Below, piece after piece: positions 1 to 64,000 of a stretch of DNA of 64,000 bases. Origin of the DNA: Convolutriloba macropyga. Lineage: Eukaryota. The notes beneath the pieces are model-generated. The model was given only the letters and a program-made list of their open reading frames with translations, did not search any database and was not told the origin of the DNA. The translations under genes and the position numbers were made by a program. Numbering within the stretch: the first letter of the stretch is position 1; every line of letters starts with the position of its first letter. Location: positions 18,104,001 to 18,168,000 of the forward strand of contig NC_134473.1 of assembly GCF_964194025.1 (NCBI RefSeq), given 5' to 3'.

Positions 1-164
1 CTCTCTATAGGAGAGAAAACCGCATGTTTTTTACTGCATTAGACAACCAGAAGGTCGTCCGCCAAACGTATCTTTGATCTCTAGTTGAAGGTCGAAAAGA
101 GGACAAAAACCTATTAAGTTTAGCCTAAAAACCATACACAAAATTTTATGGGGGCAAAAAGTTC

Positions 165-237
165 TGACTTTGACGGGATTTGAACCAGCGACCTCTGGGG
201 CGCGGGCCAGAGGTCTTAACCGCTCGGCGAAACGGGC
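165..237 (-). ncRNA. tRNA-derived Pol III cassette (SINE head or pseudo-tRNA)
   Basis: Minus strand reads GCCCGTTTCGCCGAGCGGTTAAGACCTCTGGCCCGCGCCCCAGAGGTCGCTGGTTCAAATCCCGTC. It has an A-box-like TCGCCGAGCGG, a B-box GGTTCAAATCC and a CTCTGG/CCAGAG anticodon-type stem. The acceptor stem does not pair. Confidence 0.7.
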
Positions 238-1775
238 TATAGAACAATCTGTGCGAACGCACATGTTATTTCCTCTCGCTTGAACGCATTTGCATTGGCA
301 ACATTAATCAAAAATTGCTATAAAATTTCAAATCTTATCTCAAATTCATCAATCTGTACAACATTCTCTGCTTTTTTATGAAGTCAGTGGTGACCGCAGA
401 AAATTATACGTTGGAAAGTTTCTCAAAAAGAGTTCATTTTGCAATCTGAAGTAAAAAAAAACAATTAACGTCGGGTGAATTGCTATCAAACGACCAGAGA
501 GGGTTGGGTTTCGGTAGTAGTCAGCTGGGCTTAATTATGCAAGCATTAGGGGAGGAGCTGAATTGTGGGTCAAGAGTTGGGGAGGGGGTAGGGTTGGGAG
601 ACGAGAGGGGATCCAAATTGCTAGCTGGTCGAGGATGGACGTGTGGAGTGTTTTGGGGGGAGTGAGGGTGACTGACTGAGGGGGGGGGGGGCTTGAGACT
701 GAGGGAGGGGGGTAGAATTAGGGGGGCTGATTTCCTAAGGTTAAGAACCCCTTAACACCATGAAATTGTCTACTCGAAGCATTTTGGGTGAATTGAGTAC
801 TTAGAAACTAATAAGATGTAAGGCTCTGTGAGAGCTGCTCAGACAATTAAAGCCCTCAGACAGCAAATTTACTTAAGTTTTCCAGTTTTTGAATAGCAAG
901 AAATACAATTGAAAGTAAGTGGAAGAAACAAGGGTTATGTTTCAAATTTATATTTGTCACGTTAGTGCCCTATCAGCAAAAAAGGGTGTACATTGACGAT
1001 TTCGATGTCAATTCTCTTTTTTTAGAAAAAATTGTTCCTTTTGTTAACCTTTTTAATGGAAATCAGTGGTTTATGGTACTTGGTATCAAAATGTCAATAT
1101 ACGCATTAGATTTCGATGAAGAAGGAAACTGTAAAAAATTCAATTCTTTGAATCATGACCCTATCCCCCAGCCGAAAAATAAATTTTTATGGTAAATCAG
1201 GAAGTCAAAAACGTATGAGTGCATATGGTTTACATTTAAAATTCATTTTACTGGGTGCACACACGGGAAAGATGCTGATGTTCTTCTGAAGGACTTAAAT
1301 AGGAGCTATTCAAAAAAAAAGAATTTAGTAATTTGAGACAAGAAAACTATTTGATATCTTTTAAGAACTCAACAAGATCATTACAGGACTTTCATAGGTT
1401 CTTTATAAGGCATCACAAATTCTGTCAAGAAATTCATTCTCTTGCATGTCAAGAAATTCATATTTTGCCAAATTGCATCAATTTTCGTTTAAATTGGGAA
1501 AACACAAAATGCGGCCATTTTGCAATTTTTAGGTTGATATTTGAAACCAGATGATCGTTTTTCAGTTGCGCAGAAATCTAAAGGATTAAAAATTAAGAAG
1601 GGCAAATTTTGGCTAGTCAGATAAAATGCATTTCCAATATTACCATGACCGTACAATGAGCTGTTCAATTCTACTTTTCAATCCTCGCCAGTTTTATTCA
1701 ACGCTAACTTTGGATCCATAAATTTGCAACGACAAATTGTCAAAAGAAGTAGGGAAATGTCAGAAAAAGGCTAAC

Positions 1776-2192
1776 CCGGATTAAAGATTGAAATAATCTT
1801 CATGTAGAAATACTCCTCGTCTGACAACTTCAGACTTGCTATTTTGTTCAACAGGCTCTTCACACAATTCGCACTATCCACAGTCGGTAAGTTATTCTTT
1901 TCAGCGAATATTTTGGCCAACTTGTTGGCACACATCGTCTGCTTCCAGCATGGCATTGCATTAGGTCGATTGCAGAAGTTTTTCAGTTCCAGTTTAATGT
2001 CTATGTTTTCCTCTGTGATCGCAATTAGGAATAAAGCTACCCAGGACTGTGAAATGAGCAAGCCCCTGTCAGTTCGAGACAAAGTTTTGTAGGGCACAAA
2101 TGTTATGACGGTTTGGGCGCAGCGTTGAAGGGCTTCAAAACTAAAAAAAAATGCGGAACTTTGAAACAGTTGGATTGATCCAGGCATCGCAT
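1776..2192 (-). CDS. Internal exon encoding a nuclear-receptor ligand-binding domain segment (about helices 3-8; NR2/NR0B-like)
   Basis: FVPYKTLSRTDRGLLISQSWVALFLIAI matches the LBD signature (P.F..L...DQ..LL...W.ELF.L). VKSLLNKIASLKLSDEEYFYMKIISIFNP matches L.I...EY.YLK.I.LFNPD. Bounded by acceptor ttccag| and donor g|gttag, phase 1 on both sides, 417 bp. An intron after FNP is typical of nuclear receptors. Confidence 0.72.
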
Positions 2193-3049
2193 CTGGAAGT
2201 GTATTTAACTATTTACCTCTAAAATTTATTCTAAGTTCAGCACCTTGTTTGGGTTGATTGTTTTAATTAAGGAAGTTTTAAAACTTTTTAAAACTTTTAA
2301 AATAGATAATAGAACTTTGGTCTTTGCTAAACGAGCACCAGTTTCAGCATATCATTTATTCTTCTATACTTCAAAAATAAAAGAGCTTTCTGTTCGCCAG
2401 CGGTGGTGGTCAAGCCAGCCAAACTTTCGAACTAAGGTCAAGAATGTTAACATCTCATGTTCCCGGTTGAACACCATAAAATAATCTGAGTATTCATATC
2501 AAGTCATATATAGTTTTATAGAATTTTTGCAAATACACTATGATCATAAATGGTAAGAGCACAAATTTTTATTATATTCTTCTTCTTTTGTCTCATAAAT
2601 AGGGAATTTTTTTGAAAAATAATGAAGTAAGGAAAACTCAATTTCTTTGTACTACATTAAATCATTGCCAAGCACATCAATGCGTCTGCGCAGCTTTGAT
2701 TTTTCGCCTAAGGCGAAACCTAATTAGGTAAGGGTGTTACCCAAAAGCCGGAAACCCAATTTAAGACAAATTTTCTCACTTTATATCCCACGTTATATCT
2801 TGTCTTTGAGGAAGATTGCTTCTTAGTTTATCATTGATGATGCAATTGCAGAAGAATGATAAAGAAAAGAATTGAGATAGAGGAAAATCTGGTTTCATGA
2901 ATCTTAGCAACCATAGAAAGATCATATATCGATGTTACTAATCTCACAAAGAAATGTCTTGTAAGAAAACATATGTGTTCTTTGTATGGTCACCAAGAAT
3001 GTTTACATCCCACAGTAATTGAGAACAATAGGCTTGAGCAAGGATTCGG

Positions 3050-3250
3050 TGAGTAAAAGTTAAAATGAAATTTAAACGTTTGGGAGTTCTTTGCGCGCTT
3101 GCAGAGTTCTTTGCGCAAGAGAGAGTTTAATTGAGCTAATATTCAATTTGATCTTTCTGGCACCTTGATCAACTGATAGAGAGATTTGGAAAACAGTCAA
3201 GATTTTTTAATTACTCTATGAAAATGTACTTCGTGTTTCATATCCTCTAT
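3050..3250. repeat. Dispersed repeat, diverged second copy at ~5430-5650
   Basis: Shared blocks gagtaaaagt..aaatttaaac..tgggag..tgcgcgctt, gagagtttaattgag, ttgatcaactgat..gagagatttggaaaa and gtttcatatcct occur in the same order at both loci. Confidence 0.65.
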
Positions 3251-6200
3251 TAGTTGCTTCTGATGTCATGTATAATACGATTAGTTCTTAAATGATGAAA
3301 TGATTTTGTAGTCAAATGTTTGGCGCAGTTTATATGTGTTCACTTACCTTGGTAGAATAATCGGAGAGTAAGTGGGAGTTAAGAAATCAAGTCATAGGAG
3401 CACGGCTTGCAATTATTAGGGAGGATAAAAATCTAGAAGAGTGAATAAAATCTTTGAAGTGAACTAGATACTTTGAAAAAAATCAGAAATGTGTTTGGAG
3501 TGAAAATTTTGGTTTACCAGAGATGAACTGATCTAGTTGTTTAATAAAAAAAAACACCAAGCCGAAATACCGACCCCCTGCTTAATGAGGGAATGGCTGG
3601 TTTTTGATCACAATGATGATAGGCAACCCAATGGTGATCTCGAGCTGATATAATTTTTCAGGCCAGTCTGACCATCAACTCCCGAGCTATTAACAACACC
3701 GAATAAAAACAGGCAAAATTAGGTTTAAAACAAAAAAACGCTGTGTTTTTATAGTACCAAGAGAAAAAAGTAAAGAGGTAATAATTAAAGTAAAATGAAA
3801 AAAGTTTTAGAAGTTTTTCTGTTTTTTAATGCAGATAAAATAAGAGTATTGTCAAAATAGAATTTATTAGCACTTGATTTTGAAATAATAATTTCACAAA
3901 AACTTGAAGTCCTATTGACCTTAAAATTAAGCAATAGACTAGTTTAGATGCGGGAAACCTAAATTTGATTCAAATCTAAATCAAGTCTGATTTGAGAGCA
4001 GGCCTACTCTCACGGAACTACCGGACGCCGGTACAGCGTGATGTCAAATTTAAATTGCTCTTGGAGTTTTTGTAGTCGAGTTTTAATTTTTGGAGGGTTA
4101 GTGTAACTTTTCAAAGGATTTCCAATATTGCTATTCATACCTCCTGGTGCAACCGAAACCAGTGTTTCGGACTGAACCGAGTACCGAAAACCAAAAATTA
4201 GCCTTTTTGAGCGGCCGAATGATTTTGAGATGGTTATAATATGACAACCTGAGACAGTTAGTGACAAAAAATAGCCACGCTGGTCAATTTTGGCAAAACC
4301 GGGTTCATCGGGTTTCGGCACCAACGACTCTTTAAAAAATTTCAAAACCCAAACGACTCGCAACGGATAAATCTAGGACAGTAATGACTGGCATGCAATT
4401 AGATGGCACCCTACAATTTCTAAATATTTTTACACAATAAAGTTTTGAACCGTACAGCAAAAGATATAATTTTTCGAATTCTGATTCCCTGCGGAACAAC
4501 CAGGAGACACGTGCTCATGCATAACTTGTGATCTATTGAGTGTTAGGTCGGTAATTATAGTGAGTAGGCGCAATTGTGAGTGGAATTTCTGCGACAATGT
4601 TTCTTATAACACCTTGACCACTCATTTTTGATAATTGATCCCTGGAGGTCAAAGCGTGGGCCTTTAGGAAAACTGGTCTTTCGCATTATTACAGGGAAAT
4701 ACAAGAAACATTTTAAAAATTGGGATAACAGTTCTTCTTTTTTAAGGTGGATCTTAGTTATTGATTTAACACACTGGCCTTTAACATAGATTGATTTCAA
4801 TCAGTTGAATTTGAGAGCAGAAACCGAGTGATAGGGGTTTTCGAAGCAACTTTCAATGCTTACTAAGTAAACACAATCGAAATGACATGTGCATAAGCGT
4901 GATAAAGCGGAGTCGGTCTGAATACAAAGGAGTTCAAAGTTCGTAAACTTAAGACAAGATGAGAATTGAACAATGGTTAGTAGTAGTTGAGTGACAGAGC
5001 ATATTTTTGCAATGATTTCTTTGCACTGTAAAAACAGCCCGGCTACAGAATGTGACAGATTTCGGATGTAATTTGCAATGTTTACTTAAGAGATTAAAGT
5101 TTGCTTGTTTTAGATAAGAGCATGTTGATTGAGAATAAATTGAGGTGACACGAGTAGAGAGAGCAAAAGGGTAGACAGAGGAGAAACCTTTGCATAAGTG
5201 AGAGAGACTTTTTTGCTGAGAAACAGTTTCGTAGTGAAGCAACTTGAGAAATTATTTCTTAGAGAGGCCGAAAAACTCTTATTTTAGTGAGACTAAACTT
5301 AATTTTTCAATTGCAAGACCAGTTGCGATGCTGTGCATTTGTGTTAAGCTCACTTCGGAAAAATGTTACCAAGAAGGTTTATCCCGAACTACATCTCACT
5401 GTATTTCAGAAAAATTGACATGGGTCCGCTGAGTAAAAGTAAAAGTGAAATTTAAACAATTGGGAGGTCTCTGCGCGCTTACTGGCACCCAAAAATGTGA
5501 GAGAGTTTAATTGAGTTAATATTCTTTTTGATTTTTTTTTAATCACAAGACATCTTGATCAACTGATGAAGAGAGATTTGGAAAACTCTCAACATGCACT
5601 TTAAACATTTTTTAGTACTCAGTGAAAAGGTAATTCATGTTTCATATCCTGCTCTACCGAGAAAAATGAACGTTGTTAATGAACTATTCGTTTGAAAAAG
5701 AGATCAAACATAACAGCTTTCATGAAAAGAGTGCCATGTTTTTTAGATAAGCTGCCGCATTTTATGAAAAATACTCGAAACAAATTTTGGAGACGCTTAA
5801 TTGCCAAAAAAACCAAATTCGAAAAATTGAACTGCAGCGCAATTTAATTTTAAACCAGCTAACAGTGAAACCATCAATAGAAATGCAATAGTTCTTGCTT
5901 TCATTTGAGAAAAATCAGCCAATTAATTTTTCAATGCAATCAAAAGCACATCTTAAACATGTAATAAAAAATTAAGAGATTAATTGCTAATTTATAGAAC
6001 ATTTGTCGTATACTTTAAATTTGGAAGTTCAAACAAAAATCAAACAAGCAAACAGTTGTAGTTCAAACAAACAACCTTGAGACAGAAGACAACCTGGTAA
6101 TAGAAAAAACCTCAAAAACCACAATAGTGCGATAGAAATCATCCCTCAACGTTTACACCTAAATGCACTATTGATGTGCAATTGACTTGTGATGTGTTGA

Positions 6201-7659
6201 TAAACCCGAATAAATTCAACGTACTTTTGGGAACACTCAAATAGCAAAAAAAGCTATAAATTGCTCAATTGCTCAAAGCTCTGAATTTTTCATTTTTTCA
6301 GTTTCTCTAGAATCAATGAATAAAGCATAAACCATGTTTTCAGTCGTTCTGCTGAAATGAGTTTAAGTTGGCATGAATCAACGCGCTGCGAAACAAACAT
6401 CAACAAAGTTACTCAATTTTTAGAGTCAAAAATCAAAACATTTGTGTAAATCGAGTGTGCATTTTTGCGGCAATCTTTTTACGGCAATATACCTTCAAAA
6501 TGTACAAAAAAGGAGAGTTGTTAGCGGGCTCAATGTGTTTTCTGCTTTTAAAGCACAAAAGTATGACTTTCACCATTCAAAAGCGCTAATTAATCAGTTT
6601 AATTTTAGTACAAATTATTATAAAACAAAATGAGAAGTTTTCAAAGTAGCAACAGACGTTATGAAAAAAGTTTCTTGAATATTATGTTGCAAAATTATTT
6701 TATTGGAAAAATGGATTTGTAGTTCAGAAACTAGTAAAGATCTATTTTTAGTCGAAGAGCTGTTTAGTTTAGAGCTTTTAGTTCGCATTCACTTCGATTT
6801 CTTCTAATTTTAGAAATTAGTAACAAATTCAGAGAAATTGATATATCGCAATTTATAAATCTTGTATTTAATTTTATTTCGTGAAGTTCAATTGATTTTG
6901 ATTTTTGGATTGGTTCACGGTTGTCAAATTTTGCAATGCAGGGCTAGAAATTCGGTTTTTTGTCAAATATTTCAATGTGTCAAGTAGCCAATGTTTGTTT
7001 CTTATGGTAAATATATGAATTGCAGAAACAGATGCCGTTTTTTTTATCTGTTCTCAGGCATTTTGTTCTGGCATTTCCAAAAAATCGCTTTTTATTAAAA
7101 AAAATGATTTCTTGGACAATTTCAGCGAAGAAAAAATGAATGCTTTCTATTGAAATCAATGAGTAGACTGTTTTCTGGTTCAGCTGGAATAATGTCAGTT
7201 CTCCTTAATTATACATATTTTTCTCTTATGTAAGAGAATTGGGTTTCCATTTTGTCAGCTGATTTATTTAAGTAATTGTTTGAATTTTGAAAAATGCAAA
7301 GTCTGTAGTGCTTGCTCCCGAAGAAGTGGTACACGATAGTGTACTAGATAAAGTGATATAAATAATTGCAGCATCCTCGGCAAGCAGAATTTCTGTATAA
7401 TATTGTGATATACAAAGAAGAAATATAAGAGGCGAGGAGCACCATCATTTGTTTCAAATCAGTCAATTTTTAACTGTTTGTCGTCAGCAAGAAAAGGTTC
7501 GAATATTTATCTGGAGAATACAATTTTGTTTCTACTGTTTTTCAGAAAAAAAAATAAGATTTTTCAAATTAGCAATTGTTATTGTGGATTATCTTAGTGG
7601 AAAATGTAATGAATCAAATTCCCTAATTTCATCTGCACAAAATTCCAAAATTAGCTCAC

Positions 7660-8219
7660 CAGAAACGGGATGTTTCCTCTGGAAGTTTCAACTTGACTAT
7701 TGATGGCTCGCTGCACGCTCTATTACTAGCAAAAGTGTTGTGGTCCGACAACGAAGAACCGGATCGAAAACCCGATTCATCCGACGTATAGCTCCCTCCG
7801 CTTCCTGGACTCGTTCCGAAGTCGGGGGTTTGTGGTGAGCTGAACGACGAAGTGTGCGAACTGTGTTCTCGAAGGGAACTAGCTGAAAAATGAGAAATAT
7901 CCGGAATCGGCTTCTCGGATCCGACTCTGTGGCCATGAAGTGTTCTAGAAGAGTCTAGAAGTTTTGATAGTTCTGCGCAATTGCTACCATCTCGAGGCTT
8001 CATATGCAGTTTTGATGCGTTATGATTCATTTGTATTTGTCTCGAGCCAGTTGCATGATCAGGATTGCATAACTTTTTAGCTTCGGGAGGACTGTAGTCT
8101 TCCGAGTGGCTAGCGATGGGTACCGAGTTGTCAAGGGGCACTGGTGTGCTTTCACTTGGGTTGATACCAAAGTTGAACAAAGTTGGCGAACTTGGGATTG
8201 AAAGAGGCTCGTCATTTAG
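7660..8219 (-). CDS. Putative exon 2, Ser/Pro-rich low-complexity protein (possibly the N-terminal A/B region of the nuclear receptor)
   Basis: Open frame LNDEPLSIPSSPTLFNFG...KLPEETSRF. Acceptor ttttag| at 8221-8220 is in phase 0, matching the donor of exon 9620-9796. Donor |gtgagc at 7659. GC is higher than in the flanks. Contains LSKLL (LxxLL). Confidence 0.55.
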
Positions 8220-9619
8220 CTAAAACTTTGAAATATGTATTTTCGTAGAATACAAAAGAGGTAAACCAAAAATTTTTTCGCGGTTCGTCAATATTGGTGG
8301 AAGCCATAAAAACACATTACATCTGTTAAAATTGAAAAGAAGTCTGTTCTTGGGTCGAGTAAAGTCTATGCAAGGCATGTTTTCAACGATTCATAAAAAA
8401 ATTTATGACTTTTCTGCTACCCAATTGTTAGTATTGGTTTTAAAACTATGTTTTCGTGTATAGGAAACATGTCATCATTTCTTATAGCTTTCATCTGATG
8501 AAGCTTCTAACTTTTTAACGGATTAAAAATGGCGCATTTTTCAATATGGGTTTTCGCTAGATTAATGCAAACAACTTTAAAAATAGTCAAACAAAAAATT
8601 TTCATGTGTTTTCTAAAATCAAGATCATTGGCAGAAAACCGGCAGTTATGATAAATTATAATTATTGTTTGAAAAGTTTCAATTTTTTTCGGCATGCTCT
8701 TATAAAACTAAATTGGAAGTGCTATTTTCTTCTCGCAATTTCTTCATCAAAATTAAGTGAAGAAATGTAAACAATGAATTGACAATCGTATATGTTAAAA
8801 GGAATCTTGTGGACCCACATGCGTTTTGCAAATTAGTTGTGATCTTATGCAATAGTTTTTTAGATTTTCCTACGACCCTCCGAATTAAATATCCATTTTG
8901 TTCGTTAAACGCTGGCAGTATTCACTATTGAGGAACGAAAAGCCACATATACGAAAAGACTGAAGTTTTAGATCAAAAACAAAGAGAGCATTCTGAATTT
9001 TAATCTCGGAAAAAATTTAGGAAAAGTTGGTTCTGGATCTTAAAAATTTCCCATAACCCGCTAAACAAACAATTTTTTTTCCCGATCTCCAAAATTCTGA
9101 AAGATATATTTAATTTTACTATTAAGAATTTATTTACTAATGAGAATGTAAACGTACATATGATCTTGTGAGATTACAGCATAGCACATTATCTAGGGTG
9201 AGATTTTAAAGAACAAAGGCATACATTTTTGAAAAAAATAGCGCATGTTGTATGATCTCTTTAGAGCGCTTACAAAACGAGCGTAGACAAGGAAGATCTT
9301 TCATGAGAGGTTTTGATATGCAGGACATTAGGAGACATGCGTTTACGTTCAATATTGGGTATAACTTTAGTGCGAATTGAAAACAAGTCTAAAAAATTGA
9401 TTTTAAGCTCTTCCTCTTAAGCTGACAACAATTTTATTCCAGAGGTTTGTTCAAATAAACAGATAAATCGTCTTTAAATTGGACATTTTGGGCGTTCGTG
9501 AAATGGAAGTTGACACGAATTGTCAGACATCCAAGATCTTCACTGTCTTGATAATATATGAGATATGATAGAGATCTTGAAAGCCAACATTTCCCTTTAT
9601 GAATACAACAGATACATAC

Positions 9620-9796
9620 GAGTGACTGTAGAACAGAGAAGCAACCATTGTCGTTGTCTGGGTCGCCCTCGGCGTCAAATTCTTCCAGGTAGTCCAGCAA
9701 GTTCGGAATCTCATCGTCATCAAGTGTGTCGTGGTGGTCCACAGGGATGGCTCCGTTGCCACCACAATTTTCCAAGTCGTTAAACGATGCGCACAT
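9620..9796 (-). CDS. Putative first coding exon, acidic (MCASFNDLEN...LQSL)
   Basis: ATG-initiated, 59 codons, Asp/Glu-rich, ending at a phase-0 donor ctc|gtatgt that splices in frame to exon 7660-8219. Confidence 0.5.
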
Positions 9797-10098
9797 GGTT
9801 TAGATGTTATAGCGTTTAAGTTTTTATTACTCCCCTTCAAATCCAGAATTAAAACTAGTTTTTTAATAATCAGTCGTTATGGATTAACTATATTTTTTAT
9901 TCCAACTTCTGATGTAGTCAATGAAAAGCCACGACAAAAATGTGCTTCTATGAAATAGCGATTTTGTTTTTTTTTCAGAAAAAAGTCGTTAGAAATACAT
10001 TGAATATAATTACTCTAAATGGCCAAGTATTAAGTACTTTTGTCGGTTGGCGCTTTGTTGCAATTTTTGAAATAATTCTTGTTCCTTTTATGAGTCAT

Positions 10099-10273
10099 CA
10101 CGTGTTATGTAATAATATTGCTCTTGTTATGTAATAACTTGGTCAGTTTATGTAATATGTACATTCTAAGCCAATGGCGTGGCTGTCTGTACTCACTATT
10201 ACGTATAGTTCTCAAAAGTTTGCATAACAATTTGCTTTATTACGTAATTGCTCACTTTATTACGTAACACGTG
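10099..10273. mobile_element. Small MITE-like element with internal TTAYGTAA repeats
   Basis: Ends CACGTGTTATGTAATA and TATTACGTAACACGTG form a 16-bp inverted repeat with 1 mismatch. Multiple ttatgtaa/ttacgtaa motifs inside. Confidence 0.55.
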
Positions 10274-11105
10274 TGCATAATGAATGGGACAGACTATATG
10301 AGAAATGACTGTACATTTTAACTCCTCAATTAAACTAAGAACGTCAATACAAGCTCTTGGACTAAATTAGTCAGAGCTCAATTGTCTAGTAACTCAGTGG
10401 CCAATTTTCGATTTTTCGAAGCTTGTTAAAGTGGTTTTATTGGTTCAGTTGGCTCATAAAATCTTGAAATATTAAGAAAAATCTTGCATATTTGCTGCTT
10501 TCGACTAAATTTTGCTTAACATGTTGAAATTTGCTTATAGGAGCACATCTGCAGCAAAATTCAGTCCGTGCATTGTTAATAGTTCCCTAATTTAAAGATC
10601 GGGCTATTTCCTTCCATTTCGGGGCGTAATAAAACCCCCCGAGTCAAATCTTTCAGACCAAAAACATGTAATAGTGCTGCAATAAATGAAATTTCTGGAA
10701 AACTGCCATTCTCAAAATTCCTTCGTCAATTTAACCTCTCTGGATAAATGATCCCCACTTTTACAACAAAATGGTAACAAATTATGGACCCTGTACCCCA
10801 AAATAATATCATATCACGTGGGATTTATAGACTCAAAGCGCGTTTCTATGATTTTGAAGATAAAAATTGAGAATTATAAAACGCCGAAGAAAGAAATTTG
10901 GAGGACCAGAGCTTTTCCTGGTTAGAAAAAATTGCTTCAAATTAAAAATTCAGAATCAGTCGGGGGGGGGGGGGGTCAGACTGGTGTTTTTCACTTTATA
11001 TCAGTTTATATCAGTACAAAAATTTGTCCATTATTTGTATTTTTCTTGGTATTTCCCGTTGTTACAACATCAACAAAACACAGTTTTTGACATTTTTCAA
11101 AAAGT

Positions 11106-11768
11106 TTACAATGATCTTCTGAACGAGTTTCCATAATTGTCCAAGTAGTGGTAAAAAATTGACGACGGTCGAACCCCTAATGGAACCAAAACTGCCGCAT
11201 ACTCCATAGCTTGACCTCTACTATCGGCGTAAATATTGAACGTATTCCCCTCGTTTGCCCGGGGCAAAATTACGATGTCTTTCTCGAATATATTAACTGC
11301 ATCTAAGTACAGAACGTCGCCATCGGTTCGGATTTTCGAAGGGTTTTGTGAAAGGTAGGTGTCGCTATCTAATTGCAAAAGTTGGTTTTTGCACACGGCG
11401 TCAATTAGTGTTCGACACATTGGGCAGTTCAAGCTATTCGGCTCTCTGCGCGTTATCCATATTGATATGCACCCAGAGCAGAAACTGTGAACACAGGGAA
11501 TTAGGCTAATTGGATCGTGATAAACGTCTGCACATATCGCACACGTCAGATCTGATTCGTTCAGCTGGACGACGTTGTTTTCGTCCGAATTTTTTTCTCC
11601 ATTCTCTATTTTCTGAAACTTTTTGCTCTTTTCGTGTTCGTCAATTTTCTCACACGACTCCTGGATTGATTTTTCTGCTTCCTTTCTGGAAATTTTTCCT
11701 AGGTTTAATTCTCCAGTTTCTGATGACACGGTAGATCTTGATCGCTTTCTTTTATTTCGTTCCGCCAT
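11106..11768 (-). CDS. Intronless C3HC4 RING-finger E3 ligase, CHFR-like RING region (220 aa from first ATG)
   Basis: CAICADVYHDPISLIPCVHSFCSGC...CPMCR is a complete C3HC4 RING. The following VCKNQLLQLDSDTYLSQNPSKIRTDGDVLYLDAVN resembles the CHFR post-RING segment (ICKNHILNNLVEAYL..HPDK.R.EED...MDA.N). Basic NLS-like KRKR near the N-terminus. Confidence 0.8.
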   Translation of the reverse strand: MAERNKRKRSRSTVSSETGELNLGKISRKEAEKSIQESCEKIDEHEKSKKFQKIENGEKNSDENNVVQLNESDLTCAICADVYHDPISLIPCVHSFCSGCISIWITRREPNSLNCPMCRTLIDAVCKNQLLQLDSDTYLSQNPSKIRTDGDVLYLDAVNIFEKDIVILPRANEGNTFNIYADSRGQAMEYAAVLVPLGVRPSSIFYHYLDNYGNSFRRSL

Positions 11769-12006
11769 CAGCAGTTTTACTCTATAGGACACGCATTCTG
11801 TCCATGTCTTTGACCTTGCTCGGTTTTGCGAAATTGCTTATAGTTTTGTATGGTTAACTTTGTAGGGAAAATGCTCAATTCAATGTCAGGAACCGCACAA
11901 TTCGGGGCATCAAAATATAAAAAATTTCAATGCGGTCTTCAGTGCTTAGAGTACGATTTTATTGGGTACGATTTCATTGGTCACTAAAACTTCGAGGCAG
12001 AGAACT

Positions 12007-12129
12007 TAGTTTGAAAGATTGAACTTAGACTCAAAGAATTCCCTAGAAGGACACGAAGAAGGACACTAATTTTAGGACAAAAATGTTATACCTTCACTTC
12101 TTTAAGTCTAAGTTCAATCTTTCAAACTA
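12007..12129. repeat. Short foldback (32-bp inverted arms), MITE-like
   Basis: tagtttgaaagattgaacttagactcaaagaa (12007-12038) pairs with ttctttaagtctaagttcaatctttcaaacta (12098-12129), 1 mismatch. Confidence 0.7.
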
Positions 12130-12167
12130 TGAAATCTAACCTTCAACACTTAAATCAAACCACTGTA

Positions 12168-12330
12168 AGATCTTTTCCGTTTGTACCCCCCCCCCACCCC
12201 CCTCCGCTTAGTGGGTGCATATTATTTGCTCCCATCAAACGCCATATTTTTACATAATGATTTACCTTGTAATGACACCTGCTCTGTAATGGGGGGGGGG
12301 GGGGGGAAGGGGCACAAACGGAAAAGATCC
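12168..12330. mobile_element. Non-autonomous TIR element with 8-bp target-site duplication (TSD), Merlin- or MULE-like
   Basis: TIRs (A/G)GATCTTTTCCGTTTGT(A/G)CCCC. Flanks CCACTGTA and CCGCTGTA (7/8 match). Internal gtgggtgcatattatt is shared with the copy at 61423-61510. Confidence 0.7.
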
Positions 12331-13339
12331 CCGCTGTAAATAGTGGGCTGTTTCGTTATCAGAGACGGAGACGTTTGATTTATTTCAACTCCTGTATACT
12401 TTTAAGAAGAAAACTTATTTTCACTCTTAACTTAAATTGTACTCTTAACTTCAATTTCAATGGAAATTCAACAATTTTGGTACCCTTTGGTTCTCTAAAT
12501 ACGTTAGATAAAGATCTTAGCCCTCTTTGGGCCTCCCGCCCAGCGCTCGGGCGCAAGTACCCTCGTGTAAAGGCGACGATCCCTCGTGGCACTCCCTTGG
12601 GCGACAAAGATTTTTTTAATAACGTCTTAAATCATTTTTTGGCATTGTTTTTAACTAATATCTCTTCGACTGAAACCAGTGACCGTATCAAAAACGGCTG
12701 GAAAAACATGTTTATTTCAAAGCAGAATTACAAAATTGCTCTTCCGTATCGGGCTAAACATGGTAATCTTTCATTGGTAGGTTATGTCACTCTTATCCCA
12801 AATATGATTCCTGGAAAGCCCAATTTCTTATACAAATTTAGCAGATGAGGTCTATTCCAATCGTCTGCAGCAGATTCTGCGTCCTCTACTTGCAACCATT
12901 TTCGTTGACGACCGTGAAGGCATGTTCCAATGATCAGCCCAAAATTTTGTCCATTGTTATAGTTGAAAATCAGCGCTTGAGGTAGTATATGACGCACTAC
13001 GTGGACGAGTTCAGGCCATGACCCATAAGGCTTGAGTTACAACAAAATGCAAAACTTTTAAATCTTTCTTGGTATTCAAATCTGATCCTCGAAAATTAGT
13101 GGTAAGAGTGCAAAAATGATAGCCGCAACTCAATCATTTTCCGCTATGAGTCATGGTGATCTAAAGCTATTGATATGAACTTGTGTTCAACCAATAGGAG
13201 TTGGGGATACTCTTGTTAACAATTTTGAACATTTCGAAATAAGCACTGTTGCTTGATATGAGCTATAATTTTTCATAGGACAATAAAGTACTGAGAAGCT
13301 TTTCTTTTTAAGACCCGGGTCGAGGTGTCAACGCTAAAA

Positions 13340-14215
13340 AACGCAAAATTATGTAAGATTGGCGTTGAATGCGTAGAATTTATGTAAGATCTACGCTTAA
13401 GCGTAGATCTTACATAAATTCAACGCATTCAACGCTAATCTTACATAATTTTGCGTTGAATTTTGGCGTAGATCTTACATATTTAGCGTTGAATTTTAGC
13501 GTAGATCTTACATATTTAGCGTTGAATTTAGCGTAGATCTTACATAAATTCAACGCATTCAACGCTAATCTTACATAATTTTGCGTTGAATTTCGACGTA
13601 GATCTTACATATTTAGCGTTGAATTTTAGCGTAGATCTTACATAAATTCAACGCATTCAACGCTAATCTTACATAATTTTGCGTTGAATTTTGGCGTAGA
13701 TCTTACATATTTAGCGTTGAATTTTAGCGTAGATCTTACATATTTAGCGTAGATCTTACATAAATTCAACGCATTCAACGCTAATCTTACATAATTTTGC
13801 GTTGAATTTTGACGTAGAGCTTACATATTTAGCGTTGAATTTTAGCGTAGATCTTACATAAATTCAACGCATTCAACGCTAATCTTACATAATTTTGCGT
13901 TGAATTTTGGCGTAGATCTTACATATTTAGCGTTGAATTTTAGCGTAGATCTTACATATTTAGCGTTGAATTTAGCGTAGATCTTACATAAATTCAACGC
14001 ATTCAACGCCAATCTTACATAATTTTGCGTTGAATTTTAGCGTAGATCTTACATATTTAGCGTTGAATTTAGCGTAGATCTTACATAAATTCAACGCATT
14101 CAACGCTAATCTTACATAATTTTGCGTTGAATTTTAAAGTAGATCTTACATATTTAGCGTTGAATTTTAGCGTAGATCTTACATAAATTCAACGCCTTCA
14201 ACGCTAATCTTACAT
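13340..14215. repeat. ~31-33-bp minisatellite (gcgtagatcttacat..tagcgttgaatttt), inverted copies at ~14890-15480
   Basis: Dozens of directly visible near-identical units, with higher-order alternation of ttacataaattcaacgcattcaacgc units. Confidence 0.9.
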
Positions 14216-15041
14216 TAATATCAATTTTTTTACTGTTTCGACCCCTATGCTGAAAAGGTGAGAAACGTGAAGTCAGAGAAAAATCATTTTTAATGCTCTT
14301 TTATAGTGAAAAATTCAATTGAGAGCATTATACGATTTCAAAATTTTTCAAGTTTTTTTTTCAAAAAGTCAATTTATTAACTGTTTCGTGTTTCGACCCT
14401 ATGCTGCACAGGTGAGAAAAATCACTTTTTAGTGCTCTTTCAAAGTGCAAAATCCGTTTCAGACCATTTTACGATTTCAATACTTTTTCAAGTTTTTTTT
14501 CGAAAAATCAATTTTTTTACTGTTTCGACCCCTATGCTGAAAAGGTGAGAAACGTGAAGTCAGAGAAAAATCATTTTTAATGCTCTTTTATAGTGAAAAA
14601 TTCAATTGAGAGCATTTTACGATTTCAAATTTTTCAAGTTTTTTTTCCAAAAAGTCAATTTTTTAACTGTTTCGTGTTTCGACCCTATACTGCACAGGTG
14701 AGAAAAATCACTTTTTAGTGCTATTTCAAAGTGCAAAATCCGTTTCAGACCATTTTACGATTTCAAAATTTTTTCAAGTTTTTTTTTCGAAAAATTAATT
14801 TTTTCAATATTTCGAACCCTATACTCCTAAGGTGAGAAACAAGAAGTCAGAAAAAAACTTTTTTAGTGCTTTTTTATAGGCTAAATTCAACGAAATGTAT
14901 GCAAGTTCTACGCTTAATTCAATGCAATATATGTAAGATCTACGCTAAAATCAACGCAAAATATGTAAGATCTACGCTAATTTCAACGCAAAATATGTAA
15001 GATCTACGCTTTATAAGGATTGCGGCTCTTAAGGAAACCAA

Positions 15042-15112
15042 GGTACGGTGGCGCAATGGTAGAAGAGGCGACAAGTAAACAGGAGGTCATTGGTTCGAGT
15101 CCCATACCCAGA
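15042..15112 (+). ncRNA. tRNA-like Pol III cassette inside the non-autonomous element
   Basis: GGTACGGTGGCGCAATGGTAG...GGAGGTCATTGGTTCGAGTCCC has A box TGGCGCAATGG and B box GGTTCGAGTCC at tRNA spacing. The anticodon and acceptor arms do not pair. Confidence 0.7.
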
Positions 15113-18100
15113 GTTCTACGCGTTGATTTTTTGTAAGATTAACGCTAAATTCAACGCAAAAATATGTAAGATCTACGCTAAATTCAACGCTAATTGTGTA
15201 AGATCTACGCTAAATTCTACGCTAAATATGTAAGATCAACGCTAAATTCAACGCAAAATTATGTAAGATCTACGCTAAATTCAACGCTAAATATGTAAGA
15301 TCAGCGGCAACTAGCGTTGACAAGTTGGAAAATTCACCGCCATTTCTTACATAATTTTGCGTTGAATGCGTTGAATTTTTGTCTTCAAATTCAACGCATT
15401 CAACGCAAAATTATGTAAGAAAATTGCGGTGAATTTTCCGACTTGTCAACGCTAGTTGCCGCTGATCTTACATAATTTTGGCCAAATTCCTCGGCCCGGG
15501 GAGATTAGTATTAAAACAAAAGCATGATGCACCTTGATGTCAATGAATTTTTCATGAGATCTAACAGATATCTTGCTAAGACTTTGTTGGGCCACCTTAG
15601 TTGACTTGAACAGCCCACTTCAGCTGCATAGACAACAAGGAGGCTCGGTAATGTGCGTACGCACATAAGGTTCCGACACCGCTCATCCAGATTCTCGACT
15701 TAATTGGCTTCCAAATGATGAAGAGAAAGAAAACTTTCAAAAACATGCATATCGTTCCATAAACAACCAATGCAATGCAGTAAAGCCACCCTAGAGGGTC
15801 GATGAACGTTGTTGGTAATATGATTACTAGAAAAGAAAATAATAAATATCAAACAACAAACATTATTTACGACCAAAATTCGATTTCTATGATAAATAAA
15901 ATCATTACAAAATCAAATTCGCATTATACAAAATTTAAACAAAAAATTTAACCTATACACCATTAGCAAAAATTTGGGTCCTGTCCTCAATGCAACTGGT
16001 TAAAAGGTCGACAAAAAAGAGCAAAGAGGGGCCAAGTTCATAAATATTTTTCTATTTTTGAAAAGAATTAATTTCACTGAAATCCCTAAAATGTTCATTT
16101 ATATCTCCATAGGAAGCAACTGAGACACGACATAACTCATTGTTCAATTGCAAAAAATTTCAAGGCCAATGGGACCTACGATTATTGTTACAAAATAAAA
16201 TGAAAACAAAACTATAAAATGTACAAATACAAAAAGATCAAATAATTTACGAAGTCTCGTAGTAACAGCAGTGACAAAGCCGAGAAACAAATGTTTGAAG
16301 TTTAAACCGTTACAGAGATTGATTTATAGCTCACTGGAAACGGGTTGTGACCTGTGTTTACAGAGAATGAGCTACAAATTGACCCAAGAACTAATAAGAA
16401 TTAATTTTATTATTAAAGGACGAAGCTCTAAAACCCAATTATGTTAATGAAAACAAATATTTTCAAAATCATAACAGACTTAAAATTTTAACAAAAAGCG
16501 ATAAATTAGGTTGCAATACTTCAGGAAGCCAATTGCGCCTGTTATTAATGAGACTATGTCACGACCAAAAAAATTAAAAACAAATTTATAAAGAAGCCAA
16601 AACTTCAAACAATTTTACGAGATCACACTTTTCAAGGCAATAAAATTCGAAGCTGTTTCCTTCAAGAATTGTGAATTGTCACTTTTTGCTCATTTTAACA
16701 TCAAAGAGTCTTCCTTCTCATAGACCTGACAACAAAAGAAACCCAGAACAGTTTAGAAATCTGGAACACATTTATAAAATTAATCGTCGAAGCAATCAGT
16801 CACAATGTATAACCAAGATAAAAACACTGGTTGAATCAGCAAAAAGTAATTAAGCTTTGAAATAATGAAGTTGATTTACAAGGTTACGATAAAGAAAGCA
16901 AAAAAGATGCCTTTAAACTTCAATCTTAAAGTCATGAAAACAAACCGCTACGAACACAATTATTCAATTAATTTGAGTTATAGGCCCTGGGGAAGCAATT
17001 GAGACCTAGCGTTATTAGGTATATGGCGTCTCAGATCAAAAAGAAAGACAAAAAGTGGCAACAAAGCAGAAAAAATCCATAATATTTGCGAGATAGCTGT
17101 GTCTCAGGCCAAAAAGCATAAACTATAAAACAAAAACAATTAAATACTCAGATTCGACTTTTTCCAACTCTATGTGCATTTTCCCTACTATGCTTCTTTT
17201 CAATTGCACTTGTCAATAATGCGAAATTTCGACAAAGAAACAAAATGAACTCATAAAATATGCAGTTATTCTCAAATATTTTTAAACAATGAAAATGCGT
17301 GGTATTAAAACAAGAATACCATTAGTTAATCAAAAAATCTTTACTGACATTAAATTAAAACTCACAAGAATTTTATTCTGCCTGTTTTAATTGATACTGC
17401 GCCAGAAGTTGAGAGAAATAGGATAAAATATTGGCAAATTTTCAAAAATTATCCGATGTTTTCTTGAAACAAGTAAATTCAAGGTCATAACAGCCATTAG
17501 ATAACAACTGAAGGAAGCGTCAGAGTTCATTCATACGTCCTGAAAAAAGATTGGAACTTTGACTGGGGACAATAAGTTTTTGAGATACAAAAAGGTAACA
17601 AATGAAAGCAAAACAAGATTTACATAAGTTTTTTTTTAACGAAAACGATATTTCGGAGCCATAGAAACCACGCCTTTAACTCTGAAAACATAATATAATC
17701 TCAGTGAGCATTTTTGTAAATAGTATCTGCCAATAATTGAGCCCTGATTTGAAATTCTTTTAAGTAAAAAAAGTTTACATAAAAAACATTTATGCAAAAA
17801 ATATTTTGCAAAAATTTGGAAAAATTTTGCAAAAAAGTAGCGCCGCATTAAAATATAAAGAATTGTGTATGGTAAGTATCCATGGCGATATCATGATCAA
17901 CCCAAATGCTCCTGTGCGTCTAATAAAAATACTCATTTGTTCAAATGGTTTCGAAACAGATCAACTCTTTAGCAAATTTTCACAGTTTGTCAAAAAAAAT
18001 GCATTCTTTTTATTTATTGAGATTAAATTTGCAAGAAAAGTAGCAAAGTTATAAGTTCAGAAGACTCTCAAAACCGTCGGGTGTACAAATAGCTCGTTTT

Positions 18101-18853
18101 TCAGCTTAAAAAGTGTGCGGTTGCAGTTTTAAGGTACCTGCTTCCAGCAAATTTAAAGCAAGTCGGCTTTAAAAAGCAAGTTTTGTCCCAATTTTGGTCC
18201 CAAAATAAGTCGAATTTTGACAAATTTAGCAAAAATTCAAGTCTAAAAACTCTAATCGAACAATACAGCAACCCTCCTCTATGTTTAGAGATAAAATTAT
18301 TAACACTACGGTTAACAATGTGATCAAATTTCAGCAAAATTGACAAAAAATAGGTCAAATATACCGAAAATTGTATAAAAACGGCTGATATACGTCTAAT
18401 ATTCACAAAACTTTAAACCTCGATAACTCCCTATAAAAAACGTAAATTAAAAAAATCTACCCTGGACGGGCTTTTTAATGATACCACTCACAACTCTCTA
18501 CGATGATTATATCGATCGGCCAAAAGTGTCTGAACAAAAAAACCCATTTGAGTATATATTTCCTCCCCCACTAAAGTGGGTCGGAACAACAAAATCAACT
18601 GAAAGTTCCAGTTTTTAAATCAATACTCTATAAAATCTTTCAAGTGAACATTTGACTATATAAATTACTGTCATTTATAAGTTTTTTTATTGGTACCTTG
18701 TTGTTCTAGGTATATATTGTCAATAATTAGGATTTAAAACCAAGGACTTAGTTTTTCAATAGTATTTTTGTCCAATCGACTGTTTATATTATGGCAACCC
18801 ATCTTAAGATCACATAAGAACTGTCCTCTAGAGGGATACACATTTTTCTATTT

Positions 18854-19075
18854 CCCGGGCCGACGTGTACACCCGTATTCCACCGTTATTAAGCGAGAAT
18901 AAGGGTGTAAAGCCAATTCCACTCTTAATTAGCAGGAATAAGAGTGTAAGAGTGTAATTTTGAAAAAATTACACTTTAATGTACACTCTTTACACTCTTT
19001 AGTACACCCTTATTACACTTTCAAAAATACACTATAATTACACTCTTTATTCTACTCTTTTTTACACTCTTGAGC
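18854..19075. repeat. Left TIR and subterminal repeats
   Basis: Clustered direct and inverted tacact(c)/(g)agtgta motifs and ttccaccgtta. The same motifs occur at 38240-38500 and 39611-39993. Confidence 0.8.
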
Positions 19076-19084
19076 GAATTATGT

Positions 19085-21500
19085 GAAGCAAATGTAGAAC
19101 TTAATGAAAACCTTTTGTTAAGAGCATTTCGAAAAAGACAAGTTAGAAATTCTATTTTAGCCCGTTTTGTTGACCTGATACTGAGTTTTTTGAAATTGTG
19201 CGGAAATAAAAGCCAATAGTTTGATTTGTATACAGAATTTTTATGAAATCTCCAAATAGGTGAAGAAAGTGTCGAACTTCATTAAAAACGTTTGTTAACA
19301 ACTTTTTGAAAAAGACGAATTGAGAAATCTATATTAGCCCGTTTGGTTGCTCTGATACTAAATTTTTTGAGTTTGTGTGGAAATAAAAGCCAATAGTTTG
19401 ATTTGTATACAGAATTTTTATGAAATCTCCAAATAGGTGAAGAAAATGTCGAACTTCATTAAAAACGTTTGTTAACAACTTTTTGAAAAAGACGAATTGA
19501 GAAGTCTATAATAGCCCATTTGGTTGCCCTGATGTTAAATTTTTTGAAGTTGTGTAGAAAAAAAAGCCAATAGTTTGATTTGTATAATGAATTTTTATGA
19601 AATCTCCAATTAGATGAAGAAAATGTCAAATCATTAAAAACGTTTAACAACTTTTTGAAAAAGACGAATTGAGAAATCTATATTAGCCCGTTTTGTTGCC
19701 CTGATACTGAACTTTTTGAGATTGTGTAGAAATAAAAGCCAATAGATTGATTTGTATACAGAATTTTTATGAAATCTCCAATTAGGTGAACAAAATGTCG
19801 AACTTCATTAAAACCGTTTGTTAACAACTTTCTGAAAAAGACGAAATGAGAAGTCTATATTAGCCCGTTTGGTTGCCCTGATACTAAATTTTTTGAAATT
19901 GTGTAGAAATAAAAGCCAATAGTTTTGAATTGTATGATCAATTTTTGAGAAATCTCCAATTAGATGAAGAAAATGTCGAATTTCATTAAAAACGTTTGTT
20001 AACAACTTTTTGAAAAAGACCAATTGAGAAGTCTATATTAGCCCGTTTTGTTGCCCTGATACTGAACGTTTTGAGATTGGGTAGAAATAAAAGCCAATAG
20101 TTTGATTTGTATACAGAATTTTTATGAAATCTCCAAATAGGTGAAGAAAATGTCAAACTTCATTAAAAACGTTTGTTAACAACTTTTTGAAAAAGGCGAA
20201 TTGATAAATCTTTATTAGCCCGTTTTGTTGCCGCGATAATGCACGTTTAAAATTTGTTGAAATAAAAGCCAATCGTTTGATTTGTATACAGAATTTTTAT
20301 GAAATCTCCAATTAGGTGAAGAAAATATCGAATTTCATTAAAAACGTTTGTTAATTACTTTTTGAAAAAGACAAGTTGAGAAATCTATATTGGTCCGTTT
20401 TGTTGCCCCGATAATGCATTTTTTTAAATTATGTTGAAATAAAAGCCAATAGTTTGATATGTATACGGAATTTTAATGAAACCTCCAATTAGATGAAGAA
20501 AATGTAGAACTTCTTTAAAAACCTTTGTTAACAACTTTTTGAAAAAGACGAGTTAAGAAGCCTATGTTAGCCCGCTTTGTTGCCCCGATAATACAATTTT
20601 TGAAATTGTGTAGAAATAAAAGCCAATAGTTTGATTTGTATACAGAACTTTAATAAAATATCCAATTAGATGAAGAAAATGTAGAACTTCTTTAAAAACC
20701 TTTGTTAACAAAATTTGAAAAAGACGAGTTAAGAAGCCTATGTTAGCCCGCTTTGTTGCCCCGATAATACATTTTTTGAAATTGTGTAGAAATAAAAGCC
20801 AATAGTTTGATTTGTATACAGAACTTTAATGAAATCTCCAATTAGATGAAGAAAATGTAGAACTTCTTTAAAAACGTTTGTTAACAACTTTTTGAAAAAG
20901 ACGAAATGAGAAGTCTATATTAGCCCGTTTGGTTGCCCTGATACTAAATTTTTTGAAATTGTGTAGAAATAAAAGCCAATAGTTTGATTTGCATAAAGAA
21001 TTTTAATGAAAACACCAATTAGGTGAGGAAAATGTCGAACATCATTAAAAACGTTTGTTAATAACTTTTTAAAGAAGACGAGTTGGGACGTCTATGTTAG
21101 CTCGTTTTGTTTCCGTGACAAAGTACTTTAAATTCTTTACGAGTTTGTGTAGCATTAAATGCCAATACTTTGATTTGTTAACAAAATTTTAATAAACCAC
21201 CGAATTAGGTGAAGAAAATGTCGAACTTCATGAAAAACCTATGTAAATAACTTTTTGAAGAAGACGAGTTAGAAGACCTATGCTAGCCCATTTTGCTGTC
21301 GTGATAACGTATTTTTTGAGTTTGTATAGAAGTAACTGCGAAAACTTTATTTAATTACAAAATTTCAATGAATCGTCGAATTAGGTGAAAAAAATGTTGA
21401 ACTTCATGAAAAACGTTTGTTAATAACTTTTTGAAGAAGACGAGTTAGAAAATGTATAATAGCTTATTTTGTTGCCTTGATATTGTACTTTCTGAAACTA
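19085..21500. repeat. ~177-bp tandem satellite (~13 copies) inside the transposon
   Basis: Anchor gaaataaaagccaatag recurs at 19203, 19380, 19557, 19729, 19906 and onward. A/T-tract rich; the last copies are more diverged. Confidence 0.92.
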
Positions 21501-22816
21501 TTTAGAACCGTTTTTGAAACTCTTTACATCTATCCAAAATTTTAAGAAAACTGTCGATTTTTGGTCAAAAGTTAGTCATTTTTGTCAAACTTGGCTTAAA
21601 TTATCTCAAATTTTAGGTGCAAACATACATGTTTTAGTATCAAAATAAACTAGAGTTTACGCTTCCAACAAACATATATTTATCTTTGTAAAGTATTGCC
21701 AAACAAGAAAATGCGAGAGCAATGTAGAGACCGAAATCAGGGTCGATTTTCGCAAAATTTTCGAGTTTTCAAAGTTGTTTGGTTAAATAAATTTTTTGTT
21801 ACACTTCGTATTTGAAAGTATATTATATCATTTTCTTGCCCATTTAATCCTCTTTACGAATATATAAGGGTTGAAAAGTCTCGGTTTTATTTCATAGCCT
21901 AATTTTTCGATTTCCCAAATTTTGCTGAAAATAAGCCAAATCCAGCAAAAATCTCAAAAATCGAGTTTTGATTCATTTATTTTATTAACTGTTTTTAACC
22001 CTAGGTTGAACCCCCAGTACATGTTGATTCCAAAACATATTCATTTTTTAATTTTGGTTCAGTAGATTTCGAGATAAAAGCCTTTCTCGGACGCGTACCA
22101 GGCCCCCCCCCCCTTAGTCCCAGCTCTGGAAAAACCCACCCGCCAAATTTAAACCTTTTTTTAATACGTTCCCGTTCTAATTTTGAAATCCCACTTGCCA
22201 TGTTAGATTCCATGAAGATTTTAGATGTTAGATTCCAATTTTAGAAGTGCTCTCTTCATGGTTGTTGGCTGTGAAGCAGGGTATGAAGTTTTCGTTTGGT
22301 GTGTTGCCTCACGGTAACGTGACATGCTCATCGTGAGTCAATACAAGTAAAGACCCCGGCACCTGCCTCCTCTCACTTGACTACCATGAATAGAGCATTT
22401 GAAATTGCGCAACGTATACGAAAGTTCCAAAAGCTCACACAGTAAGCCGGAAATAATGTAATTAGTTCCAATAAGTCGATTTCACGGCAAAGACGCAACG
22501 GATTGTTCGGAGGATCGACAGGACGGATCGATGACGGGACGGAGGACCGAGAACAGAGGATGAGTTGCAATGACGGGACGGGGTCGCGATCAGGGTGGCG
22601 GCGGCCCATCGCTCCGTTTCGTTGGGACCCATACAAAAGTTATATCGTTGGGAAGCTCTCGTCAAGGTGAATTTGATGGGCTATATGGCAGGACCCATTA
22701 TGGGCATACTATAATATCTATACTATTATACTACTGGTTGGAAGTTTCTAATGTGATGTATTAGTCGCTAAGCGTTTATATTTTGTGTATCGTTTTTAGA
22801 TATTGCTGTTGAAAAC

Positions 22817-23467
22817 ATGGACCGTAAACGAATCGGCAGACCTTATGCTTCCGCTAATGCACCTCCCAAAAAAGCCCTCAAGCCGCTTTTCGCAGATGAC
22901 CAGGTCAATGGCAGGGTAACAAAATTGCAACCCAACGGGAGGAACGCTGAGTTCATCTTTAACAATTTCGTTGGTGAAAGTGTGCATACTGCAATAGTAG
23001 GGGACTCAATATTTGATAGTATTTGTATAAGGAACTGCGTCACTTATTCATTGTCAGGCGGATAAGTCGAACAATTTCATCTGCTACTCGATACCCTCTC
23101 TGTATATAGGAACGTCATCTTAGCTGTCGGTGGCAACAATTTGTCAAATTGGAGTAAACCCGGAGAGGATCCATCAGTTGTTGTTGATAAACTGAGAATT
23201 TTGTACAATGCCATCAGGGGCCTTGAAAATCGCCCAAAAGTAATAGTGTGCTCTGTATTGAAAAGGAATTGCAGCCATTGGAACATCCAACGATTCAATG
23301 CGGTGCTAAGGCACTCGCAGCTGCCCTTCTTTAAACTTCATCAAGAAGTTTAAAAAAGCAATTTGTTTCTGAGTGACGGTGTCCACCTTAATTTGAAAGG
23401 TAGAAAAGCATTGCCTTGTGCAATGAATAAAGTTGTGAGAGAACATCAGCAGCACCAATTTGATTGA
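22817..23467 (+). pseudogene. SGNH/GDSL hydrolase (esterase-like), two in-frame TAA stops
   Basis: One frame of 217 codons with block I IVGDS, block II SLSGG, block III AVGGNN and block V LSDGVH. Stops at 23063-23065 and 23351-23353. Preceded by an acceptor-like tttttag ending at 22799. Confidence 0.85.
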
Positions 23468-23689
23468 CTCTTGTTTTCGTTGTTTGTGTTCGTGCAGCAA
23501 TTTTATTCAATTTGTTTTATTAAATCTTTTGTGTTTGTTGATAACTAAGTACTAGTACAATTCGCAATTTCTTGTATATACTCATCAGGGTGAATTCATC
23601 GTCTTACCTCCATTTTTTTTCGAGCATCTGTTAATTTAATCGCTTGCTGAAAACCTGAAAAATGACATAATTTTGATGTGGCTTTAACA

Positions 23690-25010
23690 TAGGATTCTAT
23701 CCGCTTCACCAGGTACAATAGATTCGAATTTTAGGCTTGTGTTTGCGGGTGTCTTTGCCTGCATCGCTATGTCCACTCAGCGAATTCTATCCGCTTCGCC
23801 CTTTACAAACAGAATCATTAATTAGGCTGGTGTTTGCGGGTGTTTCTGCCTGCATCGTTATGTGCTCTCAGCGGATTTTATCAGCATCGCCCGGTACAAA
23901 GATTCAAATTTTAGGCTCGTGTTTGCGGGTGTCTCTGCCTGCATCGCTATGTCCACTCAGCGGATTTTATCTGCTTCACCCGTTACAAACAGAATCATTA
24001 ATTAGGCTTGTGTTTGCGGGTGTTTCTGCCTGCATCGTGATGTGCTCTCAGCGGATCTTATCCGCTTCGCCCGGTACAAAGATTCAAATTTTAGGCTCGT
24101 GTTTGCGGGTGTCTCTGCATGCATCGCTATGTCCAATCAGCGGATTCTATCCGCTTCGCCCGTTACAAACAGAATCTTAATTTAGGCTTGTGTCTGCGGG
24201 TGTTTAGGCCTGCATCGTTATGTCCTCTCAGCGGATTTTATCCGCTTCGCCCGGTACAAAGATTCAAATTTTAGGCTCGCGTTTGCGGGTGTCTCTGCCT
24301 GCATCGCTATGTCCACTCAGCGGATTCTATCCGCTTCGCCCGCTACAAACAGAATCATTAATTAGGCTCGTGTTTGCGGGTGTTTCTGCCTGCATCGTTA
24401 TGTGCTCTCAGCGGATTTTATCCGCATCGCCCGGTACAAAGATTCAAATTTTAGGCTGGTGTTTGCGGGTGTTTCTGCCTGCATCGTTATGTGCTCTCAG
24501 CGGATTTTATCCACTTCGCCCGGTACAAAGATTCAAATTTTAGGCTCGTGTTTGCGGGTGTCTCTGCCTGCATTGCTATGTCCACTCAGCGGATTCTATC
24601 CGCTTCGCCCGTTACAAACAGAATCTTTAATTAGGCTTGTGTTTGCGGTTGTTTCGGCCTGCATCGTTATGTGCTCTCAGCGGATTTTATCAGCTTCATC
24701 CGGTACAGAGATTCAAATTTTAGGCTCGTGTTTGCGGGTGTCTCTGCCTGCATCGCTATGTCCACTCAGCGGATTCTATCCGCTTCGCCCGTTACAAACA
24801 GAATCATTAATTAGGCTCGTGTTTGTGGTTGTTTCTGCCTGCATCGCTATGTGCTCTCAGCGGATTTTATCCGCTTCGCCCGGTACAAAGATTCAAATTT
24901 TAGGTTCGTGTTTGCGGGTGTTTCTGTCTTCATCGCTATGTCTACTCGGCCGATTTTATCCGCTGCGCGCAATAAAAATAGATTCCATAATAAGGCTTGA
25001 GTTTGCGGTT
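23690..25010. repeat. Satellite of alternating 91- and 89-bp monomers (180-bp dimer), ~14-15 monomers
   Basis: Anchor ttaggct.gtgtttgcggg at 23731, 23822, 23911, 24002, 24091 and onward. Monomers alternate between 'ttacaaacagaatcattaa' and 'ggtacaaagattcaaatt' types. Confidence 0.93.
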
Positions 25011-25220
25011 GATTTTGCTTTTTGAAAATTAAATTTTTCTTTCGAGGTTTTCTCCTGTTGACATTAAATTAAGTGAGAATTAGTGAATACTTGATTTAAT
25101 TTAGTTGACTTTTAGTCGTTGAATTTAAATGACTTTGTTACAATGTCTAAAGTTTGTAACAAGATTTATTGTTAATGAGACTCTTTAAGCTAATGGTCTA
25201 ATTTACTATTAATTTCAGAG

Positions 25221-26781
25221 ATGCCTTTGAAAATTGAGTTTGTGTTCCTTACGGAAGAGTGCCAAGTGTTAAAATTGAGTTTGTTTGATCCTCGATGGCC
25301 CAAAACCCTGCAAATAAATGAGCGTATGAAACTAAATGATGGCGATAAAATATCGCTAATGATTGATGGCTCTGAGGTTGATTGCGTTCTACTGAAGCAT
25401 GGTCCACCAGGTGCGATGGCCGTAGAGTTCAGAAAAAAACAAGAAATCTATGGTGCGTTTGCGGATCAGTGTAGTGGTAATTTGGACGTCACCCTACGTA
25501 AGGGAGCGCGCTGGGCTGGCAGTAGTTTGACACCTGTTGAGAGTTTTGGACCTGAAAGTCCAAGGGTTATGGTTAGATCTCTTGCTTTCGTTTTCTTTAT
25601 TTTTATGAACGGTGTAAAAATAAAATATTTCGTTTTGCAACGTGTCAAGACTTTGTTCATCAAGTTTTGTTGTTCTATTTTGCCTACATAAGAAATTTTG
25701 TTGCTTTGTTTGATCTCTATCCAATGTCGATTACGTTGCCCTGTTTAGAAATGCTCAAATCATGAAAATATTGTGGAAGTCCTAAATGAAGACAAACGTA
25801 TGTTCAGTGAACTTCTTCGAGTCTATAAGAAAACAGTACAGGATTGCAATAAAAAATTGGAAAGCCAGCTACACAACTTTTCAAAGAGATTGTGAGTATA
25901 TGATTTTTCACTGGTTTTGTACAAGTTCTGGGTCATAGGCACTTCACAAATGTTCGACTTTAATCTTCAAATATGCAGTTCGAATTATTTGGTTGTTGAG
26001 ATCTGGAAATTTAATTTGATGTGGGTTGTTTTCTGGATGAAATCAATCTCTTATAGAGTTTTTTCACTTTTAGAAAGAACTCAAGAAATTAGATGACTCT
26101 GTTGACGAGGAGACCAGTGAAGTGCTACCTAGTTTCTATGAAGACGCTGATATTGATAATCTTCCTGTACCCTCAACTCCCGATGAGTTCGGAAGAGTGC
26201 TAAGAACAGCACTTTGGGGAGAAACGGGTCTTGAGCGAGAAATAATTTCTCCAACGAGAGAAATCGAGGTGCGGAAACCCGCCTCTCCGAAAAGAACTAA
26301 GCTTTTCAAAGGTATTTACAAGTACTGTTTTTCAAGAAACTTAAAATTTTCAATATGACTTCCCTCAAAAAATTTACAGACCCTAAACGCTCATCACGGC
26401 AAAAAGTGGTTACGGAACTTTTAGCAGCTTTCGAATTTTTTGAAAAATTGGATTTTATTGGTTTTCTCTGTCTTCCCCAAAACGGAGAGCTGAAATTGTT
26501 AAGGTTTTTCGTATGTTCAGGGGCTTGTGAAGAAGCTTTTCCCCCCTCGTCTGTGGCCTGAAGCTTACAACGACGCCCGTTCGTCTGCGAATAGATCGGG
26601 CATGGATGCAGTGCGGTACAGAAAAAGGAAATCTGACCCATTCTGGTGCGCACAAATGAAAGAAAAGGCAATGTCTAAGAAAAACAAACGGACAAAAAGG
26701 CGACCGAATGAAGAGTCTGACGGTCAAAAGTTAAGCAATGCACAAATTGATGAGAGTGATTCTGAAGGAAATGTTGAATAG
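25221..26781 (+). pseudogene. Four-exon BEN-domain-like gene A (N-terminal beta-rich domain, coiled coil, BEN-like C-terminus)
   Basis: Approximate exons 25221-25571, 25749-25891, 26074-26311 and 26521-26781, with GT-AG borders. C-terminal EFGRVLRTALWG...SPKRTKLFK/GLVKKLFPPRLWPEAYNDARSSANRSGMDAVRYRKR fits the BEN helical pattern. Two splice junctions are out of phase by 1 nt. Confidence 0.6.
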
Positions 26782-27467
26782 AGCCCTTAAAATCTTTGTT
26801 GCAATTTTCTATTTGATTTAATGACTTGATATTTTGTGCTGTTATTAGGCTTTGATTAATAGTCGCGAACCAATAGCTGAGGCTGTTATAGTCCTTCTCT
26901 TGGTTTTTTTTGCGTGCGTGACGTTATTTTTCACTCTTAGGTGAGCGAGTATTTTTGGTCACACATGATTTTCCTCACTCTCACAAATGACCTCCTCGTT
27001 ATTAAATTGACTTTTCTTTACTTTAAAGAGATAAGGTAAAGTGAGTGTTTGAGACTCTACTTGAAGGTTACTATAAAACAGCTAATAACAGGAGCAGCTA
27101 ATAAATTATACAGATATATAATTAAAATTTATTATCTCAGTCCTTTGTCGCGCGGCTGTTTTCTGGCAATCTGCCAGCTATGTTTCGTTTTCCTTTGTTT
27201 AATGAATTTTGGATTGACTCTAAATGCGGAAAACATTACTATTCCATCAAATGGCTACCTCAGATTTTTAGATTGATTATAATTGACTCATTGTTCGTTT
27301 TTTCTTCAAACTGTTAGTATAATGCTTCAATTTCAGCAATTTGACACTGAAATTAAAGCGGTTAAAACGTTAAAATTTAGATTGATTCTAAACATTTTGA
27401 AATTTTTGGTTTCTCTGTTTCGTTGCAAATACAGTCGAACGTAGTAAAATAATTGAAAAGTTTTTAG

Positions 27468-29121
27468 ATCGTTGAAAATGAAACCACCTTCAGGAACTGA
27501 TCGCAAGAGAAAAGCAGCAACCTATTTGATTCGGAGGCCGAAAGAGAGGACAGTGTCCGATCCAGTATTTTAGCTAATAACACGGCGTGGCTATTTGTTG
27601 ACAATAAAGAGCTGATTTTGATTACTGTAAGCAGCTTTAAATGGCCGCCCAAGACTAAGACATCTGAAATGCTAAGTCTAATCGAAGGTGATAGTTTCGA
27701 CTTGCGATTCAAAGATGGAAATGTGCCCTGTCGTTTGTTGGTAAAAGGAAACATGAAATAAGTTGAAAAACTCATAAACAGCTATCAGCAGGAGCTAGAT
27801 GCAGGTAAGCGGCCGTCTGAGTTGCGAAAAACAGTGCTTGCTAATCCTAAGGCACCTGTTGTGGATGAGGTTAATTTCTTGTGTCGAGGACGTGCACCTG
27901 GGATGAACAGTACCGTAGTCACTCTTGGTAAACCAGCAGGCGTCGAAAAGTCAAAAGCTTCCAATTCTGCGTTATCTCAGCCAGTCATTTCAGCAAAGAA
28001 GAAGAACAATACGGTAAAATGTGACTTTTTTTAACTAATTACAAATGGCATCTTAGAGATTGTTAAAGGCCTCTTTGAATTTGTCGAAAACTATGAGAGA
28101 CTGGTTAACGGTAGAAAGGCATACTGATAAATGTCGTTGCTGTGCTTTGAAATATTTGCTTTTTTTAGCCTGAGCCCGATCTTTCTCAACCTTCTACTTC
28201 TGCGACCACCAGCTCAAGCACATTTCCAACCATTGCGGACAACGCAGTCGATTGTGGGCCAAATTGCTCTCTTCTCCAGGAATATCTAGATAGGCATGTT
28301 GTTGAGATGAATAATTGGATGAAAGCATTTGAGGAGCTGAAGAAAGCGGACGAAAAAAGGCGGGCAAACATATGCGCAAGAATTGACGCTAAGGTGCCCC
28401 ATCGCTCCTTTAATTTTTCTACTTTTTACGAAATGAACCTACTTGCTAGGCTTTTCAAAAGATATCAAATTCTCAAACATCATAGAGGCTTAAGTTCTTG
28501 TGAATAAATTTCACAGTGTTTGTTACCTCTAAATGTTTAGGCTACCCAATTGAAAGAAATTCGCCTCTTGGATATTCATGGGTTCCAAAGTATCGATGAC
28601 TATCCTTCGCGGAGCTCAGGTATCACAGCAGTCATGCACAGCGGTGAAGACCTTATGACGGTTCACGCTGGCTCAGATGTCGGAAAGCTGGGTAGAGCAT
28701 TGTTTGAGAAGCTGTTTCCGGAAAATGAGCGTGGAAATTACATTCTCGCACCAAAAAGGCATGAAGCTGATCGTAGACTTGAAGCTCCCAGGGAAATTCT
28801 CGACAAGTTTACGAGTATGTTTTTAAAATTGGACATGAAGCCTTCCTTTCCATTAGCAATTAAAAAAATCCCGCTTGCGCGTTATTGGCATTTTAAAAAG
28901 ATTCCTCTTGCGTGTTAAAATTTTAAACCTGCTAAAACCAGCACTTCAAGACAGGTAATCGGCATAGAAGTTAAAACGAGATTTTCTTCTTGCTTTCATA
29001 GGTTGTGCAGCTGAAATACCCTGACACTCCTGGGCTTGCTTTTGAGCAAGTCGGAAAATCGGCAAATCAATACGGCAAGGATTGCCGAGGCCGACATTCC
29101 AACGTAGAAGAAAATGAGTGA
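27468..29121 (+). pseudogene. Multi-exon BEN-domain-like gene B, paralogue of gene A
   Basis: N-terminal TAWLFVDNKELILITVSSFKWPPK...LIEGDSFDLRFKDGNVPCRLLVKG aligns to gene A (RWPK...LNDGDKISLMIDGSEVDCVLLKHG). Coiled coil near 28290-28392. C-terminal DVGKLGRALFEKLFPENERGNYIL...EILDKFT/VVQLKYPDTPGLAFEQVGKSANQYGKDCRGR is BEN-like. Contains in-frame stops. Confidence 0.65.
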
Positions 29122-29831
29122 ATATTCTGCCTGAAACGCGAGAATTCTGCCTGAAAATGTCATTTTTCATTAAGGAGTGCTGTTTTATTTTTAATTGATC
29201 TCGAACGAACTTGTAGCAATTATTGTAAACGCGTTGATCTCTATGCAAAAATTTTGCTTGAACATTTTGATTTTTTGAGTGATTTTTACGCCCTTGACTT
29301 TCTGCGTTTAAAGTGATCATAATTTCTCTCATTTAAAATTTCAAGTTCTTAAATTCAATTGCCGGCAATTTAGTGCTGAAAGTCAAATGGTAAGCGCGCC
29401 AAAATTGATGTCAATTTTTCACTTTATATCTTAATAGCGCTATTTATTAACCTCTAATGATCAGGCTGCAATTAGTAACTGATTAGAGCTCCCACTAGTT
29501 GTTTGAGAGCAATTTTCCCGACGTTAGTCGGTTATGTTTAGTGAACTTGAACTAACCTTTCGTAACTTTCCTATATAGTCTCCCTAGGTTAGTCGGTTAT
29601 GTTTTGTGAACTTGAACTAACTTTCTGTAACTTTCTTAGATCCAGTTTGTTTACTTAGTTTAAACATTCGCTGCTTTGCCAGCGTAAGAAAATTTGTATT
29701 GTCTTTTGATCCTGAATTAAACAGTTTATTAAAACAATGATTACGTTTCCATAAAAGAACTTGTTTCAAGTTTTTCGAAATTATCTCTATGACGGGCATA
29801 ACGTAACCACTGGTAAAATTTTTCAAGTGAT

Positions 29832-31046
29832 ATGATTACATGCGATGATTTAGTGATTGCGGATGGACAAGTTGTGCGTCAAGTTTTAACCAGTTTTAAT
29901 GTCTGTCCTCAAACGATGCTGCCCCTGAACAGTTTGGAACGGTTCGAGAGCCGCATGAAATTCAACAAACAGCTTTCAAAGGCTTATTTTTCACTAAAAG
30001 AACTATATGAGCTTTGTATTGCATCAGGATTTAAAATCTTGCCTGACAACTATGGCGGCTATGGCCTCTTCAACAATACGGGAAAAGTATTAAAACCTTC
30101 ATTGCAACCCCCTTAGACCTTTTCCTGTGGGACCAATTGAAACTGTTGCTCTTGAACTGCAAAATGAGATGTCCGATTTGTCTGTAATGCGTGGCGAGCG
30201 TGAGCAGTGTGAAGTAGTACTGCTTGGCCCCATTCGTTTTGCAAATCACTCTTGTTCGCCAAATACGTAATTTTTCTTAGGATACACAAGTTCTTTTCTC
30301 CCCACAACAAGTGCGTGTTTCCTCAAGTAATAGACTCCATAGGGCTTGGTGAAGAAATAACTGTGAGTTACGGATCAAACTACTTCAAAGACGGTAGTCT
30401 TAAATGTAGGTGCCCACATAAGGAAAAGCACATGCCGCTAAACCGAGAAAATTTAGAATCAACGACTCCTCGATTCCAAAGTCCTGATGTCCCCACTCAG
30501 CTGACATTTTCGTCAAGTACCACAAGTGCAATCTTAGGATCTGGTGAGAGTAGTGCCAGCTACACTGCAAGTCAGTCTAGCATTGGTACACCGACTGATT
30601 GTGAACTTTCTGCAAAGAGAAAATTTAGAAATCAACGGAAAAGGCGGGTCAAAAGAAGAATCTTAGAAGGTTCGAGTCGCGAAATCAGAACCTTCATACA
30701 CCAGATAGATGCCACTCGCTCTTTCGAAGTTGAAACTGAGGAAACAGATACACAAGTGAGTTCGCAATGTTCTGCTGACGATTAGCTTGAAACCGAAGCC
30801 TCTTTTGAACCCGAACCTGAATTTGACCTCCCAATTGGAGAAGAATCTGAGGTGACCTCCAATGATTATGACGAAGATGATCTTGATGACAGTGATGGCA
30901 CTGATGTGGCAGAAAGAAGTTTCCAGTTTTCTTCGAATCCGTTAACGTGTAACTCGAATGTAACTGTTCATAATGCGTCAATGGGTTTATTTGCAGTTGC
31001 TGCTCGACATTGTCTACCCGACGAAGCTCTGTTCGATCTGCTGAAA
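29832..31046 (+). pseudogene. Duplicated, truncated copy of the SET domain, linker and transposase N-terminus
   Basis: Same sequence as 31742-32956. ORFs 30252-30785 and 30852-31064 share one frame, separated only by a TAG that is TAC in the second copy. Confidence 0.85.
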
Positions 31047-31741
31047 CGCGAGAATTCTGCCTAAAAATGTCGTTTTTCATTAAGGAGTGCTGTTTTATTT
31101 TTAATTGATCTTGAACGAACTTGTACCAATTATTGTAAACGCGTTGATCTCTATGCAAAAATTTTGCTTGAACATTTTGATTTTTTGAGTGATTTTTACG
31201 CCCTTGACTTTCTGCGTTTAAAGTGATCATAATTTCTCTCATTTAAAATTTCAAGTTCTTAAATTCAATTGCCGGCAATTTAGTGCTGAAAGTCAAATGG
31301 TAAGCGCGCCAAAATTGATGTCAATTTTTCACTTTATATCTTAATAGCGCTATTTATTAACCTCTAATGATCAGGCTGCAATTAGTAACTGATTAGAGCT
31401 CCCACTAGTTGTTTGAGAGCAATTTTCCCGACGTTAGTCGGTTATGTTTAGTGAACTTGAACTAACCTTTCGTAACTTTCCTATATAGTCTCCCTAGGTT
31501 AGTCGGTTATGTTTTGTGAACTTGAACTAACTTTCTGTAACTTTCTTAGATCCAGTTTGTTTACTTAGTTTAAACATTCGCTGCTTTGCCAGCGTAAGAA
31601 AATTTGTATTGTCTTTTGATCCTGAATTAAACAGTTTATTAAAACAATGATTACGTTTCCATAAAAGAACTTGTTTCAAGTTTTTCGAAATTATCTCTAT
31701 GACGGGCATAACGTAACCACTGGTAAAATTTTTCAAGTGAT

Positions 31742-32340
31742 ATGATTACATCCGATGATTTAGTGATTGCGGATGGACAAGTTGTGCGTCAAGTTTTAAC
31801 CAGTTTTAATGTCTGTCCTCAAACGATGCTGCCCCTGAACAGCTTGGAACGGTTCGAGAGCCGCATGAAATTCGACAAACAGCTTTCAAAGGCTTATTTT
31901 TCACTAAAAGAACTATATGAGCTTTGTATTGCATCAGGATTTAAAATCTTGCCCGACAACTATGGCGGCTATGGCCTCTTCAGCAATACGGGAAAGGTAT
32001 TAAAACCTTCATTGCAACCCCCTTAGACCTTTTCCTGTGGGACCAATTGAAACTGTTCCTCTTGAACTGCAAAATGAGATGTCCGATTTGTCTGTAATGC
32101 GTGGCGAGCGTGAGCAGGGTGAAGTAGTACTGCTTGGCCCCATTCGTTTTGCAAATCACTCTTGTTCGCCAAATACGTAATTTTTCTTAGGATACACAAG
32201 TTCTTTTCTCCCCCACAACAAGTGCGTGTTTCCTCAAGTAAAAGACTCCATAGGGCTTGGTGAAGAAATAACTGTGAGTTACGGATCAAACTACTTCAAA
32301 GACGGTAGTCTTAAATGTAGGTGCCCACATAAGGAAAAGC
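31742..32340 (+). pseudogene. Suv4-20/Set9-like (KMT5B/C family) SET histone methyltransferase domain
   Basis: Reading across one frameshift (~32020) and one TAA (32178-32180) gives SGFKILP...GPIETVPLELQNEMSDLSVMRGEREQGEVVLLGPIRFANHSCSPNT*F...CVFPQVKDSIGLGEEITVSYGSNYFKDGSLKCRC. This is collinear with Suv4-20 SGFEILP...DFSVM...WLGPAAFINHDCRPNCKF...GEEI.C.YG..FF...CEC. Confidence 0.88.
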
Positions 32341-32815
32341 ACATGCCGCTAAACCGAGAAAATTTACAACCAACGACTCCTCGATTCCAAAGTCCTGATG
32401 TCCCCACTCAGCTGACATTTTCGTCAAGTACCACAAGTGCAATCTTAGGATCTGGTGAGAGTAGTGCCAGCTACACTGCAAGTCAGTCTAGCATTGGTAC
32501 ACCGACTGATTGTGAACTTTCTGCAAAGAGAAAATTTAGAAATCAACGGAAAAGGCGGGTCAAAAGAAGAATCTTAGAAGGTTCGAGTCGCGAAATCAGA
32601 ACCTTCATACACCAGATAGATGCCATTCGCTCTTTCGAAGTTGAAACTGAGGAAACAGATACACAAGTGAGTTCGCAATGTTCTGCTGACGATTACCTTG
32701 AAACCGAAGCCTCTTTTGAACCCGAACCTGAATTTGACCTCCCAATTGGAGAAGAATCTGAGGTGACCTCAATGATTATGACGAAGATGATCTTGATGAC
32801 AGTGATGGCACTGAT

Positions 32816-34851
32816 GTGGCAGAAAGAAGTTTCCAGTTTTCTTCGAATCCGTTAACGTGTAACTCGAATGTAACTGTTCATAATGCGTCAATGGGTTTAT
32901 TTGCAGTTGCTGCTCGACATTGTCTACCCGACGAAGCTCTGTTCGATCTGCTGAAATGGCAAAAAATTATTCATCCCCACGAAAATGTGCCTACTCCCAA
33001 TTTTATGAAAAGTGAAACCAAGAAATTAACGGATCTCTACGTAAAGGACACAGAAAAAAATGCCAGCGGAGAAGTTATTTTTCTTAACTTTGCAGAAAAA
33101 CTAAAGGAGAAAGTAGAAAAGTACATCAACGAAATTATGCATTACGCTAACCCAGAAACGGAAAGGGATCTCAAGCTAACAAGTCTTTTCGATGACCAGA
33201 CAATCAACGTGAAACTAATTTTAAACATAAACGGAGTTGAAGTTAGAAAGTCAAGTGATTGCTCAGCCTACCTTGTTTGGGTTGCTCTTGCTGATCTTCC
33301 GCCAAAATTAAGAGCTTCATTTGACAACATCTTTCTTTGCTCATTGTGGTACGGAAAAGGAAAATATTTCTGGGACCCTATATTTGAACACTACAGATCT
33401 GAACTTGCAAAACCCCAGAACATTTGTTACAAAGGGAGACTATACAAAATCAGTTTTACAACAGTTTTTCTCGTGGTAGACCTTGTGTGCAGGCATGATG
33501 TTTTGAATATGAAAAAATTCAATGGTTATTACGGCTGCGGTCTTTGTACCATGCGAGGGTTTCAAGGATTTCCTGGAACTCACTCTTATCCAAACAGTAA
33601 ATGCTTCTCAATGCGGAACCCTGCTGAGCATCATATTCTTGTTATGCAGGCTGAAAGCGGAAGTGTTGAGGAAAGAAAGTCGAGGAAGGAGAAAGACCCA
33701 GAGGTGGACACACTAGGCGTTAAAGGACGCTATAAACTGTTTGACATCATCCCAAATCTTCCCTTGACGTGTCCAGTAGACACGATGCATCAGTGCCTTA
33801 AAGGTGTGGCCAGTGACGTCATAAATTTTTTCGCCGAGCAACTAGGTTTGACTGAACTAAGCGCAATCGACAATGCAACTTGTCAAGTAGTTCTTCCCAA
33901 CGAATTCAAAAGGTCAATTAGGTCTCTCAGTTCAATTTACATATCAAAGCAAATGCATTAAAAACTTTCTTGCTCTATTTTTCACCCTTAATTTTTCGAA
34001 AGTTTTCTCAGAGTTCTCCTGCACATGATGCGAACATGCAATATCTCAACTACCTGGTGTTTTCACTGCGGTCAATGTACGAGAATACCTCAAATGCAAA
34101 CTTATGTGGACATCTTCTGGAGGCATTCTGCTATAAGATGTCGTTTCGTTATCCTCTAAAGAAATTTGACTCTATCAACTTCCATTTGCTGCGACACCTG
34201 GCCTGGCAGTGCAAAACATTTGGCCAGTTATGGACTACTTCAGCTCCGATGTTTGAAAATGCCAACATTCATCTGATTAAAACTCTGACGGGGAGTGTCA
34301 ATACCTGCAGTTTGATCGTTAGTCGTTATATACAAAACCGACAACTTGAAAGCTTCGAAGTGAAAGATGACCATCTAAAAGCTTATATTGAAAATCTGAG
34401 GAGGAGAACAACTGGTATCACGGAGGATTTGTGCTTAGAAAGAAACAATTTTTATTATGAAACCCAAAAAAAGTTTCCTGAAGCCCGTTTGTTCTGTAGG
34501 TATCGAGGGCGCTTTTATCTTGATAGTCAGAATTATACAAAAACAAACGCCAACAGTTTTGTTGCTATCGATGAGAACGGTGAAACCATAGTTGGCCAGA
34601 TTTTGCTTTTCAAAGAGCAAGATTCGGAGTTGCAGTGTTTTGTACAGCTGTACGAAAAATTTGTAGTTGATCTGAGGTCAACGGAATTTGCCAGACATTC
34701 AAACTCTTTTGAACCTCTCGCTTACCGTGTTGCAAAGTCAACTGAAGTCCAGGCTTTCAAACTAGATGCAATTAAAAACAAGCTCATAAAGCTTGCTTTC
34801 CTGGGGGATTTATATTTCATCAACGTGTTAAAACACTTTGAGCATGATTAG
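32816..34851 (+). pseudogene. CMC/EnSpm-family DDE transposase, one frameshift near 33930-33965
   Basis: Motifs LILNINGVEVRKSS (first catalytic D replaced by N at 33230-33232), LADLPPKLR, LCSLWYG, VVDLVCRHDVLNMKKFNGYYGCGLC, PVDTMHQCLKGV and NFHLLRHL...FGQLWTTSAPMFENAN are all characteristic of animal EnSpm-type transposases. Confidence 0.92.
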
Positions 34852-34964
34852 TACTGTTAGATTTTTCTTACTTGTTTTAAACTAGATGAAATTAAAAACA
34901 AGTTTATAAAGATTGCTTTCCTGGGTGATTTATATTTCACCAGCATTTTGAAACACTTTGATTA

Positions 34965-37900
34965 TTACGAATAAGTAATTTTAAAAATAGTCTTTTTCAT
35001 AGGGTCATAGACTTGTCCAAATCGAACTAAACTGGGTATGGAGTATACCATGGGTACCTAGAGTCTTAAACAAAAAGAATTTTTGCTATAGCTTGCCTAG
35101 GAAAAAAGTTAGTTTTTCATACGGAAATTTGCGACTTTCGCGATTAGCGAATTTTAAAAATAGGTCTTTTTATCGGGTCAAGAAGTTGTTCAAATCAAAC
35201 AAAACTCGGTATGGAGTATCACCAGTGTAATTTAGAGTATCGCTCCGTATGTTAATTGTTAGACAAATTTTTTTGTTGCTCTTGCTTTTCTGAATTTCTT
35301 GTCCTAATTTTTCAGTTGTTATTATGCAGCAAACACAAATTATTGTAACCAGAACTGGAAGAGTATTCTGTAAGAGGCCCGGTTTGTCAACAGCAGAAAA
35401 CAGAGAAGCACGAGTTGAAAATGAAGAAATTTTAAAATTGGAAGTCAATGAACTCAAAAAGAAAGTCGAAGCTTTAAAAGAGAGAGTCGAAAAACATGAG
35501 AAGGCGATCATTGAGTTGGTAGACTTGACTAATGACGATTTCTTTGAAACTACTATTTCGGTAAATTCGGATGATTTAATTGAGCTTCCAAATGGTATCT
35601 GAGAAATTAAATTGGTCAATTGTAGTTATTCTGTTTAGCCCATTGTTCGTGCAGAGTAGATTGAATTTATGGCTTTACTTGTATTAAAAATTCAATCTTA
35701 CCTTAAAACAAGCATTGTTTAATAATTGATTTCGTTAATCAATCATGTTTCTTGGTAGTTTCCTGGTCTGAAAACTTCTGCGGTTAACTTAAATCTACGG
35801 TTTGAGTGTTGGACAAAAGGAATTTTTGCTCTAGCTTGCCTAGGAAAAAAGTTAGTTTTTCATACGGAAACTTGCTATTATTTTCGAATATTTAATTTTG
35901 AAATAGTTTTTTTCATCTGGTCAAGCAGTTGTTCAAATCAAACAAAACTCGGTGTGGAGTACCACCAGTGTAATGAGAGTGTAAAACAAAAAGAATTTTT
36001 ACTATACCATGCCTAGGAAATAAATTGGGTTTTCATACGGAAATTTGCTATCATTTCGAATAATTTTGCAATTATTATTTTAAAAATAGTTCTATTTCGT
36101 TGTGTCCAGGATTTGTTCAAATCTAACCAAAATCTGTATGGAGTATCCCATGTATACATAGAGTGTAAAACAGAAAGGATTTTTGCAATAGCTTGCCTAG
36201 GAAAAAGTTAGTTTTTCATACGGAATTTCGCGATTAGCGAATTTTAAAAATAGGTCTTTTTTATCGAGTCAAGAAGTTGTTAAAATCAAACCAAATCCGG
36301 TATGGATTATCCCCTGTGAAGTTAAAGCCTAGTATCTAAAAAGTCTTTGCTATAGGTTGCCTACGAAAAAAGTCGCGAGTTTTAAATATAGTTATCTTTT
36401 ATTGGGGCAAGAAGTTGTCCAAATCGAACCAAACGGGGTTTAGAGTTTACCATGGTTACCTAGAGTCTAAAACAGAAAAAATTTTTGCTATAGCTTGCCT
36501 CGGAAAAAACTTAGCTTTTCATACGGAAATTTGCCGTTATTTCGAATATTCAATTTTAAATAATTTTGAAAAATAGATCTCTTTGATTAGGTCATAGTTT
36601 TGTCCAAATCGAACCAAACTTGGTGTGAAGTATCCCCTGTGTAGTTAGAGCGTAAAACAAAAAAGAATTTTTAGTATAGCTTGCCTACCAAAAAGTTGGG
36701 TTTTCAAACGGAAATTTGCGAATTTCGCAAATAACGAATTTTAAGAACAGGTCTTTTTCATTGGATCAAGGACTTGTCCAAATCGTATTAAACTCGGTAC
36801 GGAGTATCTCCTGTGAACCCAGAATCTAAAACAAAAAGAGTCTTTGCTATAGCTTGTCTAGGAAAAAGTTGCTTTTTCATACGGAAATTTGCGATTAATT
36901 CGAATAGTTAATTTTAAATAATTTTGAAAAATAGGTCTTTTTGATTAGGTCTTAGAGTTGTCCAAAGTGAACCAAACTCGGCATGGAGTATTCCATGGGT
37001 ACCTAGATTCTAAAACAAAACAATTTTGCTATGGCTTGCCTGGGAAACAAGTTAGTTTTTCATACGGTAATTTGGAACTTTAAATATAGGTCTTTTTCAT
37101 CGGATCAAGGAGTTGTTCAAAGTAAACCAAACTCGGTATGGAGTATCCCATTTATACCTAGGGTGTAAAAGAGAAAAAATTTTTGCTACAGCTTGACTAG
37201 GAAGAAAGTTAGTTTTTCATACGGAAATTTGCGATTATTTCAAATAAGTAATTTTAATAATGAGTCTTTTTGAGAGGGTCATAGAGTTGTCCAAATCAAA
37301 TCAAACGGGGTATGGAGTATACGATGGGTACCTAGAGTCTAAAACAAAAAAAAATTGCTATAGCTTGCCTAGGAAAAAAGTTGCTTTTCCATACGGAAAT
37401 TTGCCATTAATTCGAATATTTAATTTTAAATAATTTTGAAAAATAGGTCTTTTTGATTAGGTCTTAGAGTTGTCCAAAAAGAACCAAACTCGGTATGGAG
37501 TATCCCATGGGTATCTATATGGTAAAACGAAAAGAATTTTTGGTATAGCGTGCCTAGGAAAAAAGTTAGTTTTTCATACGTAAGTTTGCGATTATTTCAA
37601 ATAAGTAATTTTAAAAATAGGTCTTTTTGATTGGGTCATAGAGTTGTTCAACTCGACCCAAACTTGGTATGATCTATTCCCTTCAAAATAATTTTGAAAA
37701 ATAGGTCTTTTTGATTAGGTCTTGTCCAAAGTGATCCAAACTCGGTATGGAGTATCCAATGGGTATCTAGATGGTAAAACAAAAAGAGTTTTCGGTATAG
37801 CTTGCTCAGGAAAAAAGTTAGTTTTTCATAAGGAAATTTGCGAATTTCGCGATTAGCGAATTTTAACTATAGTTATCTTTTATTGGGCCAAGAAGTTGTT

Positions 37901-39200
37901 CAAATCGTACCAAACTTGCTATGGAGTATCCCCTGTATAGTTATATTGTAACGCATTAAGAATTTTTGCTATTGTTTGTCTTATGTTTTTGTCATTGTTT
38001 CCGACAGTTCTTAGTTATTTTATTTTTTGCATTTATTTTGTTTTGGAGATACAGTTTAAGCCTGGTTTTTCGCCAGTGCTTTGCTCAAAAATCGAAACAC
38101 ACCCAAACCATAAGGGAAAAACCTCAAGAATTGATTTTTTCAAAAATCAAATTGAGATATTTCCGACACTACTGTAGCTAAATATATTTATAGACTCATT
38201 TTGTGCATCTGATCAGACTACCGCGTGTTTTTGCGACGGTTTACGGGCCGAAGATTTTGCCGAAAAATAACGGGGAAAAGAGTTTAAAGAGTGTATAAAT
38301 AATTTTCTTATTGTTTTTTTGTTAGTGCCCCCTTATTAAGGGTAGAATTTCATGTTAAAGTTTAATTTACGGGTGTAAATGATAGAAAAAGAGTGTAAAC
38401 AAGAGTGTAACAAAAAGTTTAAACGGTGTAAAAAAGATGGTAATAATAAATTTTAACGGTGGAATAAAGAGTGTAAAAATAAGTTTTAACAGTGTAATCC
38501 AAAAGAATTTTTGGTATAGCGTGCCTAGGAAAAAAGTTAGTTTTTCATACGTAAGTTTGCGATTACTTCAAATAAGTAATTTTAAAAATAGGTCTTTTTG
38601 ATTGGGTCATAGAGTTGTTCAACTCGAACCAAACTTGGTATGATCTATTCCCTGTGTTCATAGAGTCTATAACAAAAGAATTTTTGCTATAGCTTGCCTA
38701 GGAAAAAAGTTAGTTTTTCGTACGTTACTTTCCGATTAATTCGTATAGTTAATTTTAAATAATTTTGAAAAATAGGTCTTTTTGATTAGGTCTTGTCCAA
38801 AGTGAACCAAACTCGGTATGGAGTATCCAATGGGTATCTAGATGGTAAAACAAAAAGAGTTTTCGGTATAGCTTGCCTAGGAAAAAAGTTAGTTTTTCAT
38901 AAGGAAATTTGCGAATTTCGCGATTAGCGAATTTTAACTATAGTTATCTTTTATTGGGCCAAGAAGTTGTTCAAATCGTACCAAACTTGCTATGGAGTAT
39001 CCCCTGTATAGTTATATTGTAACGCATTAAGAATTTTTGCTATTGCTTGTCTGGGAAAAAAGATAGTTTTTCATACGGAAATTTGCGAAATTCGCGATTA
39101 GCGAATTTTAACTATAGTTATCTTTTATTGGTCCAAGAAGCTGTTCAAATAGAACCAAACTCGGAATGGACTATGCCTAGGGTATATAGAATCTAGGCAA
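34965..39200. repeat. Diverged satellite, mostly ~160-186-bp units, in the right part of the transposon (interrupted by the small ORF and an end-module copy)
   Basis: Anchor gcttgcctaggaaaaaagttagtttttcatacgg at 35091, 35834, 36007, 36191, 36355, 36493, 36679, 36852, 37034, 37191, 37363, 37548 and onward. Second motif aaccaaactcggtatggagtat. Confidence 0.9.
35324..35602 (+). CDS. Small intact ORF, 92 aa: basic TRTGR motif, coiled coil, acidic tail
   Basis: ATG to TGA intact. Heptad pattern in LKLEVNELKKKVEALKERVEKHEKAIIEL. Unique sequence interrupting the right satellite, preceded by acceptor-like tttttcag. Confidence 0.5.
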   Translation: MQQTQIIVTRTGRVFCKRPGLSTAENREARVENEEILKLEVNELKKKVEALKERVEKHEKAIIELVDLTNDDFFETTISVNSDDLIELPNGI

Positions 39201-39610
39201 AAAAAAATTCCGTTAAAGCTTGCTTACTTAAAAAGTTAGTTCTTTTGTTTATATTATTTTATTTAATATATTATGTAATTTATTATGGTTTTGTTATTGT
39301 TTCCGACTGTTCTTAGCTATTTTATTGTTTGTCTTTATTTTGTTTTGGAGATAGAGTTTAGGCCTGGTTTTTTGGCCAGTGCTTTGCTCAAAAATCTCTT
39401 ACAGTTGAATGTTCATAACTCCGCCGTAGCCGGTCCCCAGCCCGGTTGAGATAAGGAGGAGGGAAACACACCCAAATCATAGTGGAAAAATCTCAAGAGT
39501 TGATTTTTTTAAATCAATTTGAGATATTTCCCACACTACTGTAGCTATAAATATATTTATTGACTCATTTAGTGCATCTGATTAGACTACCCCGTGCTTT
39601 CGAGACGGCT

Positions 39611-39993
39611 TACGATCCGAGGATTTTCCCCAAAAATAACGGGGAAAAGAGTGTAAAGAGTGTAAAAAAAATCTTTTTACACCGTTAGTGCTACCCTTAA
39701 TAAGAGTGGAAAAAGTGTAATGCAAAAGTGTAATTATAAGAAGAAGAGTGGAAGAGTGTAATAAAAAGATTCAATGGTGTAAAATAAGGGTGTAAAAATA
39801 AGTTAAAGGTGTAATTAAAAAGAGTGTAACCGTAAGAAATTACACCGTTATTCCACCGTTAAATCTTTTTTTACAATCTTAAATTACACTTTTTCCACCC
39901 TTATTAAGGGTAGCACTAACGGTGAAAAAAAATTTTTTTTACACTCTTTACACTCTTTTCCCCGTTATTTTTGGGGAAAATCCTCGGCCCGGG
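39611..39993. repeat. Terminal foldback module (~110-bp inverted arms) forming the right end
   Basis: tacgatccgaggattttccccaaaaataacggggaaaagagtgtaaag... pairs with ...ctttacactcttttccccgttatttttggggaaaatcctcggcccggg. Confidence 0.85.
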
Positions 39994-40189
39994 TTTGAAA
40001 AAGTTTTGCTCAATTCGTACTCTGGATTAAGACATTCCTAAACTGCCTTCCGTACTTATATTACGTTTGAAAATCTGAGTTTTACTGCAAAGTGCTGTTT
40101 TGCCATTAAAAAAATAAGTTCAACGTTAGTGACACATATAGGAAAACGTTGTCAGCCATCATCACTGAAGCTGCCTAAACACTAGCATT

Positions 40190-43100
40190 ACTGTATATTA
40201 AATTTGAATTGTCTCAGCTCATAAATTCCAGTAAAAAAGGATCTCAACAACTCAAAAATTATATGTTAATGCGTTGTGACGTGAATTTTTTGGTCCCTAA
40301 AAAGATTGTGAAGAGAAAAATTAAACGATGAGAAACAAAACTTTCAAAATTCTGAATAAATTAAGCAAACATTTTGCTCCCTGATTAATTTGTACTAATA
40401 TTCGAAGCCTACAGGAGACACGTTCAAAACCATCAGAAGCATACGAGAAAGACCTATGTTGCACTTACCATTACAAAATTTCGGCAAAATGAGAAAAATC
40501 GTTCGTCAAGTATTCTAAAATGATCTAGGTGGACTCAATTAAGTTACTGGACAGCAAATCCTGTAAATGAGTAAATGAGAAGGACTTCCCAGGCAGAGGA
40601 TTTTGCCGAAAAATAACGGGGAAAAGAGTGTAAAGAGTGTACAAATAATAATTTTACACCGTTAGTGCCCCCTTATTAAGGATGGAATGACTTGTTAAAT
40701 TGTAATTTTAATGGTGTAAATTGTAATTTCAAGAATTAACGGTGGAATAAGAGTGGAATAATCTATTTTTACACTTTTTGGATTACACTGTTAATACTTA
40801 TTTTTACACTCTTTATTCCACCGTTAAAAACTTTTATTACCATCTTTTTTACACCGTTTAAACTTTTTGTTACACTCTTGTTTACACTCTTTTTCTATCA
40901 TTTACACCCGTAAATTAAACTTTAACATGTAATTCTACCCTTAATAAGGGGGCACTAACAATAAAACAATAAGAAAATTATTTATACACTCTTTAAACTC
41001 TTTTCCCCGTTATTTTTCGGCAAAATCTTCGGCCCGTAAACCTTCGCAAAAACACGCGGTAGTCTGATCAGATGCACAAAATGAGTCTATAAATATATTT
41101 AGCTACAGTAGTGTCGGAAATATCTCAATTTGATTTTTGAAAAAAATCAATTCTTGAGGTTTTTCCCTTATGGTTTGGGTGTGTTTCGATTTTTGAGCAA
41201 AGCACTGGCGAAAAACCAGGCTTAAACTGTATCTCCAAAACAAAATAAATGCAAAAAATAAAACAACTAAGAACTGTCGGAAACAATGACAAAAACATAA
41301 GACAAACAATAGCGAAAATTCTTAATGCGTTACAATATAACTATACAGGGGATACTCCATAGCAAGTTTGGTACGATTTGAACAACTTCTTGGCCCAATA
41401 AAAGATAACTATAGTTAAAATTCGCTAATCGCGAAATTCGCAAATTTCCTTATGAAAAACTAACTTTTTTCCTAGGCAAGCTATACCGAAAACTCTTTTT
41501 GTTTTACCATCTAGATACCCATTGGATACTCCATACCGAGTTTGGTTCACTTTGGACAAGACCTAATCAAAAAGACCTATTTTTCAAAATTATTTAAAAT
41601 TAACTATACGAATTAATCGGAAAGTAACGTACGAAAAACTAACTTTTTTCCTAGGCAAGCTATAGCAAAAATTCTTTTGTTATAGACTCTATGAACACAG
41701 GGAATAGATCATACCAAGTTTGGTTCAAGTTGAACAACTCTAAGACCCAATCAAAAAGACCTATTTTTAAAATTACTTATTTGAAATAATCGCAAACTTA
41801 CGTATGAAAAACTAACTTTTTTCCTAGGCACGCTATACCAAAAATTCTTTTGGATTACACTGTTAATACTTATTTTTACACTCTTTATTCCACCGTTAAA
41901 ATTTATTATTACCATCTTTTTTACACCGTTTAAACTTTTTGTTACACTCTTGTTTACACTCTTTTTCTATCATTTACACCCGTAAATTAAACTTTAACAT
42001 GAAATTCTACCCTTAATAAGGGGGCACTAACAATAAAACAATAAGAAAATTATTTATACACTCTTTAAACTCTTTTCCCCGTTATTTTTCGGCAAAATCT
42101 TCGGCCCGTAAACCGTCGCAAAAACACGCGGTAGTCTGATCAGATGCACAAAATGAGTCTATAAATATATTTAGCTACAGTAGTGTCGGAAATATCTCAA
42201 TTTGATTTTTGAAAAAATCAATTCTTGAGGTTTTTCCCTTATGGTTTGGGTGTGTTTCGATTTTTGAGCAAAACACTGGCGAAAAACCAGGCTTAAACTA
42301 TATCTCCAAAACAAAATAAAAGCAAACAAAAAACTAACTAAGAACTTCGGAAACAATAACAAAAAGATAAAAAATTACAAAATATATTAGATAAAATAAT
42401 GTAAATAAAGAATTTAACTTTTTCCAGAGGCAAGCCATACCGGAAATTCTTCTTTTCCTATATTCTCTATACCCTAGAGATACTCCATACCAAGCTTGGT
42501 TGAATTTGGACAATTCTATGACCCTATCAAAGAGACCTATTATTAAAATTAGTAATTCGAAATAATCGCAATTTTTCGCTCAAAAACCTAACTTTTTCCA
42601 GAGTCTAACTATACCAAAATTTATTTTTTCCTAGATTCTATATACCCAAATAGCTCAGCGTTATCATTATTGTGCATTAAAATTGAATTGCTTCAGCTCG
42701 CCAATTCCAGTTGAAAAGGATCACAACAACTCAAAAATTATCTGTTAATGCAAAAAATTGCGAGGTGGATTTTTTCTCCCCTAAAGAGATTGCGAAGAGA
42801 AGCAACTGAATGTGGAGAAACAAAAATTTCAAAATTCTGAATAAATTAAGCAAACATTTTGCTCCCTGATTAATTTGTACTAATATTCGAAGCCTACAGG
42901 AGACACGTTCAAAACCATCAGAAGCAAACGAGAAAGACCTATGTTGCACTTACCATAACAAAATTTTGGCAAAATGAGAAAAATCGTTCGTCAAGCATTC
43001 TAAAATGATCTAGGTGGACTCAATTAAGTTACTGGACAGCAAATCTTGTAAATGAGTAAATGAGACGGACTTCCCAGGCAGAGGATTTTGCCGAAAAATA

Positions 43101-46100
43101 ACGGGGAAAAGAGTGTAAAGAGTGTAAAAATAATAATTTTACACCGTTAGTGCCCCTTATTAAGGGTGGAATTACTTATTAAAGTGTAATTTTAGTGGTG
43201 TAAATTGTAATTTTAAGATTTAACGGTGGAATAAGCGGGGAATAACTTATTTTTACACTCTTTGGATTACAAGGTTAATACTTAATTTTACACTCTTTAT
43301 TCCACCGTTAAAACTTATTATTACCATCCTTTTTACACCGTTAAAACTTTTTGTTACACTCTTGTTTACACTCTTTTTCTATCAATTACACCCGTTAATT
43401 AAACTTTAACATGTAATTCTACCCTTAATAAGGGGGCACTAACGGTATAAAAATATTATTTTTACACTCTTTACACTCTTTTCCCCGTTATTTTTCGGCA
43501 AAATCTTCGGCCCGGAAACAGTCGCAAAAACACGCGGTAGTCTGATCAAATGCACAAAATGAGTCTATAAATATATTTAGCTACAGTAGTGTCGGAAATA
43601 TCTCAATTTGATTTTTGAAAAAATCAATTCTTGAGGTTTTTCCATTATGGTTTGGGTGTGTTTCGATTTTTGAGCAAAGCACTGCCGAAAAACCAGGCTT
43701 AAACTGTATCTCCAAAACAAAATACATGCAAACAATAAAATAACTAAGAACTGTCGGAAACAATGACAAAAACATAAAAAATTACAAAATATATTTTTTA
43801 AAATAATATAAATAAAGAATTTAACTTTTTCCAGAGGCAAGCCATACCGGAAATTCTTCTTTTCCTATATTCTCTATACCCTAGAGATACTCCATACCAA
43901 GCTTGGTTGAATTTGGACAACTCTATGACCCTATCAAAGAGATCTATTATTAAAATTAGTAATTCGAAATAATCGCAATTTTTCACTCAAAAACCTAATT
44001 TTTTCCAGAGGCTAGCTATAGCAAAAATTTTTTTTCCTAGATTCTATATACCCAAATAGCTCAGCGTTATCATTATTGTGCATTAAAATTGAATTGCTTC
44101 AGCTCGCAAATTCCAGTTAAAAAGGGATCACAACAACTCAAAAATTATCTGTTAATGCAAAAAATTGCGAGGTGGATTTTTTCTCCCCTAAAGAGATTGT
44201 GAAGAGAAGCAACTGAATGAGGAGAAACAAAAATTTCAAAATTCTGAATAAATTAAGCAAACATTTTGCTCTCTGATCAATTTGTACTAATATTCGAAGC
44301 CTACAGGAGACACGTTCAAAACCATCAGAAGCAAACGAGAAAGACCTATGTTGCACTTACCACAACAAAATTTAGGCAAAATGAGAAAAATCGTTCGTCA
44401 AGCATTCTAAAATGTTCTAGGTGGACTCAATTAAGTTACTGGACAGAAATCCCTGTAATTGAGTAAATGAGACGGACTTCCCAGGCAGAGGATTTTGCCG
44501 AAAAATAACGGGCAAAAGAGTGTAAAGAGTGTAAAAATAATAATTTTACACAGTTAGTGCCCCCTTATTAACGGTGGAATTACTTGTTAAAGTGTAATTT
44601 TAATGGTGTAAATTGTAATTTTAAGATTTAACGGTGGAATAAGAGTGAAATAACTTTTTTTTACACTCTTTGGATTACACTGTTAATACTTATTTTTACA
44701 CTCTTTATTCCACCGTTAAAACTTATTATTACCATCATTTTTACACCGTTAAAACTTTTTGTTACACTCTTGTTTACACTCTTTTCTATCATTTACACCC
44801 GTAAATTAAACTTTAACATGTAATTCTACCCTTAATAAGGGGGCACTAGCGGTATAAAAATAATGTTTTTACACTCTTTAAACTCTTTTCCCCGTTATTT
44901 TTCGGCAAAATCTTTGGCCCGTAAACCGTCGCAAAAACACGCGGTAGTCTGATCAGATGCACAAAATGAGTCTATAAATATATTTAGCTACAGTAGTGTC
45001 GGAAATATCTCAATTCGATTTTTGAAAAAATCAATTCTTGAGGTTTCTCCATTATGGTTTGGGTGTGTTTCGATTTTTGAGCAAAGCACTGGCGAAAAAC
45101 CAGGCGTATACTATATCTCCAAAACAAAATAAAAGCAAACAATAAAATAACTAAGAACTGTCGGAAACAATAACAAAAACATAAAAAATTACAAAATATA
45201 TTAGATAAAATAATATAAATAAAGAATTTAACTTTTTCCAGAGGCAAGCCATACCAGAAATACTTCTTTTCCTATCTTCTCTATACCTCTAGAGATACTC
45301 CATACCAAGCTTGGTTGAATTTGGACAACTCTATGACCCTATCAAAGAGACCTATTTTTAAAATTAGTAATTCGAAATAATCGCAAATCTTCGCTCAAAA
45401 ACCTAACTTTTTCCAGAGGCTGGCTATACCAAAAATTATTTTTTCCTAGATTCTATATACCCAAATAGCTCAGCGTTATCATTATTGTGCATTAAAATTG
45501 AATTGCTTCAGCTTGCAAATTCCAGTTAAAAATGGATCACAACAACTCAAAAATTATCTGTTAATGCAAAAAATTGCGAGGTGGACTTTTTCTCCCCTAA
45601 AAAGATTGTGAAGAGAAGGAGATTGTGAAGGAATCATTATTGTGCATTAAAATTGAATTGCTTCAGCTCGCAAATTCCAATTAAAGATGGATCACAACAA
45701 CTCAAAAATTATCTGTTAATGCAAAAAATTGCGAGGTGGATTTTTTCTCCCCTAAAGAGATTGCGAAGAGAAGCAACTGAATGAGGAGAAACAAAAATTT
45801 CAAAGTTCTGAATAAATTAAGCAAACAATTTGCTCTCTGATCAATTTGTACTTTTATTTGAAGCCTACAGGAGACACGTTCAAAACAATCAGAAGCAAAA
45901 GAGAAAGACTTATGTTGCACTTACCAGAACAAAATTTTGGCAAAATGAGAAAAATCGTTCGTCAAGCATTCTAAATTGATCTAGGTGGACTCAATTAAAT
46001 TACTGAACAGAAAATCCTGTAAATGAGTAAATGAGACGGACTTCCCAGGCAGAGGATTTTGCCGAAAAATAACGGGCAAAAGAGTGTAAAGAGTGTAAAA

Positions 46101-49062
46101 ATAATAATTTTACACAGTTAGTGCCCCCTTATTAACGGTGGAATTACTTGTTAAAGTGTAATTTTAATGGTGTAAATTGTAATTTTAAGATTTAACGGTG
46201 GAGTAAGAGTGAAATAACTTTTTTTACACTCTTTGGATTACACTGTTAATACTTATTTTTACACTCTTTATTCCACCGTTAAAATTTATTATTACCATCT
46301 TTTTTACACCGTTAAAACTTTTTGTTACACTCTTGTTTACACTCTTTTTCTATCATTTACACCCGTAAATTAAACTTTAACATGTAATTCTACCCTTAAT
46401 AAGGGGGCACTAACGGTATAAAAATATTATTTTTACACTCTTTACACTCTTTTCCCCGTTATTTTTCGGCAAAATCTTCGGCCCGGAAACAGTCGCAAAA
46501 ACACGCGGTAGTCTGATCAGATGCACAAAATGAGTCTATAAATATATTTAGCTACAGTAGTGTCGGAAATATCTCAATTCGATTTTTGAAAAAATCAATT
46601 CTTGAGGTTTCTCCATTATGGTTTGGGTGTGTTTCGATTTTTGAGCAAAGCACTGGCGAAAAACCAGGCGTATACTATATCTCCAAAACAAAATAAAAGC
46701 AAACAATAAAATAACTAAGAACTGTCGGAAACAATAACAAAAACATAAAAAATTACAAAATATATTAGATAAAATAATATAAATAAAGAATTTAACTTTT
46801 TCCAGAGGCAAGCCATACCAGAAATACTTCTTTTCCTATCTTCTCTATACCTCTAGAGATACTCCATACCAAGCTTGGTTGAATTTGGACAACTCTATGA
46901 CCCTATCAAAGAGACCTATTTTTAAAATTAGTAATTCGAAATAATCGCAAATCTTCGCTCAAAAACCTAACTTTTTCCAGAGGCTGGCTATACCAAAAAT
47001 TATTTTTTCCTAGATTCTATATACCCAAATAGCTCAGCGTTATCATTATTGTGCATTAAAATTGAATTGCTTCAGCTTGCAAATTCCAGTTAAAAATGGA
47101 TCACAACAACTCAAAAATTATCTGTTAATGCAAAAAATTGCGAGGTGGACTTTTTCTCCCCTAAAAAGATTGTGAAGAGAAGGAGATTGTGAAGGAATCA
47201 TTATTGTGCATTAAAATTGAATTGCTTCAGCTCGCAAATTCCAATTAAAGATGGATCACAACAACTCAAAAATTATCTGTTAATGCAAAAAATTGCGAGG
47301 TGGATTTTTTCTCCCCTAAAGAGATTGCGAAGAGAAGCAACTGAATGAGGAGAAACAAAAATTTCAAAATTCTGAATAAATTAAGCAAACAATTTGCTCT
47401 CTGATCAATTTGTACTTTTATTTGAAGCCTACAGGAGACACGTTCAAAACAATCAGAAGCAAAAGAGAAAGACTTATGTTGCACTTACCAGAACAAAATT
47501 TTGGCAAAATGAGAAAAATCGTTCGTCAAGCATTCTAAATTGATCTAGGTGGACTCAATTAAATTACTGAACAGAAAATCCTGTAAATGAGTAAATGAGA
47601 CGGACTTCCCAGGCAGAGGATTTTGCCGAAAAATAACGGGCAAAAGAGTGTAAAGAGTGTAAAAATAATAATTTTACACAGTTAGTGCCCCCTTATTAAC
47701 GGTGGAATTACTTGTTAAAGTGTAATTTTAATGGTGTAAATTGTAATTTTAAGATTTAACGGTGGAGTAAGAGTGAAATAACTTTTTTTACACTCTTTGG
47801 ATTACACTGTTAATACTTATTTTTACACTCTTTATTCCACCGTTAAAATTTATTATTACCATCTTTTTTACACCGTTAAAACTTTTTGTTACACTCTTGT
47901 TTACACTCTTTTTCTATCATTTACACCCGTAAATTAAACTTTAACATGTAATTCTACCCTTAATAAGGGGGCACTAACGGTATAAAAATATTATTTTTAC
48001 ACTCTTTACACTCTTTTCCCCGTTATTTTTCGGCAAAATCTTCGGCCCGGAAACAGTCGCAAAGACACGCGGTAGTCTGATCAGATGCACAAAATGAGTC
48101 TATAAATATATTTAGCTACAGTAGTGTCGGAAATATCTCAATTTGATTTTTGAAAAAATCAATTCTTGAGGTTTTTCCATTATGGTTTGGGTGTGTTTCG
48201 GTTTTTGAGCAAAGCACTGGCGAAAAACCAGGCTTAAACTATATCTCCAAAACAAAATAAAAGCAAACAAAAAACTAACTAAGAACTTCGGAAACAATAA
48301 CAAAAAGATAAAAATCTACAAAATATATTAGATAAAATAATATAAATAAAGAAGTTAACTTTTTCCAGAGGCAAGCCATACCGGAAATTCTTATTTTCCT
48401 ATATTCTCTATACCCTAGAGATACTCCATACCAAGCTTGGTTGAATTTGGACAATTCTATGACCCTATCAAAGAGACCTATTATTAAAATTAGTAATTCG
48501 AAATAATCGCAATTTTTCGCTCAAAAATCTAACTTTTTCCAGAGTCTAGCTATACCAAAATTTATTTTTTCCTAGATTCTATATACCCAAATAGCTCAGC
48601 GTTATCATTATTGTGCATTAAAATTGAATTGCTTCAGCTCGCAAATTCCGGTTGAAAAGGATCACAACAACTCAAAAATTATCTGTTAATGCAAAAAATT
48701 GCGAGGTGGGTTTTTTCTCCCCTAAAGAGATTGTGAAGAGAAGCAACTGAATGTGGAGAAACAAAAATTTCAAAAATCTGAATAAATTAAGCAAACATTT
48801 TGCTCCCTGATTAATTTGTACTAATATTCGAAGCCTACAGGAGACACGTTCAAAATCATCAGAAGCAAACGAGAAAGACCTATGTTGCACTTACCACAAC
48901 AAAATTTAGGCAAAATGAGAAAAATCGTTCGTCAAGCATTCTAAAATGTTCTAGGTGGACTCAATTAAGTTACTTACAGCAAATTCAATACAGCAAATTG
49001 AAATACAGCAAACTCAATACAGCAAATTGACAATCCTGTCAATGAGTAAATGAGACGGGCTT
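40190..49062. repeat. Inverted copy of the transposon right end plus flank, amplified as 1.4-1.56-kb tandem units
   Basis: Degenerate terminus tt|CCCAGGCAGAGG at 40588, 43073, 44480, 46044 and 47608 (last three spacings 1407, 1564, 1564). ~41310-42330 is the near-exact reverse complement of ~38000-39045. Confidence 0.9.
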
Positions 49063-49539
49063 CTTAAATCCCTCCAAGCATCCTAATCTGATCCTGTCAG
49101 AACTGTTGCTAAACTTGCAATACGCACGCCAAAAAATTATTCCCTCTTCCCTTAAAAACATTTCTGGGTCATTCCAATATGACACCAACACACCCCCCTC
49201 CCCGCGCACAAAACTAAAGATCCCCTTAAAGTATGTTGTTTTGGTTAAAATTTCATGCAAAGTTCCTCTTCAGTTTTAAGAATGCTTTCTCTATACGAAT
49301 TTTAATAGACGCGAAGTATTCAAAGCAATTATCAATTTTGTTTCGTTTTATAAAGTAGTATGTTCTACTGCCAGTCCCAATTCTTTGATGAGGTCTTTAA
49401 AAAATCTCCAGCCTATTTGTACTACAATGGATTTTGCGTCTTCTTGTTGGCATCCACTTTCGTTGCCGATCATGAAAAGCAAACAACTGCATTATAAAGT
49501 TAGACAATTATGAAGAAATTTTGAACAAAAAAACAGGAT

Positions 49540-50750
49540 CAAGTCCAGGACCAGATAAAATCAGCTATAACATCCTGAAAAGTTTACCTAAACGCCACAA
49601 AGCATATATTTGTCTCTTGATAACTAGCTCAAAAAACAATTCTTATGTTCCAACTACATGGAAAGAGTGACAAGTCAAAATGTTACAAAAGCCGAAAAAA
49701 CAAAAAAGATGCAGAAAGTTAACAACCAATCAGCCTAACCAATTGCATTGCAAAAATTTGTGAAAAAGCAGTAAAGAATAGTGTTCTAGCGCACTGTGAA
49801 GAAATGGATGTCTTCGGTGAAATGCAAAGTGCGTATAGATGGAACCGTTGCACAACTGATAATTTGCTCAAACTTACTCTGAACGTAACAGAAGCATTTC
49901 AATGGTCTGAAATGGTTGGATTTGTCTGCCTGGAAATTGAAAAAAACGTTTGATGCAGTGTGGAGACTAGGATTTCAAAACAAACTGCTACAAATTGTTG
50001 TGCATAAACCTCTGAGAAAATGGGTTAACACTTTTCTCTCTCAGAGGAGCATCTTTGTGAAAATTAAAAACTCAAAAAGTATTACATTTTCAACACTAGC
50101 TGGATTACTTCAGGGCAGCCTCATTGCACCAATACTCTTCCTGGTTTATGTCAGCGGCATTCCTGAAATACCCGCACAAATTTCTCAAATTGCTGATGAT
50201 TTTTCCCTTTATTACAGGTCGCGCTCCTGTAGAATAATTCAAGAGAAACTTCGGTACTCACTAGACAAATTGGTCAAATGGTGCGAAAAACTGAAAAAAA
50301 AATAAATCGAGGCAGAACAAATTTTATGCTTTTTAAAAATCCGTCCAAGAAAGCTTCCAGTTTAGACCTTTTTATCAATGGTACAAGAATTGAAGGCGCA
50401 AATTCAATCAAGTTTTTTGGCCTAAACCATACCCCACATCTAAAGTGGAACGAACACTGCAAAAGTTTGGTGGCCAGAGCAAACAAAAGAATCTTCCAAC
50501 TATGGCGGCTCATTCAGATCAACATTGATGAAGAGTGCTTGCTAACCTTGTATAAATCATGGGTTCAACCTCTATTTCTCTATGCGAATGCCTGCTGGAT
50601 TGACCAATCTAAATAAATTATCAACAGCATACAACTGACACAAAATAGAGTATTAAGAATTTTTATGAGGAAACCCCGCTGGTACAGTGCCAAAATCTCC
50701 ATGAAGAGGCCAAGATAACTGCAGTAGGAGATTTTCTACTGATCCAGAAA
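49540..50750 (+). mobile_element. Decayed non-LTR retrotransposon reverse transcriptase (Jockey/I-like)
   Basis: Across frameshifts: SPGPDKI, QPISLTNCIAKICEK, QSAYR..RCTTDNL, TFDAVW, GLLQGSLIAPILFLVYV, QIADD (YADD box), IKFFGL. Confidence 0.85.
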
Positions 50751-53304
50751 AAGAGACAACATCCAAAAAACAGTTATCAATGCACACTGGACCGTCTGTC
50801 CTGCTAATGTTCTTTACCAGTTCCTATATCGTAGAAAAGCCAGAACAACCATCATCCAATGACTTAATGCCAGCCGCCTGCGTAAATAGGTCGGGGCAAA
50901 AGTCGAACAAACAATGTCCTAACCGAAAAGCAAAGCCAGCCGCTCACCTAGTAAATTCGGGGTTTACCTGTCAAAGACAAGGAAAACAACAGCAATTTAC
51001 ACAGCATTTATCTACTAAAAAATCTTAATCGATTAACATCTTTTTAAACCTAGAAAATGATCTCATGTTTTCACATTCATTCCACTGATATCTTTATCAA
51101 GGTTAGGTTACGATTACACAACTATCGACATAATACAGTGCTATGCTCGGTTTGGTTCAGTGGTTTTAAGGTTTAGGTTAGCATAGCACTTTTAACTGCT
51201 ACTTATTATTCCTTCTGTATTTTACTTCATTCATCAAAACGCTTCCTTCCCTCAATTTATTTCAACGCGTCTTAACGCTTGCCTTCATGAACAAAATTAC
51301 ACTTTTTACGGCTAGCGCAGCCCTCTAGCTCTCTGATCAAACGAGGCTCAGCAATTCAATCCCTCACGAGAGCGCAGCCCAATTTTTGTTTACTTTTTTT
51401 TTATACAAACAAAAATTATCTGCTTTTCCCATTCACAATATTTAATACTTCTTGAATAATTTTTCTCAATAAACGACTTTTTTTACTTTGAATAAAAAAT
51501 TATTGATATCTTACCATGCATAGAAATACTACGAAGTAATCAACTTCTACAAGGCTAGCCAAGAACACCAAAAAAAGAGTAAATGCAAGCAGAGCCAGCA
51601 GAAGCCCTTCCCGGCGATTGAAATGGCTCCCAGCAACAAGAGCTCTCATTTGGTTATAAAGGAAAAAACTCATTTTTCAAAAATTTTGAACTTTCTATTT
51701 TTACTTATTGATGCCTTTTGAATTGATTGAACTTGATTGTACATACATTAATAATACTGAATACAGCCCCACAAACATTATAAACAAGCTACGTAGACAA
51801 GTTGAAGCCATGATCCAGAGACGCCGCGACTGAGTTACAACAAAAGACAAAGAGCTTTTATTTCGATCCAATCATCCAAAAATTCTCCCGAAAAAAGGGT
51901 TCGTAAGATTTCAAAACGCATTGCATCAATTCATTAGTTTTTTTTCTATGAATCAAGTTGATCAAGAGCTCTTGAAAAGAATGCAATTTGTAAAAAAAAT
52001 TGACCTCCATTGTCTGGAAAAAGCTCTAAAGGTGTCAGGCTGCTTAAAGCTGCAACTCTTTGTGGGACAAACCGAATTGAAAAATCCTTTCACTCTTTCA
52101 AACTTTGTTTACAAGTTACAGGAACTGAAACTGAACCTTGCACCCGACAGAAAAATAGCTTTCAATAAACTGAACAGAGGTAGCATATTGTCTGTCAATT
52201 AAATTCTCAGGAAGAAGATAAAAACGCAATCCACTCAGAATGTCCATGCATAAAACCACTTTATCGACTCTTGATAATACTTCTTGGCCACAAAACTACA
52301 CAAAAAAATGGAGTACCGACATTTATTTTCATTGGACCTATAGAGTTCGGAATACCACAAACTTAAACTAAAATGATCTTTGACTCATCGAAAACGAAGT
52401 CCAGGCCTTTGATTTCATCTGAGCCAAATCTACACTATAACGGAATTACTGTTGCGGCTGCTCAAGAATCTCACCGGAACCCAATCTTCCAGCCCTGGTT
52501 CTCGAGTTTTACGCTGGCCTAGTTCTCCACTTGGTTCCAATTGAATAACAATCTCATCAAAACTATGAGTTGTTCGGTTGTACCGAAAGACTGAAAAATT
52601 CAGATTTGAGTGAAGTTTAGAACATCAATTGAAATAAACTATATACAATCTTATGCTGAAAAATGTAAGGCTACAGCCAAATGCAAGCAAGGATGCTAAC
52701 TTCCTGTCAAGAAAGGTCAACTAGTCTAAAATTCGAAAGATCTTAAATCAAGCAAAAACTTAGCATAGAAAGACTAAAGCTGATGAAGAATCAAACTATA
52801 GTCTCTTCTGAGAGCCAACTTCTCTTGGTAACAGATTCTAATGGCTTTAATTACAGTAAGATTTCACTGATCAAACCAATTAATTAAGGTAAAAAATTAG
52901 GTAACTAGCATCTATAACTTTATTGTAACTCTTTTCTGATTGGTTAATCAAATAAGTGATTTACGCCATTATTTGCATATTAAATGTCAAAACACTGCAA
53001 TTTTAGCTTTTGTTGACACAAGCAATGCTGATACTTACGAAACTCTAAAATCCTCAAATTTATGACATGTGATTGTTATTAAACACCTAAAGTATCATAA
53101 TATTAACAATTCGAAAAAAATATCTATAAAACAAAAATTCAAAGAGTGCACTTTTTGCACCATTAAGTGCTTATAGCCATCCTTTTGGATCTGATGCTAA
53201 AATGATCGTTGGGTTCACGAATAGCTTGGAAGTTGCCCTAACCGTACGCTATAACTTTGGTTTACTCAGGGTTTTCCTTCCCAAAAGGGGGGGTACAAAG
53301 TTTC

Positions 53305-54650
53305 TGTCAACCTTGTAAAATTGTTCGATTGTGACCTTTTTTTGAGTTTTGAAAAATATTCAAGTTTTTTGTTTTGACTTCATTTTCATCGGCTTGATTG
53401 CACATGCTACTGATCGATAGTAGCACCAATGTCGCCGGCCTGTTTTTAATCTCGGAAACATCATAATAGAATAATGTTGCCAACTTCACTGCCGGTCTGT
53501 TGAAATCGCCATTTGCCATTTTGCCTGATCGTACGATGTCATCGCCGTTTTTTCTTTGCTAAGTCAGTTTTAATCTTTGTTTTGTCCTACTCGTGAAGGT
53601 ACCCCTTCAGTTCTTTGGCTGCTCTAACGAATTTTGCGCTGTTGTCGCTGACTATGGTAATTGGGTAGCCACGTCTAGCAATCAATCTGGTAACTGCAGC
53701 TAGACATGACTTGGTGTACAATAACTGTGCAACTTAGATGCGTCCTGCTGTTGTTGTTAGACAATTTAAAAGGCAACACCATCTCATCAAGAGGTGTTTC
53801 GTAGGATCTTCACTTTGATGGGTCCAAAGTAGTCGACCCCAGTATGAATGAATGGGAAAAGTTGTTCATCAAGTCATTCTAGGGGTAGGTCTTCATAGGT
53901 GGATAAATGGGGTTGGCGGCTCAATGTGGACTTTTGACAAGTCTTGAGTTGATTTTCCTTCAAACATTTTTTGTTACAACTTGATGCTTCGCTGTTAAAA
54001 ATAATAGGTGTTTGGCATTGTAATCAAAGTTCGAAAGCTTCAGTCCAGTTTTCACACAAATTGTTCTGTCTTCCTCTGTGAAGGTTAAATTTGGCAGCGC
54101 TCCATGTTTTCGAGAGTTCATTGCTGCTTTTTATCGACTTTGAAACGTTCGGAAAGTTTCCATTTGAACAATTCGAAACAATGTTTGCTCTGCTTGGTGG
54201 ATCTCGTCTGCTTTGAAAGGTCACTTCTGCTTTGTCTTGAACCTCATGCGGTGGGCGATGTAGCTTCTGATTCCATTGAAGCTGCTGGAGCGGTTCCAGT
54301 CGTATCTTAACATAGTTTTTGTTTTTGTTGCTACAGCACTGATAGCTTGCTCTGGTTCGACGCGTGCTCCTAACGCCACGGCTTCGAACAACTCTCCTGA
54401 TGCTTCTGGAGCCATGCAGCCCAATTCCTTCAATTCATAAATGGACATTTCCAATGTGCTAAATTCCATAGGGTATTGATGCCTTTAACATTTCTCCATT
54501 GATACATTGAAGAGCTTTCCAGAATTTCTGCTTTTTTGTTGGTAACAAATGTATGTTGTTGCTTTTGTGCCCATTTAAGCCTTTTGCATCACTGTAGATG
54601 AAGTATTCAAAAAAGAGCCCTCCAATGTAGTGTATTATCGTCAATGCATT
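53305..54650 (-). mobile_element. Internally deleted BEL/Pao LTR retrotransposon relic (pol RNase H, integrase and 3' end)
   Basis: FVTNKKAEILESSSMYQWRNVKG, DWNRSSSFNGIRSYIA, EIHQAEQTLFRIVQ, PFIHTGVDYFGPIKVK, and C-terminal NGDFNRPAVKLATL are typical BEL/Pao motifs. Confidence 0.85.
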
Positions 54651-54689
54651 CTAACATCAAGATGAGCAAGCCGACTTCACCCCTGAAAG

Positions 54690-57600
54690 ATAATAACATC
54701 AAGTCTTATCCTGATGATTTATTGTTAGCAACAGTTCGCCTACAAAATTAGGTGACATAATAACTCCATACCTAATTATTTCAAAGTACTGGCTAAAAAC
54801 AAACACTTAAATTTTCAGCTGAGATATACAGTGTCAATATGTTCACAATTAAGAGTAGGAAACCCAAGTTGGAGCCACACGTCACAATCAACAATTCGCC
54901 ATCACTAAAATCCAGAGTCTATGAACTCGTCCTCATCTTTGATAGTTTTTTGCTTTATGGAGAATGCAGTGAGCACCAAAAAGTATTCTAAAAACGCAAT
55001 AAAACACTGAAAAAAATGATCGAAGCAACAAGGGTGCACAAAAAAAATTGCTCTTTGAAAAACTATCGGTCGGAGCGGAGCTTTCTAAGCTACGGTGCTT
55101 CCTGTAGGGCTTCCTAACCAGTAAATAGAACTGGATGAAACCAATCATCAAACAAACACTGCTTTTCAATTATTTACTGTCTGTGTAAAAATGTCTGACA
55201 AAAACGACTTATACAATGAGTGGGAAATGCTGCCTGTTGGCGCTTGCACGCAAATACTAGCGCAACATTTTTATCGTCAGCAGTTATAAAAACCAACGTG
55301 TTTATCAGAAAATAACAATTTAACAAGATTTCGTACCATTAGGCCGACAATAAATAATACTTACCTGAACTATGTGATACAACACATCAACAATGTAGTG
55401 CAAGTGAATCGCCATGACTACAGAACTGAAAAATTTGCACAGTTCAAGCATATAAAATGTGTATGGTTCGCCCCTGGAAGGAACACTAAACCCTCTTCAT
55501 GAAACATCACATCAGTTCCATTGAATTGAGGGAAAAAACAATGCTTTTTCAAAAATTATATCAATATGCTGAGCATACGAGCCGCGTGGGAAAGTTGGAA
55601 AGTACTACATAATTAGGAGTCTAGTTTTCCACTCCGAGCAACACTAAAATAGTTATTGAACTCAGTTACACGTTTAGTACCAAGGCAGCCTCTGAGATAG
55701 ATAATTGCGCTGCGTAGAGGTGCCAGACTTATGTTCGTTTAAATGTATGTTGTCGCGTCCAAGTTTTATTTTAAGTTTTTTTTTTTAGAAATTTTGCATT
55801 TGTAGTTCTTTTATAGTGTGCGTTACAGAGGAACTGCAATTCCCATGCATGAAAAAACAAGCAGAACATAACTACGTTTTTCAATTTTTAGAAATTATTG
55901 TTCATTTTTAGAAAGCTTTTTGCTGCGTGGGATTTTTAGGCGTCCCTGGCTTCTTCTGTGCTTGACTTGGCGAGCGGATTAATAATTTTCACATAGAAAA
56001 AAGTTCTGTTGATTCTGGATACATTCAGGCCGTTTGCTGTGACAAGAAGTTGTGCGTTGTCATCAGTGCTAATAAATTTGTTGTAAAGTTTTTGCCTTCT
56101 AGCAACTGAAGTGATGACTCAGCACCGACGCCATAGCATACCATATGTATTTTTTTAGCAAAAGTGTACGTTCTATTGATGTACCGCATGTCGATATAAA
56201 TCCCTTTGCACAGTAGAGAGCAAGCATTAGTGTAAATTTTTCTACTGAAGGACAGTTGAAGAGGGTATTCTTGCTTCAAAAATTTACTGAATGCAAATGC
56301 GCCGCGCAGTTTTGAATTTGACAACATAAAAAACGGTTTTGTTGGCAAGGCCGTTATCCAGTTCCAGGCTCCTTTTTCTGATGCCAGGCCAAGAGGACGA
56401 TATAGTTTTTACGACGTAGTTGATAAAACCAGTTGATAAAAAGACCAATAAGGCGTCCTCTAAATCAGTGTATCATTGTGTATGCTCTTCAACATTAAAT
56501 GAGCATGCTGCCTTTATCCCTGAAAAGTATTAACATCAAGTCTTATCCTGAAGATATAGTTTCAACGACATACCGCCCACAGATTGCAAAATTACATGAC
56601 AATAATTCCATACCTAGTTGATATAAACAACTGGCTAGAGGCAAAACACTTAAACTATCATTTGTGATATGCATTGTTAATGTCTTCCCGAATGGCAGCG
56701 GGGAAAACAATTAGAGTCAAAGGTTGCAATCAACAATTAACCAACACGAGTTGAGTCCAATGTCTACTTACTTGGCCACACTTTTGATAGTATGCTCATT
56801 TTAGAAGGTTACATAGAGCACCAATGGATACTCTAAAAGCTCAATAAAAAACTGAAAAGTATTGCTCGAAGCAACAGGGTTGCACAAAAGAAGAATTCTA
56901 AAAGTTTTAAAAACTATCGGTGGTGTCGGACCTAAAAACAAAAAACACTGCTCTTCGATTAATTACTGTCTGTGTAAAAATGTCTGACATAAATGATTTA
57001 CACGATGAATTTGAAATCTTGCGTGTTAAAGCTTGCACAATTACACTAGCAAAGCATTTTTCACACCACGACACCGCTACTAAATAATGCATACCCAGAA
57101 TGTGTGAAGCATCAAATCAGCAAAAAATTGCAAATGAATAGCCATGATAACAGAATTGAAAGATGTGCTGAATTCGAGCTTATAAAAGGAAGTATGAATC
57201 AGCCACTGGACAGAAGACTGAGACCCCACAATGAAATATCACAGCAAATTATTGTAACTGACGACATAATTACAATGTTTTTTAAACAAAAATTAATACG
57301 TTAAAACATAGGAGCCTTGTGGGAAAATTCAAACAGTACTACACTAATTAGTGGTCTACTTTTTTCTTCCATGCTACATTAAAAAAGTTGAATACCTCAA
57401 TTACATGTTTAGTACTAGAGCAGCCACTGAGAAAAAACAATTGTGCTGCAAAGGAGTGCGATATTTATCTTCCTTCGTATGCATGTTATGGCGTCCGAGT
57501 TCCTTTCATCTTTGTTTAGGATTTTTTGTTGCCATTTGTTATATATTGCGTGTTGTCTGCACCTCCCATGCATGAAAAAAGAGCGGAACAAAACTGCTTT

Positions 57601-60600
57601 TTTCAATTTCCAGAATTGATTGTTCATTTTCAGAATGTTTTTTTTAGCTTCTTAGATATTTAGCGTCCTTGTTTTTTGGGACATGACTTGGTCAACGGAT
57701 TAACAGTTTTTACGTTTAAAAAACTCTGTTGATTTTGGATAACTACAAGTTATTTGCTTTAACATCAAGTCATGCGCTGTCATCTGTGCTAGAAAAATTG
57801 TTGTAAAGTTTTCGTTTTGTAGAAACTGAAGTGGTGCCTCAAAACCAACGTCATAGCATACCTAAAGAATTATAATAGCAAAAGTGTATATTATTTTGTT
57901 GTACCGCATGTGATTATAACCCCACTTTTCACAGTAGAGAGCATTTCTTAGTGCAAATTTTTTTCCGCAGGGAAAGGCAATGTGAATTTTTTTGCTTCAA
58001 GACTTTACTGAATGAAAAAACTGTCAATCAATTCTGATTTTAACAACATAAAAAAGTTCAATTGGCAAGGCCGTGAGCGAATAAAAGGCTCCTTTCTCCA
58101 ATTCCAGGCCAACAAATTGCTGTAGTTCTTAGGATGTACTTTCCAAAAAGTGTTGATAGAAAGTCTAACAAGGTGTGCACCAAGGTACTGTAAAATTGCC
58201 AATGCTCTTTGTTATGTAGATGAGCATGCAGCCCTTGCCCCAAAAAAGAATTAACATCAAGTCTTATTCTGATGAATTAATTTTAACAGCATCTCAAAAA
58301 CAGCAAAACTACATGATATTTCCATACCTAAATAATTTAAACGACTGGTTAGGATCAAAACCCTTAAAATATTAGCTGAGAAGTTCAGTGTCAAGGTGTT
58401 CACAACAATGGGCAGGATACCCCAGTTTGAGCCATGCCACACTATCAACAATTCATCGATATCAGTAAATTTTAAAGTCAGCGTACTTGGCCTCATCTTT
58501 GATAGTATGCTCATTTTTGGAGTAAATGCAAGGAGCACCGAAAGGTACTGCAAAGTTCAATAAACATACTGACCGAAATTGCTTGAAGCAACAGGGGCTG
58601 CACAAAGGAAAATCTCCAAAGGCTCAAAAAAACTATCGGTCGTGTCGGAACATCTAGAGCTACGGTGCTCCTTTTTGGGCTTCCCAACCGGTAGTAAGAA
58701 CTGCATGGAACCTGCAAAAAAAACATTGCTCTTCGCTCATTTACTGTGTGCGTAAAATGTGTGAAATGAATATTGTCCGCAATGAGGGCGAAAGGCTGCC
58801 TTTTGAAGCTTGCACTGATACACTAGCGCTGCATTTTCTCATCGGCATTTATAGACACCACCGTTCTGATGAAAAAACTATCCCGAAAACAGGTTCTCGA
58901 ACCATGATAACGACATTAAATAATACTTACCGGGACAGTGTGAAACATTACATCATTATTGAAGCGCATGTGAATTGCCAAAATTACCGAATTGAAGAAT
59001 GTGCACAAATCAAACATATAAAAGGAGGATTGATTCATCCACTGCCCGGAACAGTGACCACCCACCATGCAACATCACAGTAGTTCATTTGAAATAACGG
59101 CAGCAAAACAAAGTTTTTCTGAAAAATCATCAATATGCTAGGTCATAGAAGCCACGTCGGAGAAGTTAAACAGTAATACACTATTGAGGAAACTTGTTTT
59201 CTCTATAGGTTACGTGTTTAGAACTAGAGCTGCCTCTGAGAAAAAACAATTGTGCTGCAAAGGAGTGCGATATTTATCTTCCTTCGTATGCATGTTATGG
59301 CGTCCGAGTTCCTTTCATCTTTGTTTAGGATTTTTTGTTGCCAGTTGTTATATATTGCGTGTTGTCTGCAACTCCCATGCATGAAAAAAGAGCGGAACAA
59401 AACTGCTTTTTTCAATTTCCAGAATTGATTGTTCATTTTCAGAATGTTTTTTTGGCTTCTTAGATATTTAGCGTCCTTGTTTTTTGGGACATGACTTGGT
59501 CAACGGATTAACAGTTTTTACGTTTAAAAAACTCTGTTGATTTTGGATAACTACAAGTCATTTGCTTTAACATCAAGTCATGCGCTGTCATCTGTGCTAG
59601 AAAAATTGTTGTAAAGTTTTCGTTTTGTAGAAACTGAAGTGGTGCCTCAAAACCAACGTCATAGCATACCTAAAGATTTATAATAGCAAAAGTGTATATT
59701 TTTTTGTTGTACCGCATGTGATTATAACCCCCCTTTTCACAGTAGAGAGCATTTCTTAGTGCAAATTTTTTTCCGCAGGGAAAGGCAATGTGAATTTTTT
59801 TGCTTCAAGACTTTACTGAATGAAAAAACTGTCAATCAATTCTGATTTTAACAACATAAAAAAGTTCAATTGGCAAGGCCGTGAGCGAATAAAAGGCTCC
59901 TTTCTCCAATTCCAGGCCAACAAATTGCTGTAGTTCTTAGGATGTACTTTCCAAAAAGTGTTGATAGAAAGTCTAACAAGGTGTGCACCAAGGTACTGTA
60001 AAATTGCCAATGCTCTTTGTTATGTAGATGAGCATGCAGCCCTTGCCCCAAAAAAGAATTAACATCAAGTCTTATTCTGATGAATTAATTTTAACAGCAT
60101 CTCAAAAACAGCAAAACTACATGATATTTCCATACCTAAATAATTTAAACGACTGGTTAGGATCAAAACCCTTAAAATATTAGCTGAGAAGTTCAGTGTC
60201 AAGGTGTTCACAACAATGGGCAGGATACCCCAGTTTGAGCCATGCCACACTATCAACAATTCATCGATATCAGTAAATTTTAAAGTCAGCGTACTTGGCC
60301 TCATCTTTGATAGTATGCTCATTTTTGGAGTAAATGCAAGGAGCACCGAAAGGTACTGCAAAGTTCAATAAACATACTGACCGAAATTGCTTGAAGCAAC
60401 AGGGGCTGCACAAAGGAAAATCTCCAAAGGCTCAAAAAAACTATCGGTCGTGTCGGAACATCTAGAGCTACGGTGCTCCTTTTTGGGCTTCCCAACCGGT
60501 AGTAAGAACTGCATGGAACCTGCAAAAAAAAACATTGCTCTTCGCTCATTTACTGTGTGCGTAAAATGTGTGAAATGAATATTGTCCGCAATGAGGGCCA

Positions 60601-61620
60601 AAGGCTGCCTTTTGAAGCTTGCACTGATACACTAGCGCTGCATTTTCTCATCGGCATTTATAGACACCACCGTTCTGATGAAAAAACTATCCCGAAAACA
60701 GGTTCTCGAACCATGATAACGACATTAAATAATACTTACCGGGACAGTGTGAAACATTACATCATTAATGAAGCGCATGTGAATTGCCAAAATTACCGAA
60801 TTGAAGAATGTGCACAAATCAAACATATAAAAGGAGGATTGATTCATCCACTGCCCGGAACGGTGACCACCCACCATGCAACATCACAGTAGTTCATTTG
60901 AAATAACGGCAGCAAAACAAAGTTTTTCTGAAAAATCATCAATATGCTAGGTCATAGAAGCCACGTCGGAGAAGTTAAACAGTAATACACTATTTAGGAA
61001 ACTAGTTTTCTCTATAGGTTACATGTTTAGTACTAGAGCTGCCTCTGAGAAAAAATAATAGCGCTGCAAAGGAGTGCGAGACTTATCTTCTTTCGTATGT
61101 ATGTTTTTGCGTCCAAGTAACTTTCATGTTTTTTAAGGTTTTTTGTCACCAGTTGCTATATTGTGCGTGTTGCCTGCACCTCCCATGCATGAAAAAAGAG
61201 CGGAACAAAACTACTTTTTTTCAATTTCTAGAATTTATTGTTCATTTTTTAGTTTATTTTTTTTCGGTTCGCGGTTTTTTAGGCGTCCTTGGTTTTTTTG
61301 GACAAAACTTGGTTAACGGATTGAAATTTTTCACATCAAATAAACTTCAGTTGATTCTGGATCCCTACAAGCGGCTTGCCTTGACAATAAGTTGAGCGCT
61401 CTCATCAGTGCTAGAAAAATTGGGATCTTTTCAGATTGTGCCCCCCAGTACATTTTGCACCCCCAATAATATGCACCCACTAAGCTAGAGGAAGGAAACG
61501 TAAAAGATCCAAAATTTGTAAAAAGTTTCGCCTTTTAGCAACTGAAGTGACGACTCAAGACCGAGTACAATTTTAGCAAAAGCGTCAATTTTTTTGTACT
61601 GCATGTGGATCTTGCCCCTT
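54690..61620. repeat. ~1.8-kb tandem macrosatellite (~3.8 units)
   Basis: Anchor aacatcaagtcttat at 54695, 56532, 58253 and 60061. ~57400-59200 and ~59210-61020 are near-identical (ORFs offset by 1808-1809); outer units are diverged. Confidence 0.88.
61423..61510. mobile_element. 88-bp TIR element, same family as 12168-12330
   Basis: GGATCTTTT...AAAAGATCC termini. Flanks AAAAATTG and AAAATTTG. Sister macrosatellite units show the empty site gctagaaaaattg|ttgtaaag. Confidence 0.8.
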
Positions 61621-61734
61621 ATTATTTTCGTAACTCAACCGCAATATTGAATTTAAATCTTGTTTGATTCCGTGTGCGTTTCCAAGATTTTCATTATATG
61701 CTTACAACAAGATTTTCAATACATCAAGGAACAC

Positions 61735-62150
61735 TTCCAGCAAAGATATCAGAGGAAGAACAACGGCTGCCACGAATTGCGAGTATCCGATTGCCCCAAC
61801 TGCGAACTGGATACGGCCCAGTGCTTAACTCCTACTTGATAGGGATCTGTAGCAATGTTTATAACGGCTGTCCCAACTGTGAAGTAGCACGCATGACAAA
61901 GCACATTTTCAACTGTAGTAAAAACACCTCGGACCTAAAAGTGACTCACTTGTGTGAAAGAGGTGGCTAACTGGCTGGACCTTATTACCATCAGTCCAAC
62001 ACGACCACACTGCACAGAAATATCCGACTTCTGGTCCCTTTACTCCGATTCCGCCTCCTGGTCCCCCTGGTACCCCATTTCACCAACCATTGCGTATATG
62101 CAGAAAGGTCGCCGCGCCACACACGTTGTGGATAGGTACTCACACAACTA
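61735..62150 (+). mobile_element. 3' end of an I-group non-LTR retrotransposon (5'-truncated)
   Basis: ISEEEQRLPR...LPQLRTGYGPVLNSYL...CPNC....TKHIFNC...VANWLDL is the C-terminal CCHC knuckle region of I-group ORF2, followed by a 3' UTR-like stretch. Confidence 0.7.
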
Positions 62151-63475
62151 TTAATAAATTATTTTACCATACACATGCAACTAAGAAGCGAGTTAAAAAC
62201 AGCAATAAGCGCCGATGTCCCGCCGAAATTACCCTTGAATTGCAGCTCTCTGTGAATGCTACAACAACATCAACCTCGGACAAGCCTATATTCATCCTGT
62301 GTTGGGAGGGGTTGTTTTTATTTTACTTTCTCTAGCCTCACCCCATCCTAACAACCATCATTTATTAATCTGAAATAGAGCTGCAATAGTCCTGATTTAA
62401 AGCTCTATATTAGCGTTCAGTGAAAATGAGGCTCCAGACACCTTCCTTGAAAATAGACAGTTTGTGCATTTCAAACTGTTTAGAAGCGATGACGCTTTAT
62501 TGCATTTTCTTAATTACATTTAAGACAGCTTGTTCACAAGTCTAGACCAGAGCGTTTTGTCATGAGAAGAAAATAAGCATTGGTATCAATTTTTTCTTTT
62601 TGTCTATATATTCTTTTCCTCGGCTTTTATCCAGCAATTTTCCGTTGATACGTCGTTTTATGTAGATAATGATTGCAATAGCTGTAGGCATGCATTATTT
62701 TAGAGCTTAGTGACTTTGGAAATTCTCGACAGTTTAGACTAATGGACATCGGACACGTCGAAAATTTGATGCTAAGATGATATTCTCCGCACATTGTTCT
62801 AGTTCTCTTGGTCAAAAATTAGAAGTTCACCAAATTGGCTAATTTTTAAAATTTGTGACAAAAATGTCCTATTATTATTTTTGGCGTTGTGGAAATGACA
62901 CTGGGGTATAAGCCCCTGATTTAGGTTCTTACTTTAGCACGACAGTTTTAGCAAACACAAATGAAAATGCTTGTACGGTGTCGTTCAAATTCGCTGGAGA
63001 AATCCACTTGTCGTTGTATGACTTTCATTGGCAAATCTATTCGATAACAAAAAGTTTGCCTCTGTACTATCTCATAAGAGAAATATCATGATGTCATTTC
63101 AATTTTAGATAGATAGTTTTAATTGTCTTAAAAAGACTGGAATATGTAAATTGCGCAACCATTTGTAAATTTTTAAATGTTTTTTAATGTCTCAAATTCC
63201 TGGAGGCCTAAGCTATTGATTGTGTTATCTTTTTCGGAAGTTGACCGAATAGTGATTAAAATATAAGCTACTGATCATTTTTAGGGAGAGGTTATGGCAG
63301 AAAAGGAATATTAGCAATAAAAACTGTTTTTGAAAAACACAACGTACAATTTCTTGAAATTAGTTGAAGTTTAAATCATTTTTGTTCTCTCTGCTTGCAC
63401 AGTACAAAGCTGCTTACTGAGACATTATTGTAATAAGCCAAACTTCTAAGTTGTTTCCCCTTACAATCAAACCAA

Positions 63476-64000
63476 AGCGCAACCGGATCGGTCGAAGCGC
63501 TGAAAGTCCTTCTATCGAAGTTGAAACTGCATGGTCCTTCATTCGGTTATAATGTTATCAAATGCCATCTTATCACCAAAGCAGAGTTCGTCAATGACGC
63601 AAAAAACGTGTTTAAAGGTGAAGAAGTAGATATTATTGATGGATCAAGAGTCCTTGGATCTGTTATCGGAAACGCGGACTCCTGCAGACAATACATAGAA
63701 GATCAAAAGCAAAACTATCTACGTATATTGCAAAAATTAGCCAAACACGCAAAAATTGCACCTCAAAATGTGTACAAATGCTTGACGAACTCTGTGCAGC
63801 ATAAATTAACCTTCTTATCGAGGACAACGCCAGACACGTTCGACTTGTTGGAAGAAGCCGAGATAGTTATCAATGATCACCTAATCCCTAACCTTGTATG
63901 TAACACAAATTATGACGAGACCTATCGCGACATATTTTCACTCCCCGTACGCGAAGGTGGACTCAACATCATTCGCCCTGAAGATAGAACTCTCGAATAC
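63476..64000 (+). mobile_element. CRE-clade non-LTR retrotransposon RT C-terminal region, 5'-truncated, open to window end
   Basis: Stop-free frame SATGSVEAL...HGPSFGYNVIKCHLITK...DGSRVLGSVIG...PQNVYKCLT..VQHKLTFLSRTTP...FSLPVREGGLNI matches CRE-type RT/thumb motifs. Confidence 0.8.

Follow-up and report, generated by a model that had tools for sequence, protein, structure and literature searches.

In the window, by which we mean the whole 64,000-nucleotide stretch of DNA analysed, a segment spanning 18854-39993 was delimited by a 12-bp inverted terminus at both ends, with one mismatch and the dinucleotide TT outside each end. The left terminal inverted repeat (18854-18865, plus strand) reads CCCGGGCCGACG and the right one (39982-39993, minus strand) reads CCCGGGCCGAGG; CCCGGGCCGA was found at 18854 on the plus strand and at 39984-39993 on the minus strand. 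Seven matches to CCCGGGCCGA with at most one mismatch were present in the window, compared with 0.41 expected. The layout of the family comprises, from end to end, a terminus, satellite 1, an SGNH hydrolase gene, satellite 2, two four-exon paralogues, a SET-transposase gene of ~1000 codons, satellite 3 and a terminus.

All genes lie on the plus strand. The SGNH/GDSL-type hydrolase gene (22817-23470) is a pseudogene here, with two in-frame stops. Gene A (25221-26781), encoding a predicted beta-barrel/coiled-coil/BEN-like protein, has exons at ~25221-25565, 25749-25891, ~26077-26313 and ~26524-26781, and its GT-AG introns occupy the same positions in copies L006, L009 and L003. Relative to the family's contigs, its exon 2 is frameshifted by 2 additional bases; the four public runs used behave like genomic DNA contigs and yielded no sign of splicing or expression. 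Gene B (27501-29115) is paralogous to gene A, shares its four-exon layout and carries an in-frame stop at 27759-27761. The intronless SET (SUV4-20/KMT5-like)-DDE transposase gene (31742-34851), a single ORF in relatives, is decayed: it has an extra C near 32020, a TAA at 32178, Asn in place of the first catalytic Asp of the transposase, and a disrupted frame near 33960. An initial reading of the sequence alone had counted five co-oriented genes. Four distinct co-oriented genes were retained, but the fifth corresponded to a 1.9-kb tandem duplication, the first copy of which (29126-31046, plus strand) is 99% identical to 31037-32956. The duplicated unit consists of the pre-SET spacer and the part of the SET gene that codes for SET and the linker, and it is absent in copies L004 and L006. 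The window copy (~21 kb) is dead: stops or frameshifts affect the SGNH gene, gene B, SET and the transposase, and gene A is frameshifted. Because of this decay, it is incapable of the activities proposed below.

Termini and subterminal regions

Comparison with other copies confirmed that the inverted repeats and their TT flanks enclose the element. Homology to L005 (from 4028) and L009 (from 5474) begins exactly at the left terminus, and the flanks differ. At the opposite end, the right ends of L001 (9934-9945) and L002 (18412-18423) match, with different flanks beyond, and the homology to L001 stops at the right terminus. Contigs of single-copy depth follow the left flank through 18853 and depart from the window sequence at 18853/18854. 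The TT dinucleotides at 18852-18853 (left) and 39994-39995 (right) form a putative 2-bp target-site duplication. The terminus recurs in another, small element (13314-15500), which is flanked by GA/GA, and the compact relative L010 is flanked by TA/TA; both fit a 2-bp duplication, giving three cases in which both ends were available.

As first noticed in the sequence, subterminal repeats are shared by the two ends, with clusters of (A/G)GTGTAA motifs in both orientations. On the left, the subterminal region (18866-19076) carries GTGTAA-type motifs in either orientation and shares 85.6% identity with L009:5474-5777. The right one (39175-39981) contains GTGTAA motifs and a hairpin of ~375 bp (39615-39993), and matches the L001 right end colinearly. 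The terminus is kept but the subterminal motif varies by lineage: GAGTGTAA was found in the window and L001, GAGCGGTTT in L002 and other motifs again in the small element.

The region 37686-39052 is 98.5% identical to an inverted copy at 40776-42370, and units of 1.4-1.56 kb, derived from the right-terminal kilobase of the element in inverted orientation, are repeated in tandem over 40183-48984. As the right flank consists of this rearranged array of the element's terminal sequence, a small chance remains that the right junction is aberrant. A sub-threshold twister-P1-like motif was detected at 39412-39467 (plus strand) with 33.8 bits against RF03160, and the homologous site L001:9253-9308 scored 38.4 bits, neither reaching the gathering score of 67.2. 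Over ~58 nt the two sites are near-invariant; their core stretches are present, P1 is weak and P3 is absent, and two sequences are too few for covariation.

Conservation of genes and arrays across the family

Other copies in a public assembly showed the order SGNH hydrolase, gene A, gene B, SET-transposase in different flanks. This order was found in L005/L006 at 85-95% nucleotide identity, in L009, terminus included, at 60-65% amino-acid identity, and in L008 at 33-46% amino-acid identity. L003 and L002 retain gene A, gene B and the SET-transposase; no SGNH gene was observed in the retrieved parts of these two copies. Between diverged lineages, pS was 0.72-0.88 (synonymous sites saturated) and pN was 0.14-0.27 for the four genes, with values of 0.14-0.16 for SET, 0.19-0.20 for the transposase and 0.22 for SGNH. 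Gene A had a pN of 0.27 against a pS of 0.84 and gene B a pN of 0.27 against 0.86; the linker reached a pN of 0.39-0.43. As pS is saturated while pN is low, all four genes are kept by purifying selection. The sequence-only reading had proposed a family of large DNA transposons with this cargo; the same terminus in different flanks, the gene order conserved across diverged lineages and the purifying selection bear out such a family, which is multi-copy.

The SGNH gene also proved to be a gene of the element, with its catalytic blocks and its position in the gene order kept across lineages. The GDS, G, GxN and DxxH blocks are present in intact relatives (213-215 aa), and all four blocks expected of SGNH hydrolases (VGDSI, SLSGG, GGNNL and DGVHL) are conserved in 15 relatives at identities down to 41%. 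Pfam Lipase_GDSL_2 matched 13 of these 15 relatives with E values of 2e-5 to 1e-2, all under the gathering score of 32.9.

These copies bear on whether 18854-39993 might be a chance mosaic, with termini that come from two small elements unrelated to each other and, enclosed by them, host genes or functionless captured fragments. The right-end foldback of ~375 bp does resemble a small element, related end fragments are scattered nearby, and the element at 13314-15500 is a separate one with the same terminus. However, the same order recurs between the same termini in other flanks, in lineages down to 33-46% protein identity, pN is far below pS for all genes, and the foldback belongs to the right end of L001 too. 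A mosaic is already contradicted by these data and is highly improbable; we favour one transposon extending from terminus to terminus.

The three satellite arrays described from the sequence were all confirmed, with periods of 174-180 bp and no sequence relation among them. Satellite 1 (19077-21482; 177-bp unit, ~13.6 copies) was found in L005, L006, L009 and L008 at 73-88% identity. Satellite 2 (23692-24968; 180-bp unit, sub-period of ~90 bp, 48% GC) is also present in L004/L005/L006. Satellite 3 (~34960-39174), a 174-bp family with breaks at 35239-35803 and 37981-38503, is 77-79% identical to the arrays of L001 and L003; in copy L007 it extends over at least 10 kb without any called gene. 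The label 'nucleosome-length' given to these arrays is so far only a numerical coincidence. A non-coding block (21644-22100) showed a mean column identity of 89% over five copies including L008, and stays conserved in L008 although its proteins are only 33-46% identical. No ORF common to the five copies was found in this block, and RNAalifold (21630-22110) gave no support for covariation.

The satellites and conserved non-coding blocks might have arisen neutrally through slippage and unequal exchange, with recombination between copies keeping them uniform, and would then not be functional binding platforms. Such an origin would agree with the highly variable array length (~4 kb here, at least 10 kb in L007), the different array periods of the small element and a conserved block devoid of covariation. 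Against it, satellites 1 and 3 and the block at 21644-22100 are 73-89% identical across lineages in which synonymous sites are saturated and introns do not align, and a period of 174-180 bp is common to three unrelated arrays. We consider neutrality a serious contender, albeit one with somewhat less than even odds.

Predicted domains of the encoded proteins

The fusion of SET and transposase suggested by the window was confirmed in intact relatives, where one ORF of 951-1014 aa joins both parts (P0002, P0017, P0167 (1014 aa), P0143 (989 aa) and L009 (951 aa)). The ten best matches of the SET part in the Protein Data Bank were all KMT5B/C (E values of 2e-6 to 2e-5). Pfam SET matched the relatives with E values of 1e-8 to 1e-11, covering only the C-terminal half of the model. 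The GxG and NHSC motifs, the catalytic Tyr and the post-SET Cys/His are conserved in three lineages. Collectively, these sequence comparisons support a SUV4-20/KMT5-like SET domain. Word-based searches with the SET part and cluster look-ups returned no annotated or named relatives.

It is possible that the element is real and yet its SET domain is not a histone writer, serving as a histone-tail- or protein-binding module or methylating the transposase or a host factor, in which case the idea of a chromatin toolkit would be wrong. The similarity to KMT5 is modest (E ~1e-6) and the Pfam match is limited to the C-terminal half of the SET model. The lysine methyltransferase SETMAR has been termed atypical (PMC8704517), and automethylation is reported to regulate Metnase (PMC2566874). 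On the other hand, three deep lineages all retain GxG, NHSC and Tyr, the motifs for cofactor binding and catalysis, and the pN of SET is as low as that of the transposase core, which fits a working enzyme but is silent on its substrate. We regard a non-writer SET as rather unlikely and continue with a SET domain that is a putative methyltransferase.

Alignment of the transposase identified the motifs NTDG, xDLxC, YGCxLC, INFHLLRH and FESAN in P0001, L002, P0019 and P0023. The D, D and E residues, CxxC and HxxxH expected of CMC transposases are present in relatives. Pfam DUF1258 scored above its cut-off of 33.1 in relatives (P0023, 50.5 bits; L010, 52.5 bits; P0129, 46 bits), and Transposase_21 gave 20-27 bits in relatives, under its cut-off of 28.6. 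Pfam searches with the window's own ORFs, transposase models included, returned nothing useful. The motifs and the Pfam matches of relatives support a CMC-type transposase. Most CMC elements have 5'-CA..TG-3' or CACTA termini. The EnSpm/CMC identity first proposed stands for the transposase, by its motifs and by DUF1258 in relatives, but not for the CCCGGG... termini, which are neither CACTA nor CA..TG (CCCGGGCCGAGG here, CCCGAG... in L010). The 2-bp target-site duplication lies within the 2-5 bp of CMC elements, in three cases only.

The BEN assignment of genes A and B was tested on P0110, a homologue, and not on the window's own spliced protein. An exon-3 profile retrieved full-length homologues (E values of 3e-4 for P0110 and 4e-6 for P0090), which this profile and an alignment link to genes A and B. 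In the P0110 model, pLDDT was >90 in the C-terminal domain. VIA-align with this domain returned BEN domains as the 12 best matches (Z 6.5-8.3 over 81-103 residues), the next match scoring 5.1. Foldseek on P0110 placed BEN in the best 4 and in 10 of the 16 best matches, all with E values of at least 0.02, and Atlas protein-language-model features gave 0.92 with BEN clusters. The Pfam BEN model PF10523 (E up to 0.1-1) matched neither the window exons nor the full-length homologues, and neither a Protein Data Bank search with the exon-3 profile nor Atlas features computed for exon 3 alone gave a BEN signal. The structure model supports a BEN fold in P0110. Of the two BEN-like genes originally described, the conserved gene pair and the modelled fold in their homologue were upheld, but the Pfam BEN model found no match. 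Superposition relates the P0110 C-terminal domain to BEND3, BEND6, BANP, Insensitive, Bsg25A and NACC1; unlike these proteins, the element's proteins have no Pfam BEN match, combine a new N-terminal small beta-barrel with a coiled coil and are transposon-encoded. A Tudor-like identity of the N-terminal beta-barrel was set aside as unproven: the best unbiased match, the JMJD2C Tudor, had a Z of 4.9, below the tool's meaningful level. The Trp of the WP motif in the family of genes A and B is not retained in distant homologues, and no conserved aromatic cage was evident.

Proposed mechanism and comparison with known systems

We estimate at roughly 88% the probability that 18854-39993 represents one giant cut-and-paste transposon, related to EnSpm, Mirage and Chapaev within the CMC group, in a copy that is no longer active, inclusive of the following mechanism for active copies. 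The transposase part would recognise the conserved 12-bp termini, and cut and paste the element. The BEN-fold proteins, probably paired via their coiled coil, would act like TnpA of plant En/Spm, binding the subterminal repeats specific to each lineage and perhaps also the arrays. The SET domain, tethered to the element by the transposase, may methylate a lysine on nearby nucleosomes, with H4K20 as the best guess, or on a partner protein. Such a mark could attract host factors that repair breaks once the element is excised, or determine the chromatin state of the element itself. The purposes suggested in the initial reading, control of the element's own chromatin or the choice and modification of insertion sites, would be hypothetical uses of this machinery. 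The compact relative L010 (7.9 kb) contains only a BEN-like gene and a DUF1258 transposase inside inverted termini. Together with the lineage-specific subterminal motifs, it points to BEN genes that are probably accessory to transposition, and it suggests that the large form was built up stepwise.

A more elaborate version would make active members self-contained chromatin modules. Nucleosomes of the element would receive H4K20 methylation from the tethered KMT5-like SET domain, and pairs of BEN-fold proteins would recognise the lineage-specific subterminal repeats and the 174-180-bp arrays. The transposon could thereby establish or direct a chromatin domain of its own or, after excision, attract break-repair factors dependent on H4K20 methylation, with the conserved non-coding block and the minimal twister-like RNA motif as further cis parts. 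We offer this version as speculation that is unlikely to hold.

The element resembles the CMC superfamily (EnSpm/CACTA, Mirage, Chapaev) in the DUF1258/Transposase_21 matches of relatives, the short target duplication and the subterminal repeats, and differs from it in its CCCGGG... termini, a size of 21 to >30 kb, a SET-fused transposase, BEN-like accessory genes and an SGNH gene. Plant En/Spm encodes the transposase TnpD and TnpA, which binds subterminal repeats. The likeness lies in a transposase with separate upstream accessory gene(s) and short subterminal motif arrays in both orientations; here, in contrast, the accessory proteins have a predicted BEN fold without sequence relation to TnpA, and their binding is putative. 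A literature search for SUV4-20 with transposase, BEN with CMC transposons and giant SET transposons, which did not extend to Repbase Reports, found no description.

Transposons carrying their own epigenetic enzymes are rare, the clearest being fungal TET/JBP and oomycete Harbinger/MuDR SET elements. As described in PMC12730594 with reference to Repbase Reports 2014, SET genes occur in the HarbingerS and MuDR families of Phytophthora, and TET/JBP genes in fungal KDZ, Plavaka, EnSpm and other transposons. These DNA transposons, which likewise carry an enzyme acting on epigenetic marks, are the nearest precedents, but they belong to other superfamilies or hosts, and PMC12730594 describes no transposase fusion, BEN-like partners, SGNH gene or satellites. 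Here, a histone-methyltransferase-like domain lies inside the transposase, together with two partners of predicted BEN fold, an esterase and long arrays, a design kept by selection across deep lineages.

Primate SETMAR/Metnase likewise joins a SET lysine methyltransferase and a mariner DDE transposase in one protein, its SET domain being reported as an H3K36 methyltransferase (PMC4593633, PMC2847698). SETMAR is a host gene with a captured, dead Hsmar1 transposase, whereas the fusion found here is encoded by a mobile element, KMT5-like, and of CMC type instead of mariner. Should the SET domain be active, this family would allow a direct test of whether a mobile element can write histone marks at its own ends or at the excision site, and would be a natural counterpart to the host-made SETMAR fusion.

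Termini and boundaries of the giant element

The giant element (18854-39993) starts on the left with CCCGGGCCGACG and ends on the right with the reverse complement of CCCGGGCCGAGG, with TT directly outside both ends. Clusters of GTGTAA-type motifs were found in both orientations at both ends, and allowing for up to one mismatch, the terminal 10-mer was counted 7 times across the window, whereas 0.41 occurrences would be expected by chance. The inverted termini, TT flanks and shared subterminal repeats that the sequence-only reading had described as enclosing the element were all recovered.

Related copies were found in the public assembly ERZ25071359; all relatives come from unannotated assemblies. 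In contig L005, homology to the window began exactly at the terminus (L005:4028), preceded by a different flank. Single-copy-depth contigs from four public sequencing runs matched the left flank up to position 18853 and carried unlike sequence beyond. At the right end of contig L001, the colinear subterminal region, including the hairpin, stopped at CCTCCCCCCGGG and was followed by a different flank; alignment to this contig confirmed the predicted right end. The right terminus of L002, a lineage at about 40% identity, was TCTCGACCCGGG. A 2-bp target duplication was supported by three elements only: the giant element (TT/TT), a small element at 13314-15500 (GA/GA) and the compact relative L010 (TA/TA). 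The subterminal repeat varied by lineage (the window and L001 have GAGTGTAA, L002 has GAGCGGTTT and the small element has different ones), and the terminus was kept.

The small element is non-autonomous, 2.2 kb long, and shares its terminus (CCCGGGTCGAGG / CCTCGGCCCGGG) with the giant element. Its subterminal motifs, ACGCTAA and TACATAA, are unlike those of the giant element, and the tandem repeats inside it have periods of 98-346 bp and 287 bp. In L005, a shortened version (about 440 bp) was located 0.9 kb upstream of the giant copy. The segment L002:17000-18423 has its own subterminal GAGCGGTTT / AAACCGCTC arrays and a similar terminus, CCCGGGTCGAGA. Sub-threshold Rfam matches to microRNA families in this segment were rejected as spurious products of the palindromic arrays.

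The right flank of the giant element is rearranged. An inverted duplication (37686-39052 versus 40776-42370, 98.5% identical) spans the right end, and 40183-48984 is filled by tandemly arrayed units of 1.4-1.56 kb that are 91-98% alike. The right-terminal kilobase of the element recurs within each unit as an inverted copy at 76-81% identity, and degenerate termini (TCCGGGCCGA) lie inside units at 43507, 46478 and 48042. On the left, a flanking segment of about 240 bp (18368-18605) had an extremely high word depth in all four runs, with values up to more than 1 million; it probably represents a short, very abundant repeat with no relation to the giant element.

Genes of the family and decay of the window copy

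Pfam SET and transposase matches were found within one open reading frame in the homologous proteins P0002, P0017, P0143 (989 aa) and P0167 (1014 aa). Three lineages at 31-40% identity all retain GxG, NHSC, the catalytic Tyr and the post-SET Cys/His motifs. KMT5B/C were the sole matches of the SET part among solved structures (E 2e-6 to 2e-5), in keeping with the Suv4-20-like SET domain predicted earlier. In the transposase, alignment revealed a D, D, E triad together with CxxC and HxxxH, motifs listed for EnSpm, Mirage, Chapaev and Transib (PMC12730594). Its relatives scored above the Pfam cut-off for DUF1258, and near but under that for Transposase_21.

The SGNH frame (22817-23470) contains two in-frame stops. 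Its relatives are intact, with 213-215 residues and all four SGNH blocks retained; Pfam Lipase_GDSL_2 matched 13 of 15, under its cut-off.

Genes A and B are paralogues with four exons each, and the positions of their GT-AG introns were identical in copies at only 55-65% identity. A profile search with exon 3 matched 72 proteins, among them full-length homologues about 300 residues long. For the homologue P0110, AlphaFold confidently predicted a small beta-barrel at the N-terminus, a long coiled coil and a helical domain at the C-terminus. The best 12 matches of the C-terminal domain in VIA-align were all BEN domains (Z 6.5-8.3; next match 5.1). Foldseek returned BEN domains as the best 4 matches and as 10 of the best 16, every one of these matches having an E-value of at least 0.02, and protein-language-model features of a homologue also led to BEN clusters. 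The earlier description of these genes as BEN-like holds for the predicted fold, modelled on P0110 and not on the window protein; it did not extend to the Pfam BEN model, which matched neither the window exons nor the full-length homologues. A Tudor or other reader domain was considered for the N-terminal barrel, using a model of window exon 1, and rejected on account of weak likeness (Z 4.9).

Judged from its reading frames, the window copy is dead. In gene B, a stop replaces the Lys found in L006, part of another copy, and gene A exon 2 carries two extra bases relative to the family's contigs. In the SET part, a C-run is one C too long and a TAA stands at the position of the relatives' Gln. 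In the transposase, the first catalytic Asp is replaced by Asn and a frame break removes about 12 residues. Owing to a 1.9-kb tandem duplication, the spacer that precedes the SET gene occurs twice, together with SET-coding and linker sequence.

Related copies, selection and non-coding segments

L005 runs from the terminus through satellite 1, SGNH, satellite 2, gene A and gene B to the SET gene, at 85-95% identity to the window. A third copy, L006/L007, has the same order and lacks the window's tandem duplication; its satellite 3 exceeds 10 kb. In the subfamily L009 (60-65% protein identity), the terminus is followed by satellite 1, SGNH, genes A and B and a SET-transposase frame of 951 codons. 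Copies in different flanks were found to keep the gene order, which the sequence-only reading had put forward as a check: it is common to L005, whose flank differs, L006/L007 and L009. L008, at 33-46% protein identity to the window's family, also retains the order SGNH, two BEN-like genes, SET-transposase. Word depth summed over the four runs was about 1000-2000 over the genes versus 20-40 over the flank, which fits tens of copies, such depth not being equal to copy number.

Between lineages, synonymous sites were saturated (pS 0.72-0.88) and non-synonymous differences were far lower in all parts compared: pN was 0.14-0.16 in SET, 0.19-0.20 in the transposase, 0.22 in SGNH, 0.27 in genes A and B and 0.39-0.43 in the linker from SET to transposase. 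The compact relative L010 (7.9 kb; also L011), from a sample labelled metagenome, has 36-bp inverted termini starting CCCGAG and TA/TA flanks. Its coding content is one BEN-like gene free of introns (349 aa) and a DUF1258-type transposase of 746 aa that lacks SET. This content suggests that the BEN-like gene and the transposase form the older core of the family, which gained SGNH, the arrays, its second BEN gene and the fusion to SET afterwards.

Tandem Repeats Finder and autocorrelation detected satellite 1 (19077-21482, 177-bp period), satellite 2 (23692-24968, 180-bp period, sub-period about 90 bp) and satellite 3 (about 34960-39174, 174-bp period), with no sequence resemblance among the three. 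Segment 35239-35803, within satellite 3, did not occur in the retrieved parts of L006 and L007; it contains a 92-codon frame (35324-35602) with a predicted coiled coil and weak, Prefoldin-like Pfam matches.

Between satellite 1 and SGNH lies a block of non-coding sequence, about 460 bp long (21644-22100; L009:8177-8640, L008:8790-9267). Its mean column identity was 89% over five copies, one from the lineage at 33-46% protein identity; introns and spacers were unalignable. A shared frame, an Rfam match and covariation were sought in the block and none was found. A segment of about 540 bp (22095-22634), upstream of SGNH, is present in the diverged L009, and the more closely related L005 and L006 lack it, a distribution that points to deletion in L005/L006 or exchange between lineages. 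Two short spacer segments, one between genes A and B (26873-27266) and one between B and SET (29237-29630), resemble a far more abundant genomic repeat, because their word depth in the runs is about 100-fold above the rest of the element.

The twister-P1 ribozyme model matched at 39412-39467 (+, 33.8 bits) and L001:9253-9308 (+, 38.4 bits), below its gathering score of 67.2. Both matches fall within a core of about 58 nt, in which a single position distinguishes two subfamilies with flanks at 74-82% identity. It is precisely this piece that is missing from the tandem units on the element's right side.

Proposed mechanism and known systems

With the architecture, termini, selection on the genes and folds of the family established, we propose that the transposase would recognise the conserved 12-bp terminus and that the BEN-fold proteins may recognise the lineage-specific subterminal repeats. 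This would be the same division of labour as that between TnpD and TnpA in En/Spm. The SET domain, carried to the element by the transposase, could methylate H4K20 or another lysine, and this methylation might aid repair after excision or set the chromatin of the element.

SET genes are recorded in HarbingerS and MuDR of Phytophthora, and several transposon lineages of fungi carry TET/JBP genes (PMC12730594). Our literature search found no description of a SUV4-20-like SET domain fused to a transposon's own transposase, or of CMC elements with BEN-like partners. In SETMAR, the host made the fusion, with a mariner transposase that is dead, whereas in the giant element family SET is joined to the transposon's own transposase.
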